The translations under genes were made by a program, and so were the position numbers. The notes beneath the pieces were generated by a model that searched no databases, was not told where the DNA came from, and saw only the letters and a program-made list of their open reading frames with translations. A stretch of 64,000 nt of DNA. Source: Candidatus Saccharimonadales bacterium. Its GTDB lineage: Bacteria; Patescibacteriota; Saccharimonadia; Saccharimonadales; UBA4665. This document shows positions 1 through 64,000 of the stretch, piece after piece. The stretch covers positions 91,609-155,608 of the forward strand of contig DASVRP010000008.1 of the NCBI GenBank assembly GCA_036388555.1, given 5' to 3'. Every line of letters begins with the position of its first letter. Positions within the stretch are counted from its first letter, which is position 1.

Positions 1-1399
1 AATCGGTGATGCGCAGCTTCGCCAGGCCGAGCATCGTCTTGAGGGCGCCGCGCTTTTTGCTGACTTTGTGGTGGTCTTTGACCCGGGTGCGTTCGAAGAT
101 GCCCGGCAGGGTTTCGGCCTTGTACTTAGCACGGAGCTGGTCGTACCACCGCTTGTCGTAGATCTTCCAGAATTCTGACTCACTGTAGTAGTTGTGGGCG
201 TAGAACCATTTCTTGCCGCCGAGCTCGCTGGTTTTGGCTTCTATCCGGCGGTTGGCTTCGACGAATTTCTCATACGGCTCCACCCGCAGTCCGTACACCC
301 CGATGTTGAACACGACGTCCGAGGCGATGCCATTGCACTGCAGCGGGGAGCGCACTTCCGGCTTGATGGGGCAGCCGCCGATCGGGTACATGCCGAACTC
401 CTCATCCACAAATTCCAGGAATGGGATGACGGTCTCCTCTGGTAAGACGAGATCCTGGCATATATACACCTGGCTGGCGGCACTTTCCTGCAGTGCCTGA
501 TATAGTTTGCGGGTGCGTAGCATCGGGTCGAGGACCAGCCTTGTGAAGGCGTTGAACGGGATACCTGACTGCTTGAAGGCGAGCTCGGCCGCCCAGAATG
601 CGCCGCGGTTGTACCTGAACAGATAATCTTTGATCGGGACGGAATCCGTCACGGACTGTCCGGCGTCGGCGACCTGTTTCAAGTAGAGGTAGTACCACTG
701 GTCATGGGGGCGGCTGAAGCGGCGGACCTTGCCCTGGACTCCGTCCGACATCGTACCGGTAACGATTGTGCCGTGGTCTTTGCGGAACATGATCCACTCC
801 ACGAAGTCGCAGCCTTCGCGGGCGTACTTTTTCATCAGCTCGGCACCCTCCGCAAAGCTGCCGACCTGGTAGTGTGTGACCTGGACATACTTCGGCGCCC
901 GGATGAGGTTGATCTCGGCCGCAGTAATGAGCCCGAGCGAACCGCAGGCGCCGGCGGCACCGTAATACAGATCCGGATTCTCGATAGCCGAAACTTTCAT
1001 GAGCCTGCCGTCACCGAGGATGTATTCCATCCAGTTGGCTGTCTGGCTGACGCAGCCGTATTTGTGTGATGACGTTTCGGCGCCGGCGCCCTGGATGGCT
1101 CCGCCGACCGTGATGCCGGGGAACTCCGGCACGACGGTCGGTATCAGGCCGTGTCGCAGCGTCGCATTGACCAGTTTGTCCATCGGCACGTTCGGTTCGA
1201 CGACCGCGACCTGCCGCCCGGTGTCGACTGTAAGCACGCGGTCCAGTCCGCTTGTGTCGACCATCTCGCTCCGTTTGAATGTCAGGATGCGGGTTGAATT
1301 CGTCGAGCCATGGTAGACCCGGAAGGGAACTTTGCGGGCATAGTAGTCGCGGATCTGTACTTGCAGCTTCTCTATTGCGGTTCTGTGTTGCTGGTCCAT
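1..1399 (-). CDS. FAD-binding (PCMH-type) oxidoreductase, DHCR24/DIMINUTO-like; 3' end runs off the window
   Basis: Unclosed minus-strand frame from ATG at 1399 to the window edge, so it is absent from the ORF track. My translation is MDQQHRTAIEKLQVQIRDYYARKVPFRVYHGSTNST...PGITVGGAIQGAGAETSSHKYG...YYGAAGACGSLGLITAAEINL...SKKRGALKTMLGLAKLRITD, with glycine-rich FAD-binding-type motifs. Confidence 0.65.
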   Translation of the reverse strand, partial: MDQQHRTAIEKLQVQIRDYYARKVPFRVYHGSTNSTRILTFKRSEMVDTSGLDRVLTVDTGRQVAVVEPNVPMDKLVNATLRHGLIPTVVPEFPGITVGGAIQGAGAETSSHKYGCVSQTANWMEYILGDGRLMKVSAIENPDLYYGAAGACGSLGLITAAEINLIRAPKYVQVTHYQVGSFAEGAELMKKYAREGCDFVEWIMFRKDHGTIVTGTMSDGVQGKVRRFSRPHDQWYYLYLKQVADAGQSVTDSVPIKDYLFRYNRGAFWAAELAFKQSGIPFNAFTRLVLDPMLRTRKLYQALQESAASQVYICQDLVLPEETVIPFLEFVDEEFGMYPIGGCPIKPEVRSPLQCNGIASDVVFNIGVYGLRVEPYEKFVEANRRIEAKTSELGGKKWFYAHNYYSESEFWKIYDKRWYDQLRAKYKAETLPGIFERTRVKDHHKVSKKRGALKTMLGLAKLRITD

Positions 1400-1511
1400 C
1401 GTAATCTCATGATATCAAAAACGGGGGTGATGTGTGCTTGTTACCTATGCAGACGGCACGTACTTGATATAAATATCTTATTGCATACGTGCCGCTTATG
1501 GCTTATTCTGT

Positions 1512-2021
1512 ATGGTAATCATGACATGGGTAAACGAATCATTTATGAGATTGGCACTTGCGAAAGCTGATTCAGCCCGCCAGCACGGCGACATGCCATT
1601 CGGGGCTGTCATCACAAGCCGCGGCAAACTGGTCGTCGCCGTCGAGAACGGAGAGGGCCAGGACATCGACATCACGGCCCATGCCGAGCTGCTGGCCATC
1701 CGGCAGGCCTGCAAACTCCTCGGCCGCCGCGACCTGAGCGACTGTGAGATGTATGCTTCGGTAGAACCGTGCCCTATGTGTTCGTCGGCCATATTCCAGT
1801 CGAATATCCCGCGTATCGCCTATTCATTGTCCCGAGACGACCTGCCACATATCTTCCGGCTCCGTAAGATCCGCATCGCCCAGCTGGCTGATGATTGGGA
1901 TTATACGCCAGAAGTCGTCGGCGGCATACTGACCAGCGAAGCACTGACAGCCTTTGAAGGCTTAGAACAATCGCACCGCGTCGTACCGCAGTTCCATTCG
2001 CTGCAGCATCAGACTGCATAA
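1512..2021 (+). CDS. CMP/dCMP-type zinc deaminase (TadA / guanine deaminase-like nucleoside deaminase)
   Basis: 169-aa ORF with the HAE motif (TAHAELLAI) and PCxxC motif (VEPCPMCSSAI) typical of cytidine/deoxycytidylate deaminase-fold enzymes. The start may be the internal M at 1521. Confidence 0.8.
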   Translation: MVIMTWVNESFMRLALAKADSARQHGDMPFGAVITSRGKLVVAVENGEGQDIDITAHAELLAIRQACKLLGRRDLSDCEMYASVEPCPMCSSAIFQSNIPRIAYSLSRDDLPHIFRLRKIRIAQLADDWDYTPEVVGGILTSEALTAFEGLEQSHRVVPQFHSLQHQTA

Positions 2022-2026
2022 AAAAA

Positions 2027-2048
2027 GAGGCACCGTACGTGCCTCTTT
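2027..2048 (+). terminator. Candidate intrinsic terminator after the deaminase gene
   Basis: GAGGCAC-cgtac-GTGCCTC hairpin directly after the stop codon, followed by TTT. It is preceded by an A6 run, so it could act in both directions. Confidence 0.5.
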
Positions 2049-2231
2049 GTACCTGGGAAGCCTTGCACCCACAGATGTAGCCTACTAACTAACAAACTAT
2101 CTAGAACTATCAAACTTACTAACTCGAACGGCTACATATACTTAACGTGCTGTTTCACTTGGGCTTCCTGAAATAATGTATCAAACCGTAATTTGCCCGT
2201 CAATAACTGATTAGTGTAAAAGTTGCATCGG

Positions 2232-2750
2232 TCACTGGAATTTATTACCACGGATGATCCTAAGGAGCACATATATCATCCATACCGTGACCGCTCCCAA
2301 AGTATTCATCAGTAGGTCCCAAGAAGTATCTGTCAGGTGTAAGTTGGTAAGTCCTATGTGTACGATCAGTAGTTCGAACAGCTCATTGGCTACACCTAAC
2401 AGACTCACCAGAGCCAGGAGACTTACCAGCTCGATGACCCACAAGTAATTCCACTTGAAATAGTGTTTGATATAGATCCAGATCAAGCCGGTAAATACAC
2501 CGCCACCTATGAAGTGGGTGGTCGCAGCAGTCTGCTGGCCTTGGATCTCGGGCGATGGCAAGTACCAGGATATGAAAAACAGTAGGCAAGCCGCCAATAG
2601 GATATACGTATTATGGCGTCCAGCCTTTTTGACAGATTCCAGGCAACGGGGCAGACCTAGTAACACAACAACCGGAACGAGTATAGAAACTAAGAGGAAA
2701 ATCATACTTAGTGCAACTATACCAAAAAACCAGTCGTCGGAAGTATCCAA
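2232..2750 (-). CDS. Hypothetical multi-pass membrane protein
   Basis: 172-aa ORF with about 5 hydrophobic segments in an AT-rich context. The annotated start is TTG, so the true start is uncertain. Confidence 0.45.
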   Translation of the reverse strand: MDTSDDWFFGIVALSMIFLLVSILVPVVVLLGLPRCLESVKKAGRHNTYILLAACLLFFISWYLPSPEIQGQQTAATTHFIGGGVFTGLIWIYIKHYFKWNYLWVIELVSLLALVSLLGVANELFELLIVHIGLTNLHLTDTSWDLLMNTLGAVTVWMIYVLLRIIRGNKFQ

Positions 2751-2834
2751 TTACCTTGACCGGAGGACAATCGTAGACGTTATTGCAACATAATTGTAGT
2801 TCCGCAAACGCTTTGGACCCGTATAATTGATAGG

Positions 2835-4640
2835 ATGATGAATACACCACGCCCAGAACACCCGAGACCGCTCTTAGAACGGAAGGATTGGTTAAATTTA
2901 AACGGCGAGTGGCAATTTGCATTTGACGATGACGACAAGGGTATAGAAAAGCAGTACCCAGTCGCAAAGTCACTGGACAAGACTATCGTCGTTCCATTCG
3001 CATATCAGACTGCGGCATCGACAGTCAACGACAAAGCGATCCATGAAATTGTCTGGTATTGCCGTGAATTTACGGTGCCGGCGGGATGGTCGGACAGGAA
3101 TGTGCTGCTGCATTTCGGAGCGGTAGATTACCTGAGTACCGTCTGGGTAAATGGCAATGAGCTTGGCAAGAACGTCGGCGGGCAAGTGCCGTTCTCATTC
3201 GATATAACCCCTTTCCTGCAGGCAGGTGATAACCGGATTACGGTACGGGTGGAAGACAGGCAGGACCCAGAGCAGCCACGCGGCAAACAGTCTTTGTCCG
3301 GGATCCCGCACGATATCGATTATTATTGTACGACCGGGATCTGGCAGACAGTCTGGCTGGAATCAGTGCCGACGATGCGGATTGACGATGTCCGTATCTT
3401 TCCGAGCGCCAAAGAGCAGAAATTCTACATTACTGCCATCCTGCATGCTCCATCAACCAACTGGAAAGTAGAGGTTGACCTTCTGGACGACGGAGAGCTT
3501 GTCCATACTATAACCGTCGAGGACTACAAGTCGGTGATTGATATTGAAGTCCCCGTGCCCTACGCGACACTATGGAGCCCCGACAATCCCAAGCTGTACA
3601 CATTCAAGCTGCGTCTGTATCAGGGAGATAAGCTCCATGACGAAGTTTCCAGCTACGGCGGGCTCCGCGATTTCAGTATCCACAAAGACACATTAGTACT
3701 CAACGGAAAACCTGTCTATCTGGCGATGGTGCTTGACCAGGGTTATTGGCCGGAAAGCGGCATGACTGCCGGTACCGATGAAGAACTGAAGGCAGACGTC
3801 GAATGGATCAAGCAGTACGGATATAACGGCGTGCGCAAACATCAGAAGGTAGAGGATCCGCGCTGGCTCTATTGGTGTGATAAGCTCGGGCTTCTTGTGT
3901 GGGGTGAAATGGCGAACGCCCGTGACTGGTCGCACAGCGCCGAAGAGCGCTTACTCAACGAATGGACGCGGGTTATCAGGCGTGACCTGAGCCACCCGTG
4001 CATCGTCGCCTGGGTGCCGCTCAATGAAAGCTGGGGCGTACCGGACCTCAAGGATCAGCATCAGCTGCAGTACGCCTATGTAGAACGGACGGTCACCATT
4101 ACGCGCCAGATAGACCCGTCCCGCCCGGTGATTGATAATGATGGCTGGGAGCATACCGACATCGGCGACATCTGCGCGATCCACGACTATACTCCGACGG
4201 CGGAAAGCCTGCGCGAGCGCTACAAAGATACATTGCTACGTGGTGTCTTGCCGGAGAAGGTCTGGGCCAATAACCTGTCGCTGTTCGCTAATAAATCACA
4301 ATACCACGGCCAGCCCGTCGTCCTCAGTGAAGTCGGCGGTTTCCTGATGATCCCGGAAAACCACGGCGGCGAACTTGATATGTTGTACAGCGCATACGGA
4401 AATTCCAAAAGCAACGACGAGATGCTGGGCCAGTACGCCGACCTCAGTGAAGGGCTCATCGACCTGACTTTCATATCGGGTTTCTGCTACACCCAGCTGA
4501 CCGACATCGAGCAGGAAGCTAACGGGCTTTTGACATACGACCGAAAACCAAAGGTCCCGGTCGACAAGATAGCTGCCTATAATAAGAGCATCATCGATGC
4601 GTTCAATGCCCGTAACAAGGGGCAGCTGATCCGCGGCTAA
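2835..4640 (+). CDS. Glycoside hydrolase family 2 (beta-galactosidase/beta-glucuronidase-like)
   Basis: 601-aa ORF. The N-terminus has a GH2 sugar-binding pattern (RPEHPRP..LNGEWQF, WYCREF, LHFGAVDY.STVWVNG). The TIM-barrel part carries WVPLNESWG (NE acid/base motif). Confidence 0.8.
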   Translation: MMNTPRPEHPRPLLERKDWLNLNGEWQFAFDDDDKGIEKQYPVAKSLDKTIVVPFAYQTAASTVNDKAIHEIVWYCREFTVPAGWSDRNVLLHFGAVDYLSTVWVNGNELGKNVGGQVPFSFDITPFLQAGDNRITVRVEDRQDPEQPRGKQSLSGIPHDIDYYCTTGIWQTVWLESVPTMRIDDVRIFPSAKEQKFYITAILHAPSTNWKVEVDLLDDGELVHTITVEDYKSVIDIEVPVPYATLWSPDNPKLYTFKLRLYQGDKLHDEVSSYGGLRDFSIHKDTLVLNGKPVYLAMVLDQGYWPESGMTAGTDEELKADVEWIKQYGYNGVRKHQKVEDPRWLYWCDKLGLLVWGEMANARDWSHSAEERLLNEWTRVIRRDLSHPCIVAWVPLNESWGVPDLKDQHQLQYAYVERTVTITRQIDPSRPVIDNDGWEHTDIGDICAIHDYTPTAESLRERYKDTLLRGVLPEKVWANNLSLFANKSQYHGQPVVLSEVGGFLMIPENHGGELDMLYSAYGNSKSNDEMLGQYADLSEGLIDLTFISGFCYTQLTDIEQEANGLLTYDRKPKVPVDKIAAYNKSIIDAFNARNKGQLIRG

Positions 4641-4662
4641 GCGATAAGGGGGAGCAGCAGAC

Positions 4663-5688
4663 ATGGCACAACGTTTTGCGGCTGATATTTCAGACAACTC
4701 AGAACTCGGAACCCAGACCATCAGACTCAGGTATGATGCTGAATCACCGGCTGAATCCGTCTATGCTGAAATCGCACCGTTCTATGGCAGTAACCTATGC
4801 AAGTATCAGGTTGGTGGATATGATCTGATCGTATGCGACGCCGCTCTATTGAAAGACCGTGATTGGACCGGTACGTTCGTGCTATGGCCTATCCCAAATC
4901 GTGTACGGGACAAGCAATACGAATTCGCAGGCCACATCCAGTCATTGAAAAAGGTAAAACGAAAGCGTGGAAACGAACCTTTGATCCATGGCTTCGTGGA
5001 TGATATACCATGGCAGTTCAGCGAACCGGAGGTTGATGCGCAGAGCGCCCGGGTGCGGACATGGGTCGAAGTCAAGCGGGGAGATGCGATTTATGAGTAT
5101 TATCCGTATGAAAGCAGATTAGAGCTTACGTATACGCTTACAGCATCGGGTATCAAAGTTGCGTATGAAGTCCAGAACTTGGGCGATAAGACCCTGCCAT
5201 TCGGGTTTGCCCTCCATCCATACTTCGCAGCGCATTCCGGACATGACGAAACACTCGTCGTCCTGCCGGCAGAGCATATCATGGAAGCAGACGAAGACCT
5301 GCTGCCTTCGGGCACATTGCTACCTATGGGCGTACATGATTATGATCTACGCAACCCAACTCCCGTATCCAGCCTGGAGCTTGACCATGTATTTACGGGA
5401 TTACACAAGGATGCTGATGCGGCCATCATATATCCCGACCGGCATCTGAAGTTGAAGCTGGCTTGCAGTTCTGAATTTACACACATGGTGCTCTATACGC
5501 TGGAGTCTGACAAGGGTTTTATCTGTTTTGAGAATCAGACAGGGTCAACTGACATGATAAATCTCCATACGAAATCGCAAAAAGAGTCCGATGAAGATCT
5601 GGCAAAAGCCGCACACCTCATGACTTTGCCAGCCGGCGAGAGCCATAGCGGCTACATCGAATACAGGATCGAAGCACTTCATCAGTAG
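4663..5688 (+). CDS. Aldose 1-epimerase (galactose mutarotase-like) family protein
   Basis: 341-aa ORF with FGFALHPYF and LDHVFTG motifs typical of the aldose-epimerase fold. It lies 22 nt downstream of the GH2 gene and has an AAGGGGGAG Shine-Dalgarno sequence. Confidence 0.7.
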   Translation: MAQRFAADISDNSELGTQTIRLRYDAESPAESVYAEIAPFYGSNLCKYQVGGYDLIVCDAALLKDRDWTGTFVLWPIPNRVRDKQYEFAGHIQSLKKVKRKRGNEPLIHGFVDDIPWQFSEPEVDAQSARVRTWVEVKRGDAIYEYYPYESRLELTYTLTASGIKVAYEVQNLGDKTLPFGFALHPYFAAHSGHDETLVVLPAEHIMEADEDLLPSGTLLPMGVHDYDLRNPTPVSSLELDHVFTGLHKDADAAIIYPDRHLKLKLACSSEFTHMVLYTLESDKGFICFENQTGSTDMINLHTKSQKESDEDLAKAAHLMTLPAGESHSGYIEYRIEALHQ

Positions 5689-5888
5689 TGAAAACGGCAG
5701 GCGATAACCGTCACTTTGGAATCGGTTGCAGCATATACTAACCTGTTTTTCTCATCAATACGCCGGGACCAAAATCCTGTATAGTTTTCTCGTAAAGGTT
5801 CGGGTTTGCCAATCCCGTCAAAAGGACTCCTCAATGTACCGGTTGTCAGTTTATTGAGCTTCTTAAGCGTTTTCTGATCCTGGCCGAT
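5683..5888 (-). pseudogene. 5'-truncated YoeB/Txe-family toxin remnant with no start codon and no antitoxin
   Basis: This frame is not in the ORF track. The minus-strand translation is IGQDQKTLKKLNKLTTGTLRSPFDGIGKPEPLRENYTGFWSRRIDEKNRLVYAATDSKVTVIACRFHY*. It matches the C-terminal ~68 aa of YoeB (..PFEGKGKPEPLK..LSGFWSRRI..EHRLVY..ACRYHY). The frame is closed upstream by TGA at 5889-5891. Confidence 0.7.
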
Positions 5889-5919
5889 TCAGTTAGGATA
5901 GGAAGTAAGGGAGAATCAC

Positions 5920-6426
5920 ATGGCTGAAACACTACAATACAAGCAGCCACACATGCTTCGGCATGATTTCGAAATACTGCGAGAGGAAAAACCAGTCGGG
6001 GCAGTTTCATACGAGGGAATCTCTCATCGACTAGCTCATGCGCATTTTGACGGCACGGCTATCCAGATCAAGCAGGACGGTTTGTTACGTACAGAAGTTA
6101 CGGTAACTGCGGCCGATTCGGGAGAAACCATGGGCGTATATCGTGAGCCAATGCTGGGCCGGACTGGCAAGCTTGCAATAGGCGATACCGAATATACTTT
6201 TGGCAGGGTAGGCAAAAAAATTGCTCTAAAATCCAGTTATGCCTGGAAGAATACTGATGGGAACGAACTCATCACATACCACGTAAAGGGCATTGTCCGG
6301 AATGTCGGAGAAATTGCAGTTTCCGATGCTGCTTTGGCACTGCCGGATAGCAGTCTTTTGATATTGCTGGGACTGTTTAATTGCCTCCATCGAGAGGAGG
6401 GTGATGCTTCCGCGGCCGGTGCCTGA
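5920..6426 (+). CDS. Hypothetical protein
   Basis: 168-aa ORF preceded by an AAGGGAGA Shine-Dalgarno sequence. I recognise no family. Confidence 0.5.
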   Translation: MAETLQYKQPHMLRHDFEILREEKPVGAVSYEGISHRLAHAHFDGTAIQIKQDGLLRTEVTVTAADSGETMGVYREPMLGRTGKLAIGDTEYTFGRVGKKIALKSSYAWKNTDGNELITYHVKGIVRNVGEIAVSDAALALPDSSLLILLGLFNCLHREEGDASAAGA

Positions 6427-6458
6427 TCGACCGTTAGCTCATTGAATTATTTTTGGAA

Positions 6459-7106
6459 CTAATGTCCGCTCAAATAAGTCTGCACCTCTTCAACATATTG
6501 AGGAAAGGGCTGAGCCGAAGCATCGAAGAAAGGAAAACCATACTTTTCGGCTAACTGTGCCGTTTTCTGGCTTTCTTGAGCAGTTTCCGAGACCCAGGTG
6601 CGTAGTTTGGTATCATCCCCATTGTGGATAGATAGCCATTCGTTAACCCAGTCGTGCTTATTGTTTCGAGCATGTTCCAGTATGCCTTCCACATAATTAG
6701 GATCGGTATACCCGACAAAAGCAGCAACTATAGAAAATTCGGAAAGATGCAGTGATTGTACCCATTCAGGGGTGATGTGTAAGCCCTCTGCGGCTACGTC
6801 TGATCCTGCCCGATTATAATGGTCAAGCATACCTGTGACTGCTTTACGAGCCATATCGACCTCATTCATCTCTGCCGAGAAGTCTTGTCGTACTACGTCA
6901 CCGGTCCCTCTCTTTTTGAATTCAGTCCAGCCTTCAAAATGAATAGAACGTAAGATTTGAAAAGGATCATCTACGAAAAGATGCCTCACTCCCTCTTGAA
7001 CTGCATCCATCGAGATGTGGTGCATTGGCCGCTGCTGCAAGAACCCATTCATAATGATAGATTTGCCGGCACGCGGAGGCCCACCAAGGAGATATAATTT
7101 ATTCAT
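6459..7106 (-). CDS. P-loop NTPase/kinase-like protein
   Basis: 215-aa ORF with a Walker A motif (GGPPRAGKS) at the N-terminus. TGCTATAGT lies 6 nt upstream of the ATG. Confidence 0.6.
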   Translation of the reverse strand: MNKLYLLGGPPRAGKSIIMNGFLQQRPMHHISMDAVQEGVRHLFVDDPFQILRSIHFEGWTEFKKRGTGDVVRQDFSAEMNEVDMARKAVTGMLDHYNRAGSDVAAEGLHITPEWVQSLHLSEFSIVAAFVGYTDPNYVEGILEHARNNKHDWVNEWLSIHNGDDTKLRTWVSETAQESQKTAQLAEKYGFPFFDASAQPFPQYVEEVQTYLSGH

Positions 7107-7120
7107 GAGTCTACTATAGC

Positions 7121-7148
7121 AAATAAAAACTCCCCAATATGGGGGAGT
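7121..7148 (-). terminator. Intrinsic terminator downstream of the 7199-7774 gene
   Basis: Minus strand reads ACTCCCC-CATATT-GGGGAGT followed by TTTTTATTT. Confidence 0.6.
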
Positions 7149-7198
7149 CTAAACATAGCCGAATTGGAGAGCCATCGTAAACGCAAATGGAACTAAAA

Positions 7199-7774
7199 TC
7201 ACACAGACGAGTGTGTTGTATGGTCGAAAACGAAATCTGCCTGTTTCTCCGGATGGTATTTATCCTGGTAGCGTAAGTCATTTTCCGCCCAAATATCCCA
7301 GTGCTGGGCATTCTCGTTGCTGCCATCTCGGGCATGGCCGCGTTGCTTGGCTATATCCATCGGCGTATCAATCCAGATTTTATAATCATAGTAATGAGCA
7401 ATGTCGGGGTGGAAGCAGGAAATGCCTTCGATTATTAAGTAGTCGACCGGTGGAACTATTTTGGGTTCGCTCAATGTGTTCGATTTCCAGACTAATTCTT
7501 GGTAGCGTATCTCCTCGCCGCTTTTGGCAGCTTTGAGAACTTGTTCCTCAAGCCGGCCACGGTCGAATCCTCCTTTGTCCCATGATGGCTCGATAATTTT
7601 TTCTTTGACGATAAATTCATCGATGCTGACAACATATGAATTGCCCAATATATCTTTGAGCTTATGAGCAAACGTAGTCTTGCCCGAGCCTCCGAAGCCT
7701 TCAATGCCGATTAGAATAGGTTGAGAACCCGCAGCCTTCGATATAATTACTGCGGCAATTTCCTCTAGCGTCAT
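7199..7774 (-). CDS. Uridine-kinase-like P-loop kinase
   Basis: 191-aa ORF with Walker A (GIEGFGGSGKTTFA), as in uridine/panthothenate-type kinases. Its start overlaps the stop of the upstream gene by 4 nt (ATGA). Confidence 0.55.
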   Translation of the reverse strand: MTLEEIAAVIISKAAGSQPILIGIEGFGGSGKTTFAHKLKDILGNSYVVSIDEFIVKEKIIEPSWDKGGFDRGRLEEQVLKAAKSGEEIRYQELVWKSNTLSEPKIVPPVDYLIIEGISCFHPDIAHYYDYKIWIDTPMDIAKQRGHARDGSNENAQHWDIWAENDLRYQDKYHPEKQADFVFDHTTHSSV

Positions 7775-9060
7775 CTTAATAACTCATTTCGGTTTTCATC
7801 AATCCAGGAGCTGTCTCGAATGCTTTCTTCGATATCACCACGTTTTACGAACGAAACCCAAGGTTCTTTTTCTTCATCGGAATAACGCTGCATAATTTCG
7901 CGATCTTCGGCGAGCTGTCTTAAAAGGGCATTGATAACTTCTTCGTCTGAAAACATACCATATGCAGCGACTAACGACTGCAATCGCTCTGCAAAATCCG
8001 GCTGTGTATCAAAACCTGCATCTTTCCAGCCAGCTTCACCCCTGAGTGGAATGAAGTAGTATGCCATCTGCGCTACGTCATCAATCCTTTCGCCAGGTTG
8101 CGCGAAATCCCAATCAATCAGTGCTGTAAGTTCACCATTCTGCCAAATAGTATTCCATGGGCCAAGGTCCCCATGCCTTACTATCTGGCCAGGTTTTATA
8201 TCGCTGAAGCCTATACGCCATTCGTTATCCGGCTGAGGCTTGAATCCTTCAACAACATCATGGTACCTTCTCAGTACCCGAGCCGCCTGCGCAATTCCAT
8301 CGCCCACGAGCATAACTGCTGGCCAAGGCCTGACGGCAGCATCGCCAGGTATGAAATGTAGTATTTCGCGGTTCTCATCATCTATACCTTCAACGACAGG
8401 ACAATTGTCAAAAGCATTATCATGCAAATAGGCAAGCAGCGAATGTACTGTCGGTGTCCAAGGTCCAGTCTGGCGCCTCACAGTATTACCTAATTTTACG
8501 GGCGAGCTAACGGAGCCGAATAGCAATTTTAGTTCTTCTGATTTATCGAGAATTCGACTTACTGTTTTATCAAGGTCCGATACAGATGTGTCTATAATGG
8601 TAGCGCCACGGCCTTGATATATCGGAACATGCTTATTTTGCCATTCCAGGACAATTTTGAGTTCTTCGGGTGTCCTGCCGAAACCATTGTCCTTACGTTC
8701 CAGTATCCTCTGTCTTAAAATCGCTTCATCTGCGACGAGTACAATAACATTATCAAAGTATTGCCAGGCTTCATCAATGCCATCACCTACACCACAGAGA
8801 AAAATAGCAGTACCATTGGACACCGTGTGTTCTTTTAGTTTCTTGATCTCATCCGGATTAATTTTCCATTCATGCTCCTTATACCATTCGTGAACATCGA
8901 ATATTTCTGGCGGTACGACGATCTCACCGGTTATTCGGTGTATCCAGTGTGACAAGCCATGTTCATCGGTTCCATATACGGTCTGTCCAAATTTCTCAAG
9001 TTGTTGAAGGACGGTTGACTTACCGCTTCCTGGCGCTCCTGTTATGAATATCAATGGCAT
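7771..9060 (-). CDS. Fusion protein: N-terminal P-loop kinase domain plus C-terminal aminoglycoside/choline-kinase-type (APH) phosphotransferase domain
   Basis: 429-aa ORF. Walker A is ITGAPGSGKST at the N-terminus. The APH catalytic loop and metal-binding motifs are VRHGDLGPWNTIW and LIDWDFA. The N-terminal domain is paralogous to the 10044-10568 product. Confidence 0.7.
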   Translation of the reverse strand: MPLIFITGAPGSGKSTVLQQLEKFGQTVYGTDEHGLSHWIHRITGEIVVPPEIFDVHEWYKEHEWKINPDEIKKLKEHTVSNGTAIFLCGVGDGIDEAWQYFDNVIVLVADEAILRQRILERKDNGFGRTPEELKIVLEWQNKHVPIYQGRGATIIDTSVSDLDKTVSRILDKSEELKLLFGSVSSPVKLGNTVRRQTGPWTPTVHSLLAYLHDNAFDNCPVVEGIDDENREILHFIPGDAAVRPWPAVMLVGDGIAQAARVLRRYHDVVEGFKPQPDNEWRIGFSDIKPGQIVRHGDLGPWNTIWQNGELTALIDWDFAQPGERIDDVAQMAYYFIPLRGEAGWKDAGFDTQPDFAERLQSLVAAYGMFSDEEVINALLRQLAEDREIMQRYSDEEKEPWVSFVKRGDIEESIRDSSWIDENRNELLR

Positions 9061-9071
9061 GCAGCTATCTT

Positions 9072-9103
9072 AACAAAGAAAAACTCCTCGAAACAGAGGA
9101 GTT
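9072..9103 (-). terminator. Intrinsic terminator downstream of the 9175-9969 gene
   Basis: Minus strand reads AACTCCTC-TGTTTC-GAGGAGTT followed by TTTCTTTGTT. Confidence 0.6.
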
Positions 9104-9174
9104 CAATTGTATCCGACATGAGGCACCATAATAGGCATAAACGCAAGAATGCCTGGTATGTAGATTTTTAGATG

Positions 9175-9969
9175 TTAAAGCTTATCGATTCTCAGGGTTG
9201 TATCTTCGGTGAATATTTCTGAGTTATAATCTGCTGCACGTAGCTTCTGGCGCCAATCCTCCAACTCACTCGTAGGCACATTGGCAACAAAATAAGCGCT
9301 TTTACCGTCATTGCAATTGACTGTGCTCAGAGATGGTATGGGGCGGAGGGGTGTATTGTTTATCCAGGCTTGTTTAATCATATTGCAGCGGTTATTGTTC
9401 TCATCTTCATAGATAGATGATACGTTCGTATGGATTACGAGATTAGCGCATAACGGTGTAAGGTACTCGGTGTGTGCATAACAGTTGACGATAGGCTTAG
9501 TATCTCCGGAAATCTGTAATTCGAGTTTATTAGATGGAATACCATTGATTGTTAACTGCAAGTTATGTCGGCCAGGTTTCAAATCACTCGGATCGTATTG
9601 TAAGTTTCGACTCAAGGTCTTTTTGTTTTCAAGTGGCGGAAAGCCAATCATGCACATTCCGTTGACGTCTGTATTTTTTTGTTTTCCATCAACATAGTAA
9701 TCGATTATTTCTGCACAGTTATCCCAAGCAAAATACTGTTCTTTCCCACTTTTGTTCGCAACTGTCAGCGTAACTTCTACGTATCGGTCTTTTGTGTACG
9801 CGGGCTTAGTGTTTTTCAAGCTCACTACCATCCCACGCACAGGGTCGCCGGGCGTAGCTAAGTTCTGTCGCATTTGGAAAGTGTTATACGCTAGAAAAAT
9901 AATGCCACTGATACCAAGAAGCAACAGTAATATTCCGATCGTACCGAAGCCTTTACTGCGCAAAGTCAT
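9175..9969 (-). CDS. Hypothetical membrane-anchored extracytoplasmic protein, Cys-rich
   Basis: 264-aa ORF with an N-terminal TM segment (GTIGILLLLLGISGIIFLAY). TGCAATGAT lies 6 nt upstream of the ATG. Confidence 0.5.
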   Translation of the reverse strand: MTLRSKGFGTIGILLLLLGISGIIFLAYNTFQMRQNLATPGDPVRGMVVSLKNTKPAYTKDRYVEVTLTVANKSGKEQYFAWDNCAEIIDYYVDGKQKNTDVNGMCMIGFPPLENKKTLSRNLQYDPSDLKPGRHNLQLTINGIPSNKLELQISGDTKPIVNCYAHTEYLTPLCANLVIHTNVSSIYEDENNNRCNMIKQAWINNTPLRPIPSLSTVNCNDGKSAYFVANVPTSELEDWRQKLRAADYNSEIFTEDTTLRIDKL

Positions 9970-10043
9970 GACGCTATCATTGCATAAAAATAAGCACTAT
10001 CATAGTTCTTATGCCTGGAGAGCCATTGTAGTCTCTATTAGAA

Positions 10044-10568
10044 CTAGACTTGCATAAGGATATCATCTACTACCGTCTTAATAGGCTGACTGGCATCGAT
10101 TGTAATGTAGCTATACTTGTCGTAGTATTCTGCGGTGTTAGCCTGCCAAGCTTTAATCTGGTCAAGTTCGCCTTCATTCTTACCGAAAGAATTATTTGTC
10201 CGACTAGTAATCCTGTGATGCAATGTTTCATTATCAATTATCAGTGCGAAGAGTTTATCGAATAAGTCCAGAAATTCTGTGTCGTTAGATGCCACACCGC
10301 ATAAGAAGACATTTTTACCTTTACTTTTATCTTTTAGGTCCTCGACTGTTTTACGGGGCAATTTCCAAGTATGATACTCCCTCCAGGCCGCAGTTATCTG
10401 GCCGCCATGATCTGAGGGATTGTCAACTCGTTCGTTGGTTTGATTATTATAGAACCCGGCAAATTGGTTTTCGTCAGTGCCATATACTTCGTGACCACGG
10501 TTCTTCAGTTCGTGATATACCTCTGATTTGCCGGCTCCTGCAATGCCGGTTACATAGAATAAGGACAT
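10044..10568 (-). CDS. P-loop kinase-like protein, paralogue of the N-terminal domain of the 7771-9060 product
   Basis: 174-aa ORF with Walker A (VTGIAGAGKSEV). It shares the motifs VYGTDE, FLCGV and GK/R..EEL with the fusion protein. Confidence 0.6.
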   Translation of the reverse strand: MSLFYVTGIAGAGKSEVYHELKNRGHEVYGTDENQFAGFYNNQTNERVDNPSDHGGQITAAWREYHTWKLPRKTVEDLKDKSKGKNVFLCGVASNDTEFLDLFDKLFALIIDNETLHHRITSRTNNSFGKNEGELDQIKAWQANTAEYYDKYSYITIDASQPIKTVVDDILMQV

Positions 10569-10676
10569 GAGCCTATCATATCAAATAAAAAAATTCCAAA
10601 AACAGAGGAGTTTAGCTGTAACTTCTGGTAACTGGTTATTTCCGGCTATTCGACCGAAATCATAGAAGACCAACCA

Positions 10677-11093
10677 TTAAGGGTTGTAAAATTGTAGGCC
10701 TGCAATTAATTGATCAGCTGATATTTGATCTAATCCTTGACCTTTCGCATACGGCATCGTTCTTTCATAGTCTCCTATGTTGACCCTCACCCTTGCTTTA
10801 TTTTCAGAGTTGTACAGGTCTACTATTATAGGTTCAGAATCGGAAAGGTTGTCGGCGAGTTTATTATTGTTTATCATACTGTCCACTTTATTTTTATATT
10901 TGTCGCCTTGCCGGAAGTCAAAACCTTTACTTCTCAGATGAGCAAATATCTCCTTACCGTTATTCCGGTAGTTTCCATCAAGTTTATATATAAATGTTTT
11001 ACTAAGAGTGCAGTCAGTCTCATCGCCATTATTACTGCTCGAGCACAAAGGATCTGAGCTTTCGAAAACAGGCGTTCTATTTTGAAGCTGCAT
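10677..11093 (-). CDS. Hypothetical protein whose start codon abuts the IS element
   Basis: The track ORF 10677-11147 begins inside the IS. The native part starts at MQLQNRTPVF (ATG at 11093), which straddles the IS boundary and target duplication. Confidence 0.4.
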   Translation of the reverse strand: MQLQNRTPVFESSDPLCSSSNNGDETDCTLSKTFIYKLDGNYRNNGKEIFAHLRSKGFDFRQGDKYKNKVDSMINNNKLADNLSDSEPIIVDLYNSENKARVRVNIGDYERTMPYAKGQGLDQISADQLIAGLQFYNP

Positions 11094-12003
11094 ATAACTA
11101 GTTTCAAAACTCTCCTCCTTTCCGCAAACACACCAGCGTACAGCCAAGCTCCACGAATGCCTGGAACATGCTCAGGTGCCGCTCCCAGCGGTACCTGAGC
11201 CGCCGGTAGTATTTGAGCCACGCAAAGGTGCGCTCGACTCGGACGCGTAGCGTCCCGACGCCCGCGTCGTAAGATGTTGGCGGACTGTCAAGACGGTCCT
11301 GCCGGTGCGCCACGGAACGCAGCGGGATGTTCGCAACAATGCCGGCGGCCTCGAGGTATGCCCGGAAGCGACTACTGTCGTAGCCTTTGTCTGCGTTGAG
11401 GATGCAAGGCTGGCAGTCCCGGCTCACCGCCAGCTTGAGCACCGTGGCGGCCGCGCTGTAGGCGTCATTGCGGTTGCCGGCGGTCAGGACTCCTGCCAGC
11501 GGTGTACCCCCGAAATCCACGACCAGTGACAGCTTCGTGCCGTAGCGGCGGTGCTTGCCGGAGTAGCCGCAGGCGTCGCGCCAGTGCGGCGCCTGCACCA
11601 GCGAGCCGTCCAGCTGGCAGACGAGCGGATCGAGCGCCGACTGGCGCTCGAGACCATCTAGTGCCGACTGCCAGGCGGCGTGCAGCGCACCGCGTGCCTG
11701 CCAGTAGCGTAACCGGCGCCAACAGGAGACGTAGCCGTACCGGCAGAGGTGGGGCGGAATGTCCTTCCAGCGGCAGCCTGTCTTGAGCACGAAGACAATG
11801 CCAGGCAATAACAGTTGGTTTCCGAGGGCCGGCCGGCCCGTCCGGGCTGTCGGCCGCGGCAGGGCCTGGGCAAGCCAGGCATATTGTGCCGCAGTTAAAA
11901 AGAACGTAGCATGTTTCATGGGTAGCACCTCCTCTTGTTTAAGCGCAAAGGTATGCTACCCGTTTTTTGTGGTATGGGCTGTGAGTTTTGAAACTAGTTA
12001 TAT
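11092..12003 (-). mobile_element. IS5-family insertion sequence (IS427/IS1031-like), about 0.9 kb
   Basis: Perfect 21-bp inverted repeats: ATATAACTAGTTTCAAAACTC at 11092-11112 and GAGTTTTGAAACTAGTTATAT at 11983-12003. They flank a single DDE transposase ORF. The outer ATAT may be a palindromic target-site duplication. The element is visibly more GC-rich than its left flank. Confidence 0.8.
11104..11928 (-). CDS. IS5-family DDE transposase
   Basis: 274-aa ORF. The N-terminus has GRPALGNQLLLPGIVFVLKTGCRWKDIP (IS4/IS5 helix-turn-helix region). DDE-region motifs are LNADKGYDS and RVRVERTFAWLKYYRRLRYRWE. Confidence 0.85.
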   Translation of the reverse strand: MLPMKHATFFLTAAQYAWLAQALPRPTARTGRPALGNQLLLPGIVFVLKTGCRWKDIPPHLCRYGYVSCWRRLRYWQARGALHAAWQSALDGLERQSALDPLVCQLDGSLVQAPHWRDACGYSGKHRRYGTKLSLVVDFGGTPLAGVLTAGNRNDAYSAAATVLKLAVSRDCQPCILNADKGYDSSRFRAYLEAAGIVANIPLRSVAHRQDRLDSPPTSYDAGVGTLRVRVERTFAWLKYYRRLRYRWERHLSMFQAFVELGCTLVCLRKGGEF

Positions 12004-12057
12004 ACACATACAAATCTACACTATTCAGGAACTTCGACGGCATGATAAGATTCAGGT

Positions 12058-12530
12058 ATGTCACTCACCGCCCATGACCTTTCTGATATTCGCGACGTCG
12101 TCCTTGAGGCGCTGGACATCGCGGTGAACCCTCGGCTTGACCGCGTAGAGGATCGTCTGGATGGCGTCGAATCCCGGTTGGACGGCGTAGAATCCAGACT
12201 GGACGGTGTAGAATCCCGACTCGGCAGAGTAGAAACCAGGATCGACACACTCGAAAACCGTATGGGCGGCGTAGAGTCGCAACAGACTGAAACCAATCGG
12301 CTGCTCACTATGATTTCGACTAAGCAAGATGGCTTAGAAGCGAAGTTTACGGCATTGTGGCATTGTATGAAGACGTCAAAGAACTGTACATAATGCTCGA
12401 TAGGCAAACCAAGCCCGACATTTCCAGTTCGGCATTTCAGAAACTTCCATCGAACCAAAAAATCCTTGCACTGCACGCCGAGGTGACTCAACTCGCCAAA
12501 GATTTCCACATTACCTTACCGAAAATATAA
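12058..12530 (+). pseudogene. Coiled-coil heptad-repeat protein, paralogue of 24374-24808, frameshifted by an 8-bp tandem duplication
   Basis: The ORF stops at 12393. GGCATTGT is directly duplicated at 12351-12358 and 12359-12366. Removing one copy restores ...LEAKFTALYEDVKELYIMLDRQTKPD...DFHITLPKI* ending at 12530. That restored sequence aligns with ..TAANDIKELYGMISEFKRD.. of the paralogue. Confidence 0.6.
12136..12282 (+). repeat. Seven in-frame 21-bp tandem units (heptads RLDGVES and variants)
   Basis: CTGGATGGCGTCGAATCCCGG / TTGGACGGCGTAGAATCCAGA / CTGGACGGTGTAGAATCCCGA and further units. These are coding repeats within the coiled-coil gene. Confidence 0.8.
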
Positions 12531-12599
12531 GCGGACTGAGCATATCGAGCGGCAGATACTGCCGCTACCGGTCTACGGCGTATACCGCCACGATGCCAC

Positions 12600-13157
12600 C
12601 TAGTCGACTTCCAGCTTGCCCGGCTGGTTCCCGCCGTTCGGAGCGACCTGCAGTGTCCAGTGGTGTGTGGTCTTGGGGATATCATGCGTGACAGTCTTGA
12701 TGATCCGGCCATCGAGATAGTAGCGGATCGCGGTCGGCGTCCATTCCGTCGTCGCGGTATGCCACTGGTACCAGCTGGCGCGGGTACCCAGGCTGTCAGG
12801 AGATCCGCAGTGGTTCGGGGGTTTGATATCGTCCATATCGCACGGCGTCGGATGATGGTAGACATGGATCGTGTCGTCGAAGTTCCCTTCCGGATAGTCT
12901 ATTTCACCGTCGCTCCATATATCCGAGCTTGGCCATACTATCATGGCCGTGCCCTGTCCGGCTGCGGCAGTCGCCTTGAACCTGATGCTGTAGCGGCCGT
13001 ACAGCTGCCCCAGCAGGTTGCCGATGGGCATGGCCTCGCCGGACGGGGTGGTCGGGGTTGTAGCTGGTGCCGGGAACTTCACAGCCTTGCCGGCGGACGC
13101 AGTCGTGTCACTGACGGACGTCGTACCGCTCGACAGCGTACCGGATTCTGGTTCCAC
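12600..13157 (-). CDS. GH16-like (concanavalin-fold) glycoside hydrolase; the signal-anchor region upstream is out of frame
   Basis: ExDxxE catalytic motif GEIDYPEG, and it is a paralogue of 35747-36715. The track start is GTG. The same frame stays open upstream to 13275, encoding a TM segment (PLVILAVVIGIALLGTYIL). An ATG at 13282 is offset by one base across a C4 run at 13246-13249. Confidence 0.7.
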   Translation of the reverse strand: MEPESGTLSSGTTSVSDTTASAGKAVKFPAPATTPTTPSGEAMPIGNLLGQLYGRYSIRFKATAAAGQGTAMIVWPSSDIWSDGEIDYPEGNFDDTIHVYHHPTPCDMDDIKPPNHCGSPDSLGTRASWYQWHTATTEWTPTAIRYYLDGRIIKTVTHDIPKTTHHWTLQVAPNGGNQPGKLEVD

Positions 13158-13343
13158 GGACAGGAATAGCGTTGCGGCTTCTGACGTGGTGAGTATATAC
13201 GTACCGAGTAAAGCTATACCGATGACTACTGCCAGTATAACCAGTGGGGACTTCGGAGAGGTACTGGTCGTAGTGATTTCATTCTAGCATAAGCATGACA
13301 TCGTATAGCATGACGCCGCATGCAACGGGAATGCCCATTTTAG

Positions 13344-13927
13344 TCATCGATAGATTTTAGACAGGAGAGTTATTTCTGTTGCGGACAATGCGCGGTCGTA
13401 CAAGCGTACATCGTCCAGTCTACCGTTGAACCAGTTGCCGTTCGGATCGGCGATGCCACCACCACCGATATTAAATGGATAGGCACTGCTCGGAACAGTA
13501 CCTATAGGATCCGAGTCTACCATGACACCGTTTTGGTACCACCTAGCGGTCGTGCCATCCCAGGTAAGGTATATATGCTCGTCAGGCCATTCGTCAGGCT
13601 TTTGCCGGTACCGATGTATGCGTTCGTTCCGTTGAAGTTATACGCGCTATTGGCCCTGGCCTTGCGATCTGTCGTCAGGGTTGCGTTGTACACCGTGCCG
13701 TTATTGCCCTGCGGTGTCGCGTCCTTGGCATTGCCGTCGAGCTTCCAGTGGCTGACAAGCCCGCGCTGTAGCTCGATGTCAGTGCTGGTCGCCAGGCTCC
13801 GTGGAGCACCGCCAAGCGCAGCGTAGACACCGCCGCAAAGTACACACAACGCTGTTATAGACAACCCTGCTACGAGCAACGTCCGGCTGCTAAATCTAGT
13901 TAACCTTCTTCCGGTAAGCTACCTCAT
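13344..13927 (-). pseudogene. Decayed LamG-domain secreted protein
   Basis: ATG at 13927 is followed by an in-frame TAG at codon 3 (13919-13921). The N-terminus ..YAALGGAPRSLATSTDIELQRGLVSHWKLDGNAKDATP matches the 17266-19359 product. The frame breaks near 13590 and the central part of the domain is missing. The C-terminus lies in another frame: HIYLTWDGTTARWYQNGV...NGRLDDVRLYDRALSATEITLLSKIYR* (stop at 13344-13346). Confidence 0.65.
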
Positions 13928-14064
13928 CGTCATTAAAGCATAACAAAAATGCCTAGCTCTGTCGATTACTCGCTTTGCGCAGGCTCCTGGATTGCAGCGG
14001 TGCAGTGCATCAGCTATACTACACAGTAAATAAGCGCAAGCGGAGAACTTACGGAGCGATTACG

Positions 14065-16050
14065 ATGAGCCGATTACCTGTACCTGGCGGAGATGACGGT
14101 TCCTGGGGGAACGTTCTCAATGACTTCTTATCACAGATCCATGACGCTGACGGCGCATTGAAGTCAGCGGTCGTATCGAAAGCAAACCTGGCCGCCGGTG
14201 TCCAGACTTCGCTCGATAAAGCCGACGACGCCGCTACGCCTGCTCTGGTCGACAGCAAGATAGCTACCCAGGCTGCCAGTGACAGCACGATGTATGTCAC
14301 CAAACCTGCCGGAGGCTCGAACGGCCAGTTCCTCATGAAATCCGGCACGGTAGTTGCCTGGGGATCCGCCAGCGGCAGTACCACCTGGGTAAACGTCAAA
14401 TCAGCCCATGGTGCCACGGGTGACGGCACGACCGACGATACGGCAGCCATCCAGGCCGCTATCAACGCCCTGCCCACTACCGGCGGCATCATCTACATTC
14501 CCCGGGGCACCTACATGGTCGATACGCTGTACATCAACAGCAGCAATGTCTGCGTCCGCGGCGATGGTATCGGCCAGACGATACTGAAGCACCGGCCCGG
14601 CACCGGCGTTGATTCACGGGTACTCGCCTTCAACAGTACCGGACCCAGCCATACCGCTACACCTGGCGCTTATTTCTCGAATGTAGCAGTCATGGACATG
14701 ATCGTTGATAATAGCAATGCCACTGTCACCAGCAGCAGTGTCAGCAGCACAGTGCAGGGCGCGGTATTCTTCGGATCCATCAAGAATGGAACCATCCGCG
14801 ACGTATACATAAAAGATCCGCGCGAATTCGGTGTCAATCTGTTAGCATGTATCGGAGTTGCCGTCGAGAACGTCACCGTTGATGGCATGCTGGGCCAATA
14901 CGCCGTCAACAGTATCAATATTCAAGGCGACCTGATGGAAGACAACTCTGGGGCTCTTATATCCGCAGGACCCTCAAAACATATCAGGGTCCGGTCCTGC
15001 CGGATCATTGGCAACTGGGTAGCCGACGGAGATACTGCGTCAGGCGGCGGTATCTGTATTGATATCATAGAGTCGTCTGATGTCAGTGTGACAGATTGCG
15101 TCATCGACCTGACAGGCGAACCTGCTGCCAGGGGGCGTAACGGCAGCGGTATCATACTGGAAGGCGGCGGCCGCAACCAGGATAAGATACGTGACATGAA
15201 TTTTATAGCTGCAAATAATACCGTCATATATTGCAAGAATGGTATTGGCGCGATTGACACGAGTGGTGCTATAGACACCACCGGCTTGTTAGACAATTAT
15301 ACGTTTACCGGCAACCAGATACGAAATTGCAGCAATGGTATCGTCGTTAACGGCCGCAACGCAACCGTGACCGGGAATGCCGTGAAAGCGGACTCGTGCG
15401 TAGCCATAGGTGCCAATAAAGTATCTACTGAGTCCAACATCACGATTACCGGCAATACCTTGCATACAACACTGAATGCCGGAATTGTCGTCGACAAGAA
15501 TACGATCGGCGGCGAGGTAGACGGACTGAGCATCACCGGCAACGTCATCGACGGAAGCGCCGTTCCAAGTAACGGCCTTGGATACGGCATCGTTTTCTAT
15601 GGCGCGGTACACAATTTTACCGTCAGCAACAATGTCGTCCGTAATACCAGACTGGCCGGTATGTACCTATCTTCAAACAGCGCCTCACTGAAAGCTGAGA
15701 CCGGCCGTATCATCGGCAACCTGTTCCTGAATGTCTGCCGGGGTAGCGGTCTTTCATTCCCGACCTATTATGGTATCTCGAGTGCCGGCAGCGACAGCGT
15801 ACTGACCGCTCTAAACCATGTCACTGGCGGTGCCGGGATGCAGCGGCATATTGCCAGCGAGAACGGCTATCCGATGACTATCTTCGGCAACACCACCACC
15901 GACAACGGCGGTGTCATACAGGACAACAATGATTCGAGCATCCGGCTCGGCGGCACGGTCAGCGGATCGCGCGGAGGCAACGCCGCCTTAGCTAGTCTGC
16001 TCAGCGGCCTCTCTGCCGCCCAGTTCATAAAGAATAGTTCGACGACGTGA
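14065..16050 (+). CDS. Right-handed beta-helix (pectate-lyase superfamily / tailspike-like) protein with a tail-fibre-like N-terminal module
   Basis: [42 protein letters not shown] is the pectate_lyase_3-type start, and many GN-rich beta-helix turns follow. The likely start is [22 protein letters not shown] at 14065, with GGAG 9 nt upstream. The track ORF begins at 13975. Confidence 0.7.
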
Positions 16051-16086
16051 TGTATACTGATATTAAACATAAGCGGAGCTCCTGAT

Positions 16087-17196
16087 ATGGGCCAGGCAGT
16101 ATTTGGTAATAGACGAATTTTAAAGGATAAACGGTTCCGAATAGCTGTAGTTATCGTCACGGTTATCAGCATTGCCGGTATTGGCAGCTACATGGCGTTC
16201 GGATCCAAGGCTGCTGGACCGTTCGTAGCCGCGGAGACAGAAAGCGGTACGGTCTCTGCACCAGCATCCGCCATCACCGACACGACTGCCTCGGCTGGCC
16301 GAGGCGTCAAGTTCGGTGCCGCCACGCCACCGCCGACACCACCGACTCCCCCGCCAGTTGGCGTTCCGACGCAGCGGGCAGGCTGGTGGTGGTCCGACCT
16401 GGAGTCGGTACCACTCGGTGTCGTACGACCGAATACGACGGCATCTACCGAGCTCAAGAAGCACTGGACTTGGTTCGGCCAGAACGGTCAGGAGAATGAA
16501 TATGGCTACCCGGAAATGGTGACCGCCTCCAGCCAAGGCATCCCGGCGGCACCGGCCGGAGACAAAATACTGAAGCTGCATCATGCGCGTGGCGATACCG
16601 CCGTGCACCACAAACTTTTCAAAACCTTCACGACACAGAACTGGACCAATGGACAGCTCGTGCCGGACGGGCCGTCGCCTGCTGATGTATCTGGACGTTA
16701 CATATCATACATGTACGTACCGTCAGCCAAGTTCAGCATGACATCGCACGGCTGGGTCAATATGTTCCAGTACAAAGAGAACATCATCACCACGGCTGGA
16801 TTCCAGCAGGATCCGACATGGCTCGCCGGAGTGAACACCACAGGCACGCCTGGCAGATACGTCCTCAAGTTCCGCACCGCGACATATGACTTTACCCCCT
16901 ATATGGACAAATGGGTGAAATGGGAAATGCGGCTGTACCAGGGCCAGAAGATAGAATGGTACCTAAACGACCGTCTCATAGAAACCGGTCTGGAGAGCCA
17001 GCAACATGTTGGATCACGGTGTAGAGTCGGCGGCACCTATAACGGCGCGACCATCACCGACTGCAAGGGCTGGGTCTTCGGCGTCGGCAACTACACATCG
17101 AACCAGAACCTCTCCGGGTCATGCCGCTGTGAACCCGATTATAACTATATCGACACCACGGTATACGTCGACTTGACGACCCTGCTCCCTCTCTAG
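16087..17196 (+). CDS. Secreted protein with shared N-terminal cassette, Pro/Thr linker and a jelly-roll (polysaccharide-lyase/lectin-like) domain
   Basis: 369-aa ORF with a signal anchor, then AAGPFVAAETESGTVSAPASAITDTTASAGRGVKFG, then ATPPPTPPTPPP. The C-terminal domain assignment is tentative. Confidence 0.55.
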   Translation: MGQAVFGNRRILKDKRFRIAVVIVTVISIAGIGSYMAFGSKAAGPFVAAETESGTVSAPASAITDTTASAGRGVKFGAATPPPTPPTPPPVGVPTQRAGWWWSDLESVPLGVVRPNTTASTELKKHWTWFGQNGQENEYGYPEMVTASSQGIPAAPAGDKILKLHHARGDTAVHHKLFKTFTTQNWTNGQLVPDGPSPADVSGRYISYMYVPSAKFSMTSHGWVNMFQYKENIITTAGFQQDPTWLAGVNTTGTPGRYVLKFRTATYDFTPYMDKWVKWEMRLYQGQKIEWYLNDRLIETGLESQQHVGSRCRVGGTYNGATITDCKGWVFGVGNYTSNQNLSGSCRCEPDYNYIDTTVYVDLTTLLPL

Positions 17197-17265
17197 CGTT
17201 AGCGCACAAAATAATAGTGCACATGTGATGTGCAACTGTACTGTACCGGCAACAGGACTAATCCT

Positions 17266-19359
17266 CTACCGGTACAGTCTATTTAGGGCAGTCACTTCAG
17301 TTGCTGACAAAGCCCGATTATATATCCGTATATCGTCCAGCTGACCGCTATACCATATGCTCCCTGCCGCCCTTTCATTACCGAATATCGTGTAGCCGAC
17401 CGTGCCGGTACCAACGGCGGTCGTATTGGGTGAAACGGCCACATTATCTAAGTATAAATTGTTTGTTGTACCGTCGTATGTATAGGCGAAATGATGCCAG
17501 CTATTCGTCGCAGTAAACGCGGTTTGTATAATCGATCCTACACTACAACGGTACACCGCAAACTTATTCGTATCAACGACGACCGCTAATCCAGCAGTAC
17601 ATGTACCAGTGTCGCTCAAGGCCATGAGTACTTGAATACCTGACGTCTTTGTTGTATTGAACCAGCCCGTGACCGTCTTTGCACCGTTGACCGCCGGGAT
17701 ATTATTATTGGACTGCGCGAGGATGTAAGCGTTTGTGCCATTAAAGCTATACGCGCTATTCAGTCTCCCCTTCCTGTCCGTCGTCAGCGTCGCTGCCGTC
17801 ACCAGACCGTTATTCCCCTGCGGCGTGCTGTCCTTGGCATTCCCGTTCATCGGCCAGTCGCCGACGAGGCCTTTTTGGAGGTCGCTGAGCTGCACATTTG
17901 CATTGTAGGCGGTAGCCTGGGCGGCGACTTCTGGCGCAGTCAGGGCGCGGTTGTAAATCCTGACTTCATCTATGGAACCGGCGAACTTGTAATCCGCACA
18001 ACTAGCCGAACCAGTTACTTCGTCGCCAAAACATACACCTGACGTATTGGTATTTATCGCCCCACTGAAGGTGTTGGTAGCGACTTGTTGCCCGTTTACA
18101 TATAGCCGGGCAATCGTTCCGTCATAGGTAGCTGTTATATTCGCCCAGCTGCCGCTGGTCAGGACGCTACGGCTGACTTGAATTACCTGATACCCAATAC
18201 CGGCGATTGAAACATCGAAGCACAGGTTACCATTCAGGCAATCGCCATACGCTGCTCCACTATTATTCACATACAGCGACCAGCCACCCCCGTCTTCTGT
18301 ATTCGATAGTATACTCGGGAAACCTCCGGCAGCAACATTCGTGAATTTAGCCCACACTCCTACTGATATGGCGCTTGTGGGTTTGTACGCAGTACTGTGT
18401 GGGATGACGATGCTGCTGGTCGTGCCATTAAAGCTGTATGCACTATTCGCCGCTCCTTTCCTGTCGGTCGTCAGACTGGCGGAATTGGCGGTACCGTTCG
18501 CTCCATTCGGCGTGGCGTCCTTGACATTACCGTCGAGTTTCCAGTGTCCGACCAGGCCGTTTTCACCGGCCGCAGCACGGAGGCCGGGGTCGTACTGGTC
18601 GAAGAGTGCTTTAGCTTCGGCAGCGTTGAGGGCGCGGTTGTAGACGCGGGCGTCATCGAGCTGGCCTGCATACCAAAAAACAGAACTTCCTCCGGAACCG
18701 ATGCCGAGGACATTGGTGTATGGATATATTGATGCTGCAGTAAGACTGCCCGCAAGCGTACCGTCTAGATACAAGCGCATCGCACCAGCCGCGTACGTCG
18801 CAGTTAGCAGATGCCATTTTGTAGTATCAGTAGCTGCAGTGTCGATATAGGTTCCCGCGGAACAATCGGAATTGAATAACTGGAATCTATATTCCGTCGA
18901 TACACCCGTCGTGATACCGCCGTTACACCCGTCCTTTCCTAATAATACGTTCTCGGAACCCTGTGATCCGCCTTTTGCCCATATGGACAACGACCACTCC
19001 GCTCCATAATTGTTGCTTGTCATAACCTTCGGATCCATATTAGCGACGGTCATGTACTGCGAAGAACCATTAAATGATTTTGCGCCGGCAGCCATGGTCT
19101 TGCGGTCAGCAACGTCGGCTGGCGCGCCGTTCAGCGTACCGTCGCGGGCAAATGGACTACTGTCCTTGGCATTGCCGTCCAGCTTCCAATGACCGATCAA
19201 GCCTTTTTGGAGTTCTACATCAGTAGCGACAACTGCATTCTTCGGCGCGCCGCCGAGCGCGGCATACGTAATGGGCGCCAGCAGTGCCAGGCCGACGGCG
19301 CAGACGATCAGCACTACTACTGCTTTCTTCGTGAGCCGACGCCTGCGTGTGAACACCAT
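17266..19359 (-). CDS. Secreted protein with three tandem LamG (laminin-G-3 / concanavalin-like) domains
   Basis: 697-aa ORF. Each domain opens with L(I/V)G(H/D)W(K/P)(L/M)(D/N)GN(A/V)KD and closes with GQLDD(A/I)R(V/I)YNRAL or GSIDEVRIYNRAL. Confidence 0.75.
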   Translation of the reverse strand: MVFTRRRRLTKKAVVVLIVCAVGLALLAPITYAALGGAPKNAVVATDVELQKGLIGHWKLDGNAKDSSPFARDGTLNGAPADVADRKTMAAGAKSFNGSSQYMTVANMDPKVMTSNNYGAEWSLSIWAKGGSQGSENVLLGKDGCNGGITTGVSTEYRFQLFNSDCSAGTYIDTAATDTTKWHLLTATYAAGAMRLYLDGTLAGSLTAASIYPYTNVLGIGSGGSSVFWYAGQLDDARVYNRALNAAEAKALFDQYDPGLRAAAGENGLVGHWKLDGNVKDATPNGANGTANSASLTTDRKGAANSAYSFNGTTSSIVIPHSTAYKPTSAISVGVWAKFTNVAAGGFPSILSNTEDGGGWSLYVNNSGAAYGDCLNGNLCFDVSIAGIGYQVIQVSRSVLTSGSWANITATYDGTIARLYVNGQQVATNTFSGAINTNTSGVCFGDEVTGSASCADYKFAGSIDEVRIYNRALTAPEVAAQATAYNANVQLSDLQKGLVGDWPMNGNAKDSTPQGNNGLVTAATLTTDRKGRLNSAYSFNGTNAYILAQSNNNIPAVNGAKTVTGWFNTTKTSGIQVLMALSDTGTCTAGLAVVVDTNKFAVYRCSVGSIIQTAFTATNSWHHFAYTYDGTTNNLYLDNVAVSPNTTAVGTGTVGYTIFGNERAAGSIWYSGQLDDIRIYNRALSATEVTALNRLYR

Positions 19360-19448
19360 ATGTATCTATAAGCATAACAGAAATATAGCTTTTTTAACAG
19401 GTAGGGTACGTCTGTTGCTCTGTCTGCCACAAACGCAACGTGTGCGGT

Positions 19449-20921
19449 CTAGGGAGTGACTTTATAGATATGATAGCTGTACTCGGCCTCGAAACTGTCA
19501 TTGAAGGTACCGATCGATACCGGTACTGTGCGGTTCTCATGCAGTGCGCTTACTTGTGCCGTTTTTAGTCCGGCCGGCAGGCTGAACGTCTTGGTACCAG
19601 TCGAGCCCTTGTCGCCCATCGCAAATATATAGGCGGAGCCGTTGTGCCATTTCAGCATGGCATCTATGGCGCTGCCGAAGGAATACTGGTAGGATTGTGT
19701 ATTCAGCACCGGTGCGAGCTCTTTGATGTAACCGTTGATCTTCGTCACGCTGGCTTTGGGAGCGTTGGCGCAGTCCAGCAGTCCGTCATTCGACGGGCAG
19801 GTACCGCTGAAATTATGCTTGAAATAGGTAATGCCGCGGGCTTCGTGAATCAATGAGCTCATGACAGCACCTTCGACCTGCGGTCCGGTGATGGCTCGGC
19901 CGTTCTGGAACGGTGAGCCCGTTTCAACGAATGACCATATCATCTGGCGTTTGCCATCGAGTGCGTCCAGCTTGCGTACTCGGTCTACGACGGCTCCGTA
20001 ATTTGCCGCCCGGCGGCATTCGGCCTGTGTCAGGTCTTTCAATCCGGTATAGATACTGACCGGGCCGCTGCCCTGGATCATGGTCGGACCCTGGGCGGCC
20101 GTGCAGACATCACCGTCGGTGTACCAGTAAATATCATCAGACATGATGGTCGTATAGCCGTTTAAGAATTGGGCGAATTGGGCGTCGCTTTCCCACCCCG
20201 GGAATATACCTTTGCCAAAATTAGCGTGTACGGCGTAACCGCCGCTTGACGGCACCCGGGTCAGTATCTTGGCCAGCGCGGTGTAGCCGCACTTGCCGCC
20301 CTTATCAACGGCAGGAGTGCAGACGGTAGGCCAAGGCTGGCCCTCGTTCCACTGGTCATTGCCGGGCCCGGCCCACATATCAACTTCATCTTCCAGGTGC
20401 ATGCCGATAGTCTCGGTTCCAGTACCGCTGGATCCGGCATCCGCTACCGCGAACATCCCATTTGACCGCAGGAGCGGCAAATTTGCGTTTGATTCCATCT
20501 TGACCGATGTGTTGATGCCGAGCGCCTTATAGCCATTTATATCAGTTTGTGAATTGGCGCGCATATACCAGGCACTGATGGGGATAAAGGCCGGATTTGT
20601 CCATCCGGCAGCCTTTGTTTTCGGGAAGTTGTCATAGTAAGCACTGCCCCCCTCCCAAGGAATCAGCGGCAAACTACTCAGCGGATTGACACTGTTGGTG
20701 GCTGTACCGAATTTCACAGCCGCTCCTGCCGAAGCCGTATTGTCGGTAATCTTTGATGCCCCGCTCGTCACAGTACCAGATTCGGATTCTGCCGTCACAA
20801 ATGGCGTAGCTGCCCGCGACGAGACAAGCAGCAGTGTACCTATCAAGGCTATGCCGGCAACTGCCAGTAGAAGTACGGTCTGTGTACGAAGCAGGCGGGA
20901 GACAAGCGAATGGAATGACAT
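19449..20921 (-). CDS. Secreted protein with shared N-terminal cassette; catalytic domain unassigned (possibly a glycoside hydrolase)
   Basis: The likely start is MSFHSLVSRLL at 20921, preceded by GAGGTG. The cassette reads AATPFVTAESESGTVTSGASKITDNTASAGAAVKFG. The track ORF extends to 20990. Confidence 0.6.
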   Translation of the reverse strand: MSFHSLVSRLLRTQTVLLLAVAGIALIGTLLLVSSRAATPFVTAESESGTVTSGASKITDNTASAGAAVKFGTATNSVNPLSSLPLIPWEGGSAYYDNFPKTKAAGWTNPAFIPISAWYMRANSQTDINGYKALGINTSVKMESNANLPLLRSNGMFAVADAGSSGTGTETIGMHLEDEVDMWAGPGNDQWNEGQPWPTVCTPAVDKGGKCGYTALAKILTRVPSSGGYAVHANFGKGIFPGWESDAQFAQFLNGYTTIMSDDIYWYTDGDVCTAAQGPTMIQGSGPVSIYTGLKDLTQAECRRAANYGAVVDRVRKLDALDGKRQMIWSFVETGSPFQNGRAITGPQVEGAVMSSLIHEARGITYFKHNFSGTCPSNDGLLDCANAPKASVTKINGYIKELAPVLNTQSYQYSFGSAIDAMLKWHNGSAYIFAMGDKGSTGTKTFSLPAGLKTAQVSALHENRTVPVSIGTFNDSFEAEYSYHIYKVTP

Positions 20922-21054
20922 GAACACACCTCGAATAGTTGTTATGGTTGAATTATATACCACAGGCATCGGAATCGAAACTACACCCATATTCGTTCCC
21001 CGCCCTGCCGTCAGAAGTCCGTACCCTTTGACCCGATTGACGAGATGCGTATTC

Positions 21055-21468
21055 TTATAACGCCCGGACTTCTACCCGGTCTACAAGCATGACTGCAGGA
21101 GTTGTAGCAGGCTGCTGCTGGCCGCCGGCACCGCCGACGGCCGCAGTACCGTTATATGCGCAGGCGCTCCAGTCTCCCCATTTCGCTGTGTCCGGTAGGG
21201 TGCCTGCCGATCCGTTGAAGTCATCTTCAAACGGTATTGCGCCAGAGATTGCGGAACCGAACTTTACCGAAGCATTTCCAGATACCCCTGAAGTTTCACC
21301 GGTCACGACAGCACCAGTTTTCGTACCATTCTCTACTTCTAACGCCAAATATGACGTTGCGGCCTTACCGCCCTGCAGTAACCAGACGAATGTATGTACA
21401 AAGTACATTAAAAGTATTACAATGTACGTATGAGTCAAATACCCGTCACCATCAAGATAGATGCTCAA
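21055..21468 (-). pseudogene. Remnant of a GH16-like secreted protein: cassette plus the first and last strands only, no catalytic motif
   Basis: Cassette AATSYLALEVENGTKTGAVVTGETSGVSGNASVKFG is followed by FEDDFNGSAGTLPDTAKWGDW (compare IFTDDFTAN..VSAKWGAYPDGW in 35747-36715). The sequence then jumps to a C-terminal ..VMLVDRVEVRAL. There is no ExDxxE motif and no charged signal N-region. The 5' end overlaps the antitoxin start. Confidence 0.5.
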
Positions 21469-21708
21469 CTCAAGGAGGAGGCTCAGAAATTAGCCAAAAA
21501 CCTTGGCCTGAGCCTTAGTGCCATCGTCGAAAACAAGCTGCGCCAGGCAGTCCAGGAACGGCGAATCGTGTTCGAGGAGCCGCTTATACCAAATGCCCGT
21601 ACGGCCAAACAGCTCCGTGCCATCGAGGCCGACGTCAAAGCCGGCCGGAATCTGAGCCCAGCTTTTAGCACCATAGCCGACCTTGAAACGTACCTGAACA
21701 AACTATAG
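21430..21708 (+). CDS. Type II antitoxin, RelB/DinJ family
   Basis: 92-aa ORF. MSQIPVTIKIDAQLKEEAQKLAKNLGLSLSAIVENKL is a ribbon-helix-helix DinJ-like N-terminus. It lies immediately upstream of a YafQ-like toxin gene. Confidence 0.75.
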   Translation: MSQIPVTIKIDAQLKEEAQKLAKNLGLSLSAIVENKLRQAVQERRIVFEEPLIPNARTAKQLRAIEADVKAGRNLSPAFSTIADLETYLNKL

Positions 21709-21720
21709 TCTACGGCTACT

Positions 21721-21981
21721 ATGCAGATCAAGACGCATAAACAGTACGAAAAATCGTGGAAAAAATTGACACCCTTACAGCGAGACCGGGCACTCGGCGC
21801 TCTGACCCAATGGCTCAAGGCACCGACCAGTCCAGCGCTGCGTCTCCACCAGCTCAAAGGCGAGTATTATCCGCAGTATTCTATCAGTGCCGGCCGAGAT
21901 TTGCGTTTTCATTTCCTCACAGTCAGCCCTGATACCATCGTACTTATGGCAATCGGAACACACGCCCAACTATACGGTTGA
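21721..21981 (+). CDS. Type II toxin, YafQ/RelE-family mRNA interferase
   Basis: 86-aa ORF. LHQLKGEYYPQYSISAGRDLRFHF...IGTHAQLYG matches the YafQ pattern H.L.G....E..I..D.R.I....GTHAALFG. Confidence 0.75.
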   Translation: MQIKTHKQYEKSWKKLTPLQRDRALGALTQWLKAPTSPALRLHQLKGEYYPQYSISAGRDLRFHFLTVSPDTIVLMAIGTHAQLYG

Positions 21982-22084
21982 TAGCAGCACATCAGTGCAT
22001 TTTGCCCCTAGTATCCAGGCGTTCGATTATTTCGCCACATATACAACCGCAGATGCATCCTGGCGGACCTTTCGCTTGCTCGTC

Positions 22085-23668
22085 CTACCGCGCGCTGCTG
22101 GTAAAATGATACGTCAGATCCTGCACGACCGGCCGGGCTACAACCGGAAACGGCGAGACAGCGCTAGCCGTGGTGCTACCGGAGCGCGATGATACTGCCG
22201 ATACCGTACCTGTCGCCAGCGGGAATGTCTTAGTGTAGACACCGGCAGGTGCCTCGTAGGTATAGGTATTGCCGCCGACTTTGGTAGTGATAGTAGCGGC
22301 GGCCGTCAGGAACGACAGTACTTCTACGGTATCACGCGGCGGCTGGCCGGAATTGACCTTCATCAGCTGCGTCTGCGGGCCGGTCGGTAGCGCCGCGTGG
22401 GGCTGGATGCGGTGATTGACGTACAATACGTCCTTGTTTATCTGCGGCGGACTGCCCTGCTTCATCCACGTCAGGTAGTACGAGCTGATGTCCAGCGGAC
22501 TCCAGCCGATGTGCGTCGACGGTGATACCTGGGCGTTTTCCGAGTAATCATTCCAGGTGGCGATCTGTACCCATTCGGCGGACGAAATGGCGGTGTTCCA
22601 GGTCTGACGCAGGTTTTCGGTGTTATTGGCCTCCCAGAAGGTGCTGTGTATCGGCCGGTTGTCCTGGAGTGATACGGCCTGCATCCAGATCTTGCCACGG
22701 TTGTGGGCGTCGGTAATGTCGCCCATCAGTGTCGCCGGGTTGCTGGCCGGGCTGCGGTTTCCCCAGGTAGAGGCGCCGTAGCTGAACGGCATGAAGGCGG
22801 CGGCATTGGCGCCGTAATTCAGGAAGCACGGTACAAAGGCGATGTTGACGCCGTAGGTGTTTTTCATGATGTTCAGCCAGTTTTGCCACCAGGCCGCCGG
22901 CAGCACCTCCGGCATGAAGGCCGAGAAGACAACCCGTCCGTCGGGCAGCTTGAAGAGGTTCTTGTTGTATTTCGGGTCATTTGTCAGACTGGCCATGCTG
23001 GCAGCTACCTCGCTGGCTACCGCACCGGCACCCAGGCTGGCACCGTCGGGCATCAGCATGATCTTGAAGTTGGGATCCTGCAGCGGTGCTGCCTCCAGTA
23101 GTTGCTTGGTACGGTCCATGCACTGGCCGGTCAGGCACAGCACATCGAGCGCGAAGCCGTCCAGACCGGCCTCGGTTGCCCGCTTCACTTCGGTGCGCAT
23201 ATCATCAATCTCCCAGGTTGGTGACGAACTGACCGGACGCGTCAGCGGCCGCTCGCGCAGCATACCGCCGTACGCCGCAAACTTGCCGCCCTCGCCGTTC
23301 GGATTCAGATAGCCAGTGGCGTAATAATCCTGGTCAGCCGGTTTGTTATCGAATGATATCGGGTACGGCACGAAGTAGTGGGCAAACACCTTCTTGGAAG
23401 ATGCCTTCAGCGTCGCCTGCGGCGGCAAATCAAACGGCAGCACGCCAGTAGATGCCCGGCTGCCGAATTTCACGGCGGCGCCACCGGCTGCCGTCGCGTC
23501 TGCCAGGCTGCTCGCCGGTGCGACGATACTGCCCTTTTCAGATTCCGCTGTGACGAATGGCGTGGCGGCCTGCGAGCTGCGCAGCAGTATGACGCCGGCC
23601 ATAGACACCATAGACATTACTGCCAGCAAGCTGGTCGCACGAACTACTTTAGCCCGGTTCATAGCCAC
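22085..23668 (-). CDS. Glycoside hydrolase family 71 (alpha-1,3-glucanase-like) with shared N-terminal cassette
   Basis: 527-aa ORF. The cassette is AATPFVTAESEKGSIVAPASSLADATAAGGAAVKFG. KKVFAHYFVPYP and ATEAGLDGFALDV resemble the GH71 motifs VFAHFMVG and GIDGFALNI. Confidence 0.65.
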   Translation of the reverse strand: MAMNRAKVVRATSLLAVMSMVSMAGVILLRSSQAATPFVTAESEKGSIVAPASSLADATAAGGAAVKFGSRASTGVLPFDLPPQATLKASSKKVFAHYFVPYPISFDNKPADQDYYATGYLNPNGEGGKFAAYGGMLRERPLTRPVSSSPTWEIDDMRTEVKRATEAGLDGFALDVLCLTGQCMDRTKQLLEAAPLQDPNFKIMLMPDGASLGAGAVASEVAASMASLTNDPKYNKNLFKLPDGRVVFSAFMPEVLPAAWWQNWLNIMKNTYGVNIAFVPCFLNYGANAAAFMPFSYGASTWGNRSPASNPATLMGDITDAHNRGKIWMQAVSLQDNRPIHSTFWEANNTENLRQTWNTAISSAEWVQIATWNDYSENAQVSPSTHIGWSPLDISSYYLTWMKQGSPPQINKDVLYVNHRIQPHAALPTGPQTQLMKVNSGQPPRDTVEVLSFLTAAATITTKVGGNTYTYEAPAGVYTKTFPLATGTVSAVSSRSGSTTASAVSPFPVVARPVVQDLTYHFTSSAR

Positions 23669-23791
23669 GGTTTTGTTCCCCTAATGCTTATATGATAATA
23701 CTACCATAGTATAGGGATCCACGGCGTCGTACCGCTGAGGTCGGCATGACGCTTCTGCATACAGTAATATTTACCGGATTCAGTGGGAGAT

Positions 23792-24100
23792 TTAGCCGAT
23801 TTTGGTGATACGCACCGGAGTCAGCCGCTGACGATGGCCGCGCAGCTTGTGGACGCGCTTTTTGGCTTTGTAGCGGATACTCGTGACCTTGTCGGCACGG
23901 ATTTCATCGAGGATGTCAGCCGTCACTTTGACACCGGTCACAGCGGGCGATCCGACGGTGACCTTATCGCCGTCGATAACCATCAGTGGCTCGAAGCTGA
24001 TGGATTTGTCATCGCCCGCATTCAGAAGTTCAATATTGATGGTTTCGCCGACGCTGACGATGTACTGGTGCCCGCCGGTAGCGATGACTGCTTTGCTCAT
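23792..24100 (-). CDS. rplU: 50S ribosomal protein L21
   Basis: MSKAVIATGGHQYIVSVGETINIELL...RYKAKKRVHKLRGHRQRLT is a typical L21 sequence. I place the start at the internal ATG at 24100; the track ORF starts at 24142. Confidence 0.9.
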   Translation of the reverse strand: MSKAVIATGGHQYIVSVGETINIELLNAGDDKSISFEPLMVIDGDKVTVGSPAVTGVKVTADILDEIRADKVTSIRYKAKKRVHKLRGHRQRLTPVRITKIG

Positions 24101-24161
24101 GTGTATACCTGTTCGTTCTATTAATTGCAAAAATGCTTCCATATGATACTAACAGATATGG

Positions 24162-24377
24162 CTATCCCTGTAAAGTCGCAGCTGGCGCGGTACTGGCGGC
24201 AGATAAATCAAAGCGCTGTCTCATTTTCAGCGACAATATACCTTGCTTATCCAGCAGATCGACATATGGCTGAGCGCAGACTAGGCAAAGTTCAGCATTG
24301 CAGGTAAAATCTCCGATGATGAATTGGAATCCTTTGCCTAGAATTGCCTGGCATTTGTCACAATGATGAATGGTCAT
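24162..24377 (-). CDS. Small Cys-rich (zinc-ribbon-like) hypothetical protein
   Basis: 71-aa ORF with HHCDKCQ ... FTCNAELCLVCAQ. Its start overlaps the stop of the coiled-coil gene by 4 nt. Confidence 0.45.
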   Translation of the reverse strand: MTIHHCDKCQAILGKGFQFIIGDFTCNAELCLVCAQPYVDLLDKQGILSLKMRQRFDLSAASTAPAATLQG

Positions 24378-24808
24378 ATTATCCCTAGTTTCTGCGCGGC
24401 GACTGTCGTAAAATCTTCTAGATTCTTGACCCGTTGCTGCACCGCCGTGTCATGCCGTAGCTTTTCCGGGAAATCGCGCTTGAATTCGCTGATCATGCCA
24501 TATAGTTCTTTGATGTCGTTGGCAGCGGTTTTGGCCAGACTCTCAAGGTGATCCAGACGGCCTTCGATGCCTGATAGCCGGGTGTTCGTTTCACGTTGTG
24601 CTACCTCCAGCGCGTCCATCCGAGCTTCCATATGGTCCATGCGCGCTTCCATGCGGTCCATACGCTCCTCAAGCCGGTCGAAGCGACCATTCATGTTATC
24701 GAAACCGGCTATCATCAGGTCAGTGAGGTGGTCAATCTTGGTATTCAGGCTATTCAATGTAACCGGCGTGTCAGTCATGTACGAAGTATATATTTCTGCT
24801 GTACGCAC
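24374..24808 (-). CDS. Coiled-coil heptad-repeat protein, the intact paralogue of 12058-12530
   Basis: RFDRLEERMDRMEARMDHMEARMDALEVAQRETNTRL...DIKELYGMISEF. The start may be MTDTPVTL at 24778. Confidence 0.55.
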   Translation of the reverse strand: MRTAEIYTSYMTDTPVTLNSLNTKIDHLTDLMIAGFDNMNGRFDRLEERMDRMEARMDHMEARMDALEVAQRETNTRLSGIEGRLDHLESLAKTAANDIKELYGMISEFKRDFPEKLRHDTAVQQRVKNLEDFTTVAAQKLGII

Positions 24809-24852
24809 AGCAAGCAGACAGGATGATATCAGAGGATTCTACAACGCCGGTT

Positions 24853-26022
24853 TTACCATGTCCATTTGCTGAGCAATATCGCCATGTCAGCCGCGCCGAC
24901 GGTGCCATCGCCATTGAAGTCGGCTGCCGGGTAGTTCTGGCCATCGCGGGAGATGAGAGCTGACAAGTCGAGGGCGTTGACGCGGGAGTCGCCGTTGACA
25001 TCGCCCGGTGCACTTGGTGTGGGCGGCGGAGGAGTTGGGCCGGGAGGCGGTGGATTCGGATTGGCAGCGGTGCCATAGACGCCGACTTCCCAGATTGAAT
25101 TACCGTAGCCGGAGTTCCAGCGGTCTTTGGCAACGATGCGGAAGTAACGGCCGGTGGTATTGCCAGAGAACGACGTAGTGTCGATGAGTTGACGCTGGGA
25201 GTTGTTGGTAGCACCGCTGGCGATGGTGAACCAGTTGGAGTTGTCGGATGAGACTTGGAGGTCGTAGTTGCGGACGGTGTCGGCAGCCCAGAGGATGGAG
25301 ACTTTGTTGACGGTGAAGCTGGAGCCGAGGTCGGTGGTAACAGAAGCATTATCCTGCGGCGCCGAAATCCAGCGGGTGGACTCATTCTTGTCATTGACGT
25401 TACTGACGGGATGACCAGTTTCCGTCGGGTGGTCGGGAGCCGAAGAGGTAAATGTCTTGCCACTCACCAGGTTGCCAGTCTGCGAGATGGAACCGACGGG
25501 AGGAGTTGGTGGCGGTGTTGGACCAGGAGGAGGAGCCGGTGAGCCTGATTTGGTCTGGGCGTAATACCAATCCATCACCCCGGCCGATTTCAGGAACTCA
25601 GCCCAGCCACTATGGCCCCAGGTCGGCCATTCGGTGTACTTCGGGTTGCCGCCAGCGGCTTTGATGGCGTTGATCATATTGCGAGTGCCCGAGACGTTTA
25701 GGACGTTGTCGACTGCACCATGATAGGCCCACACTGGCATCGACTTCAGATTGCCGATACGGCACTGATCACCGTAGCCTGACAGCGGCATGGTGGCCGC
25801 AAATATGTTCGGCCAGCGCTCCGCAAAATCCCAGCTGCCAACGCCGCCGATAGAGACGCCGGTGACATATACCCGGTCGGGGTCGATGGCATACTGCGTC
25901 TTCAGCGTGGCGATCAGGTCGTATACTGACTGTGCCGTACGCGTCGGATTGGCCGCCCAGGTGCCGCAGCCGGCCCGCGTGCCGGACCACGAATCACCGA
26001 CAGGTAGCTGCGGCGCCACCAC
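24853..26022 (-). CDS. Alpha/beta-hydrolase esterase + F5/8-type-C (discoidin/CBM32-like) domain + dockerin-like C-terminus; the 5' region is frameshifted
   Basis: GxSxG elbow (TGVSIGG); discoidin-like region (NDKNESTRWIS...FRIVAKDRWNSGYGNSIWEVGVYG); duplicated dockerin Ca-binding loops (DVNGDSRVNALDLSAL, DFNGDGTVGAADMAIL). The same frame continues upstream with ..RRHFIWLHGSGEKG.., while the signal anchor lies in other frames up to about 26273. Confidence 0.7.
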   Translation of the reverse strand: MVAPQLPVGDSWSGTRAGCGTWAANPTRTAQSVYDLIATLKTQYAIDPDRVYVTGVSIGGVGSWDFAERWPNIFAATMPLSGYGDQCRIGNLKSMPVWAYHGAVDNVLNVSGTRNMINAIKAAGGNPKYTEWPTWGHSGWAEFLKSAGVMDWYYAQTKSGSPAPPPGPTPPPTPPVGSISQTGNLVSGKTFTSSAPDHPTETGHPVSNVNDKNESTRWISAPQDNASVTTDLGSSFTVNKVSILWAADTVRNYDLQVSSDNSNWFTIASGATNNSQRQLIDTTSFSGNTTGRYFRIVAKDRWNSGYGNSIWEVGVYGTAANPNPPPPGPTPPPPTPSAPGDVNGDSRVNALDLSALISRDGQNYPAADFNGDGTVGAADMAILLSKWTW

Positions 26023-26326
26023 AAATGACGGGAACTTGGAGCGGTATGTTGCCAGCTGGAATACCTCAGCGCCGAAGCCGATTTGTTTGACGTTATCAGT
26101 TCCCTTCTCGCCCGAGCCGTGCAGCCAGATGAAGTGTCGCCGCGCTGCTGCTGAACTGATTGATGAAGCCTATCAGGCCGACCAGACAAAACACCGCGCT
26201 GGCAGTGGAAATAGCGGTAATGCAACTGCGGTCATATCTCGCCCGGTGTGTGGCTGCTTTTTTGATGGAACAACCCTTTGTAAACGCTTATACTTAGCTA
26301 CATTGTGTCGGCATGCCGGGTAATTG

Positions 26327-28285
26327 TCAATCTTTGACGAGGAACAGTCCGTCCCTGTCCGCCAGGGTGACCGTCGATATCACTGCCTGTCCGTTATTGG
26401 TCACCGCGTCCTGCCTGCCCTGGAAACGGTGGTATCCCGCGCCTATCGTCACCGTCTGTGCGCCGTTGCCCTTAGGGTTGACTAGTATCATGCCGCCGGC
26501 GAAGCGGCGGCGGTAGACGCCGTTCTGCCAGGCCGTCAGCTGCGGCCCGTCGGTTGCGGTGCCGAGCCACTTGGTCGTGCTGCTGCCGGCCAGGTCGAAT
26601 TCGTCGTACCACAGCACTTCATTGTAATTACTTGATACCGAGAAGTAGCCATCATCCAACAGCGAACTGGCAAAGGCGTAACGCAATGTCTGGTAATCCG
26701 TCGGCGCACCCCCGAGATAGGCGTCGAATACGCAGGCTTTGGGCGCCACGAGATTTGCTGTAGCCGTGCGATACCAGCCCATCATCAGATTCCAGCCGCC
26801 CCAGGTTTCAACTGACCAGCTCTCCCCGATGACATGCTCCAGGAAGGCGGCACCAACCAGGTTTTTATATTGTGTGAACGGTCCGGTGGCGCCGCCCGCA
26901 AAGACGCTGCCGTCGAGGTCATTATCCGCATTGATCATGATGATTTTGGACGGCTGCAGTGCCAGGGCGGTATCATAGTAGGCCCGCTGCCCATCACGCC
27001 ACAAGTCCTGTACGGCCGTTGAATTCGCATTGTCATTTACGCCGTCGCGGTCCCAGTCGTCATCGATACGGGGTTTGGCGAAGTTGTTGTCGGTGTACCA
27101 GATATCCCAGCCGGCGGTGCTGATAAGCAGGCTGTTGTCGCGCTTGGCCAGCCATTGCGGCCAGCGGTCACCATTAGCATCCGGCGTGGTCTGCAGTGTC
27201 AGATTGGTATCATGCACGGGATACGTTCCGCCTGACCAGTTGGTGCGCTGTCCGGCAGCATTATATCCCCACCAGTCACCGACGCCGCCCGGCCCGACTT
27301 CAGACGAAAGCTTGGCTCGCAGATCCTGGGTGGCGGTGTCATTCGTATCTGTCATCACTTCGGTCATGACCGTATAGTTGCCGAGCAGGATATCAGGATT
27401 ATACGATTTTATCTCTGTCACAACCTGCGCCGGACTTTTGCCGCCCTGTGACCACATGTTGTAGCAACCGAGAATTGCCAGATCGAGCTGGGCGATCTGT
27501 TGTTGGTAAGCCGTCTGATGGTAGTTGTGCGGGTCGCCGATGAGCATGCCACCGAGCCTCGGGAATTCCGTCAACGAACTGCTGCCGGGAGACGTCAGCG
27601 GATAGCCTGCGCTGCCTATCCAGGCACTGCCGTTCCAGATACGGGCATTGGCCGCAAACCAGGAGGAGCCGTTCCATATCCTGATGGCCGCACCCGGCAG
27701 ACTGACGGCGACTGCGGCTGCCGCGTTGAGCTCGGTGAGCGTCAGTACGCTGTTCCAGAGGCGCAGATTATCAACCCGGCCGCTCATCGGCTGGCTGGTG
27801 CTGCCGCAGACCTGCACGGTCAGGTCGAAACGTGGCACGGCCGTCGCGGCAGCATGGGTCTTGGTAGCGGTCAATGACCCGTTCGTATAAATCTTCGTCT
27901 GGTTAAGCGCGTTATCGTGCGTTACCGCAATGTTGTACCAGGTGCCGGTTGCCAGCGTCGCGCCAACCGCTTCGGGGTCAGATCCGCCCAGATAGGCGTC
28001 GAACACCCCCGAGCCGTTGAACTCCATATAGAAGCTGCCGACCTGGAGAATGGATGACCAGCCGCTCAGCGAGCTAATATAGACGTCGAATTGCAGTGAC
28101 CAGGTGCTGAGCACAGTTCCGATTGGGCCAGTAAACCTCTGGACGGCAGCCGCGCCTGCCGTACCAGTACCCCAGGCCGCTTCCCAGTTGACGGGTGTCA
28201 GGCTATAGCCGCCGACCTCCGATTTAGCGGTCGGGCCGGTGCCTTCATTAAAACTGAATGCCGAGAGTGGGGTCGGAAATGCCAT
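26327..28285 (-). CDS. LamG-like N-terminal domain + TIM-barrel-like putative glycoside hydrolase domain; no signal peptide
   Basis: 652-aa ORF. The N-terminal domain ends GRVDNLRLWNSVLTLTEL. The C-terminal ~420 aa are paralogous to 28931-30430 (PRLGGMLIGDPHNY..QQQIAQLDLAILG..). Confidence 0.6.
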   Translation of the reverse strand: MAFPTPLSAFSFNEGTGPTAKSEVGGYSLTPVNWEAAWGTGTAGAAAVQRFTGPIGTVLSTWSLQFDVYISSLSGWSSILQVGSFYMEFNGSGVFDAYLGGSDPEAVGATLATGTWYNIAVTHDNALNQTKIYTNGSLTATKTHAAATAVPRFDLTVQVCGSTSQPMSGRVDNLRLWNSVLTLTELNAAAAVAVSLPGAAIRIWNGSSWFAANARIWNGSAWIGSAGYPLTSPGSSSLTEFPRLGGMLIGDPHNYHQTAYQQQIAQLDLAILGCYNMWSQGGKSPAQVVTEIKSYNPDILLGNYTVMTEVMTDTNDTATQDLRAKLSSEVGPGGVGDWWGYNAAGQRTNWSGGTYPVHDTNLTLQTTPDANGDRWPQWLAKRDNSLLISTAGWDIWYTDNNFAKPRIDDDWDRDGVNDNANSTAVQDLWRDGQRAYYDTALALQPSKIIMINADNDLDGSVFAGGATGPFTQYKNLVGAAFLEHVIGESWSVETWGGWNLMMGWYRTATANLVAPKACVFDAYLGGAPTDYQTLRYAFASSLLDDGYFSVSSNYNEVLWYDEFDLAGSSTTKWLGTATDGPQLTAWQNGVYRRRFAGGMILVNPKGNGAQTVTIGAGYHRFQGRQDAVTNNGQAVISTVTLADRDGLFLVKD

Positions 28286-28299
28286 GGTGTCGTGTCGGC

Positions 28300-28842
28300 C
28301 TAGCTGGACGGAATCCAGATGTCCCCTGCTTGCAGGTCAATGTCCGACGGCGCGTTGGTAGATGCCGCGCCGCCCAGGAAAAAAGTCATGCGGGTATCAG
28401 CCGGCCGGTCCGGCCAGCCAGCGCTGTAGCGCAGGTAGCGCGGTGTATCGGCCAGTGGTGCTTTGGCGGCTAAATCGGTCGTGAGGTTGGTGACGGACGT
28501 CTGAGCGACAGCCGAAATCGTATTGCTGGCACCGTCGATAGTCTTGTTTGTCAGAGTCGCGGCAGCGCTATTCCTGGTAGCGTCGCTGGTGTTATCAACG
28601 TTAGCCAGGCCGACATCCGCTTTGGTGAGCGTGACCGCTCCGGTACGGGTATTGACGCTGTTGACGCCGGCTGGAGCGCTGGCATTCAGTTTGGCCTGGA
28701 CTGAAGTGTCGAGTTTGGCTTCGGTGACGATACCGTCTTTCAGGTTGCCGTCGGTGTTGTGGATTTGTTGGAGATAATCGTTAAGTACGGTACCCCATGT
28801 ACCGTCGTCTGAACCGGGTTGCGGTAATCGTGCCATTATCAC
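28300..28842 (-). CDS. Tail-fibre-like small protein sharing its N-terminal module with the 14065-16050 product
   Basis: 180-aa ORF beginning M(IM)ARLPQPGSDDGTWGTVLNDYLQQIHNTDGNLKDGIV. It has no signal peptide and lies 14 nt upstream of the 26327-28285 gene. Confidence 0.55.
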   Translation of the reverse strand: MIMARLPQPGSDDGTWGTVLNDYLQQIHNTDGNLKDGIVTEAKLDTSVQAKLNASAPAGVNSVNTRTGAVTLTKADVGLANVDNTSDATRNSAAATLTNKTIDGASNTISAVAQTSVTNLTTDLAAKAPLADTPRYLRYSAGWPDRPADTRMTFFLGGAASTNAPSDIDLQAGDIWIPSS

Positions 28843-28930
28843 TGTTCCTCGACTACATTAATCTGCTTATGCTACTGATAAGTTTGTTGTACGACCTGCC
28901 TCATGTCAAGCCGCCGGCGCTCATACGGCT

Positions 28931-30430
28931 TCAATTTTTTACCAGGAACAGCGCGTCGCGGTCTGCCAGCGTGACCGTGGACGTTACCGGCTGTCCGTTA
29001 TTGGTCACCGCGTCCTGCCTGCCCTGGAAACGGTGGTATCCCGGGCCGACAGTCACCGTTCTGGCGCCATTGCCTTTGGGATTGACCAGCACGATGCCGT
29101 TGGCGAACTGCCGTTTGTAGACGCCGCTCTGCCAGGCTGCGGTCTGGGGACCATCGACGGCCGCCCCCAGCCATTTGGTCGTGCTGGTGCCGGCCAGGTC
29201 GAATTCGTCATACCACGGCACGCTGCCGTAGTCGGATGATGCTGAGAAATAGCCGTTATTGAGCAGCGACGCCCCGAAGGCGTAGCGCAATGTCTTGTAA
29301 TCCGTCATCTTATCACCCATATAGACATCGAAGATCGCCAGCTGCGGCGCTGCCAGGTTCTGGAATATTTTGTGATACCAGCCCATCATCGTACTCCAGC
29401 CGCCCCAGGTCTCAGACGACCAATCCTTGCCGACGGCATGTTCCATGAACGCTCCGCCTGCCATGCCTTTGTACTGCGTGTACGGATTGGCTTCGGATGG
29501 AAACACGCTGCCGTCGAGGTCGCTGTCGGCATTGACCATCAGCATCTTGCCCGGCTGCAGGAATTTCGCTGTTGTATAGTAGGCCCGCTGCCCATCGCGC
29601 CAGAGATTACGAATCGTCTCATTGTCGGCACTGTCATTGGTGCCGTTGCGGTCCCAGTCGCCATTGGAGCGCGGCCGCCAGAAGTTGTTATCGCTGTACC
29701 ATATATCCCAGTTGGCTTTGCTGATGATATTGGTGTTGTCGCGCTTGGCCATCCACTGCGGAAAGCGGTCGCCATTACTGTCGGGAGTGGTCTGCAAGGT
29801 CAGGTTGGTATCATTGACCGGGTAGGTACCGCCGGACCAGTTCATCTTCTGCCCGGCCGCATTATATCCCCACCAGTCACCGACGCCGTTCGGGCCCTTT
29901 TCGGCGTTCAGTTTGGCGCGCAGGTCGGCCGTCGCCGAGTCGCTGGTACTGGTATATACTTCGGTCATCAGCGTGTAGTTCCCGAGCAAGATCTTCGGGT
30001 TACGGGCTTTGATCTCATTGACGGCCTGGGCCGGCGTCTTACCGCCGCTATTCCACAAATTGTACATACCCAGGATAGCCAGGTCCAGCTTTGCAATCTG
30101 TTGCTGGTAGGATGCCTGGTCATAGCCATGCCCGCCGATCAGCATGCCGGCCAGTCGCGGATACGCTGCCGACGACACCGGAGGCGTGGGTGCTGTGATG
30201 AATTTGACCGCTGAGCTGCCTGAAGCCGTCGAGTCAGTCACCCTCGTGGCCGTGCCGCTGGTGGTTCCGGACTCGGCTTCTGCCGACACTGATGCCGTCG
30301 CGGCCTGGGAACGCTGGAAGATGTATGTGCCGGCTAGCGCGCAGACTGCGACCACCACGACCGGTATGGCAATCCGGCGTAACGTATTCATAGTAACTTT
30401 CACGCTGACTCCCGTTTCACGAATATACAC
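28931..30430 (-). CDS. Secreted TIM-barrel-like putative glycoside hydrolase with shared N-terminal cassette
   Basis: 499-aa ORF; the likely start is MNTLRRIAIP at 30391. The cassette is AATASVSAEAESGTTSGTATRVTDSTASGSSAVKF. The remainder is paralogous to the C-terminal part of 26327-28285. Confidence 0.6.
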   Translation of the reverse strand: MYIRETGVSVKVTMNTLRRIAIPVVVVAVCALAGTYIFQRSQAATASVSAEAESGTTSGTATRVTDSTASGSSAVKFITAPTPPVSSAAYPRLAGMLIGGHGYDQASYQQQIAKLDLAILGMYNLWNSGGKTPAQAVNEIKARNPKILLGNYTLMTEVYTSTSDSATADLRAKLNAEKGPNGVGDWWGYNAAGQKMNWSGGTYPVNDTNLTLQTTPDSNGDRFPQWMAKRDNTNIISKANWDIWYSDNNFWRPRSNGDWDRNGTNDSADNETIRNLWRDGQRAYYTTAKFLQPGKMLMVNADSDLDGSVFPSEANPYTQYKGMAGGAFMEHAVGKDWSSETWGGWSTMMGWYHKIFQNLAAPQLAIFDVYMGDKMTDYKTLRYAFGASLLNNGYFSASSDYGSVPWYDEFDLAGTSTTKWLGAAVDGPQTAAWQSGVYKRQFANGIVLVNPKGNGARTVTVGPGYHRFQGRQDAVTNNGQPVTSTVTLADRDALFLVKN

Positions 30431-30492
30431 TCATTGTACTGCTTGTGGTTAGGACGTCAATGCACTTCACATATGCCCCCTAGGCTATTGCG

Positions 30493-31740
30493 CTACGGTG
30501 CGATCGGCGGTGCCAGCGGCTGACGCGGCGTTCCGCCGCCACCGATACTGGTGGCGGTATTATTATTGACGACATGCAGCGACGAGAACAGTTTCTGCAG
30601 ATCCTTTGACCACGGTGACTGGTCAGCCACCCTCTGCACGAACGGCACGCCGAAATCGGCCTGGAACTGCTGCGTGAAGATCCCGTCAGGGCTGACCTCC
30701 GTCGATATGGCATACGACGGACTGCCGCCGGAATCGACGATGTAGGCACCGTAGTTCTGCATGGTCCAGGCCAGCTGGCGGCCTGGCTCTGACAGCAGGC
30801 CCATGGTGTTGATGTTCACTGATGCCGGCAATGCCAGCAATGCGCCCATCTTCATGGCGGTATTCTGGTTATTATTCTCGGAGCCGTAGCTACTCTCCGC
30901 CCCGGTGTCAGCGCCGGGCGCCGGCCAGCGGAAACAGTCAGTGCGCACGGCGCAGTTATAGAGATCGCGTGGCGAGTAGACATTTATCTTGATGGCGTGC
31001 TTGACGCCCTGCTGGCCGGAGCGCATCTCACCAATCCGGATCGAGCCGCCAAGAGCCGACATCTTGGAGCCGCCGTGGGCACCACGGATGCCGTCGCCGT
31101 AGAGGTCAGTGTCCGGATAGGTCACGAGGCTGGTGGCAATACCGCCAGCGCTGCAGCGCGTGAACGGCTGCATGTGGGCGATCGTCCGCCCGTCAGGGCG
31201 CAGGACCGCCGCCGCGTAATTCTTGTTGCGGTTATTCGGTACGACAAAATTTGACGGTATCGGTACGGTCGTCAGCGTCGTGCTCTGCCCCGGGCAGCGG
31301 TCGGCGCCGGACCAGCCGGAGCTGTTGTACCTGACGGCGGTCAGCGGCGCCGTCGGCTTCAGGATGATGACATCCTCGTCAGCATCTGACAGCAGTGCCC
31401 ATATGTATCCGTCGCCCGGCGAAAATGGCAGATTGGCATGTACATACTGTGCCCCACTGCCGATCGGCATATTCCAGATACTGTTGCTGGCAAACGGCTG
31501 TTTCAGCGGATCACGCGCACCGCTGGCGGCTGCCGCAAAGCCGACAGCTTTACCGCCGGCAGCATTTGCATCATTGACGATTGAGGCCGGTGCAGTGATA
31601 GTGCCATGTTCCGGCTCGGCACTGATTGCCGTGGTTGCAGCATGCGACTGCAGCAGATAGGCACCGCCCATCATGCAGACGATTGCAACCACCACCCATC
31701 TGAGGCCGTGCGAACGCTTTCCCTTACCTGTACTTCTCAT
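30493..31740 (-). CDS. Secreted hypothetical protein with shared N-terminal cassette
   Basis: 415-aa ORF with a signal anchor, then AATTAISAEPEHGTITAPASIVNDANAAGGKAVGF. I do not recognise the domain that follows. Confidence 0.55.
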   Translation of the reverse strand: MRSTGKGKRSHGLRWVVVAIVCMMGGAYLLQSHAATTAISAEPEHGTITAPASIVNDANAAGGKAVGFAAAASGARDPLKQPFASNSIWNMPIGSGAQYVHANLPFSPGDGYIWALLSDADEDVIILKPTAPLTAVRYNSSGWSGADRCPGQSTTLTTVPIPSNFVVPNNRNKNYAAAVLRPDGRTIAHMQPFTRCSAGGIATSLVTYPDTDLYGDGIRGAHGGSKMSALGGSIRIGEMRSGQQGVKHAIKINVYSPRDLYNCAVRTDCFRWPAPGADTGAESSYGSENNNQNTAMKMGALLALPASVNINTMGLLSEPGRQLAWTMQNYGAYIVDSGGSPSYAISTEVSPDGIFTQQFQADFGVPFVQRVADQSPWSKDLQKLFSSLHVVNNNTATSIGGGGTPRQPLAPPIAP

Positions 31741-31800
31741 TACGCTTAAGTCTATAGGAGCCTGCGTACAGCTGCAACCGGTTACTCAGCCTAGGCGAGC

Positions 31801-34800
31801 CTACTGGGCTTTACGGAGCGCTATCGCCAGCACCGCACTGTCTATCTGTACTTGAGCCGTATAGCCCTCAGCCTGTGCTGCGCCGTCGGTCGTCAGTTCT
31901 TTTGCCAGCGTCTCAGCCTTGATCGTTTCCGTGTGTTCCTTGATTGCCTGCGCCAGTTCGGCATCATGCGTCACGAGGCTGAGGCTGATGCGGTCATCGA
32001 CGTCCAGCCCGGCCTGCTTGCGGGCGTTCTGGACCTGGCGGATGACTTCACGCATCTGGCCTTCGCGCCGCAGCTCGGGAGTTATCTCTGTATGCAATAT
32101 GACGGACGGGTCGTCATCCGCCCGCTGCTCCCAGCGCTCGAGAACCGGCTTGCTGACATCGGTGCCGGATTTGATGATGACTTGTTTCACATTGAGCTCA
32201 TCAGCGATGATATGTACCAGATCATCCCGATATTCATACGCCAGTTCACTATTTGAGTGTTTTACGGCTACGGACTGCAGGGGCTGACGGACTTTGATTT
32301 TTGCCTCAGCCCGCTGCGACAATCCAGCATTGATCGTGTCTCTGACAAATAGCATACTATTCAGGATGCGATTGTCGACCGTACCTGCCTCCGGCCAGTC
32401 ACGCAGATGCACCGATTCCCCGCCGGTCAGTTTGCGGTAGAGCTCCTCAGCCAGGAACGGCGTGAACGGCGCCAGGACATGCGCCAGACGAACCAGGACG
32501 TAGTGCAGCGTGCGGTAGGCCTGCTGCTTGTCCCCGTCATCCTCGGACTTCCAGAATCGGCGGCGGCTGCGGCGGACGTACCAATTGCTGGCATCATCCA
32601 GGAACGGCAGAATCGGCTTCATGGCATTCGGCAGGTCGTAGGCTTCCATGCCCGCCGATACTTCAGCGGTCAACTGGTGGACACGTGAGACGATCCAGCG
32701 GTCGAGCGGATTGGTCAGCGGACCGCCGGGTGCGTCGTCAGCCAAGGGATCAGCATATAGGCTCGGCTCGCCCTCTTCGGCGGCTGTTTCCGGCAGCGAT
32801 TCCCAGCCGTCCACCGAAGCGTACAGCGTAAAGAAATCGTACATGTTCCAGACCATGCTGAGCTTGCGGGCGACGTCGCCGACTTCCTTGTCCTGCAGGG
32901 CGAAATCCTCGCCGTTCAGCAGCGGCGAGCTGAGCAGCAGGAAGCGCAGGCTGTCGGCGCTGAATTTATCCATCAACTCGTTGGGGTCGGTGTAATTGCC
33001 GTATGATTTGCTCATCTTGCGGCCGTCATTGCCGGCGACGATGCCGGTGGTGATGACATTCTTGAAGGCGTTCTTGCCGAACAGCGCGACATTCACGGCA
33101 TGGACGTAGTAGAACCAGGCACGGACCTGCCCGACGTATTCAACGATGAAGTCACCGGGGAAATTCTGTTCGAACTTTTCGACATTCTCAAAGGGGTAAT
33201 GGAACTGCGCGAACGGCATGCTGCCGGACTCGAACCAGCAGTCCAGCACCTTGTCGATACGGGTGTAGTGGACACCGTCTATATCAAATGTGATGTCGTC
33301 GACCCACGGCCGGTGGTAATCGGCCAGCTCTTCGCCGCTCAGTTCCCTCAGTTCGGCATAACTGCCGACGACTTTGATATATTCATTGCCGTCCTTGTCG
33401 CGCGGGCTGCCGGAGGCATCGACACCCTTCCAGACCGGCATGGCCGTCGCCCAGAAGCGGTCGCGGCTGAGGTTCCAGTCCGGTGCCTGCTCCATCGTTT
33501 TTTGGAAGCGGCCGTGCTTGATATGCTCCGGGAACCAGTTAATCGGCTCATTCTTTTCCAACATCTGGCCGCGCTGGCCGGCGATATCCATAAACCAGCT
33601 GGGGTGCGCCCGGTACATCAGGCGGTTGCCGGTGCGCGGATTGTGCGGGTATTCGTGCTGGATGTAATCAATCTTCCAGACGACACCGCGCTCGTGCAGT
33701 GTTTTGGCAATCGTCTTGTTGGTTTCCCAGACGTCCATGCCCTTCCATTCCGTCTCGGTGTAGGCACCGTATTCATCGAGCACATGCACCGCCGGGAAAT
33801 TATTGGCCTTGGCTAGTTCGTAATCTTCCTCTCCGTAGACGGGAGCCAGGTGGACGATGCCGGTACCGGAATCTGTCGTCACGTAGTCAGCTGCCCATAT
33901 CTTGTGGGCGTTCTGATTGTCGGGCGTATTGCGGTCAGTAAATATCGGTTCGTAGGACTTACCAACCAGCTCAGTACCCTGCAGTGTGCGGTGTACAATA
34001 TAGTCGAGCACTTTGTGCTTGGCGTCGGTGAGGGCTTTGTCGAGGAGGTCGGTCGCCAGTATCAGGCGCTGTCCGTCTAGCTCGGCCTCGCTATATTCGA
34101 TCGTCGAGTTGACCGCCACGGCGGTGTTGCCCGGCAGCGTCCACGGCGTCGTCGTCCAGGCCAGCAGGTAGACCGGCTGGCCGTCATCAGTCTCGTCATC
34201 TGAGTCATTGATCAGCCTGAATTTCACATAGACACTCGGGTCGGTTACCACCTGATAGGCGCCGGCGTCCATGGTCACCTCGGCCTTACTGAGCGGCGTG
34301 GCCCACTTGGTGTCGTACATCAGGACGCGCTCGCCCTCGTAGATTTTACCCTTGTCGTAGAGCTGCTTGAAGGCCCACCAGACGCTCTCCATGTAGTCCT
34401 TGTCCATCGTTTTGTACGCGCCCTGGAAGTCCACCCAGCGCCCGATACGGTCAATTGTGTCTTCCCAAAGGCCGCTGGTCTGCACCATGCTCTCGCGGGC
34501 TGTGGTGATGTACTCGGCCAGGCTGACGGACGTGCCGATGGCGTGGCGGTCGGTGATACCCAGCTTCTTCTCGACGAAATTCTCAGCCGGCAGCCCGTGG
34601 CAGTCCCAGCCCCAGACGCGTTCGACCCGCCTGCCCCGCATGGTGTGGTAGCGCGGCACGGCATCCTTGACGATGCTGCTCAGCAGCGTGCCGTGGTGCG
34701 GCACGCCGGTGATGAACGGCGGTCCGTCGTAGAACACATAGGCACTATCGGCCGGCCGCATCCCGACCGATTTCTCGAATGTCTTGTTGGCCTTCCAGTA

Positions 34801-34860
34801 CTGGACGAGGTCCTTTTCGTATTCTAGAGCCCGGCGGCGAGTTCCTTTTTCAAATTTCAT
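31801..34860 (-). CDS. ileS: Isoleucine--tRNA ligase, type 2 (eukaryote/archaeal-like form)
   Basis: 1019-aa ORF with PPFITGVPHHGT (HIGH region), GWDCHGLP and KMSKS (GRKMSKSYGNY). It lacks the C-terminal zinc-finger region of type-1 enzymes. Confidence 0.9.
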   Translation of the reverse strand: MKFEKGTRRRALEYEKDLVQYWKANKTFEKSVGMRPADSAYVFYDGPPFITGVPHHGTLLSSIVKDAVPRYHTMRGRRVERVWGWDCHGLPAENFVEKKLGITDRHAIGTSVSLAEYITTARESMVQTSGLWEDTIDRIGRWVDFQGAYKTMDKDYMESVWWAFKQLYDKGKIYEGERVLMYDTKWATPLSKAEVTMDAGAYQVVTDPSVYVKFRLINDSDDETDDGQPVYLLAWTTTPWTLPGNTAVAVNSTIEYSEAELDGQRLILATDLLDKALTDAKHKVLDYIVHRTLQGTELVGKSYEPIFTDRNTPDNQNAHKIWAADYVTTDSGTGIVHLAPVYGEEDYELAKANNFPAVHVLDEYGAYTETEWKGMDVWETNKTIAKTLHERGVVWKIDYIQHEYPHNPRTGNRLMYRAHPSWFMDIAGQRGQMLEKNEPINWFPEHIKHGRFQKTMEQAPDWNLSRDRFWATAMPVWKGVDASGSPRDKDGNEYIKVVGSYAELRELSGEELADYHRPWVDDITFDIDGVHYTRIDKVLDCWFESGSMPFAQFHYPFENVEKFEQNFPGDFIVEYVGQVRAWFYYVHAVNVALFGKNAFKNVITTGIVAGNDGRKMSKSYGNYTDPNELMDKFSADSLRFLLLSSPLLNGEDFALQDKEVGDVARKLSMVWNMYDFFTLYASVDGWESLPETAAEEGEPSLYADPLADDAPGGPLTNPLDRWIVSRVHQLTAEVSAGMEAYDLPNAMKPILPFLDDASNWYVRRSRRRFWKSEDDGDKQQAYRTLHYVLVRLAHVLAPFTPFLAEELYRKLTGGESVHLRDWPEAGTVDNRILNSMLFVRDTINAGLSQRAEAKIKVRQPLQSVAVKHSNSELAYEYRDDLVHIIADELNVKQVIIKSGTDVSKPVLERWEQRADDDPSVILHTEITPELRREGQMREVIRQVQNARKQAGLDVDDRISLSLVTHDAELAQAIKEHTETIKAETLAKELTTDGAAQAEGYTAQVQIDSAVLAIALRKAQ

Positions 34861-35471
34861 ATGTTGTTTCCTTCCTGTATACGTTTATCGGGTTGCGCAT
34901 TTGGGTTTAGCCTCATCCACAGTAGCGGTAGGCCGTCATGCTCGAACTGTGAATCCGGAATGTCATCAAATCCATGTAACTCATAGAGCCGGCGGGCCGG
35001 CTTGTTGTAATCAACCACAGCTACGACTGTTGGCAGCTGCGGCTGGAGTGGCTGATGCTCCCAATCGAGATATTCGCTTAGTAGTCGCCTGCCGACACCC
35101 ATCTTCCGCAATCCCCGGCACACGAACAGCCGGTTGATTTCGCGCACCATTTCGCCATTGCCGCCATGCTCTGTGAACGGATGGATATCGGCTGAAATCA
35201 CTGCTTGCAGCTGCTGATCCTGGTCTTCGGCGACGACGAATAGGTTTTTACCGGGAATATTTCGGGCGGCGACGATATCCCGGGCGCAGCGCCATATCGC
35301 TGGTATCGAGGTGAGCCTGCTGTACATATTCTGCTGCCAGTTTTCATCAACACCATGTTCCGGACTGGTGTACGTGCGGCGGCCGTCGGCGACCAACAGG
35401 TTGACCGCGGCGGCATCCTCAGGCTGGGCAGTTCGGAACAATAATCCACTCATTTCTACCTGCTTATACAT
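34857..35471 (-). CDS. GNAT-family N-acetyltransferase
   Basis: 204-aa ORF. RGLRKMGVGRRLLSE is the acetyl-CoA binding R/Q-x-x-G-x-G/A motif. Its stop overlaps the ileS start by 4 nt. Confidence 0.65.
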   Translation of the reverse strand: MYKQVEMSGLLFRTAQPEDAAAVNLLVADGRRTYTSPEHGVDENWQQNMYSRLTSIPAIWRCARDIVAARNIPGKNLFVVAEDQDQQLQAVISADIHPFTEHGGNGEMVREINRLFVCRGLRKMGVGRRLLSEYLDWEHQPLQPQLPTVVAVVDYNKPARRLYELHGFDDIPDSQFEHDGLPLLWMRLNPNAQPDKRIQEGNNI

Positions 35472-35746
35472 AAAAAGTCACCTCATAGTGAATGTCAGAA
35501 CCCACGGCTGCCGTTATTGGCTATTGGGGCGGTACCATCTGACTTCCAAAAGAGATGACTGCTAAACGGGGTCAATCTTTGGCGCTTACTTGTCGCTGTG
35601 ACGGGCTCTCCCGGCGGGTTCTAGTTTCGCGGCGGTCCGCTGGCGGACGACCAAGATTTCTTCCCGCTGCTCGTGGTTGATAGCCACTTCGCTGATGCGC
35701 CGCCGGAGCGACCATCGCACGCAATACCGATAGCATAGCATATCAG

Positions 35747-36715
35747 CTACAGCTTCGACCAGATGGCTATCCAGTCGAGCTGCACGTTCCCGGCTACGCT
35801 GTTCGCCGGCACGGTGCCGTCCAGCGCCGTCTCGGTCTGCAACACCAGGTGCATCGGGGTATTGGGTATACGGCTGGTGCTGGTGCCGATCGTGGTTCCG
35901 TCCAGGATGAATCTCACTGACGATGGCCCCCACTCTATGATGGCGGTATGCCAGCTGGGATAGGTTGCGGATGTCGTGTAGCCGTCCTGGTCACCGCCCG
36001 AGGTGCCATTCTGGCGGTGCATGTATGCCTCGATAGTGCCGTTAAGGTTGCCTTCCGGAAAGTCTATTTCGCCGTCACGCGGCCAGGTCTCGCTATCCGG
36101 CCAGAGCAGCCAGGCTGTCTTGTAGCCAACGAGCGGATCGGCCCGGAAGCGCATGGCATAGCGGCCGTAGAGCTGTCCGTTGGGGATTCCAGGCAACTTC
36201 GGTACCGGCGCCGATACCATGTGTACGCCGTTTTCGGTATGGAGATACATATTCAGCAGCCCGTTCTGCTGACTGATGACTTTTGAGGGATAATAGGTGC
36301 CATTCCTGCTGGTATCTTTCCAGCCGTCTGGATACGCACCCCATTTGGCGCTGACAGCACCTGGAAAGCTGCCGACCGGTACGTTCGCGGTAAAGTCGTC
36401 GGTAAATATCTGCTTCCAGCCAGGCAGATCCCCGATCGGCATCGGCTGTCCGGACGGATTGGTGACTGGCGCGGCAAACCGCACGCCTGCCCCGCCCGAA
36501 GCCTGGCTGTCAGCCTGCGACGCGGCCGGACCGCTCAATGCGCCGCGCTCCGGCTCGGCGCTGATATAGGGCGTGGCAGCTTGTGAAACGAACCGTGCCG
36601 CCAGCCCGACGATGCTGCAGCACAGTATGACCAGGATTATGGTAATGTGTTTTGATCGTATATATTTCCGGCGTTGCATAGCACGTCTCCAAGCGCGGGG
36701 CGGCACCTGCATCAT
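35747..36715 (-). CDS. GH16-like glycoside hydrolase with shared N-terminal cassette
   Basis: 322-aa ORF. The cassette is AATPYISAEPERGALSGPAASQADSQASGGAGVRF. The catalytic motif is GEIDFPEG. YGRYAMRFRAD parallels YGRYSIRFKAT of 12600-13157. Confidence 0.7.
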   Translation of the reverse strand: MMQVPPRAWRRAMQRRKYIRSKHITIILVILCCSIVGLAARFVSQAATPYISAEPERGALSGPAASQADSQASGGAGVRFAAPVTNPSGQPMPIGDLPGWKQIFTDDFTANVPVGSFPGAVSAKWGAYPDGWKDTSRNGTYYPSKVISQQNGLLNMYLHTENGVHMVSAPVPKLPGIPNGQLYGRYAMRFRADPLVGYKTAWLLWPDSETWPRDGEIDFPEGNLNGTIEAYMHRQNGTSGGDQDGYTTSATYPSWHTAIIEWGPSSVRFILDGTTIGTSTSRIPNTPMHLVLQTETALDGTVPANSVAGNVQLDWIAIWSKL

Positions 36716-36984
36716 CAGCGCCCGATAGTATATGAAGCTACCTCATCGAGCAATGGCAACTGCGCTCCCTGCCAGAGATGGAGCAGCGTGCCGTCGATAG
36801 CCATGACCATGATAGCAGGATAGCTCATGATATCGTACAGGCTTGCCAGGGCTATGCCATCGCGCTCATCGACATTCAGGACTTCCAGCTTGGAGCCGGT
36901 GTGGCGGACCTGGTAGTCATGTATAAACGTTTCGACAGACCGGGCATGCTCTGAATGCGGGCGATATAGGATAACCACTTTCAT
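36715..36984 (-). CDS. Small hypothetical protein (thioredoxin-fold-like, no CxxC)
   Basis: MKVVILYRPHSEHARSVETFIHDY... I place the start at the internal ATG at 36984. The fold call is tentative. Confidence 0.4.
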   Translation of the reverse strand: MKVVILYRPHSEHARSVETFIHDYQVRHTGSKLEVLNVDERDGIALASLYDIMSYPAIMVMAIDGTLLHLWQGAQLPLLDEVASYTIGR

Positions 36985-37048
36985 GCGCCCAGTGTAGCAC
37001 AAATAACCATAACCGTACTATACGAATACACTGCTTTGGGATACTGTA

Positions 37049-37876
37049 ATGATAATGCCTGTGCCGCGACCGATGCCGAACCTGCGATACCTCACGACAG
37101 TGCTGGCGGTCTGCCTGCTGGTAGCGTTCGCGGCAGCTGCAAAGCCTGTTCCGCACGAGCCACAAGCTCCATCGCTAACACACCTATCGGCTGCCACACT
37201 GGCGAATCCGCTGGATAGAGCACATAACCTACCGGGAGCCCTAGCCGCCCGCCAGTACAACTTGCTAAATGGCCGGGTTACGCTGCGTGACGACGGCATC
37301 TGGCAGCCCGCCCGCGGTGGTTACTGGTCGATGCAGCAGCGGTCATGCGGCCGCGGTATCATCCCGGACATGGACTGCCTGGACACCCGGATGTTTGTCT
37401 TGCAGCACGAACCGTATCGGAACCCAGACCAGTTCCAGGTCAATGTGACAGTGTTCAAGCGCGGCAGCACTCCGGTGCGCGACTGGACGATTGCGAATAT
37501 CGGACTGTACCCGACTGCCGAGCGGCTACATGACTACCACGTCGGCAGCTACCCGGCCTTCAGCTACGAAGCGCCGCTGGGCCCGGACGAGAAGCGGTTA
37601 GTCCGTACGATCGTCTGGCAGGACGTGGCCGTCGTCGTCCGGGCTACATTATTCAATCAACGCCATAATCATTACAGTGGCACTGGCAATTACCTGCAGT
37701 ACGGCGGTGAGATCGACCGGCTGACGCAGTCGATTGTCATCCGTGATGGCCGCATGCATGGCGACACGGACACCGGTACGCACATTGACGCTTATGGTAA
37801 TAACAGATACAATGAAGCTACTTTAGACCACAAACCCGTGAGCCGGCCCGATTATGAAGAGTTCCACACCCATTAA
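37049..37876 (+). CDS. Hypothetical secreted protein
   Basis: 275-aa ORF with a signal peptide (LRYLTTVLAVCLLVAFAAAAKP). Confidence 0.5.
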   Translation: MIMPVPRPMPNLRYLTTVLAVCLLVAFAAAAKPVPHEPQAPSLTHLSAATLANPLDRAHNLPGALAARQYNLLNGRVTLRDDGIWQPARGGYWSMQQRSCGRGIIPDMDCLDTRMFVLQHEPYRNPDQFQVNVTVFKRGSTPVRDWTIANIGLYPTAERLHDYHVGSYPAFSYEAPLGPDEKRLVRTIVWQDVAVVVRATLFNQRHNHYSGTGNYLQYGGEIDRLTQSIVIRDGRMHGDTDTGTHIDAYGNNRYNEATLDHKPVSRPDYEEFHTH

Positions 37877-38963
37877 GCGACCCCTTCAGGGGAACAAGCA
37901 GCGGATCTTACTGCTGGTACTCGCCCTGTTCGTCGCTGCCGGCAGCCTGGCTCTGCTGAGCCTGCGGGCCGCCGGGCCGTTCGTAGCTGTCGAGCCGGAA
38001 TCCGGCAGCCGGACGGCTCCGGCGGCCGGGATACAAGATACGACCGCCTCCGGCGGTCAAGCAGTCAGATTTGGTCCTGCCAGCAGCAGTACCAAATTCA
38101 CGCTGGTCGTCATGCCCGATACCCAGTTTACCGCTCAGTCGTGGCCGGCCGATTTCATGAACATGACCGCCTGGATACGTGACAAAGCCGCTGAGCTCAA
38201 TATCGCGTATGTACTGCATGAGGGCGACGTCCAGGAAAATCCCATCCCGCCGACCTATCAATATTTCGAGAATGCCCGCCGTGCCATGAACCAGCTCGAC
38301 GGCCATGTGCCGTACGTCGTCGCCATCGGCAACCATGATTTCGACGCCTGGTACACCGGTCAGAATGAAGGCATCGCCGCCGACCGCAGGGCGACCGTGT
38401 TCAACCGCTATTTCCCCGTCTCAAAGTTCCAGAACTGGCCGACATTCGGCAGCAGCCACCCGGCCGGCACGAACGATAATAGTTTCCATAAATTCAGAGC
38501 AGGCGGCACCGACTGGGGCATCGTCACACTCAAATTCAAGCCGACCGCCGCTGAGCTGGCCTGGGCCAACAGCATCGTCAGTGCTAATCCGACCCGCCGC
38601 TTCATTATCCTCACCCACGAATACCTCTTCGGCAACGGCACGCGGACGCCAGCCGGTACCCAGATGTGGAATGAGCTGGTGAGCAAATATAAGAACGTCC
38701 AGTTCGTCTTCTCGGGCCACGTCTATCCGACCAGCGCCCGCCGTGTCGACGCTGGCGTCAATGGCAACCAGGTACACCAGCTGCTCATCGATTACCAGGC
38801 ATACAGCGTCCGCGAGCCCAACAGCTACATCAGGCTCATGACATTCGATACCGCCGCCCGGACGATCACCGTCAAAAGCTATTCGCCGCCGTTCAACAAA
38901 TACATGACCGGCGCGGCCGATGACTTCGTGCTGACCGGTGTACCGTTTGGACCCGTGCAGTAG
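37854..38963 (+). CDS. Secreted calcineurin-like metallophosphoesterase with shared N-terminal cassette
   Basis: 369-aa ORF. The cassette is AAGPFVAVEPESGSRTAPAAGIQDTTASGGQAVRFG. Metallophosphatase motifs are VVMPDTQ, HEGDV, IGNHD, LTHE and SGHV. Confidence 0.7.
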   Translation: MKSSTPIKRPLQGNKQRILLLVLALFVAAGSLALLSLRAAGPFVAVEPESGSRTAPAAGIQDTTASGGQAVRFGPASSSTKFTLVVMPDTQFTAQSWPADFMNMTAWIRDKAAELNIAYVLHEGDVQENPIPPTYQYFENARRAMNQLDGHVPYVVAIGNHDFDAWYTGQNEGIAADRRATVFNRYFPVSKFQNWPTFGSSHPAGTNDNSFHKFRAGGTDWGIVTLKFKPTAAELAWANSIVSANPTRRFIILTHEYLFGNGTRTPAGTQMWNELVSKYKNVQFVFSGHVYPTSARRVDAGVNGNQVHQLLIDYQAYSVREPNSYIRLMTFDTAARTITVKSYSPPFNKYMTGAADDFVLTGVPFGPVQ

Positions 38964-38988
38964 CGCTGCCTCGCGTCGCTCGGACGGT

Positions 38989-39468
38989 CTACTGCGTCCG
39001 GCGCAGGCGGAGCATATCCATGCCCCACTCACCCATCCGGGCCCGCTGACGGACCGTCATAAAGGGTCTCAGGATTTCCATAATATCGTCATCGATGCGC
39101 TTACCAGTGCGGCGGCAATCCTCGACGACGAGGTGTACCAGCCTGCGGACGGCGCGGTCGATATCTGAGGCCGTGTAACTATACGGCAGCTTGCGGCCGC
39201 GCAGCATACGCTCGGTCAGGCCGATACAGTGCTGGAGTATAGTCTGGCGCTCCTGTAGCATGTGGGAGCGGATTTTAGGATAGTGGCTGAGCGTTTCGCC
39301 GGCAGTAAAGAAAGATTCCTGAGTCTCCTGTAGATTGAGCAGTTCCTCCTCGATGTGAATCTCACTGTCCAGGATCGGATTGTGCCGCTTGGTCTTGGTG
39401 GCATCGGGGATACTGATCCTGGTCTGCCGCGCGACTGCCTTGAGCGCTAATTTATGCATTCTGAGCAC
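38989..39468 (-). CDS. Hypothetical protein
   Basis: 159-aa ORF, predicted helical. I recognise no family. Confidence 0.4.
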   Translation of the reverse strand: MLRMHKLALKAVARQTRISIPDATKTKRHNPILDSEIHIEEELLNLQETQESFFTAGETLSHYPKIRSHMLQERQTILQHCIGLTERMLRGRKLPYSYTASDIDRAVRRLVHLVVEDCRRTGKRIDDDIMEILRPFMTVRQRARMGEWGMDMLRLRRTQ

Positions 39469-39595
39469 TATATACCCTCCTTCTTTGCATAAGCTCCTAG
39501 TATATGAAATATCTCATATATGGTCAAGCTTAAGCACTATCGGGAATGTGGATAGTATCATTTCAATGCGTGATTAACTCCGGTGGATATAATCG

Positions 39596-40135
39596 TTAGC
39601 GGACAACATCAAAACTATTAAAGAACCTGCGCCACTGGTCGTCGCTGAGGTCCTTATCCGGATTCGCAAATAGCAGCGTACCTTTGGTATTCAGGACTGC
39701 CGACTGTCTGCCTTTGCGGCTTTCCGGCTTTGTCAGGTAGACAGTGCCTATAGCAGTCTCAAACTTTTTATATACTCTCATCTGCTCGACGACCTTGTCG
39801 TACACCTGTGGAATGTCTGTAAAATTTTCGGGGGTCGGCTGCTCGCTGACCGATACCCGTATGCCGTCTATAGGCGCATCAAACGACAACACTTTCAGTC
39901 CGCTGTCATATTTGATGCTGTTGGCATCTATCATCACCGTTTCCGCTGCCGGCAGAAGCAATGCCGAAGTGACCTGTTTCCTGATGGCAGCCGGTACCGG
40001 CGGATCCGGTCGCAGCAGCATGAACACGCCATAAATCAGGGAGACTGCCACTACCACTGCCAGTAGTGGTAGCAACCGCCGGAAATCAAGCCGGAACCGC
40101 GGCGTCCGGATCAGCGGAGCCGTATTACCGGACAT
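39596..40135 (-). CDS. Hypothetical membrane-anchored protein, last gene of the surface locus
   Basis: 179-aa ORF with an N-terminal TM segment (LLPLLAVVVAVSLIYGVFMLL). Its start overlaps the stop of the 1303-aa gene by 11 nt. Confidence 0.5.
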   Translation of the reverse strand: MSGNTAPLIRTPRFRLDFRRLLPLLAVVVAVSLIYGVFMLLRPDPPVPAAIRKQVTSALLLPAAETVMIDANSIKYDSGLKVLSFDAPIDGIRVSVSEQPTPENFTDIPQVYDKVVEQMRVYKKFETAIGTVYLTKPESRKGRQSAVLNTKGTLLFANPDKDLSDDQWRRFFNSFDVVR

Positions 40136-43100
40136 TTATGTTCACCAGTACAGACCCGCGGCAGGTATCGGCGTTCGCGGTCACACTACACTGCGTACCA
40201 GGGGCATTACGAGATGTTTGTGACATACCAAGAAGGTTGAATGGTATATCTGTCCGTGCCGTCGTAACGAGGGCGGCACTGGCGACATAGCCTGGAGTCG
40301 TTGTCGGGATAATGTAGAGGCCGGTCGTGGCGGTCGTGGCTTTGACGTAGGCTTGGCCGCTTGTAACGACGACGGCATTGACGACCGTTGCTGATATCGT
40401 ACCGCTGTAGGACACTAGCACACCCATGAACGGATCTGTAGCAGCCGCGGTCGGCACTGCACCCCCGACAGTCGTATTTGGCTTGACGGCAAAACCGATA
40501 TTGGAAAGTGTGTTGATGCTGGCTGCGGCTTTGGTGGATGTGGTGAATACTCTGGTATCGTATATATTGCCTATGCCGCCGCCTGTAGCAATCTGTTTGA
40601 TGGTAGCCAGGCAGATCGACGGCCTGTCGATGGACCAGTTGGCCGGCGTCGTCATCATCGTCGTTGACGTCTCAGTCGCGCTGGCAGTCAGGAACGTCGG
40701 CTGGGCACCGGGTGCTCCGATACACAGGTTCTGGAAGGCGTTAGCAGTTGCAGTTATACCGGTCGTATAGTCGGTAGCCTGCGCCGTTACGACATGCTTA
40801 CGGCCATAGGCGTACAGGGTGCATCCTGTCCATCGGACGGAGTTAACGACACTGCCCATATATACCTTGCATGGTCCGTCACTGGCGTCAGTCGCATTAA
40901 CACCGGCTACGTCGCCGGACGTCGTGCCGCTATCAGGTACGACACCGAACATTATCAGTCCCAGGCCGGCCGTGCTCATGACATCCTCCCAGCCGGCATT
41001 GACGCAGGCCCGGATAGCGTTCGTCGAGGTATTGTAATACATCGCACCCTGATTGAGTGTGGTGCTGCAAGACTCAGATTCGGCGAAGTCACTGTCCGAG
41101 TCCAGCTGAAGGCCTATCATCGTCGTATCCGTTGTAACGCTGCCTACCTGAATTCTGTTATTTACTGTATCGACGGAGAACATGTTGCTGGATGCGCTGT
41201 TCTGTATTTGGAAGGCCGATACCGAATTAGTCTTATTCTGAATGAAAACTGGCGTATTGATGGTGGCGTTGAAGCTGATAGCCCCTGCCCCGTATGCTCC
41301 GGCGACAGAGCCGGCCTCCAGCTGAACGCCATCGATATAGAACGTATGAGCCGTGGCACCCGTCTGGCGAATAGCAATATATGAGGCGCTCGTCTGTGCG
41401 GTTGCCGATGTCGTCAACATACAGATGTGACGGGTCCAGCCACCGACGATAACTGTCTGAGTGTTGATGCTCGAACAAGCCGTCGTCGCTGTGCCATCCG
41501 GTGAGTAGACAGCTGTCATATCGGTAAAGGCAGCGCTGGCAGCGTCCAGCCGGGAGTACCATGACAGGACGTATGGTGCCGAGCCGGCGACTGTGGCCAT
41601 GGGCGACAGGGCGGCGCTGTTGTTCAGGCTGAGGCGGGCGCCGTTGTTGGCAGTAGCAGCCGTCACAATTTTCAGTGAGTAGTCGCCATTGAGCGCGGTG
41701 CTCGAATCGCGGCTGATGCTGCCACCGGTCGTGGTGTAGCTCCAACCCTGGCTATTGACCTCGAAGCCGGCATAGCCGGCAAGCAGATTTGCGTCGGTGT
41801 TGTCGACGTTGAATACGCTGGCACCTCTGGCAGAAGTAACCTGAAAGGCATTTGCCGAGTTGCTGACCGGTTGTACCGTCAGGGGCGTCGATATCACTCC
41901 ACCGAGGGCAATCTCGCCGTCTTGATACACGGTCGTGCTGTTGGCATCTGTCTCCAGGGTAAAGCCGTCAACGTAAACGGTACGGGCGACGGCATCAGTC
42001 TGCTTGACATATATGTACGGAGATCCGGATACAGTACCGGTAGTGAACGAGCAGGTATAGCGACTCCAACCGTTCTTGGATACAGTGACGGCCGTGCGGC
42101 AAGCGGTATCGGTGCTGCCATTGTCTGCCCGGCCAAATGCAAATGTAGCGAAATCCGACGTACCAGGAGTGGCCCGAGCATAGAAGCTCAGTGTGTAGGT
42201 GGTAGCAGAAGTCAGCGCCACAACTTGTTTCGCACCATCATTAGCTGCTACATTTGGCAAGCGCAGCGAGTATGATCCGTTATGGAATTGCGTTGCGTCC
42301 TGTACCGGCGCGGCAGTGCCGCGGGCGGTCCATGTCGTACCAAGCGTCGCTTCGAAGCTTGGGTTGATCAGCAGGTTGTTGGAATTGTTACTAGCAGTAT
42401 CGATACTTAAAACTTTCGTACCGGAGGCGTTCTGCACCAGGAAACCATTTGCCGAGTCGACGCGGTTTCCAAAGGTCGCAGCACCCGTCGAGGATAACGT
42501 CATTACATCCGCGCCCTGCGGATCAGTGAAGTTGAGTGCTCCGGTAGCGTTCATATACATCGCGTAGCCGTTGCTCGCATGGTAGGCAGAATTACCAAAT
42601 ACCAAGCCGTACGGGCTATCGTCATCTGCCTGCAGCCGCAATAGTGAGTTCCTGTCGGTTGCCGTATTATTGGTAGCGATGGTACCGTTATCTACAATGG
42701 TCAGTTTTGAGTCGGTGGCAGCACCACCAATGCCGATCCGGCTGTTGTCGGTATCGGCCACGAAGAGATTGCTGGTGCCGGCGGCGTTTTGGATCTGGAA
42801 TGCCGTCGTCGAATCAGCATTATTCTTGAACACAGCCGTACCGTGCACCGTGGTTGTGATGCTGGTGGTGCCGCTGGTCTTGCCGAGCGTTATAGATGTC
42901 GCCGTCGTGCCGCCGATGCCGAGCGCGCCTGCCGCTGCGGCATCAAGCGTTGGCGACTTGAGCGCCGTGCCGAAGATACCGGTTCCGTTGACATTTATAC
43001 TGCCGACATCAGCCGTGCCCGGAGTACCGCCCTGCAGCGTGACTCCGCCGCCGGCGCAGGCGCCAAACTCTAGTGCGGTAGCTGAGGACGTCGAGCCGCT

Positions 43101-44036
43101 CGATGATTTCAGGCAGGTCACACCGGTCGCCCCGGCAGCTGGCATCGACAAGGTATAGCTGCCGGTCAGCCCCACTGAAGACAACGTTACGCTGCGGTTG
43201 TTGGCCGTACCGTCTCTAAAGACGATGCCGCCGGCGGCCGAAGTCGAGCCAAGGCTCAGCGCGCTACTGCCCTGCAGGCTTAGACTGAGGCCGGAGCCCA
43301 TGGTCGCGCTGTCAGCCAGAGTTATGCCGGTGGCATTGGTACCTCCGATGCTCAGCAGGCCGGAGGTGGCCGCGTCAAGCGTATTGCCCTGTAGCGACCC
43401 CCCGCTGGTGATGTTGCCGGTGACGTTCAGCGAGCCCGTCTGGGCGCCGCTCGGGCTGAGCTGGGCCAGGGAGCTGCCATCGATACCGTCGACCGTGTCA
43501 GCATTCATGGCATAGGGGCTGGCCCCGAGCGGACGGCGTGGCGTCATGACCTCGTTGCCGTCGTAGACGGCGCAGGAAGCGCCGGAGCAGGTCGCCGTAG
43601 CTGGTGTTGGCAGTTCGATTTCGAAGTAGAGCGGCTGTGTCGTAAACATGCTCGGAGTGAGCCCGGTGACGTCACCCAGCTGCACCGAGAAGATACCATT
43701 GGTCACCTGCACACGACTGCCGGCTTCGCGAACCTCGGTCCAGGGGTTGCTGCCGGCGGCCAGGGCGGTCCAGAGGCGGAATTTCATGTTGTACAGGCCG
43801 TCCGGCATGGTGTTGCCGGCGGTGTTGGTCAGCCGTCCCTGGAAGTTGACCTTGTAGGGAACTGTCTGGGCTGCTGACACGGTCGGTACAGACGCGCCGA
43901 CCACGGCGACGACACAGGCAAACAGCCCCACCAGGATGGGGGCAACTACAGCGAACCTTACCTTGCAGCGCCGGGCTGCAAGCGGCATATATCGACGAAG
44001 CATTTTCAATGCTTGCATTACTTCACCTAACTTCAC
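40125..44036 (-). CDS. Giant secreted fibre/adhesin-like protein with a tail-fibre-like N-terminal head and two CBM4/9-like jelly-roll modules
   Basis: 1303-aa ORF with a signal anchor, then VPYKVNFQGRLTNTAGNTMPDGLYNMKFRLW...VTNGIFSVQLG...YFEIEL. Two modules start LINPSFEATLG.. and GYAGFEVNSQGW.. and end ..VYVDGFTLE / ..FYIDGVQLE. Long Gly/Ser/Thr/Ala-rich beta repeats are also present. Confidence 0.65.
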   Translation of the reverse strand: MKLGEVMQALKMLRRYMPLAARRCKVRFAVVAPILVGLFACVVAVVGASVPTVSAAQTVPYKVNFQGRLTNTAGNTMPDGLYNMKFRLWTALAAGSNPWTEVREAGSRVQVTNGIFSVQLGDVTGLTPSMFTTQPLYFEIELPTPATATCSGASCAVYDGNEVMTPRRPLGASPYAMNADTVDGIDGSSLAQLSPSGAQTGSLNVTGNITSGGSLQGNTLDAATSGLLSIGGTNATGITLADSATMGSGLSLSLQGSSALSLGSTSAAGGIVFRDGTANNRSVTLSSVGLTGSYTLSMPAAGATGVTCLKSSSGSTSSATALEFGACAGGGVTLQGGTPGTADVGSINVNGTGIFGTALKSPTLDAAAAGALGIGGTTATSITLGKTSGTTSITTTVHGTAVFKNNADSTTAFQIQNAAGTSNLFVADTDNSRIGIGGAATDSKLTIVDNGTIATNNTATDRNSLLRLQADDDSPYGLVFGNSAYHASNGYAMYMNATGALNFTDPQGADVMTLSSTGAATFGNRVDSANGFLVQNASGTKVLSIDTASNNSNNLLINPSFEATLGTTWTARGTAAPVQDATQFHNGSYSLRLPNVAANDGAKQVVALTSATTYTLSFYARATPGTSDFATFAFGRADNGSTDTACRTAVTVSKNGWSRYTCSFTTGTVSGSPYIYVKQTDAVARTVYVDGFTLETDANSTTVYQDGEIALGGVISTPLTVQPVSNSANAFQVTSARGASVFNVDNTDANLLAGYAGFEVNSQGWSYTTTGGSISRDSSTALNGDYSLKIVTAATANNGARLSLNNSAALSPMATVAGSAPYVLSWYSRLDAASAAFTDMTAVYSPDGTATTACSSINTQTVIVGGWTRHICMLTTSATAQTSASYIAIRQTGATAHTFYIDGVQLEAGSVAGAYGAGAISFNATINTPVFIQNKTNSVSAFQIQNSASSNMFSVDTVNNRIQVGSVTTDTTMIGLQLDSDSDFAESESCSTTLNQGAMYYNTSTNAIRACVNAGWEDVMSTAGLGLIMFGVVPDSGTTSGDVAGVNATDASDGPCKVYMGSVVNSVRWTGCTLYAYGRKHVVTAQATDYTTGITATANAFQNLCIGAPGAQPTFLTASATETSTTMMTTPANWSIDRPSICLATIKQIATGGGIGNIYDTRVFTTSTKAAASINTLSNIGFAVKPNTTVGGAVPTAAATDPFMGVLVSYSGTISATVVNAVVVTSGQAYVKATTATTGLYIIPTTTPGYVASAALVTTARTDIPFNLLGMSQTSRNAPGTQCSVTANADTCRGSVLVNINVR

Positions 44037-44128
44037 TTATGCACAAGTTCCATTCAGTGGAAACTTAAGCATTATTATACACCAATTACGCTTATGTTAG
44101 TGAATTAAAAATGACCTGTCTGTGAATC

Positions 44129-45382
44129 TTATTGACCAGTCTTTAGCTTTTTATGTGACTTCTTGCGGGCGTTGACAGGCTTCGTCGATAACTGCTTAGT
44201 CGTCGGGGATTTCGCCGCAGGCTGTGGAGTAGGCGCGACCTCATCCGGCTCCACCGCTAGCTCAGGCGCCGTTGCAGGAGTCTTCGAACCAGCTGGCTTG
44301 CCTAGTGCGGCCTCGTCCTCCGTCATAACGACCGGATCCTCCGTGCCGCTCGCTTTGGTAGAACCGGTAGCATCGGCCGCGAGGTTATCCGGCGTATCGG
44401 CGTGCGAGACTTCCGGTTCGGTAGCCTGCGCTGTGGGCTCGGCTGGCGGCTCGTCAGGAACGGGGCCTGGGGCAGCATCTGCGGTGCCCTGCTCTAGCTC
44501 GGTCGGCTGTGGCGTTTTGCGGCGGCGCCTGCTGCGGCGTACCAGCAGCACCGTGAATACCATAAGCCCGGCTAACCCCAGCAGCACCCAGCGCCAGAAT
44601 CCAGTCACCACAACGGCCCACTTATCGACGCTGCTGCCTCCCGATGCTACGGTCAGCTTATACAAGCCGATCCGGCTAGCTGCCAGCTTGAATGGTATTT
44701 CGCGTGATACACCTGACATGACCAGTGGCGCATCGATCTGCTGCTTCAACTCACCGATCGGCCGGAGTGACACGGTGACTTTCGGAAAAAAGCCGCTTGA
44801 CGGCTCGACTGGTGCCGGGTTCTTCAGTGTCGCCGCCCCGCGCACTGCCTCGCCGATCTGGATGGGCGATACATCAAGCGATTGTATACTGATTCTGCGG
44901 GGGCCGGGCTGGCCGTTCTGGATCAGCAGCAGTGTGCCGACCTGGGCTGAGGGTACGATGCCGGCGCCTGCCGGGGATTTGGTGGCCGCAAAAATTGCCG
45001 CGAATATATCACCTTTCGGTAGCTTGTTGCTGTCGATAGCGAAGTAGACCCGGGCAGCCTCGCGCGGGCCGAGCTCAACTTCTTTCAGATCCAGCGTGAT
45101 GCCGCTGCTGATCACCTGGGAGGTAAAGAACCGCAGATTGCCTTGGCCGTCAGCCTGGCGGAAGCCGCGGACGTCCATGGTGACCGTTACTGCTACGGAT
45201 GAGGGATTCGAGACGTCCACGAAACCTTGTTTGCTCTTGCCTTGCTCCAGGGCCTCGCGGTACATCAGCGGCCGGATCTGCAGGCCTTCGGCATGTACCT
45301 CGGCCGGTGCTGCCAGCACTGCTCCGGCAGTCAGCGCCAGTGCCAGAGTGGCCGATACGAGCAACCTACGATGGAGTTTCAT
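44129..45382 (-). CDS. DUF916-like cell-surface anchor with a C-terminal TM segment and a long Pro/Ala/Thr-rich cytoplasmic tail
   Basis: 417-aa ORF with a signal peptide, LQIRPLMY.., GDIFAAIFAA, a TM segment (WRWVLLGLAGLMVFTVLLV) and RRSRRRRK, followed by a ~130-aa low-complexity tail. Confidence 0.55.
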   Translation of the reverse strand: MKLHRRLLVSATLALALTAGAVLAAPAEVHAEGLQIRPLMYREALEQGKSKQGFVDVSNPSSVAVTVTMDVRGFRQADGQGNLRFFTSQVISSGITLDLKEVELGPREAARVYFAIDSNKLPKGDIFAAIFAATKSPAGAGIVPSAQVGTLLLIQNGQPGPRRISIQSLDVSPIQIGEAVRGAATLKNPAPVEPSSGFFPKVTVSLRPIGELKQQIDAPLVMSGVSREIPFKLAASRIGLYKLTVASGGSSVDKWAVVVTGFWRWVLLGLAGLMVFTVLLVRRSRRRRKTPQPTELEQGTADAAPGPVPDEPPAEPTAQATEPEVSHADTPDNLAADATGSTKASGTEDPVVMTEDEAALGKPAGSKTPATAPELAVEPDEVAPTPQPAAKSPTTKQLSTKPVNARKKSHKKLKTGQ

Positions 45383-46780
45383 TTACGGCAGCACCGTCGC
45401 GGTGTAGGTCACCGTGTTCTGGTAATTGCCGGCAGGCAGTGACAGCGGTACGTCGAGCCGGTACTGGCTGCCTATGATGTCCTTGACGCCGCCGCTATAA
45501 CCGGATCGGCTGTACATGGTCGTGGCCGATCCCGGCAGCTGGGCATACTTGTAGTTCGGCCCGGTGCCCCACTTGGCATCCAGCGACGGCGCACTGGTCA
45601 GCGCAAATCCCAGGCCCTTTGTCGTGCCCTCCGTCCACAGCGCCGGCGTCCCGATCGATCCGCCTATCGGGCTGATGGTGTTGCCGCCGCTAGTCAACGG
45701 CTGGTTCTGCGAGATAGCCAGCGTATAGCCCGGCGCATCGGTCTGCACGATGGCGCGGGCCGCAACACTGACAGACGTGTTCGGCACCAGGTCCGCGAAG
45801 CTCAGCGAGCTGGCCAGGCCGGCGTTCTGGGCGGCGTATTCACGAGCGGCGTCCTTGTCGCTGAAGGCCTTGTCAAATACTTTGACTTCGTCTATCAACC
45901 CGTTGAACGAGTTGGAGAAATCATACTGTGCTCCGACGTTGATTTCACCGCCGCCACCCGGATTCGTCGTGTCTATGGACGCCGATGCTTCCGGCTGGCC
46001 ATCGACATATAGCCGCAGCGACCCGCCCGGACGGTCAATCACTCCCAGGACATGATGCCAGGCGCTGTTATTATAGACCGTGCCGCTACTGGTCGCCGCG
46101 TAATAGGTCGGTCCGGTACAGCTGTTTGGCCCCGAGGAAAATTCGAGGCTGATATTCCCCTGCGTATCCATAGACATCATCCAGCCTTTGCAGTTACCAT
46201 TCTTCCAGACAATGTATGATTTCTGGGATTGCGTTCCAGCCTTGATCCAGGCACTCACCGTACGGGCCTGGCCAGGTTCGGCATCGAGTACAGCATGGTT
46301 TCCTCCGTGCGCTAACTGCGTGGTTCCATTCAGGCTGAGCGCCTGGCCGAGCTTGCCGACCACCCGGCTGGGGCTACCGACAGTTGTCGCGTCGAGGGCG
46401 CCGCTGGCATTGTCGAACAGCTTGGTGCCCGTCGGTTCGTCCATAGGATAATGCAGCAGCAGGCTGGCCGGATGGACATTGAGCTGGATCGATTTCTCGA
46501 GTTGCGATACAAATCCAGAACCCAGCTTGTAACTGCCAGCTGATCCGTCACCCGTGACGGCTTCGCCACCGCTTGAGACCATTTTGTAGCTCGCAGAGCT
46601 GGTCGGGCCGCCGAAGCTGTTGCCGACGCCGGCGTCTATCTTATAGCTGGAGCTGTTATAGCTCTCGGCCGCTGCCAGGCCAGGAAACACAGCGGCACCT
46701 AGCAGACCCAGCGCGGCGATAGCCAGAACGGCTTTTGCCGCATCAACGCTGCCATATAAAACTCCCGTGACAACTCTCAT
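45383..46780 (-). CDS. Secreted protein: SYK-repeat N-terminus + LamG domain + WxL-like C-terminal domain
   Basis: 465-aa ORF. The LamG domain ends FNGLIDEVKVFDKAF. The C-terminus reads AGNYQNTVTYTATVLP, the same motif as the two 199-aa proteins. Confidence 0.6.
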   Translation of the reverse strand: MRVVTGVLYGSVDAAKAVLAIAALGLLGAAVFPGLAAAESYNSSSYKIDAGVGNSFGGPTSSASYKMVSSGGEAVTGDGSAGSYKLGSGFVSQLEKSIQLNVHPASLLLHYPMDEPTGTKLFDNASGALDATTVGSPSRVVGKLGQALSLNGTTQLAHGGNHAVLDAEPGQARTVSAWIKAGTQSQKSYIVWKNGNCKGWMMSMDTQGNISLEFSSGPNSCTGPTYYAATSSGTVYNNSAWHHVLGVIDRPGGSLRLYVDGQPEASASIDTTNPGGGGEINVGAQYDFSNSFNGLIDEVKVFDKAFSDKDAAREYAAQNAGLASSLSFADLVPNTSVSVAARAIVQTDAPGYTLAISQNQPLTSGGNTISPIGGSIGTPALWTEGTTKGLGFALTSAPSLDAKWGTGPNYKYAQLPGSATTMYSRSGYSGGVKDIIGSQYRLDVPLSLPAGNYQNTVTYTATVLP

Positions 46781-46810
46781 GCTTATCCCAGTCTAGCAAA
46801 TATCCAGCGC

Positions 46811-47650
46811 TTACACCACAAACGGTATGACGACCAGCAGAGCGCCGGCTATCCGCACGGCTGACAGCGGATGCCTGGTGCGTCCGGTCCATCGATTCAA
46901 AAATCCACGCTGCAGTAATACCGGCAGCAATGTTAACACAAACAGCCCTACGAGAACCGACAACGCCTTGGCAGTGTCGGCCGACCTGGTGGTGCTGCCG
47001 GTGCTCGTGCCATCTCCGGCTTCACCGCGCAGTATCTTTTCCAGGAAATCCGGCACCAGCGGGTTATTTGGACCAGCCGTTAGGGCTGCCTGGGCATCCC
47101 CCTGGCCTGCTACGCCCTGCTGCTGCGTTACCGCCGTTCCCTGGGGCCGGTTTGATGCCTGCCCGCCGGCCGGCAGACTCGTCGCGGTATCAGATCCGGT
47201 GCCCGGATTGAGCTGCGGGTGATAACTGATGACGACACTATCCTCATGTGTCTGCTGGCCGCAACTGTCCGAAGCGACCAGCTTGATGGTGTGTGTTCCC
47301 GGCTCCACTGAGACATCGATTGCGAACGTCTTCCCGCCCATACTGATGGCTGTCGTCGTACTGTACTGCCCGTCGACATAGACATTGATCTGCGAAATAC
47401 TGAACACGGTGCCTTCGACCTTCACGACCGGATCAGCTACCGTGCTGTCGCTCAGCGGCTTGGTGATACTGACACCCGATTCGTTCCCCTGCGGACAGAC
47501 CATGACCTCGATGCGCGATCCCTTCACTTCCTGGGCGGCAGCTGTCTGTCCGATGACGAGCGCCGTCAGTAATACCAGCACCATCACACCGGTCAGGCGA
47601 TAGACCAGCCTAGCGGCGCGATTTGCGATTGCGATAGCTTCGCAGCGCAT
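46811..47650 (-). CDS. Ig-like-domain membrane protein
   Basis: 279-aa ORF with a signal peptide, an Ig-like segment (VKVEGTVFSISQINVYVDGQY...GTHTIKLVASD), a low-complexity linker and two C-terminal hydrophobic segments. Confidence 0.5.
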   Translation of the reverse strand: MRCEAIAIANRAARLVYRLTGVMVLVLLTALVIGQTAAAQEVKGSRIEVMVCPQGNESGVSITKPLSDSTVADPVVKVEGTVFSISQINVYVDGQYSTTTAISMGGKTFAIDVSVEPGTHTIKLVASDSCGQQTHEDSVVISYHPQLNPGTGSDTATSLPAGGQASNRPQGTAVTQQQGVAGQGDAQAALTAGPNNPLVPDFLEKILRGEAGDGTSTGSTTRSADTAKALSVLVGLFVLTLLPVLLQRGFLNRWTGRTRHPLSAVRIAGALLVVIPFVV

Positions 47651-48533
47651 ATACAGCTCCGGCTGCCAGTGTTAGTAATGCCACGACGACGAACCATAGC
47701 GGCGCGATCAGCAGAAAGCCGCTGTTCTGGTGCTTCTGGTCGAGAAATGAGACATTTTGAGATACCCTGAAGATACCGAAGCCGGGTGCCTGCTTCCAGT
47801 ACATATCTATCCGCCGGGTCGTTTCGGGCAGCACGATCGGGTCACCGGTGTACGAGAATTTCTGGCGACCGAAGAGGTCCCGGGCGACCGTGCTGACGGT
47901 CGCATCAAAGTCAGCATTACCGGTGTTGGAAACCCGTGCGGCGCTGACCACCGGCGGACGGGCCTGCCACTTCGGCAGTATGAAGCCTTCAAGGCGTCCT
48001 TCGTTCCGGACCGTTCCGTTTACGGTCGCGTACATCAGGTTGCCGACCCGCTTCTGCCGGGCAACGCCGCTGGATCCGATCTCACGCTGCTGCGTCTCAG
48101 CGAAGAGCACGCCGTAGTGTCCACCCGGTGCGGCACCGGCTGGCACGCGGATTGTATAATTGACCGTTACTTTCTGGCCGGGTTCAACGCGGTATCGGGC
48201 CTTCTCGAATTGCACCCAGTTGTGCAGGTCGGTGTTCGGCCGGACGACACTGAAGTTCGGATCGTACTGCTCATTGCTGACGCTGTACGGCCGGGCATAG
48301 ACAGCAAAATCATAGCCGACGTCGCCGTCATTGATAATGTCCATGCTGTCGCGTCTGACGTCTCCGGCATTGATCTTGAATGATTCAGACGACGGTGATG
48401 CCGTGATACTTTCGCGCTCTGCATCACCTTGCTGGGCGACGGCGGATTGGCTTATGAGCAATATACTGAGAATGCTGCACGCCATGACGGCTATCGTAGA
48501 CCAATTAGCAGTGAGTCGTCTCCGGTACATCAT
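47610..48533 (-). CDS. DUF916/DUF3324-like (WxL-interacting, CscA-like) cell-surface protein
   Basis: 307-aa ORF with a signal peptide, FKINAGDVRRDSMDIINDGD, PGGHYGVLFAE, a second beta-sandwich region, a C-terminal TM segment (LWFVVVALLTLAAGAVYAL) and a basic tail (RSYRNRKSRR). Confidence 0.65.
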   Translation of the reverse strand: MMYRRRLTANWSTIAVMACSILSILLISQSAVAQQGDAERESITASPSSESFKINAGDVRRDSMDIINDGDVGYDFAVYARPYSVSNEQYDPNFSVVRPNTDLHNWVQFEKARYRVEPGQKVTVNYTIRVPAGAAPGGHYGVLFAETQQREIGSSGVARQKRVGNLMYATVNGTVRNEGRLEGFILPKWQARPPVVSAARVSNTGNADFDATVSTVARDLFGRQKFSYTGDPIVLPETTRRIDMYWKQAPGFGIFRVSQNVSFLDQKHQNSGFLLIAPLWFVVVALLTLAAGAVYALRSYRNRKSRR

Positions 48534-48646
48534 CCACCTATTCTACATGTATGCCGCATACTGTCAATCATGCTTACGCTAAAACCGGACCCCCATGGTA
48601 TGGCGGATCCGGTTTTGTCAGGTGGCAGAAACGGTGTAGATAACCG

Positions 48647-49246
48647 TTATTTGACGGTTGCCGTGTACGTCACGGTGTCCTTGTAGACGCCGTTCGCTTT
48701 GCTCGTGTTTACTTTGACAGCATATTTCACTGTCGTGACCTGCGCACTTGCAGTGGCAGTCGTCGACCGGATGTTCTGTGCTGCACCGCTGATAGGCATG
48801 CCGGCGTATGTCGCAGTGCCACTGCCCCCGAAGGTGCCAAGGTCATCGACGCGCCAGCCCCATGCGTTGTCGCTCATGGCAGCAGGAGTACCGTATGTAC
48901 CGGAGGTTACCGCCAGCGAATCGCCGTTGCTAGTTGTGCCGTCGTCCTTGAAGCCGGCCATGGTAGCCGTGCCGTCAGCACTGCTGAGCGTCAGGTTGTA
49001 GCCGTCAGAGTCATTGGAATCAACTGTGACGGTGTCACTAGCATTGGCAGATGTCGCCCCGGCTCCGGTCGGCGTGACCGATATGTTCACCGTACCCGAT
49101 GAAGTCACATTGATGACCGAAGCCACCGCCGCTTCCACTGAACTGTTAGCCGTAACGGCCGAAGCTCCGACTGGCACAGCTATGACAGCGGCCACGGCCG
49201 CTGCGACCGATAGATTAGCCAGCCGTCTGGCAGACAATCTCTTCAT
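48647..49246 (-). CDS. WxL-like secreted surface protein, tandem paralogue B
   Basis: 199-aa ORF with a signal peptide, DGYNLTLSSADGTATMAGFKDDG, AWGWRVDDLGTFG and the C-terminal GVYKDTVTYTATVK. Confidence 0.6.
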   Translation of the reverse strand: MKRLSARRLANLSVAAAVAAVIAVPVGASAVTANSSVEAAVASVINVTSSGTVNISVTPTGAGATSANASDTVTVDSNDSDGYNLTLSSADGTATMAGFKDDGTTSNGDSLAVTSGTYGTPAAMSDNAWGWRVDDLGTFGGSGTATYAGMPISGAAQNIRSTTATASAQVTTVKYAVKVNTSKANGVYKDTVTYTATVK

Positions 49247-49337
49247 ATTTTATCCTTGTTTTTATTTTTTAGGTGCAAAGTTAGTTTAACTAACATAAGC
49301 AGTATAGTCAACACCATCCCAGTTGCGACAAAACGGG

Positions 49338-49937
49338 TTACTTGGCCGTTGCCGTATATGTCACGGTATCTTTATAGACACCGTTCGGTTTGCTGGTATC
49401 GACTTTGACGGCGTATTTGACGGTCGTTACTTCGTTTGTAGCGGTAGCCGTGGTCGAGCGGATGTTCTGCGGTGAACTGTTCACCGGCATGCCGGCGAAG
49501 GTAGCCGTTCCCCCTGCACCGAATGTTCCGAGACTGTCGACACGCCAGCCCCATGAGTTGGCACTGAGTGCGGCTGGTGTCGCGTAGCTGCCGGTCGTAA
49601 CAGCCAGCGTCGCGCCGTTGCTGGTCACACCGTCGTCCTTGAAGCCAGCCATGGTAGCTGTGCCATCAGCACTACTGAGCGTCAGGTTGTAGCCATCAGC
49701 ATCGTTGGAGTTTACGGTGACGGTATCGCTGGCTGCGGTCGATTCAGCACCAGGCCCAGTCGGAGTTACGCTCAGCGCCACGGTACCCGATGATGTCACG
49801 GCAATCACGGACGATACCGTGGCCTCAATCGAGCTGCTGGCCGTCGCGGCCGATGCCCCAATGGGCGCTACTATTACAGCGGCCATTGCCGCCAACGCTA
49901 GATACTTACCTACCCGCTTACCAAATAACGATGTCAT
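49338..49937 (-). CDS. WxL-like secreted surface protein, tandem paralogue A
   Basis: 199-aa ORF, collinear with and highly similar to 48647-49246. Its C-terminus is GVYKDTVTYTATAK. Confidence 0.6.
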   Translation of the reverse strand: MTSLFGKRVGKYLALAAMAAVIVAPIGASAATASSSIEATVSSVIAVTSSGTVALSVTPTGPGAESTAASDTVTVNSNDADGYNLTLSSADGTATMAGFKDDGVTSNGATLAVTTGSYATPAALSANSWGWRVDSLGTFGAGGTATFAGMPVNSSPQNIRSTTATATNEVTTVKYAVKVDTSKPNGVYKDTVTYTATAK

Positions 49938-50020
49938 ATACAGTCACCTTTCTCGTTCCTTATGGTTAATAAGTATAGTAAGTAAAATAAGCGTAAGCGT
50001 CAAATAAATCGTCTATGTTA

Positions 50021-50527
50021 CTACATTAAACTAACGAGCTTGATGACCGTCACCAGGCTGAGCCACAGCCCCGCCCATGCCAGCACGTATTTTTGCCATT
50101 TGCCGGATAGTATCAGCAGCCCGAGTACGACATCGTGCAAACCGGTAAACATGACCATTTGCGGTATAAATCCCAGCATTGATGCCACTGGAAATGATTC
50201 CAACAGGTGTATGAAATCAGCCGGCTTGATCCAGGCAATCACGCCGTTGATCAAAAAGATAAAGGCAAAGCCGCCCCGGAATATACCTGACAGCGCCGCA
50301 TCGGACATCAGCCGCCGCTGCAGGGCTATCAGCCGATCACGGGCTGCGCGTCGGCTTGGACGCGCAGCAGCCGCAGCTGGCGGGCGGCCCCCTGCCAGCG
50401 ACAGTGCCTCCTCGACTGCTTCGGCCGGCCACTGCTGGGCGGCAAACAGCTCGCGGATAGCCTGATCACTCAGGCCACGGCCACGCTCTGTCGCTATATA
50501 TGTCAGTACTTCCTGAGGAATAGTCAA
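50021..50527 (-). CDS. Hypothetical membrane protein
   Basis: 168-aa ORF with a TTG start. The N-terminus is soluble and the C-terminal half has 3-4 TM segments. Confidence 0.45.
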   Translation of the reverse strand: MTIPQEVLTYIATERGRGLSDQAIRELFAAQQWPAEAVEEALSLAGGRPPAAAAARPSRRAARDRLIALQRRLMSDAALSGIFRGGFAFIFLINGVIAWIKPADFIHLLESFPVASMLGFIPQMVMFTGLHDVVLGLLILSGKWQKYVLAWAGLWLSLVTVIKLVSLM

Positions 50528-50586
50528 AATAATCGAACCATCTTTATGTTTGTGCTTACTAAAATTATACCATGACCGGTCAGCAG

Positions 50587-50706
50587 CTATTTTGCATAGT
50601 TCTGGACTATGGTCTTTACTCGCTGGTACGACGCCTCCGATGCATTGATTCCCGCAAAAATGACGGCCACCATGACAGCCGCTCCTACCAGAACTCTTAC
50701 TGACAT
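50587..50706 (-). CDS. Possible 39-aa hydrophobic micro-protein
   Basis: This ORF is below the track length cut-off. It reads MSVRVLVGAAVMVAVIFAGINASEASYQRVKTIVQNYAK*. The ATG lies 2 nt after the stop of the upstream glycosidase gene. Confidence 0.25.
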   Translation of the reverse strand: MSVRVLVGAAVMVAVIFAGINASEASYQRVKTIVQNYAK

Positions 50707-50707
50707 A

Positions 50708-52702
50708 TTACCAGGTCCATTTGCTGAGCAAGATAGCCATATCAGCTGCGCCTACCGTGCCGTCTTTATTGAGGTCAGCCGCCACACTGTTTTGACCGTC
50801 TGTGCCTATCAGCTGCGACAGATCGAGAGCATTGACCCGTCCATCACCATTGATGTCACCATTGTTAGCTACCGGAGGAATAGCTGTAGTCGTGACCGTG
50901 AATGCGATGTTGGAACCGTCATGGTATATTCCGGCGCTGTCCTGATAGGTTGCGTAAGCATACCAGGAGCCTACCGGGTCGGTGGCCAGGATAGTCCGAC
51001 TAGCCCTTACTGTCAGCGTTGCGCCCGCAGGGATAGTATAGGGACCTGGAGTCGTTGATGTGAAGTCAAAATACGGGCCGCTGGCATTTGATCCGCCAGG
51101 ACCGCGACCGGCTATCACAACGGTGTTGATAGTCACGGCCGTGCTGCCGGTATTCTTGTATGTCACCGTGCCGCCGATAGTCTGACCTACGGCTACAGAA
51201 GCCTTATCCAGCACCAATGGTGTCGATATGGTCACGGCGCCAGCTGCCGGGTTCGGGGTTGGGGTCGGTGCGGGCGTAGGGGTTGGAGTAGGAGTGGGCG
51301 CTGGGGGCGGAGGCGTCACGACGCCACCCGGCCTGACCACCATGACAGTGACCGACATCTTCGGCAGTGCTATCTGCTTTGCCGCCGTATTGGTGTAAGC
51401 GCCGTCAGGTAATTTAACCGGCTGATCGTACGGGGCGGCCTGATTCGTCTGATAGAGCGAATATGACCCGCCGCTTATACCTTTCAGGTTGAGCAAGACC
51501 GTCTTGCTGTCAGTTTCTGATTTATTGATGAGTACGATGTTATACCCACCAGCTTCGTTATTGACGGCGAATATCTCGCCGGTTGCATCATTTTCTGACA
51601 CATTGTAGATCGTGTCTTTATAATGAGGCCATATCTTACCCCCTGTCCAGGCGGCGATAGCCCAATAAGCCGGCATCGGACTGGACGCCGGACGGTTATC
51701 CGGATTAACGGCACCAGCTTCGACCATCACTCCAAGCGGCCCGTTCTGCGACGCATATGGTAGACCCCGGCCACCAGACTGTAGTATATGGCCCAGTGCG
51801 CTCGTCATCCATACCGTATTGACGGTTGTGAAGAAGCGATTATTGCCACCGGCAGTACCATCCTGGTATCGCCATGAGAAATTCAGCTCGTCAACGTTGA
51901 TAGGACGGTCCCCGAGGCCGAGAGAATGTAAATCGCTGCGGATCTCACTGATTTCACGGGCATAACTCGGAGTTTCCGACAGAGCTTGTGCGGTAGATAT
52001 TGAATTGCTTCCCATAGCATAATGATGATAATCAATACCTGCCAGATCCTGGCCTAATCCAGCTGCAAAAGTTCTCATGGTAGCACGGTCATAGTAGGCC
52101 CAGACCGGCCCCCAAATTCTGAAGTTCGGGTTGATCGCCTTGCCCTCCTGTACGATCATCTTGGCTTTGGCTATCTCATCCTGGATGGATTTGCCCTGGT
52201 TGCCTATTTCGTTCGGGGCACTGTAATCAATCGTATTCGCCGTACCTAACGCCTGTATGATCCTGGTGGCATCACCCGGTTCTATATCATAATCATTGGT
52301 GCGGCCGCCGAGCACTGCCAGTATACGATATCCCCAGGATTGATACAGTCTGACAAGGGCAGGCACATCGAGTGTAGTCGGGCCGCCGCCTGCCGAGCTG
52401 GTTACACGGTTATTCCGCCAGCCCACGGGAATACGGATATAGCGGGCATCAAGCTTCTGTTCAGCAGCACTTTGGGCCGGGCTGGACAATGGGTTGGCGC
52501 CGTAGGTCGAAGATCCGATGCCGATGTCGTAGGGGTCAACTTTGCGGATCGTACTACTGAAATCAGCCGTAGCGGCGACGCCAAGGTCGGCCGCATGCGA
52601 CTCTTTGGAATTCTTACTGCCGATATATGATGTCGCACCTCCAATCACTAACAGACTCACAACACTGGCTCCATACATTAAAAACTTTTTGGACATCATC
52701 AC
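50708..52702 (-). CDS. Secreted clan GH-A-like glycoside hydrolase + Ig-like domain + dockerin-like C-terminus
   Basis: 664-aa ORF with a signal anchor, a TIM-barrel-like region containing SAPNEIGNQG (NE motif), a PPPPAPTPTPTPTPAPTPTPNP linker, and dockerin loops DINGDGRVNALDLSQL and DLNKDGTVGAADMAILLSKWTW. Confidence 0.6.
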   Translation of the reverse strand: MMMSKKFLMYGASVVSLLVIGGATSYIGSKNSKESHAADLGVAATADFSSTIRKVDPYDIGIGSSTYGANPLSSPAQSAAEQKLDARYIRIPVGWRNNRVTSSAGGGPTTLDVPALVRLYQSWGYRILAVLGGRTNDYDIEPGDATRIIQALGTANTIDYSAPNEIGNQGKSIQDEIAKAKMIVQEGKAINPNFRIWGPVWAYYDRATMRTFAAGLGQDLAGIDYHHYAMGSNSISTAQALSETPSYAREISEIRSDLHSLGLGDRPINVDELNFSWRYQDGTAGGNNRFFTTVNTVWMTSALGHILQSGGRGLPYASQNGPLGVMVEAGAVNPDNRPASSPMPAYWAIAAWTGGKIWPHYKDTIYNVSENDATGEIFAVNNEAGGYNIVLINKSETDSKTVLLNLKGISGGSYSLYQTNQAAPYDQPVKLPDGAYTNTAAKQIALPKMSVTVMVVRPGGVVTPPPPAPTPTPTPTPAPTPTPNPAAGAVTISTPLVLDKASVAVGQTIGGTVTYKNTGSTAVTINTVVIAGRGPGGSNASGPYFDFTSTTPGPYTIPAGATLTVRASRTILATDPVGSWYAYATYQDSAGIYHDGSNIAFTVTTTAIPPVANNGDINGDGRVNALDLSQLIGTDGQNSVAADLNKDGTVGAADMAILLSKWTW

Positions 52703-52837
52703 GGTTTCACACTCTATTAGTCGTTATGCTTAAAGTGTATTTTACATTGTGCCATATAGCAATTTCACTCTCATATCCTCATCTGGCGGCTGCCGGTTTT
52801 AACCTGCATTATGCCAGTGACAGTCAACTGTCGCCAT

Positions 52838-52875
52838 GCATCAGAAAACCGCTCCAATGAGCGGTTTTCTGATGC
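52838..52875 (-). terminator. Strong hairpin terminator after nrdJ
   Basis: Perfect 17-bp stem GCATCAGAAAACCGCTC / GAGCGGTTTTCTGATGC with a 4-nt loop, 18 nt downstream of the nrdJ stop. U/A runs lie inside the stem, so it could act in both directions. Confidence 0.7.
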
Positions 52876-52892
52876 AGTGTATAGCGACTGGA

Positions 52893-55800
52893 TTACGAGC
52901 AGCCGGTCGTGCTGCCGCAGCTGGAACAGACATAGCAGCTGCCTGCCCGCTGGGTCTGGTTGCCACAGTTGTAGCACAGCGGTGCGGTGCTGTCGCCGCT
53001 GTTCAGCTTGGCGTCTGCCGATGACAGCGCCGGAGCGGTATTGACCGCCGGTGAAGCAACCCGGGCTGCAGCGGCCGGCAGCTTCGCTGCCAGGGCTGTC
53101 TGGGCCGGCTTGGTACCTGCGCCGGTCTGGGTATTGCTGAGGGCATCGGTGCCAGCGCCGCGGTCGGCGGTATCGCCCTTAGTAGGGTCGATCGTCGGGC
53201 TGGCAGCCGAACCGTTCGTACCGCCCTGCGACGGAGCTGAGACGTTATGGTTGGCGCCATGCTCGCTGTCGGCAGCCTGCTCTGTCTCTGAGTTGCTATC
53301 GCCCAGCAGGCTTACCTGCTCCTCTGTCGGCATGTCATCGAAACTGGCCAGACCGAGCTCCAGCCGATCGTCGAAGCTGAGGTAGTCCAGCGCCAGGCGG
53401 CGGACGATGTAGTCAGTTATCGAACTGGCGGTCCGGATATCCGGATCATCGGTGATGCCACTTGGGGCGAAGCTGGTGCCGCGTAAAGTCTTAACGTAAG
53501 ATTTGAGCGGCACGCCGTACTGCAGGCCATGGCTGACGCTGATGGCAAATGAATCGAGCAGTCCAGCCAGGGTGCTTCCCTGCTTGCTGACGCTCAGGAA
53601 CAGTTCGCCGGGCGTACCGTCCTCATATTCACCGACCGTGAAGTAACCCTCGAGGTCAGCGATCTGGAACTTGTACGTCTTGCTGTTGCGGATACGCGGC
53701 AGGCGGCGGCGGACCGCACCCTTAACGATGAACTTGTCGGTCACGCTCTCGGCAGCGGCAGCTGGAGCAGCCTCGCCTGATCCGGCGCCCTCAGTAGTGT
53801 TGTTGTTGGCGTCGCCGCCCTTCTTCATCATGCTGAGCGGTTGGGCGACCTTGCAGTTGTCGCGGTAGATAGCGACTGCTTTGAGGCCCATCTTCCAGGA
53901 GTCGATGTGGATCTGTTCGATATCTTCGACGCTGGCGTCTTCCGGCATATTGACGGTCTTGCTGATCGCACCCGACAGGAACGGCTGGGTGGCGGCCATC
54001 ATCTTGACATGGCCGAGGTAGTGGATGCTGTTGTCGCCCATCGAGCAGGCGAAGACGTTCAGGTGCTCAGGCTTGAGACCCGGGGCGCCGACGATGGTCT
54101 TTTCGGTGTCGATGTAATTGACGATGCTGTCGACCTGGTCCTTGCTGTATCCGAGCGCTTTCAGGGCGCGCGGGACGGTCTGGTTGACGATGTTCATCGT
54201 ACCGCCACCGACCAGCTTCTTGAACTTGACGAGTCCGAGGTCCGGCTCGATACCGGTGGTGTCGCAGTCCATCATCAGACCGATGGTGCCGGTCGGGGCT
54301 AACACCGATGCCTGCGAATTGCGGACGCCGTACAGTTCACCCTGCTCGACCGCGTCGTCCCAGGCGCTGGCAGCAGCGCTGAGCAGCTCTTCCTGGACAT
54401 AGCTGGCATCGATCTCAGAGACAGCTGCGCGGTGCATCTTCAGGACGTTGATCATACCTTCGCGGTCCTTGTGGTAGCCGGCGAACGGTCCGACCTTCTG
54501 GGCGATCCGGGCGCTGGTGGCGTACGATTGGCCGGTCAGCAATGCCGTGATGGCGGCTGCCTGGGCGCGGCCTTCGTCGCTGTCATATGCCAGGCCCTGG
54601 GCCATCAGCAGCGCGCCGAGGTTGGCGTAACCGATACCGAGCTCGCGGTAGGCGCGGGCGTTCTTGCCGATCGATTCCGTCGGGTAATCGCTGTAGCCGA
54701 CCAGGATCTCCTGGGCCGTGAACACGAGTTCCACGGTATGGATGAACGATTTGATGTCGAACGAGCCGTCATCCTTCAGGAACTTCATCAGGTTCAGGCT
54801 GGCCAGGTTGCAGGCCGAGTTGTCGAGGTGCATATATTCGGAGCATGGATTCGAGCCGTTGATGCGGCCGGCATTCGGCGTGGTGTGCCATCTGTTGATG
54901 ACCGTATCGAACTGCATGCCGGGATCGGCGCATTCCCAGGCAGCTTCGCTGAAGGCGCGCATGATGTCGCGGGCCTTGACCGTCTTGACGGTCTTGCCGG
55001 TGGTGACGGCCTTGAGGTCCCAGTCAGCATCGGCTTCGACGGCCTTCATGAAGTCGTCAGTGACGCGGACAGAGTTGTTGGCGTTCTGGTACTGGACCGA
55101 GAAGATATCCTTACCGTCGAGCGTCATGTCGAAGCCGGCCGCCTCAAGGGCGCGGGCCTTGCGCTCTTCGATCATCTTACAGCGGATGAATTCCATGATG
55201 TCGGGGTGGTCGACGTTCAGGACGACCATCTTAGCAGCACGGCGCGTCTTACCGCCGGATTTGATGGCGCCGGCGCTACTGTCGGCACCGCGCATGAAGC
55301 TGAGCGGACCGCTGGCCGTTCCGCCTGATTTGCTGAGAGGTTCGACGGACGAACGGATACGCGACAGGTTGATGCCGGAGCCGGAACCGCCCTTAAAGAT
55401 CATACCTTCTTCGGTGTACCAGTTGAGGATAGAGTCCATGGTATCTTCGACACCGAGGATAAAGCAGGCGCTGGCCTGCTGGGCGCGCTCGGCGGCACCG
55501 ATGTTGAACCAGACCGGGCTGTTGAAAGCGGCACGCTGGGTAGCCAGGACATACTTCAGTTCCTCGCGGAAGTCCTCGGCCTCGGTCTCGGATGAGAAGT
55601 AGCCTTCGCGGGCACCCTGACGGACGACGGTGTCGACGACGCGGTCGATCAGATGTTTGAGGCTGGATTCGCGCTCCTCGGTGCCGGGCGTACCGGTGAA
55701 GTACTTCTGCGCCACGATGTTGATGGCGTTCTGGCTGAATCCTTCCGGAAATTCCACGCCGAGCTGCTCGAACACCGCCTTGCCGGTCATCGGATTCTTG

Positions 55801-55913
55801 ATGACCGAATCCCGGCTGACCCATGTCAGACTGTCATATGCCTTGGTCTTCGGCTTGGTAAATAAACGTCCGAACAACTTATCCGAATCCGTCTTGCTAG
55901 TCGCCTGTCCCAT
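52893..55913 (-). CDS. nrdJ: Adenosylcobalamin-dependent (class II) ribonucleotide reductase
   Basis: 1006-aa ORF. Motifs are FNSPVWFN, SACFIL, NPCSEY and GLMMDCDTTGIEPD, with a C-terminal Cys cluster (CYNCGNQTQRAGSCYVCSSCGSTTGCS). It lies next to nrdR. Confidence 0.9.
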   Translation of the reverse strand: MGQATSKTDSDKLFGRLFTKPKTKAYDSLTWVSRDSVIKNPMTGKAVFEQLGVEFPEGFSQNAINIVAQKYFTGTPGTEERESSLKHLIDRVVDTVVRQGAREGYFSSETEAEDFREELKYVLATQRAAFNSPVWFNIGAAERAQQASACFILGVEDTMDSILNWYTEEGMIFKGGSGSGINLSRIRSSVEPLSKSGGTASGPLSFMRGADSSAGAIKSGGKTRRAAKMVVLNVDHPDIMEFIRCKMIEERKARALEAAGFDMTLDGKDIFSVQYQNANNSVRVTDDFMKAVEADADWDLKAVTTGKTVKTVKARDIMRAFSEAAWECADPGMQFDTVINRWHTTPNAGRINGSNPCSEYMHLDNSACNLASLNLMKFLKDDGSFDIKSFIHTVELVFTAQEILVGYSDYPTESIGKNARAYRELGIGYANLGALLMAQGLAYDSDEGRAQAAAITALLTGQSYATSARIAQKVGPFAGYHKDREGMINVLKMHRAAVSEIDASYVQEELLSAAASAWDDAVEQGELYGVRNSQASVLAPTGTIGLMMDCDTTGIEPDLGLVKFKKLVGGGTMNIVNQTVPRALKALGYSKDQVDSIVNYIDTEKTIVGAPGLKPEHLNVFACSMGDNSIHYLGHVKMMAATQPFLSGAISKTVNMPEDASVEDIEQIHIDSWKMGLKAVAIYRDNCKVAQPLSMMKKGGDANNNTTEGAGSGEAAPAAAAESVTDKFIVKGAVRRRLPRIRNSKTYKFQIADLEGYFTVGEYEDGTPGELFLSVSKQGSTLAGLLDSFAISVSHGLQYGVPLKSYVKTLRGTSFAPSGITDDPDIRTASSITDYIVRRLALDYLSFDDRLELGLASFDDMPTEEQVSLLGDSNSETEQAADSEHGANHNVSAPSQGGTNGSAASPTIDPTKGDTADRGAGTDALSNTQTGAGTKPAQTALAAKLPAAAARVASPAVNTAPALSSADAKLNSGDSTAPLCYNCGNQTQRAGSCYVCSSCGSTTGCS

Positions 55914-56196
55914 GATTGTAGTACTCCCCTCTTATATTGTGCGCGCCCACAGCTCTCACACCGCGTGCGCCCCCTCAGTTATTTTGATTAGTTTTTGTTA
56001 GCTTCTGACACGATGTGTCATCGGCTCTCCGATAAGATCAGGTTGGGCGTCAGATTCGGAATGTTTGGCCCGTCGGCACCTCGGAAGCGCGATATGTGCC
56101 AGCCTGTGGCGCACATATCGTGACCCGTACGTGCCTAAGGGCAAACGTTCCGACATCTGACAATCTACGCTGATCTCATGGGAGAACCGTCAAAGA

Positions 56197-56721
56197 TCAC
56201 TCCTTGACGAGTTCCAACTTTACTTCACGGTCCGGATCATCGGCCTTCGCAGTATCGGCCTGACTGCGTTCCTTGTCGCGGATACGGCACAGTTCGGCCT
56301 CGAAGCTCGATATGTCCTTGAACCGGCGGTAGACGCTGGCAAAACGGACATAGGCGACCTCGTTGACCAGGCTCAGCCGGTCCATCACCAGGTTGCCGAC
56401 GCGGCCCGAGGCGACCTCGCTGTCACCGCATGCGTACAGCGTCTGTTCGATATCGCTGACGATGCGTTCGACCTGCATGCTGGTGACCGGGGTCTTTTCG
56501 CAGGCCCGGTAGAGGCCTGCCAGCAGCTTGTCGCGGCTGAACAGCTGGCGTGTGCCATCATTCTTGATGATGATCAGCTGCGGCCGTTCCAGGCGCTCAT
56601 ACGTCGTGAAACGGTAATTGCAGCCCGGGCACATCCGCCGGCGCCTGATCGCATCGCCGTCCGACACATCACGTGATTCGATGACCTTGGTATCGTGAAG
56701 CTGACATTGGGTGCATTTCAT
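56197..56721 (-). CDS. nrdR: Transcriptional repressor NrdR
   Basis: MKCTQCQLHDTKVIESR....RRRRMCPGCNYRFTTYE is the zinc ribbon, followed by an ATP-cone. I place the start at 56721, preceded by GGGGGTGAGA. The track ORF starts at 56736. Confidence 0.9.
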   Translation of the reverse strand: MKCTQCQLHDTKVIESRDVSDGDAIRRRRMCPGCNYRFTTYERLERPQLIIIKNDGTRQLFSRDKLLAGLYRACEKTPVTSMQVERIVSDIEQTLYACGDSEVASGRVGNLVMDRLSLVNEVAYVRFASVYRRFKDISSFEAELCRIRDKERSQADTAKADDPDREVKLELVKE

Positions 56722-56930
56722 TCTCACCCCCTTCAAGTTTCATTACTCATTCTCAATGTGCGATCCCGCATGCGCTTTTTACTACATGTGGTGTTAGCTT
56801 TATAAGCTTAACCCCAGCAGTAGCGTTTTACAATACAAATTGTGCTGTGAAATTTATTACGCTAATGCTTCAAAAAATCGTGGCACGGGACGCCTGGAGC
56901 GCACGGCACAAGGGGGTTCATAGAAGCGCC

Positions 56931-58385
56931 TTACGACTGCTTGTCGTCGGGGGTGTCAGTGGTCGGAGTTATGGTGTCTGAGGTATGGTCGTCGGCAGGT
57001 TTCTTGTTGCGGCCACGCAGGCGGCGCAGGAATGACGGGCGCTCCAACTCTTCCTCGGTGCTGTCACTGCCGAAGAGTGATCCGTTCGATGATCCACCCT
57101 TAGGGCTCTCATCGTGAGTCTGGCCGCTCAGCCCGTTACCACGCAGGCCGTCTTCATGGTTGGAATCCTTGCCATCGTGGGTAGTATCGTCGATCGCCCA
57201 GATGTTGGGCATGGCCGTGTCGCTGGTGAAACTTTCTTCCTTGCGTGTCTCGAGGTCCATATCGAGGCCCGACATGACGCTGTCATCGCCCCGCGAGACA
57301 GGAACCGTTGCCCGCTCGCGGATGTCGTCCATCGGAACTGCCGACACTGCCGGGGTGCTGACCGGTGGGGTCGATGGACTGCCAAGCCCGGTGGCTGCGA
57401 CCTGTCTGGCGTCACGGTCAGAATAATATGCGGCATCGAAGCCGGTAGCTACGACGGTGATGATCATCTCGCCTTCAAGCTCAGGGTTGATGGTCGCACC
57501 GAAGATGATGTTGGCTTCAGGGTCGGCTGCGGTCGTTATGGTCTCGGCTGCGGTGTTGATCTCATGCATCGACAGGTCGTTGCCGCCGATGACATTGAAG
57601 AGGATACCTCGGGCACCATCGATCGAGACCTCAAGCAGTGGTGATTCGATAGCCTGCTGAGCTGCCTGGATGGCGCGGTTCTCGCCGCTGGCCCGGCCGA
57701 TACCCATCAGGGCGGAGCCGGCATTAGCCATGACGGCTTTGACGTCAGCGAAGTCAAGGTTGATAAGTCCGTTGACGGTTATCAGGTCGGAGATTCCCTG
57801 GACTCCCTGGCGCAGGACGTCGTCGGCAACCTTGAAGGCTTCGATAAGCGGAGTCTGGCGGTCGATCGTCTGCAGCAGGCGGTCATTGGGGATGGTGATG
57901 AGCGTGTCGACAGACTTCCGCATGTTCTCGATGGCGGTCTCGGCGTTGCGGCGGCGCTTCTCGCCTTCGAAGGCGAACGGCTTGGTGGCGAAGCCGACGA
58001 CCAGGATGTCCAGCTCGCGGGCAATCTGGGCGACGACGTGGCCGGCACCGCTACCGGTACCACCACCGGCACCGAGGGTGATGAAGATCATATCGGCGCC
58101 CTCGACAGCCTTCTTGATCTCTTCACGCGACTCCAATGCCGCCTGCTCACCAATGCTCGGGTTAGCACCCGCACCCAGGCCACGGGTCGCATCTTTGCCG
58201 ATGTGGATCTTGACGCTTGCCTTGGAGTGGTGCAGCGCCTGGGCGTCCGTGTTGACGACGATGAATTCGACGCCCTCGATACCGGCCTCTACCATACGGT
58301 TGACGGCCGCGCCGCCAGCGCCACCGACGCCGATCACTTTGATTCGGGCGAATGTTTCAATGGCTGGGTCGACTGCTTGCGGCAT
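56931..58385 (-). CDS. ftsZ: Cell division protein FtsZ
   Basis: 484-aa ORF with [13 protein letters not shown], the tubulin signature GGGTGSGAG and NTDAQAL. A long disordered linker precedes a C-terminal ERPSFLRRL peptide. Confidence 0.95.
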
Positions 58386-58420
58386 AGGGTGGTACCTGTT
58401 TAGTTATATGTACAACTCCG

Positions 58421-58449
58421 AGTATACGGCAATGGTCCGGACGGTTCAA
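58421..58449 (-). promoter_or_regulatory. Candidate sigma-70-type promoter of ftsZ
   Basis: Minus strand reads TTGAAC (58449-58444), a 17-nt spacer, then TATACT (58426-58421), about 35 nt upstream of the ftsZ ATG. Confidence 0.5.
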
Positions 58450-58477
58450 TAATTTATACGGTGGAGTACGTCTTGTA

Positions 58478-58497
58478 TTTGTGATGTACGTCACAAA
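58478..58497. promoter_or_regulatory. Perfect CRP/FNR-type palindrome TTTGTGA-N6-TCACAAA
   Basis: TTTGTGATGTACGTCACAAA has 7-bp perfect arms and a 6-nt spacer. It lies about 30 bp upstream of the candidate ftsZ -35 element. Confidence 0.45.
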
Positions 58498-58653
58498 TGA
58501 TAGACTGCACACACCGACTGCTTCGCCGCCGCCACGCGGCTGATGGCGGCCGCTTCCGTAGCTGCATGCAAGCCGTACAACAGGCCTTCGAACAGGTTTT
58601 GTACTCAACATCCACCTCTGCTACAGGATACTGATACACGTGATTCCGGCGGG

Positions 58654-58681
58654 TAATAAAAATGCGGCCGGACGGCCGCAT
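58654..58681 (-). terminator. Intrinsic terminator after ftsA
   Basis: Minus strand reads ATGCGGCCG-tc-CGGCCGCAT, a GC-rich hairpin, followed by TTTTTATT. It lies 30 nt downstream of the ftsA stop. Confidence 0.7.
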
Positions 58682-58710
58682 CAGACTGGTCGACGAGGTG
58701 TATCACTGCC

Positions 58711-59976
58711 CTATCTGCGGAATTTGCCGAACAATCCGTCGACGAGTTTGAAAGCCTTGCCGTTCGGGCGGCCGCGCGGATCACCTGCATCAGGGTCGGG
58801 CTGCAGCAGCATATCCAGCAGCATCAGGCCGACGACCGTATGGAAGCTCGGGTCATCGACAGTATCAGCCAGGCCGGTGACGGTCTGCAGCTTGCCGATG
58901 CGGGCCGGCAGCTGGAGCTGTTCGCGGGCGAAGTCGGCGATGCCCGGCAGCTTGGCGGTACCGCCCGTCAGGACGACGCCGCCCGGGAGCTTGCGGGCGC
59001 GGCGGATCTTGATGAGTTCCTTGTTGACGTACTCGAACAGTTCATCGACACGGGCTTCGACGATCATATTGACCATCTCGGCGTCGAAATGGTGGTCGTG
59101 CACGTCCTTACTGTCGCCGTAGCGGACAGTTGCGGTCGCGCGCTTCGGCACGCCAAGGGTGGCGTGCTCCACCTTGACCTTCTCGGCGATATCGAGCTCA
59201 GTCTTGAGGCCGATGGCCAGGTCGTTGGTGATATGCATCCCGCCGATAGGCAGGACAGCGACGTGCTGGACTTCCCCGTCCTCGATGACGATGAAGTTGG
59301 TCGTCCCTGAGCCGATGTCGAGGACGACGGTGCCGGCTTCCTTCTGCTGACGACCCAGGACAGCCTCGGCGGAAGCCAGGCTGGACAATGTGTGGTTAGT
59401 CGGCGTGATCTGGGCTTTTTCTATGGCCAGGTCGAGGTTGCGCAGGCTCGGGCTGGCGGCCGTCACCAGATGGGCATCGACTTCCAGGCGGACTCCGTGC
59501 ATACCGACCGGGTCCTTGATATTGCGCTGGCCGTCCAGGCTGTAATTCTTGGCGAAGAACTGGATGATCTCGCGGTTCGGCGGCATCTTGATAACGGTAG
59601 CAGCCTCCTCGACCCGCAGGCGGTCTTCCTGGCTGATCTCGCGGTTATTGCTGCTGATGGCGATGACGCCCTTGCTGTCGATACCCTCTATATGCGAGCC
59701 GTTGACATTGACCGTAGCCCGGTGGATCTGGGTGCCGCTGATGCGTTCCGCCTCGGTGACGGCCTGGATGATGGCCTCCGACACCTCATCGACATGCACG
59801 ACGATGCCTTTGCGCGATCCGTAGTTCGCCGATGAGCCATGGCCGATGATCGACGGCTTGCCGTCAGTAGCATCGATCATACCCACGACACAGCGCACCG
59901 CAGAGGTGCCGATATCAAGGCCTATGAAGTGGGCCGTATTCGGGCCATGAGTATTGGGAGCCGCATTATTTTGCAT
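58711..59976 (-). CDS. ftsA: Cell division protein FtsA
   Basis: 421-aa ORF with actin-fold motifs GLDIGTSAVRCVVG, VLDIGSGTT and VVLTGGTAKLPG. It lies upstream of ftsZ. Confidence 0.9.
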   Translation of the reverse strand: MQNNAAPNTHGPNTAHFIGLDIGTSAVRCVVGMIDATDGKPSIIGHGSSANYGSRKGIVVHVDEVSEAIIQAVTEAERISGTQIHRATVNVNGSHIEGIDSKGVIAISSNNREISQEDRLRVEEAATVIKMPPNREIIQFFAKNYSLDGQRNIKDPVGMHGVRLEVDAHLVTAASPSLRNLDLAIEKAQITPTNHTLSSLASAEAVLGRQQKEAGTVVLDIGSGTTNFIVIEDGEVQHVAVLPIGGMHITNDLAIGLKTELDIAEKVKVEHATLGVPKRATATVRYGDSKDVHDHHFDAEMVNMIVEARVDELFEYVNKELIKIRRARKLPGGVVLTGGTAKLPGIADFAREQLQLPARIGKLQTVTGLADTVDDPSFHTVVGLMLLDMLLQPDPDAGDPRGRPNGKAFKLVDGLFGKFRR

Positions 59977-60097
59977 ATTTGCCTTCAGTATATCGTTTTT
60001 ATTTTGTTTTGAGCAAATCTGATGGCAGTATAACGCTACATATGGCGTCAGAGCAAATAATTAATTAACTGACAGTATCGATCGTGTGTGCAATCCC

Positions 60098-60874
60098 TTA
60101 CACTTCGGTGATGATTTCAGCTCCGTCCTCGGTGATGAGGATGGTGTGTTCGAAGTGGGCAGCCATCGAGCCGTCGGCGGTGTTGATAGTCCAGCCGTCG
60201 GGTGCGACGAATACTTTTTCGCTGCCGAGTGTAGCCATCGGCTCGATGGCGATGGTCATTCCGGCGGACAGCCAGGGGCCGGTGTTGGGGCGGCCATAGT
60301 TCGGGATGTTCGGGTCTTCGTGCAGTTCATGGCCGACGCCGTGGCCGACCAGGTCGCGGACGATGCCGTACGGGCCGCCGAGCTTGGTGTTAAGTAGTAC
60401 CGCTTGCACGGCGGCGCCGATGTCCCCGGTGCGGATCCGGTCGCGCAGCACCCCGATGCCAGCATGCATCGATGCCTCGGTGGCGCGCACCAGCTTGGCG
60501 ACGCGCGGGTCGCGGGCAGCTGCCGGGCCACCGACGATCACACTTATCGCCCCGTCCGTTATCATGCCCTGGTACGTCACACCAAAATCAAGGCTGACGA
60601 TGTCACCGGACCTGACGACTTTGTGGGCGGTCGGTATGCCGTGGACGACTTCCTGGTTGACCGAGATACAGATGACATCCGGAAATCCCTGGTAGCCCAA
60701 AAAGGCCGGCTTGCCGCCCAGCCCCTGCAGTTCAGCGGCTGCGATCAGAGCGATATCCTTGGTCGACATGCCCTCACTCACCTGCCCGCGGGCGGCCTGC
60801 AGCACCATCGCCAGCATGCGGCCGCTGACGCGAATCGATTCTATCTCTGGCTTCGTCTTGATCCGTGTGTTCAT
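60098..60874 (-). CDS. map: Type I methionine aminopeptidase
   Basis: 258-aa ORF with metal-ligand motifs VVHGIP, SLDFG, DGAIS, VGHGVGHELHE and IEPM. Confidence 0.9.
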   Translation of the reverse strand: MNTRIKTKPEIESIRVSGRMLAMVLQAARGQVSEGMSTKDIALIAAAELQGLGGKPAFLGYQGFPDVICISVNQEVVHGIPTAHKVVRSGDIVSLDFGVTYQGMITDGAISVIVGGPAAARDPRVAKLVRATEASMHAGIGVLRDRIRTGDIGAAVQAVLLNTKLGGPYGIVRDLVGHGVGHELHEDPNIPNYGRPNTGPWLSAGMTIAIEPMATLGSEKVFVAPDGWTINTADGSMAAHFEHTILITEDGAEIITEV

Positions 60875-60895
60875 CTCATCATTCCGTATTATCCC

Positions 60896-61444
60896 TTAGC
60901 TGAGCGGTCCGGGGTTGTCGATCAGGTCCAGAATCTCGTCGTGGATGACCCGCGGGTCGCGGTCGCCGTCGATATCATGTACCGGTATGTTCTCCTCGCG
61001 GAAGTGTGCCAGTATGGGCTTCGTGACCTTATCGTATTCTTCGATGCGGCGGCGGATAGCCTCTTCGATGTCGTCGGGCCGGCCTCGGCTGGTCAGGCGC
61101 TTGATGACGACTGGCTCGCTGGCGACTAAATTTATGATGCAATCCAGTTTGAAGCGGCCATCACGCGCCTGGTCGGTCAGCCAATCAGCCTGCGGAATAG
61201 TCCGTGGGAAGCCGTCCAGCACGAATTGCTGCTTGGTATCGATCATCTCGAAGACCTTGTCGATGAGCTCGATGATCTCCCCGTCGCTCAGCAGGTTGCC
61301 CTGCAGCATCTCCTGCCGGCGCTTGCCAGTGACCAGGACGCGCAGGATCTCGCCCGTCGATATCCAGGCGTAGCCGTGCTCATCGGCCAATATCCGTCCC
61401 TGCATGCTCTTGCCGGCGCCAGCGACGCCCATCAGCAGGATCAC
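60896..61444 (-). CDS. adk: Adenylate kinase (short-lid form)
   Basis: 182-aa ORF with a P-loop (GVAGAGKS), LDGFPRT and RGRPDD. It lies upstream of map. Its start overlaps the stop of the upstream gene by 4 nt. Confidence 0.75.
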   Translation of the reverse strand: MILLMGVAGAGKSMQGRILADEHGYAWISTGEILRVLVTGKRRQEMLQGNLLSDGEIIELIDKVFEMIDTKQQFVLDGFPRTIPQADWLTDQARDGRFKLDCIINLVASEPVVIKRLTSRGRPDDIEEAIRRRIEEYDKVTKPILAHFREENIPVHDIDGDRDPRVIHDEILDLIDNPGPLS

Positions 61445-61938
61445 TGGCCACCTCCGGCATCCACATTGCCTGCGTTGGAAGCCGCCAGATGTGCCTTGGC
61501 AAGCCGGGCGACCGTCGCGCCGTCGGCAGCCGCACCTGCCCTGGCCTTTACAGCACCGATCAGTTGGCCCATCTGCTGTGGTCCGGTCGCGCCGATGTCG
61601 CCTGCGACCGAGGCGACGAGCTGCTGCAGTTCCGCCTCGCCAAGCTGCTTCGGCAGGTAGCCGTCGATGATGGCCTTCTCTGACAGTTCCTTGTCCGCCT
61701 TTTCCTGTGATCCGCCGCTGATATAGAGGTCGGCGCTTTCCTGGCGCTTCTTTGATTCTTTGGCAAAAAGGACGATGATAGCGTCGTCCTCCAGGCCGCC
61801 GCTATCGCGAGTGCCGGCAGCAACTTCGGCGTAGAGTACCACGCTCTTCAGTCCGCGCAGGACTTCGGCTTTCGGTTTGTCGCCGCCGAGCAGCGCCGTC
61901 TTGAGGTCACGGTCAATCTGTTCCTTGATGGTTGGCAT
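61441..61938 (-). CDS. GatB/YqeY-domain protein
   Basis: MPTIKEQIDRDLKTALLGGDKPKAEVLRGLKSVVLYAEV... is a typical YqeY N-terminus. I place the start at 61938, preceded by AGGGAGA. The track ORF starts at 62040. Confidence 0.75.
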   Translation of the reverse strand: MPTIKEQIDRDLKTALLGGDKPKAEVLRGLKSVVLYAEVAAGTRDSGGLEDDAIIVLFAKESKKRQESADLYISGGSQEKADKELSEKAIIDGYLPKQLGEAELQQLVASVAGDIGATGPQQMGQLIGAVKARAGAAADGATVARLAKAHLAASNAGNVDAGGGQ

Positions 61939-62069
61939 TCGGTGCTGTCTCCCTGTATTACACCCAATTGTACCAAAAGCTGAGCATATTTTCACGCGCC
62001 GCACTGCTGGATCGGTTCTACAAGGTTCGACAAAACGCACAATACGACAGGCGTTAACTTCTCTGCTTA

Positions 62070-62078
62070 TGCTATAAT
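62070..62078 (+). promoter_or_regulatory. Extended -10 element (TGCTATAAT) 6 nt upstream of the ATG at 62085, implying a leaderless transcript
   Basis: TGC-TATAAT-cgcatc-ATG with no Shine-Dalgarno sequence. Confidence 0.5.
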
Positions 62079-62084
62079 CGCATC

Positions 62085-62366
62085 ATGGACGACGCCCGCC
62101 GATTACTTATCATCTCCCTTATCAGCCTCGGGTTTGCCGTACTCAGCCAGATCGTCATCGATCCGCTGGTATCTTTGGTTTTGGGCAATCCCGCCAGCCG
62201 GGAGGGCCTGTCATTGGCCGTCTGGCTGACATTACTCATTACCTTGCCAGCCGCCGCCCTGTGTCTGGTGACGGCGTTCGGCGCCTTCGTGACATACCTC
62301 CGCCAGCGCGCTGCCAACCGCAGCGCCCGCACAAACAAAAACGCTTCCTTGTGGAAGCGTCCCTAG
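62085..62366 (+). CDS. Hypothetical small membrane protein
   Basis: 93-aa ORF with two hydrophobic segments. Confidence 0.45.
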   Translation: MDDARRLLIISLISLGFAVLSQIVIDPLVSLVLGNPASREGLSLAVWLTLLITLPAAALCLVTAFGAFVTYLRQRAANRSARTNKNASLWKRP

Positions 62367-62390
62367 TATCCTGATAGTGGACCATGAGGT

Positions 62391-62606
62391 CTAGCGTAGA
62401 CCGAGCTTGATCTTCTTGAGCTTGATAGCCTTGCGCTCGTTGCGGATGATCGCCTTGCTGCGGCGGTCGCGCTTGCTGATGCCCTTTTCGAAATACTGAC
62501 CGGACTTGACGATAGCGATAGCGCCGGACTGCTGGACTTTGCGGTTGAAGCGGCGGAGCAGGTTCTCCGTCGATTCCTTACCGTCTTTGCGTGTAACTTG
62601 TATCAT
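62391..62606 (-). CDS. rpsU: 30S ribosomal protein S21
   Basis: 71-aa basic protein, MIQVTRKDGKESTENLLRRFNRKVQQSG...RRSKAIIRNERKA, a typical S21 sequence. Confidence 0.85.
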   Translation of the reverse strand: MIQVTRKDGKESTENLLRRFNRKVQQSGAIAIVKSGQYFEKGISKRDRRSKAIIRNERKAIKLKKIKLGLR

Positions 62607-62615
62607 ATCTGAGGT

Positions 62616-62644
62616 ATTCTAGCCTAACGGGGTGACTTTTGCAA
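62616..62644 (-). promoter_or_regulatory. Candidate rpsU promoter
   Basis: Minus strand reads TTGCAA (62644-62639), a 17-nt spacer, then TAGAAT (62621-62616). The -10 element ends 9 nt before the ATG, which implies a 2-3 nt leader. Confidence 0.55.
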
Positions 62645-62661
62645 GCCTCTCAATACACGGG

Positions 62662-62994
62662 TTATGGAGCGGCTACGATGGGAGCATCCGGATTGACTTC
62701 TTCCTGGCGGCGACCAGGAACGATGATCTGTGAGATGAGAATCCCACCGATTGCGATCCCACCCATTTTAAACACTGTTTTTTGACGCTCTACGTTATCG
62801 TCGCGAACTTCCGTAACCTGATCTGCTAACCCCTTTTGCCCGACAGATTCATATGCTTGTATCATCCCATTCTGGTGCGAAATGATTGTCTGCTCATACA
62901 TCGCAACCCCGCCTGATAATGCAGTACCTACTATTGAGGCTCCCATAACTCCATAACCTATTGATTCTCTTGATGATCGTAATGTATTTGACAT
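62662..62994 (-). CDS. Hypothetical membrane protein
   Basis: 110-aa ORF with Gly-rich hydrophobic segments. TGTTAATAT lies 6 nt upstream of the ATG. Confidence 0.45.
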   Translation of the reverse strand: MSNTLRSSRESIGYGVMGASIVGTALSGGVAMYEQTIISHQNGMIQAYESVGQKGLADQVTEVRDDNVERQKTVFKMGGIAIGGILISQIIVPGRRQEEVNPDAPIVAAP

Positions 62995-63039
62995 ACTTAC
63001 ATATTAACACTTTCTGTACCTATTGTCAATAGGCTTGTA

Positions 63040-63489
63040 CTAATGGAAGTCCGGCTTTTCCGGCTGCGTGGACCTATTTGCGGCTGTGCCTCGGTCAGCA
63101 GCTACCTGTCCGGCCGTAGCCTGCTTCTGCTTCCTCTCCCGTATGAACCGGGATAACAGGTGCAACAACGCGAACCAGAACACGAAGTTACTGATGATCT
63201 TCGGGATACTCGTCTGTACGGTCTCTATCTCGGCTTCCTTATATCCGGCATAACCGCCGGAGCTAGGATTGGTGTTGGCCGGGGTGAACTTCTCGACCTG
63301 TCGGTAGGTCGATGGGAAGCCATACGTATGGGTGGTGACATTACCGCGCATCGTCTCCGTGGCCGGGCAGCCGGCAGAATTGACACAGAACGGTACATTT
63401 TCCTGGGTATGCCAGCGGATGATCGCCAGGCTCAGTACGAGCGACAAAGCTGCCAGTACAAGGTATTTCTTGGTTTTGAACATATTCAT
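63040..63489 (-). CDS. Hypothetical membrane protein
   Basis: 149-aa ORF with N-terminal and central TM segments. TATACT lies 6 nt upstream of the ATG. Confidence 0.45.
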   Translation of the reverse strand: MNMFKTKKYLVLAALSLVLSLAIIRWHTQENVPFCVNSAGCPATETMRGNVTTHTYGFPSTYRQVEKFTPANTNPSSGGYAGYKEAEIETVQTSIPKIISNFVFWFALLHLLSRFIRERKQKQATAGQVAADRGTAANRSTQPEKPDFH

Positions 63490-63523
63490 ACAGACAGTAT
63501 ACGCCTAATTGTCGGGCTGCGTG

Positions 63524-64000
63524 TCAGTAGCTGTCGATCTGCTTGAGATATTCCATCAGCTTGCCGGCACCGAACATGCAGGTCTTGGCCTCATAGAAAT
63601 AGCCAGTGCGACCGTCGCTGAGCGGTTTGGTCAGTACCAGCTTCTCGCCGAACTGCGGCGATGTGTCGGCTTGCGGGTTGAAGCGCAGTGTGACATGCCG
63701 GCTGCAGGCCTGAAGAGCCGGTACCTTGTCAAATGCCTGCTGGAACGATTGCCCGCTGATGACCTGGGCCGAAGCTTGGTTCACGGTACCGCGGTCACTG
63801 ATGGCGACTTCGGTAGAGCTGTAATTATACTGGACCTGGAGCGGAGGGTCCTGCCCCTGGGCTGCGGCCGGCAGGACCAGTTTCGCCTCCGGTATATAGA
63901 CCTTGCCATTGGCGGGGTCGATGACGGCCGGCCGGAGCCCGTCCTGGACTGATTTGACGATCAGCGTCTTGATCTGCCAGCTGCCCGTCTCATCGGCATG
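63524..64000 (-). CDS. Hypothetical protein; 5' end lies beyond the window
   Basis: The minus-strand frame stays open from the window edge (HADETGSWQIKTLIVKSVQDG...) to the stop at 63524. The track shows only its GTG-initiated tail, 63524-63784. Confidence 0.5.
   Translation of the reverse strand, partial: HADETGSWQIKTLIVKSVQDGLRPAVIDPANGKVYIPEAKLVLPAAAQGQDPPLQVQYNYSSTEVAISDRGTVNQASAQVISGQSFQQAFDKVPALQACSRHVTLRFNPQADTSPQFGEKLVLTKPLSDGRTGYFYEAKTCMFGAGKLMEYLKQIDSY

Follow-up and report, generated by a model that had tools for sequence, protein, structure and literature searches.

Carbohydrate-binding modules of families 6 and 35 (CBM6 and CBM35) bind carbohydrates and have a structural Ca2+ site formed by the E-x-E of strand 1 and an Asp of the last strand. 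In cellulosomes, a flexible linker connects many unrelated carbohydrate-active enzymes to a short, highly conserved tag, the dockerin, which is a duplicated ~22-residue Ca2+-binding repeat; the complementary receptor module, the cohesin, resides on noncatalytic multidomain surface proteins, with many tags per receptor, and some of these receptor proteins themselves end in dockerins. In the donor-strand complementation of chaperone-usher and type V pili, the incomplete β-sandwich of an Ig-like pilin is completed after export by one N-terminal strand of another polypeptide. The Bacteroidetes lipoprotein export signal and the YSIRK, KxYKxGKxW, and SipW-cognate signals are lineage-specific sequences of a few residues, located at or just after the cleavage site of a subset of exported proteins. 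Most Saccharibacteria and other CPR bacteria, which are tiny epibionts, are uncultured, and to our knowledge the organization of their surface is largely unknown.

Here, we describe a cassette of about 35 residues that follows the leader of nine proteins encoded in a 64-kb stretch of Candidatus Saccharimonadales DNA (the window), together with a "body" module that is encoded separately in related genomes and comprises the remaining ~110 residues of a CBM35-like fold. The cassette keeps the hallmark start of CBM35/CBM6 (2WZ8, 2VZP, 7BYX, and the xanthan-binding 7EHG), x-E-A/P-E-x-G ... D-x-x-A-S-G-G-x-x-V. The body retains what follows, G-x-Y-x-hydrophobic-W-x-R ... N-S-x-x-L-x-hydrophobic-D-G ... 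W-x-W ... L-x-x-G-x-H ... L-D-R, and complete domains, which combine the two halves, match CBM35 2WZ8 from one end to the other. Unlike these CBMs, the window proteins have only ~35 of the ~130 residues, after which come a linker and a catalytic domain, and none of the forms is matched by any Pfam CBM model.

Apart from the nature of tag and receptor, the arrangement proposed below shares with the cohesin-dockerin system the features listed above. It differs in having an N-terminal tag without a duplicated Ca2+-binding repeat and a receptor other than a cohesin; most scaffolds hold a single receptor module, and the proposed binding would complete one split fold instead of joining two autonomous folds. 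Completion of a β-sandwich after export by N-terminal strands of another polypeptide would be common to our proposal and to donor-strand complementation; here, however, the donated part would be three strands of a jelly-roll CBM, ~35 residues in all, the donors are enzymes rather than polymerizing subunits, and no chaperone or usher is evident. Like the sorting signals, the cassette is a lineage-specific sequence at the predicted cleavage site, but it is far longer, shows homology to a portion of a structural domain, sits behind two types of leader, and is not matched by the NCBIfam models of those signals.

Results

Nine copies of the cassette in the window

An HMM was built from the nine cassette copies and scanned against the six-frame translation of the window. 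Exactly nine matches were obtained (E of 1e-16 to 4e-21) and the runner-up had an E of 0.25, which places the nine copies far above chance. The original prediction had located nine copies, and all were found within a few bases, in 40-codon frames, confined to 12.6-39 kb of the window. They are listed below with one comparator:

Cassette A, 13065-13184, minus strand: open frame 12603-13283, probable pseudogene; leader present, no ATG, GTG, or TTG start; GH16 without ~80 internal residues
Cassette B, 16204-16323, plus strand: ORF 16087-17196; Pro/Thr linker; downstream domain without Pfam match
Cassette C, 20700-20819, minus strand: ORF 19449-20990, likely start 20921; 420-residue downstream domain without Pfam match
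Cassette D, 21250-21369, minus strand: ORF 21055-21468 (137 residues), probable GH16 remnant; most divergent copy
Cassette E, 23456-23575, minus strand: ORF 22085-23668; GH71 downstream
GHL15 paralog, 26327-28285, minus strand: comparator without cassette; a LamG module replaces leader and cassette
Cassette F, 30191-30310, minus strand: ORF 28931-30430, likely start 30391; GHL15 TIM-barrel downstream
Cassette G, 31528-31647, minus strand: ORF 30493-31740; downstream domain without Pfam match
Cassette H, 36467-36586, minus strand: ORF 35747-36715; leader, cassette, short linker, and GH16
Cassette I LRAAGPFVAVEPESGSRTAPAAGIQDTTASGGQAVRFGPA, 37962-38081, plus strand: ORF 37854-38963; leader, cassette, and metallophosphoesterase; E of 4e-21

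The frames share one layout, in which an N-terminal leader is followed by the cassette, a Pro/Thr/Gly/Ser linker, and unrelated catalytic domains, with linker and catalytic domain beginning 3 to 15 residues past the cassette. The downstream domains are essentially those described before: GH16 (H, with remnants in A and D), GH71, a GHL15 TIM-barrel, a metallophosphoesterase, and three domains without Pfam match. ORF 21055-21468 has 30% identity with the N-terminal part of the intact GH16 protein, that of cassette H, for which the NCBI entry of an identical protein is named GH16, Candidatus Saccharimonadales. An identical copy of the cassette I protein is present on several metagenome contigs. 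The translated cassette proteins of the window show no C-terminal anchor motif, and the cassette and its vicinity are without Pfam match, Dockerin_1 included.

The nine-copy alignment (~37 to 40 residues) is entirely ungapped, with A3, A4, E11, E13, G15, V35, and F37 invariant and bulky hydrophobic residues conserved at columns 7, 8, 10, 17, 24, 35, and 37. The starting point of the residue pattern noted earlier has to be moved, since conservation already begins ahead of it, at columns 1 to 3 (S/T/I/V, then H/R/K/Q, then A), and includes a Gly at -7 within the hydrophobic helix.

The leaders show the features of signal peptidase I substrates (basic n-region, hydrophobic h-region, and small residues at -1 and -3, according to the von Heijne rule). 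The net charge of the n-region is +4.6; Ala occupies position -1 in 99% of cases, with S/T/I/V at -3 and H/R/K/Q at -2, giving S/T-x-A at -3 to -1; the Gly at -7 is found in 124 of 134 proteins. Ten of the 134 leaders carry the Tat-like motif [ST]-R-[RK]-x-F-L. The cassette is kept behind both Sec-like and Tat-like leaders and therefore appears to belong to the mature protein. The hydrophobic stretch is long in the AF2 model (helix 6-40), and an uncleaved signal anchor may be conceivable.

Spread and evolution of the cassette

At least 901 protein clusters, nearly all from Candidatus Saccharibacteria, contain the cassette, and its near-invariant residues are maintained across them. Cassette genes cluster in the genome. 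The cassette lies directly behind the leader in 148 of the 150 top matches, in agreement with the suggestion that it is a dedicated tag of secreted proteins. The carriers are chiefly carbohydrate-active enzymes, as judged by Pfam for 107 full-length proteins. None of these 107 has a CBM6/35 Pfam match and none of 148 N-terminal cassette proteins is matched by the body profile, so that the cassette is, as had been argued, not the start of an overlooked CBM; by these profiles, a complete ~120- to 130-residue β-jelly-roll is not contained in the single polypeptide. Neither Pfam nor NCBIfam has a model of the cassette, and when seven cassette proteins were scanned with NCBIfam, nothing matched in their N-terminal region (YSIRK, KxYKxGKxW, SipW-cognate, LPXTG, PEP-CTERM, and similar).

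The nine copies are ~47% identical in protein and ~53% identical in DNA, and use the same codon at ~35% of conserved residues. Because DNA identity is this low and synonymous sites are scrambled, the alignment indicates that the cassette is under protein-level purifying selection, without recent conversion. This speaks against the proposed recombination handle or gene conversion at the DNA level, while in an evolutionary sense the proposed swapping behind a common leader is borne out. The GH16 catalytic domain is nearer to cassette-free enzymes of other phyla, and the GHL15 paralog at 26327-28285 is 69% identical to the cassette F protein from the linker end onward. Since this paralog bears LamG at its N terminus, the N-terminal module is exchangeable. 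These comparisons indicate that catalytic domains have been placed behind one common leader and cassette over evolution.

Structure of the cassette and kinship to CBM35

AF2 predicted only a hairpin for the isolated cassette (columns 21-25 and 33-37; pLDDT ~80 to 85), in line with the β-hairpin that had been considered, and left the first third unstructured, with the most conserved segment, E-x-E, as coil. In the full-length GH16 protein (copy H), helix 6-40 was followed by a hairpin (64-68/76-80) and then GH16, and E-x-E was again coil. Judging from these models, the tag does not amount to a fold on its own. Sugar binding by the lone cassette is implausible.

The original prediction had likened the cassette to only the first strands of CBM6/CBM35. 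The direct PDB matches of the cassette are weak and all lie at CBM35 N termini; alone, it aligns with residues 19-39 of 2WZ8. The body alone aligns with residues 40-125 of 2VZP, and the direct CBM35 matches of cassette and body are individually nonsignificant (E of 0.06 to 0.5). The profile of the complete domain matches residues 12-135 of 2WZ8 (E of 1.4e-4) and the xanthan-binding module 7EHG (E of 8e-5). The kinship of the cassette to CBM35 becomes significant by way of complete intermediate domains, and only by that route. The conserved residues of the cassette are exactly those conserved in the complete fold. In the cassette, conservation includes E11, E13, and D26, and in the body the Asp of the motif (L/V)-D-(R/K) never varies, a pattern from which a Ca2+ role may be suspected.

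The body module

What the original prediction lacked is that the remainder of the fold sits on other proteins as a separate module, and this is the main mechanistic clue. The body-only proteins usually have a leader, followed by the body module and by Ig/Fn3 repeats, and they end in a dockerin, a carboxypeptidase-regulatory-like domain, or a membrane anchor. Most of these scaffold-like proteins have one body module each.

Protein P0083 has six complete domains. The cassette profile matches the first ~30 residues of each (iE of 4e-10 to 3e-5) and the body-only profile matches right after (iE of 2e-9 to 2e-7), for example at 219-244 and 256-354, respectively; shuffled cassette profiles, used as a control, reach only an iE of 0.08. 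In the complete domain of protein L047, the body profile matches 229-319 (iE of 4e-7). By these profile matches, cassette and body are consecutive, nonoverlapping halves of one CBM35-like domain. Fused, Rosetta-stone forms also occur, in which a leader and a cassette are followed by a linker of 11 to 16 residues and a Cys-bracketed body (L179 and L141). Four cysteines are conserved in the body-only module, which may by itself be stable and functional.

Gene context

A body gene lies inside the 8-kb block around a cassette gene in 14 different MAGs. Metagenome loci picked for the body, with a DNA pattern that sampled ~1/3 of the known body variants, contained cassette genes in 42 of 98 independent loci, and in 32 of the 54 loci of at least 6 kb. 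The nearest cassette was at a median of 1.7 kb and shared the strand of the body gene in 41 of 43 cases, raw values that are uncalibrated against the background cassette density, and adjacent genes in these genomes may often be co-oriented anyway. Body genes often adjoin diverse, co-oriented cassette-enzyme genes, and the neighboring cassette enzymes fall into 18 unrelated clusters. The ratio of cassette to body genes in the sampled loci was ~10 to 1. No body module was found in the window (best E of 0.17) or in ~7 to 10 kb on either side.

Discussion

The cassette may well dock enzymes onto scaffold proteins by completing a split fold. The enzymes would be exported by a Sec-type leader, in a minority Tat-like, and signal peptidase I would probably cut after the conserved S/T-x-A, between A3 and A4, to give the mature N terminus A-T-P-x-V-S-x-E-P-E-x-G-T... 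The flexible Pro/Thr/Gly/Ser linker would keep the tag apart from the catalytic domain, and the tag would enter the body-only module of the same fold at the mature N terminus of the scaffold-like proteins. With their Ig/Fn3 spacers and C-terminal dockerin, carboxypeptidase-regulatory-like domain, or membrane anchor, these proteins would, through fold completion in trans, hold a wide variety of polysaccharide-degrading enzymes at the cell surface. In this scheme, the cassette would be the detached N-terminal third (strands 1 to 3) of a CBM35-like β-jelly-roll, an assignment that we judge evenly balanced together with the docking itself. Saccharibacteria would have split this fold into a 35-residue tag, borne by dozens of secreted enzymes in each genome, and a receptor body on dockerin- or membrane-anchored scaffolds, with reassembly outside the cell; we give this wider picture about equal weight for and against.

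Docking is supported by the complementary halves, the matches to the parent fold, the fused forms, and the gene context. It also gains from a tag that is not a fold alone and is kept behind two leader types, and from the order of tag, linker, and catalytic domain, which is the usual layout of binding modules, on carriers that are chiefly carbohydrate-active enzymes. It is weakened by the lack of a body in the window and its flanks and by the excess of cassettes over bodies, by a body-only module that has four conserved cysteines and may stand alone, and by the individually nonsignificant CBM35 matches of tag or body.

The excess of cassettes, with nine in the window and no body, would be easier to understand if, after export, the hairpin with its acidic E-x-E/D residues alone bound a nonprotein ligand (a Ca2+-bridged cell wall polymer, a host glycan, or peptidoglycan) and so kept the enzymes at the surface, the bodies being unrelated truncated CBMs. 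The hairpin is predicted with a pLDDT of ~80 to 85, a typical flexible linker follows it, and the carriers are carbohydrate-active enzymes. The cassette, however, has no Cys and ~1.7 aromatics in its 35 residues, and its best-conserved segment has no predicted structure, unlike known small CBMs. Such a mini-module, moreover, leaves unexplained the fused forms, the adjacency of body and cassette genes, and the exact correspondence of the conserved residues with those of the complete fold, and we consider it unlikely. Rather less likely still is an export or processing element, that is, a signal-peptide extension or a pro-peptide removed by a dedicated peptidase or quality control, with no role in the mature enzyme. 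Conservation does reach into the leader (the Gly at -7 and S/T-x-A), and the cassette is lineage-restricted and always immediately behind the leader. Yet the leaders are both Sec-like and Tat-like, models of known sorting signals do not match, linkers are variable with no apparent second cleavage motif past the cassette, and a pro-peptide has no need to retain the residues of CBM35 strands 1 to 3. Nor did a peptidase or sortase-like gene, whose co-occurrence the original prediction had proposed to test, recur as a neighbor of cassette genes.

Homology to the start of a CBM35-like domain, catalytic domains clearly exchanged behind the cassette, and genomic clustering would also fit the decay of an ancestral N-terminal CBM35 to a remnant, or gene conversion that keeps a stretch alike for catalytic-domain swaps. 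This is very improbable in view of the near-invariant residues in so many clusters and of the divergent DNA with its scrambled synonymous sites. Moreover, the copy that has diverged most is that of the probable pseudogene at 21055-21468, as expected if intact copies are under selection.

The tag marks a large share of the secreted polysaccharide-degrading enzymes of Saccharibacteria, and the cassette provides a simple sequence rule, absent from Pfam and NCBIfam, to find this enzyme set in any genome. If docking by fold completion is correct, it would be a new natural mode of enzyme-scaffold attachment, with one fold split over two polypeptides and rejoined after export, and a cellulosome-like display unrelated to cohesin-dockerin. 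Ultrasmall epibionts would then arm their surface modularly with newly acquired hydrolases, and the grafting of leader and tag would account for how catalytic domains gained by horizontal transfer come into use. The docking idea is directly testable with one peptide and one ~110-residue domain, which might also serve as a small, genetically encodable tag-receptor pair. As a separate observation, Dockerin_1 occurs in ORFs 24853-26022 and 50708-52702 of the window and at the C termini of several body-only proteins.

Conserved N-terminal cassette in the window

An ungapped block of 40 columns, located in each case after a single hydrophobic helix, is common to nine proteins encoded in the window and has the consensus S-x-A-A-T-P-x-V-S-x-E-P-E-x-G-T-x-S-x-x-A-x-x-V-x-D-x-T-A-S-G-G-x-A-V-K-F-G. 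The alignment and a six-frame scan of the 64-kb window with an HMM built from the nine cassettes bore out all nine positions of the original prediction: the same nine sequences were recovered with E values of 1e-16 to 4e-21, the next best match being at 0.25. The domains found behind the cassettes are GH16, GH71, GHL15, and metallophosphoesterase; three further downstream regions are unmatched in Pfam. The following cassette genes look like pseudogenes:

12603-13283, minus strand: no ATG/GTG/TTG start; ~80 internal GH16 residues missing
21055-21468, minus strand: fragment of 137 residues, whose cassette is the most divergent

The pairwise identity of the cassette copies averages 47% for protein and 53% for DNA, and the same codon is used at only 35% of the identical residues, which indicates selection on the cassette peptide. 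The comparison of DNA with protein identity did not support the earlier suggestion of a recombination handle at the DNA level; such a handle, like gene conversion, is rejected on the basis of the 53% DNA identity and the 35% codon sharing. Other large secreted proteins, without the cassette, are also encoded in the island, namely, a triple Laminin_G_3 protein (17266-19359, minus strand), a 1,303-residue protein with a CBM4_9 module (40125-44036, minus strand), and another LamG protein (45383-46780, minus strand). Only part of the secretome, mostly enzymes, is therefore tagged.

The window also encodes ftsZ, ftsA, ribonucleotide reductase, and ileS and is therefore chromosomal; an NCBI entry from Candidatus Saccharimonadales matches its GH16 protein exactly. 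A tRNA scan and an Rfam scan of the window gave no matches. Positions 1-11200 (GH2, aldose epimerase, kinases) correspond to the end of JGI contig Ga0334938_000032 and positions 11200-64000 to another JGI contig, Ga0334938_000047. The GC content rises from 0.47-0.53 to 0.55-0.59 near ~11.2 kb, where the contigs change, and this break just before the island of cassette genes stems either from a join made in assembly or from a genuine change of composition.

Distribution of the cassette

When 1.84 billion representative proteins were searched exhaustively with the cassette profile, at least 901 clusters matched at an E value of ≤1e-3, and in 148 of the 150 best matches the cassette lies at residues ~30-90, straight after the leader. 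A hand-made degenerate DNA pattern of the cassette, applied to one genome per GTDB species, gave at least 112 loci. The HMM confirmed 106 of the 112 listed, for a total of at least 154 cassettes. Among the matches listed, nearly all pattern loci belong to Candidatus Saccharibacteria/Saccharimonadia MAGs, and the six that failed the HMM are chance matches outside the CPR. The cassette alone had no match in Pfam at E values up to 10, and no cassette model was matched when full cassette proteins were searched against Pfam or in NCBIfam. None of the curated databases searched contains this family.

Cassette and body as parts of one domain

The sampled locus L047 encodes a complete CBM35-like domain. 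A search of the loci with this domain revealed about 15 ORFs, from 14 MAGs, that contain the body alone (profile positions ~30-50 to 144 of 147) and that, among the matches listed, all lie within the 8-kb blocks surrounding cassette genes. The body module has ~110 residues, four conserved Cys, and the motifs G-T-Y-R-V-W-S-R ... N-N-S-Y-x-L-E-I-D-G ... W-T-W-V ... L-x-x-G-x-H-T-x-K-L ... V-x-L-D-R-V. In most body-only proteins it follows a leader and precedes Big_7 and/or fn3 repeats and a C-terminal part, which is a dockerin, a carboxypeptidase-regulatory-like domain, CBM96, or a membrane helix.

In P0083, a protein with six complete domains, the cassette profile matches each domain (iE 4e-10 to 3e-5) and the body-only profile matches immediately downstream (iE 2e-9 to 2e-7), with shuffled controls reaching 0.08 at best. 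The complete-domain profile aligns with the CBM35 2WZ8 (residues 12-135, E value of 1.4e-4), with the xanthan-binding module 7EHG (E value of 8e-5), and more weakly with the CBM6/35 modules of agarase, CITase, and cellulase B. The body alone aligns with residues 40-125 of the CBM35 2VZP and the cassette alone with residues 19-39 of 2WZ8. The latter alignment and the P0083 matches, with iE down to 4e-10, agree with the resemblance to the first strands of CBM6/CBM35 noted originally. Taken together, these comparisons are evidence that cassette and body represent two halves of one domain. In the fused proteins L179 and L141, a leader, S-R-A-A-T, and the cassette are followed by a Ser-rich linker of 11 to 16 residues and a Cys-bracketed body; the residues that are extra relative to unsplit domains fall exactly at the cassette/body boundary.

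Two large proteins carry a normal N-terminal cassette together with a body-only module that begins several hundred residues further on, at residues 906-1023 in L137 (2495-6487, plus strand) and at residues 507-625 in L175 (2200-5760, minus strand), for which self-docking or chain formation is conceivable. A 787-residue protein of locus L005 (916-3276, plus strand), from a MAG labelled Actinomycetota, has a cassette-like segment after the signal peptide (TVQLEAEAGLVGGGLTVEGDGSASGGAYVMFSGP) and a body module at the C terminus. This reflects either a mis-binned contig or a split outside Saccharibacteria.

Cassette and body genes are also neighbors. A hand-made degenerate DNA pattern of the body identified 98 metagenome loci, all verified by HMM, of which 42 contain cassette genes (32/54 for loci of ≥6 kb). 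The 54 loci of this size have 0.87 cassettes per 10 kb, a raw figure uncalibrated for background gene density. The cassette nearest to a body module is at a median distance of 1.7 kb, within 2 kb in 32/43 and on the same strand in 41/43, and in 28 cases the cassette gene immediately follows the body gene. The enzymes neighboring body genes, 39 in all, form 18 clusters, and identity among the body proteins is ~42%, so that this is not one repeated gene pair. No body module was found in the 64-kb window or within ~10 kb of it.

Leader, junction, and predicted structure

The leader has a basic n-region (+4.6), and a Gly is located seven residues ahead of cassette column 1 in 124 of 134 proteins. 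Columns 1 to 3 (S/T/I/V, then H/R/K/Q, then A in 99%) fit the -3/-1 rule for signal peptidase I, and we infer cleavage of the leader at this junction. In 10 of the 134 proteins the leader is of a Tat-like type, with the motif [ST]-R-[RK]-x-F-L and a core of low hydrophobicity, and leads into the same kind of junction and cassette. It follows that the cassette belongs to the mature N terminus rather than to one homologous signal peptide. The carriers of Tat-like leaders (~7%; M-[ST]-R-[RK]-E-F-L, charges near the cleavage site) are proteins P0013, P0017, P0023, P0032, P0058, P0085, P0096, P0106, P0109, and P0116. The leader may also be an uncleaved signal anchor, since AF2 draws a single long helix (residues 6-40) at the N terminus of the full-length GH16 protein.

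In this model (mean pLDDT of 90), cassette columns 1-20 are coil (pLDDT ~55), and columns 21-25 and 33-37 form a hairpin (pLDDT 80-85). The cassette modelled alone with a 64-sequence alignment gave the same outcome. The isolated beta-hairpin considered originally is thus predicted for the second half of the cassette but not for the first. Because columns 1-20 are predicted as coil, the best-conserved segment, V-S-x-E-P-E-x-G-T, appears to have no structure of its own. Bulky hydrophobic residues are conserved at columns 7, 8, 10, 17, 24, 35, and 37. Foldseek returned no match for the 40-residue model.

Enzymes carrying the cassette

The 107 full-length cassette carriers comprise 35 Pfam families, including beta-helix, GH16, GH26, GH71, GH43, GH99, and GH114 proteins, polysaccharide and alginate lyases, CE4 deacetylase, esterases, and phosphoesterases. 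CBM6/35 is found in none of them, which rules out the caveat raised earlier that the cassette is the start of an overlooked complete CBM. When at least 159 cassette ORFs of the window and the genome loci were grouped by what follows the cassette, 72 unrelated clusters resulted. The dedicated peptidase or sortase-like neighbor envisaged previously did not emerge: among the matches listed for the window and genome loci, only housekeeping genes recur beside cassette genes.

The GH16 catalytic domain begins with P-S-G-Q-P-M-P-I-G-D-L-P-G-W in all lineages. From residue ~86, the window GH16 (35747-36715, minus strand) shows 65-74% identity to enzymes from Corallococcus (Myxococcota), Solirubrobacterales, and Chloroflexota, whose N termini differ, and 54-59% identity to the more distant cassette-bearing GH16s. 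This closer relationship to other phyla than to other Saccharibacteria suggests a recent horizontal acquisition, with leader and cassette added afterwards. Two adjacent GHL15 paralogs are 69% identical over 422 residues from the linker end onward; one (28931-30430, minus strand) has leader and cassette, and the other (26327-28285, minus strand) has an N-terminal LamG (Laminin_G_3) and no obvious signal peptide. Within the window itself, the pair illustrates how N-terminal modules are exchanged, and the cassette is a module grafted onto catalytic domains.

Possible function of the cassette

The most economical reading, and one with about an even chance of being right, is that the cassette docks enzymes on scaffolds through a body supplied in trans. 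The cassette would keep the role of strands 1-3 in the intact fold, that is, packing against the body; the body would be provided in trans by the scaffold proteins, and diverse enzymes would therefore become attached to adaptors with a dockerin or membrane anchor.

A less probable reading is that the cassette is an autonomous ligand-binding mini-module. Rather unlikely is an export or pro-peptide element, since the cassette is found behind Tat-like leaders as well. A relic or DNA handle is very improbable, the peptide being under selection in copies that have diverged.

The known kinds nearest to the cassette are modular docking or sorting tags. The proposed cassette-body system would be like cohesin-dockerin in enzyme display but is not a member of that family. 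It would also be like donor-strand complementation in mechanism, again without family membership. A relationship to CBM35/CBM6 exists, but the complete module by which these families are defined is lacking. We know of no naturally split CBM that acts as a docking pair, and full-text literature searches returned no description of one, of any split CBM, or of the cassette module. Whether the system is a categorically new docking mechanism is, in our estimate, evenly balanced.

The tagged set (census and window genes at 22085-23668 and 35747-36715) includes GH16, GH71 (alpha-1,3-glucanase), GH114, Spherulin4-like, CE4 deacetylase, GH26, and alginate/polysaccharide lyases. Fungal cell-wall glucans are among the targets of these families, which also act on galactosaminogalactan-type polymers and biofilm exopolysaccharides. 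The set hints at the food of these soil Saccharibacteria.

Type I dockerin repeats end two window proteins (24853-26022 and 50708-52702, both minus strand), the former of which also has esterase-like and F5/8 type C domains. In a cultured Saccharibacterium, a dockerin-domain envelope protein is essential (PMC10633639).

Follow-up and report, generated by a model that had tools for sequence, protein, structure and literature searches.

Background

The Pam pilus was described in CPR bacteria, in Candidatus Mycosynbacter amalyticus (Troman et al. 2026, preprint, 10.64898/2026.03.03.709456). In that bacterium, a relative of the one studied here, the Pam pilin domain was shown to polymerise, and the nine-strand N-terminal domain of the pilin is reported to stabilise the filaments. 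The same work predicts that PamC and PamD, both TM-anchored, act as chaperones and describes a conserved "tail fibre-like protein" adjoining the pam operons (10.64898/2026.03.03.709456). NCBIfam holds models for PamR (NF058578), PamT (NF058579), and the C-terminal pilin domain (NF058581). The WxL/Csc clusters of Lactobacillales encode small WxL proteins, large WxL proteins, and WxLIP, which consists of DUF916, DUF3324, and a TM segment (PMC9772566, PMC10599100). In real WxL loci, a small WxL gene immediately precedes the WxLIP gene.

Here we describe a locus that, read from its genes alone, most likely produces a thin, adhesive fibre on the cell surface, with small secreted subunits handled by membrane-anchored chaperones.

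Organisation of the locus

The window (the whole stretch of 64,000 nucleotides that was analysed) comes from a Saccharimonadales (CPR) genome. The first small subunit matches VF572_03775, a protein from a Candidatus Saccharimonadales MAG, at 100% identity, and the second is identical to the cluster representative P0126 (NCBI name VF572_03770). The locus comprises eight minus-strand ORFs between 39596 and 49937 (Table 1). The initial annotation had described them as co-directional and tightly packed, and its coordinates and junctions were borne out: an 11-nt overlap at 40125-40135, abutting ORFs at 45382/45383, and a 41-nt overlap at 47610-47650. The sequences, together with a hydropathy scan, show signal peptides, C-terminal TM helices, and basic tails. 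No usher domain was found among the eight products with Pfam, no LPXTG partner was found at the locus, and a scan of 10 flanking ORFs showed no ATP-synthase neighbourhood. Housekeeping genes (IleRS, FtsZ, FtsA, and RNR) flank the locus, and the GC content of the locus is that of its surroundings.

The promoter-like sites in Table 1 are consensus matches only, as CPR promoters are not validated. A separate site precedes each pilin gene, which is expected if the major subunits are highly expressed.

Table 1. Features of the locus, with their positions in the window and the evidence for each
Feature	Position	Strand	Evidence
Small subunit 1, putative major pilin, 199 aa	49937-49338	-	ORF, AF2, NCBIfam
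Small subunit 2, 199 aa, tandem paralogue of subunit 1	49246-48647	-	ORF, identity
Anchored chaperone-like protein (WxLIP/PapD-like), 307 aa	48533-47610	-	AF2, Foldseek, hhalign
Ig-domain membrane protein, 279 aa	47650-46811	-	Weak Big_7/Glucodextran_B, hydropathy
Large subunit, PamT-like tip scaffold with LamG insertion, 465 aa	46780-45383	-	Pfam, NCBIfam PamT
Second anchored chaperone-like protein, 417 aa	45382-44129	-	hhalign, hydropathy
Giant secreted fibre/adhesin, 1303 aa	44036-40125	-	Pfam CBM_4_9, NCBIfam, hydropathy
179-aa protein	40135-39596	-	ORF; N-terminal TM helix, overlaps fibre stop by 11 nt
Sigma-70-like promoter hexamers, upstream of first pilin gene	49975..50003	-	Consensus scan 9/12
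Promoter-like hexamers, upstream of second pilin gene	49283..49311	-	Consensus scan 9/12
Strongest promoter-like site, TTGACA-16-TAGAAT, upstream of 307-aa gene	48540..48567	-	Consensus scan 11/12
Promoter-like hexamers, upstream of fibre gene	44071..44100	-	Consensus scan 9/12

Anchored chaperone-like proteins

The 307-aa protein consists of a signal peptide, two beta-sandwiches (residues 43-171 and 179-276), a TM helix (279-306), and a basic tail, and contains the motif PGGHYGVLFAE. Its AF2 model (pLDDT 91.4) shows the two beta-sandwiches and the TM helix. The top PDB matches detected by Foldseek are E. faecium WxLIP structures (DUF916/DUF3324; 9i1y and 9i25, E 5e-13), followed by RbmA and then by chaperone-usher chaperones, of which CfaA, CsuC, EcpB, CupB2, PapD, and Caf1M match at E 1e-8 to 5e-7 with target-normalised TM-scores of 0.5-0.55. 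By its entry title, 9i25 is WxLIP bound to a long WxL protein, which shows subunit binding by this fold.

Neither the 307-aa nor the 417-aa protein matches PF06030 (WxLIP_PGBD) or PF11797 (WxLIP_HBD) in Pfam, even at E<=1. Among 45 orthologues of the 307-aa protein, 17 have sub-threshold matches to PF06030 (best 8.9e-5) and none matches PF11797. Profile searches through intermediates connect the families. The 307-aa family, which comprises 9447 representative clusters at E<=1e-3, can be aligned from end to end with proteins that pass the PF06030 threshold (hhalign 100%, E 2e-42). Between these and true Lactobacillales DUF916/DUF3324 proteins, the alignment spans both domains and continues through the TM helix (98.3%, E 2e-14). 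The profile of the intermediate family also matches EfmWxLIP1 at 5e-4. Direct comparison of the 307-aa family with true WxLIP gives just 74%, in domain 1. On the basis of the nearest fold and this profile chain, the 307-aa protein is a DUF916/DUF3324-type (WxLIP) anchor, as initially annotated.

The 417-aa protein had been read as repeating the same plan and, judging from profile comparison with the 307-aa family (hhalign 95.3%, E 2e-8, 215 columns), is indeed a distant paralogue. Its TM helix (261-284, hydropathy scan) is followed by a cytoplasmic tail of ~130 aa rich in Pro, Ala, Thr, and Glu, which is lineage-specific since the orthologous ORFs are ~300 aa long. Both anchors are most likely distant relatives of Gram-positive WxL-interacting proteins.

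Small subunits and the C-terminal motif

The two 199-aa paralogues are 73% identical (145/199) and contain no Cys. Subunit 1 comprises a Sec signal peptide (~1-30), a conserved N-terminal extension (~31-66; mean identity 0.63, modelled with low confidence in the monomer), and an Ig-like pilin domain (67-199). Nearly all top Foldseek matches of its AF2 model (pLDDT 84) are chaperone-usher pilins, the best being CfaB, CsuA/B, FimA/G, and Caf1. These matches are weak (best E 7e-3; CsuA/B TM-score 0.63), and the model suggests that the 199-aa proteins resemble chaperone-usher pilins in fold. The NCBIfam model CPR_Pam_pilin_C (NF058581) covers residues 67-199 of subunit 1 (E 0.038), with scores of 14.1 and 9.4 bits for the two pilins against a cutoff of 55. 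It aligns over the whole domain with 34 of 49 pilin homologues (best E 1e-9), all scores seen being below the cutoff, and four of the 49 match SCPU.

The two small subunits and the 465-aa protein end in GVYKDTVTYTATAK, GVYKDTVTYTATVK, and GNYQNTVTYTATVLP, respectively, and the common C-terminal motif initially noted in these three secreted proteins is real. Conservation along the pilin peaks in the C-terminal strand (0.80), with Y188, Y194, T195, and A196 invariant in the 49 homologues at identities down to ~42%. Across 78 related loci the motif occurs at the C-terminus of 53 of 6699 stop-to-stop ORFs, and 51 of these 53 are pilin or tip orthologues; the motif is not due to chance.

The WxL-like identity first given to the 199-aa subunits is not supported. 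None of the 49 family members matches the Pfam WxL model (PF13731), the family profile compared with six true small WxL proteins gives a probability of 0.9% (hhalign), and the top 50 folds of the pilin model, dominated by chaperone-usher pilins, include no WxL chain. At the positions of the two WxL Trp motifs the pilins read G-Y-x-L and T-Y-T-A, both Trp being replaced.

Tip subunit, Ig protein and giant fibre

In the 465-aa protein, we confirmed the LamG domain with Pfam (Laminin_G_3, 1e-23). It occupies residues ~112-325, between the two parts of a scaffold (1-111 and 326-465). Residues 19-111 match positions 5-98 of PamT (NF058579; 26 bits against a cutoff of 240, E 4.7e-6), and the last 120 residues share homology with the pilin domain (BLASTP 1e-7, hhalign 95.4%), which substantiates the layout of two small and one large subunit sharing a C-terminal domain. 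In three related loci (L011, L004, and L060), the orthologue is missing precisely the LamG segment and is PamT-sized. By sequence comparison, the 465-aa protein thus appears to be a PamT-like tip subunit, and LamG a lineage-variable insertion in it.

In the 279-aa protein, a signal peptide is followed by one Ig-like domain (~60-140) with weak Pfam matches to Big_7 and Glucodextran_B, a low-complexity linker of ~90 aa, and a pair of hydrophobic segments at the C-terminus. The protein does not match PamR (NF058578) at E<=1. By analogy of position with PamR, it is a candidate anchor or terminator of the fibre.

The 1303-aa fibre carries an N-terminal signal anchor, 18 Cys, and a CBM_4_9/GTA-spike-fibre-like module (552-701). 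Of the two carbohydrate-binding-like modules initially attributed to it, Pfam recovers only one (CBM_4_9, 3e-16), self-BLAST shows no internal repeat, and the NCBIfam model GTA_spike_fiber matches two stretches. A phage-tail-fibre-like head had also been proposed and is without support in PHROGs, where the fibre has no match.

Conservation in Saccharimonadia

Using chaperone motifs, we collected 78 related loci. Of 49 informative genomes of Saccharimonadia, 38 retain the full order of a seven-gene module (pilin-chaperone-Ig/TM-tip-chaperone-fibre), at 34-56% identity. One to three pilin genes lie directly upstream of the chaperone gene in 60 of 61 loci. The 279-aa protein has a homologue in 29 of the 38 full-order loci, and in 34 of them a homologue of the fibre follows downstream. 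The flanking genes differ between loci, so that the cluster moves as a unit. Seven of the eight genes initially grouped together are thus conserved in order, and both this order and the C-terminal motif (in 51 orthologues) recur in relatives. The eighth, encoding the 179-aa protein, is not conserved: homologues occur in just two of the 78 loci, where they are weak and on the opposite strand. It lies outside the conserved module but is probably co-transcribed.

A proposed short-pilin variant of the Pam-type pilus

The likenesses to Pam are extensive. Both systems occur in CPR, mainly in the class Saccharimonadia, depend on Sec for export, and have a tail-fibre-like neighbour. Neither has an usher, and both have two PapD-like chaperones that carry a C-terminal TM helix, pilin genes within the same operon, a PamT-like tip subunit, a membrane-anchored Ig/FnIII-type protein after a chaperone gene, and a pilin C-terminal domain that, at the locus, NF058581 recognises weakly. 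One bridge locus (L081) encodes in a row a 355-aa Pam_pilin_C-type pilin, a chaperone that passes PF06030, and a PamR-like protein. The initial annotation had called the system probably undescribed, a claim overtaken by the 2026 preprint (10.64898/2026.03.03.709456) and by the NCBIfam Pam models with like parts.

The locus nevertheless differs from described Pam. All Pam models score far below threshold (pilin_C 14 against 55 bits, PamT 26 against 240, PamR none). The pilins of the locus have 199 aa and one domain, whereas Pam pilins are two-domain proteins of 39-55 kDa in which a linker donor strand joins a nine-strand N-terminal beta-sandwich to the C-terminal domain; the nine-strand domain is missing here. 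Unlike Pam, the locus has pilins free of Cys, a tip with inserted LamG, and no ATP-synthase neighbours in the stretch scanned. The 279-aa protein is analogous to PamR in position and topology but has a single Ig-like domain in place of the RbmA-like PamR architecture. M. amalyticus itself is absent from the loci collected with chaperone motifs. Filaments were reported for Pam, while the present system is known from its genes.

We consider the best explanation, with somewhat better than even confidence, to be a Sec-dependent usher-less surface fibre with a lectin tip, a short-pilin variant of the CPR Pam-type pilus. All products have signal peptides, which would direct their export across the single membrane. 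Held there by their C-terminal TM helix, the 307-aa and 417-aa proteins would act as PapD/WxLIP-like chaperones. A strand of the chaperone's first beta-sandwich would fill the open groove of the Ig-like subunits, which may be bordered by the invariant C-terminal strand (G-x-Y-x-D-T-V-T-Y-T-A-T). The 199-aa subunits, with their N-terminal extension and pilin domain, could then polymerise head to tail by donor-strand exchange. The 465-aa PamT-like LamG subunit would cap the distal end and may bind a host-cell glycan, Saccharibacteria being epibionts of Actinobacteria. The 279-aa protein, with its Ig domain, long linker, and TM segments, may end and anchor the fibre, and the CBM-bearing 1303-aa fibre would be a co-conserved second adhesin.

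Comparison with WxL/Csc and other explanations

A WxL/Csc-type non-covalent display complex would explain the locus differently: the subunits would not polymerise but would form a stable complex with the anchored WxLIP-like protein and the wall, presenting LamG, and perhaps the fibre, for adhesion. The nearest structural match of the 307-aa anchor, WxLIP, including the WxLIP-long WxL complex, speaks for it, as does the full-length homology to true DUF916/DUF3324 proteins through intermediates. WxLIP, the closest solved relative of the chaperone, moreover comes from a system thought to be static and peptidoglycan-bound rather than polymeric. The layout is also that of WxL loci, with small subunit genes directly upstream of the WxLIP-like gene and a large subunit whose common domain is C-terminal, behind an adhesin/lectin domain, in a monoderm envelope. 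Pilins and WxL proteins share the C-terminal strand pattern Y-x-x-T-[LV]-T-[WY]-T-[LA]. Related small Actinomycetota proteins have W-x-L where the pilins have G-Y-x-L, and in one annotated WxL protein of Pediococcus the same position reads G-Y-T-V.

Against this stand the subunits themselves, which are not detectable as WxL; an intermediate family matches in just the last 34 columns (65.6%). Their recurrent weak matches go instead to the Pam pilin domain, for which polymerisation was shown. Unlike WxL/Csc, the locus has two WxLIP-like genes rather than one, lacks an LPXTG partner, lies in CPR rather than in Bacillota, and encodes proteins that themselves remain below the PF06030 and PF11797 gathering thresholds. 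The initial annotation was right about the anchors and the layout, and the arrangement of two small and one large subunit parallels WxL loci. By analogy, the Pam work points to a donor-strand pilus over a static display complex, and we regard the latter as the less likely of the two.

The locus also resembles the classical, archaic, and alternative chaperone-usher pili of Gram-negative bacteria (Pap/Fim, Csu, and CFA/I). The two-Ig-domain chaperone fold and the pilin fold are among its best or near-best structural matches, the pilin C-terminal strand has alternating hydrophobics with a Gly 14 residues from the end, and the tip subunit bears a lectin. Unlike those systems, the locus has no usher and no outer membrane, its chaperones are membrane-anchored rather than soluble in the periplasm, and sequence similarity is limited to weak SCPU and EcpB_C matches.

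Finally, neighbouring but independent envelope or secreted proteins, or a prophage tail-fibre remnant, would fit the promoter-like sites before several genes, the phage/GTA "head spike fibre" match of the fibre, and the PHROGs virion proteins matched by the LamG region, yet this is strongly disfavoured and very improbable given the gene order kept despite differing flanks, the domain and motif common to the subunits, the confinement of PHROGs matches to the LamG region among the proteins scanned, and the GC content and housekeeping flanks.

A possible common origin

We tentatively propose, as a possibility on the doubtful side of even, that the WxL/Csc clusters of Bacillota, mini-clusters of Actinomycetota, CPR Pam, and the short-pilin cluster descend from an ancient usher-less monoderm pilus with a membrane-anchored chaperone. 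WxL proteins have long been treated as peptidoglycan-binding anchors. The mini-clusters were found in Geothermincolia-type MAGs. If the common origin is true, WxL proteins would be pilin-like subunits whose handling, and perhaps polymerisation, relies on strand exchange; the donor-strand groove would be lined by the W-x-L and Y-x-L / T-Y-T-A strands, and Pam-type machinery would not be exclusive to CPR.

Anchored chaperone-like proteins

The minus-strand locus at 39596-49937 fits best as a variant of the Pam-type pilus, a system described only recently, and the feature is real and conserved. The chaperones of the whole Pam-type class are relatives of the WxL-interacting proteins (WxLIP; DUF916/PF06030, DUF3324 and a transmembrane (TM) helix) of Gram-positive bacteria, and they are present in Actinomycetota too. 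The AlphaFold2 model of the 307-aa protein, made with 45 homologues (pLDDT 91.4), has a signal helix at its start, followed by two beta-sandwich domains and, at the C-terminus, a TM helix. Its best solved-structure matches are 9i1y and 9i25, the 'WxLIP from Enterococcus faecium' on its own and in complex with long WxL (E 5e-13), followed by RbmA and then by a long run of chaperones from chaperone-usher systems, namely CfaA, CsuC, EcpB, CupB2, PapD and Caf1M (E 1e-8 to 5e-7). The 307-aa protein itself has no Pfam match, and a PDB sequence search with the profile of its family (A1) retrieved nothing relevant; PF06030 matches, all sub-threshold, were detected in 17 of the 45 orthologues.

A search from an Actinomycetota-labelled relative led to a continuum of Actinomycetota MAG proteins, some of them named 'P pilus assembly chaperone PapD' by JGI. 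Five of these proteins pass the Pfam threshold for PF06030. Together they align with the Saccharimonadia chaperone family over 258 columns (100% probability, E 2e-42), match EfmWxLIP1 in the PDB (E 5e-4) and, across both domains and the TM helix, match six true 'DUF916 and DUF3324 domain-containing' proteins from Lactobacillales plasmids (98.3%, E 2e-14). When the Saccharimonadia family is compared with true WxLIP directly, the match is weaker (74%) and confined to domain 1. The 417-aa and 307-aa proteins are distant paralogues of each other (95.3%). Given the top structures, the profile chain and this paralogy, the initial annotation was correct in reading both genes as DUF916/DUF3324-like anchors. 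At E<=1e-3 the chaperone family comprises 9447 representative clusters (50% identity). The C-terminal ~130 codons of the 417-aa gene (window 44129-44560) encode a Pro/Ala/Thr/Glu-rich cytoplasmic tail, which is lineage-specific since orthologous ORFs are ~300 aa long; its match to GltJ is a spurious, low-complexity one.

Small subunits

The two 199-aa proteins (73% identity), here called pilins, end in G-x-Y-x-x-T-V-T-Y-T-A-T, an ending that they have in common with the 465-aa protein, as first noticed in the initial annotation. In an alignment of 49 homologues, down to ~42% identity, Y188, Y194, T195 and A196 are invariant and the last 14 residues form the most conserved segment (mean identity 0.80). 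Among 6699 ORFs of 78 homologous loci, the motif occurs 53 times at the C-terminus, and 51 of these ORFs are orthologues of the pilins or the 465-aa protein. The model of the 199-aa protein (pLDDT 84) shows a compact beta domain at residues 67-199 and low confidence over the first ~10 mature residues. Its fold neighbours are weak (best E 7e-3) and nearly all are chaperone-usher pilins (CfaB, CsuA/B, FimA, FimG, FimF and Caf1; target-normalised TM-score 0.63 for CsuA/B), with TasA also among them. No WxL chain is found among the top 50 folds, none of the 49 family members matches the Pfam WxL model, and hhalign against six true small WxL proteins from Lactobacillales plasmids gave no homology (0.9%); membership of the pilins in the WxL domain family is thus unsupported. 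The Csu pilin family SCPU matches weakly in 4/49 members, and the NCBIfam model CPR_Pam_pilin_C matches 34/49 across the entire domain (best E 1e-9), with every score seen below the cutoff. In PDB sequence searches, the pilin (A2) profile found nothing relevant and the A4 profile gave chance-like matches only.

The genes immediately upstream of those for the Actinomycetota-type chaperones encode small proteins that contain N-W-x-L-x-V-[ST]-K-[ND]-x-D-L and have Y-[ST]-A-x-H-T-[YF] as their ending. These proteins align with the window pilin family over the full length (94.9%, E 4e-8), their W-x-L falling on the invariant G82-Y83-x-L85 of the pilins, and with true WxL proteins over the last 34 columns only (65.6%). 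In two proteins annotated as WxL (4167-4766 of locus L084, Pediococcus inopinatus plasmid pCM-BB2-1, and 2676-3266 of locus L086), G-Y-T-V replaces G-W-x-L at the first motif, so the first Trp is not invariant even in Lactobacillales. Together with the Actinomycetota intermediates, the Pediococcus G-Y-T-V makes it plausible, as far as motif comparison goes, that W-x-L turned into Y-x-L / T-Y-T-A.

A minimal three-gene version of the system was observed outside CPR, in a 1.1-Mb contig labelled as an Acidimicrobium ferrooxidans MAG (DYIU01000001.1, 8479-15134; locus L078). There, two small secreted proteins, ending in ..HTYTALQI and ..THTYTVTQP and each with a W-x-L/I motif, precede a chaperone-like protein that is TM-anchored, contains PGGHYGVIFFE and has an acidic tail; a BNR/IPT-type protein of 1313 aa comes next. 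Actinomycetota, Geothermincolia and Subteraquimicrobiales MAGs are the named sources of close homologues of this chaperone-like protein.

Probable tip subunit and giant fibre

The LamG domain of the 465-aa protein was confirmed. The PamT model of NCBIfam matches residues 19-111 (E 4.7e-6, falling far short of the cutoff), and the segment 347-465 shows homology to the pilin domain (BLASTP 1e-7, hhalign 95.4%). In three genomes the orthologues are PamT-sized and precisely residues ~112-325 are missing, which indicates that LamG was inserted into a conserved tip-subunit scaffold; the tip subunits of other lineages have longer inserts. A variable insert in a conserved scaffold is as expected of a receptor-binding tip. 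Two carbohydrate-binding modules had been attributed to the 1303-aa fibre: one is a CBM_4_9, the second is suggested only by two NCBIfam GTA_spike_fiber stretches, and self-BLAST showed no internal repeat of the CBM module. The phage-tail-fibre-like head proposed for the same protein has no match in PHROGs. Sequence searches of the PDB with the LamG protein and the fibre found nothing.

Relation to the Pam pilus and proposed mechanism

Filament structures have been solved for Ca. Mycosynbacter amalyticus, a parasite of the Saccharimonadia: PamA and PamB are two-domain pilins linked by donor-strand exchange, PamC and PamD are two PapD/FimC-like chaperones with C-terminal TM helices, and PamR is RbmA-like and TM-anchored; the pam operon also encodes PamE and the single-domain tip PamT, lacks an usher and has a 'tail fibre-like protein' as a conserved neighbour (Troman et al. 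2026, 10.64898/2026.03.03.709456). In its kinds of parts the window locus agrees with Pam. It differs in that its pilins have one domain whereas those of Pam have two, its proteins fall below every Pam model threshold, its Ig/TM protein has no PamR match and its tip carries LamG. In a JGI metagenome (3300086419, 545-3977; locus L081), we found in a row a 355-aa pilin ending in GTYTTTVIYTATPVF and matching Pam_pilin_C over the full domain (36 bits), a chaperone above the Pfam threshold for WxLIP_PGBD (PF06030; 29.8 bits) and a PamR-like protein (93.8 bits, E 8.5e-27). On these profile matches, L081 is a bridge between the window system and Pam, and one that ties Pam operons directly to the DUF916 family.

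We favour, with some reserve, the reading of the window locus as a Pam-type donor-strand pilus with anchored chaperones, short pilins and no usher. The homologies, predicted folds, topology and conserved order and motif are demonstrated, and strand complementation, polymerisation, the order of subunits and the ligand are inferred: the short pilins would be handled by the anchored chaperones and joined by donor-strand exchange, with the LamG subunit at the fibre tip, the Ig/TM protein as the probable anchor of the fibre and the giant CBM fibre as a putative associated adhesin. The main rival, a static WxL-like display complex, has most parts in common with the pilus and differs solely in whether the small subunits polymerise; we regard it as rather unlikely. 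A sortase-dependent pilus was ruled out, as LPXTG-like motifs were limited to chance NPxTG/LAxTG strings and Cys is absent from the pilins, and a phage origin by the lack of a PHROGs match in the fibre, the housekeeping flanks and the even GC content.

Saccharibacteria live attached to host bacteria, and their mode of attachment is largely unknown. The conserved module of the window offers concrete candidates for it, namely a fibre of 17-kDa subunits, a lectin tip with a lineage-variable binding domain and a giant CBM-bearing adhesin. Its chaperone family is tied by sequence and structure to the WxLIP of enterococci, listeriae and lactobacilli, and a 20-year-old unexplained Gram-positive surface locus is thereby linked with a newly discovered pilus. 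This link is made in neither literature, the Pam preprint (10.64898/2026.03.03.709456) containing no mention of WxL or DUF916, and with it a shared strand-complementation mechanism becomes directly testable.

Conservation across genomes

The 78 loci come from a scan in which the chaperone alignment was run against GTDB genomes, one for each species. Nearly all of the 61 close loci (34-56% identity) are from Saccharimonadia, and distant copies (23-29%) were identified in Gracilibacteria, Moraniibacteriota, Wolfebacteria and other Patescibacteria; a further locus lies on the 1.1-Mb contig labelled Acidimicrobium. Gene order is conserved in relatives, as the C-terminal motif is: the series pilin(s) - 307-aa type - Ig/TM - tip - 417-aa type is retained in 38 of the 61 close loci (Ig/TM gene in 29 of the 38, downstream fibre homologue in 34), another 12 are truncated at a contig end, and the remaining 11 show a short form made up of pilin - chaperone - Ig/TM. 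In 60/61 the chaperone gene has one to three pilin genes immediately upstream, and the module is present in at least 60 species-level Saccharimonadia genomes. The genes flanking the window locus were found in none of the loci scanned, and the cluster therefore moves as a unit. Conservation does not extend to the eighth gene (179 aa), and the M. amalyticus pam operon is not among the 78 loci.

In five loci (L017, L019, L029, L039 and L059, ~7700-11700 in each), pilin - chaperone - Ig/TM is preceded by an inverted pilin gene and by an extra chaperone gene of greater divergence, and no tip, second chaperone or fibre genes lie downstream. A 1957-aa ORF takes their place in L017, where the neighbours of the extra chaperone include no Pam match. 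A 3.9-kb scaffold of a 'Chloroflexi' MAG (SEAL01000061.1) encodes pilin-pilin-chaperone-Ig/TM of the Saccharimonadia type (43% identity); the likeliest explanation is mis-binning of a CPR scaffold, not an occurrence in Chloroflexi.

Genomic setting

All eight co-directional ORFs are present on the minus strand with the overlaps and abutment originally described, and the signal peptides, C-terminal TM helices and basic tails are seen in the sequences and in a hydropathy scan. Direct Pfam and NCBIfam searches with the eight proteins gave LamG, CBM_4_9 and weak Ig matches only, with no match to WxL, DUF916 or DUF3324. The first pilin is 100% identical to a Candidatus Saccharimonadales MAG protein, the 307-aa protein has named homologues in Saccharibacteria and Ca. 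Chaera renei only, housekeeping genes (IleRS, FtsZ, FtsA and class II RNR) flank the locus and GC content is even across it; the locus is therefore chromosomal and from a CPR bacterium. An exact-sequence look-up of the 307-aa protein returned no record. Promoter-like sites, which are consensus matches only, were detected upstream of both pilin genes, the fibre gene and the 307-aa gene (11/12 match for the last), and such separate sites would make a single transcript unlikely. The whole 64-kb window contains no match to any Rfam family at its gathering score, be it tRNA, rRNA, riboswitch or leader.

Secreted enzymes encoded in the flanks of the locus
Feature	Window position
GH16 glycoside hydrolase	35747-36715
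Calcineurin-like phosphoesterase	37854-38963
664-aa protein with Pro/Thr linker and C-terminal type I dockerin	50708-52702

The GH16 protein and the phosphoesterase have a common N-terminal segment (..EPE.G....PAA....ASGG..VRF..), and a dockerin is unusual for a Saccharimonadales genome. At 2-12 kb of the window the GC content is 0.44-0.51, against 0.54-0.60 in the remaining window, and this low-GC stretch may be a foreign island.
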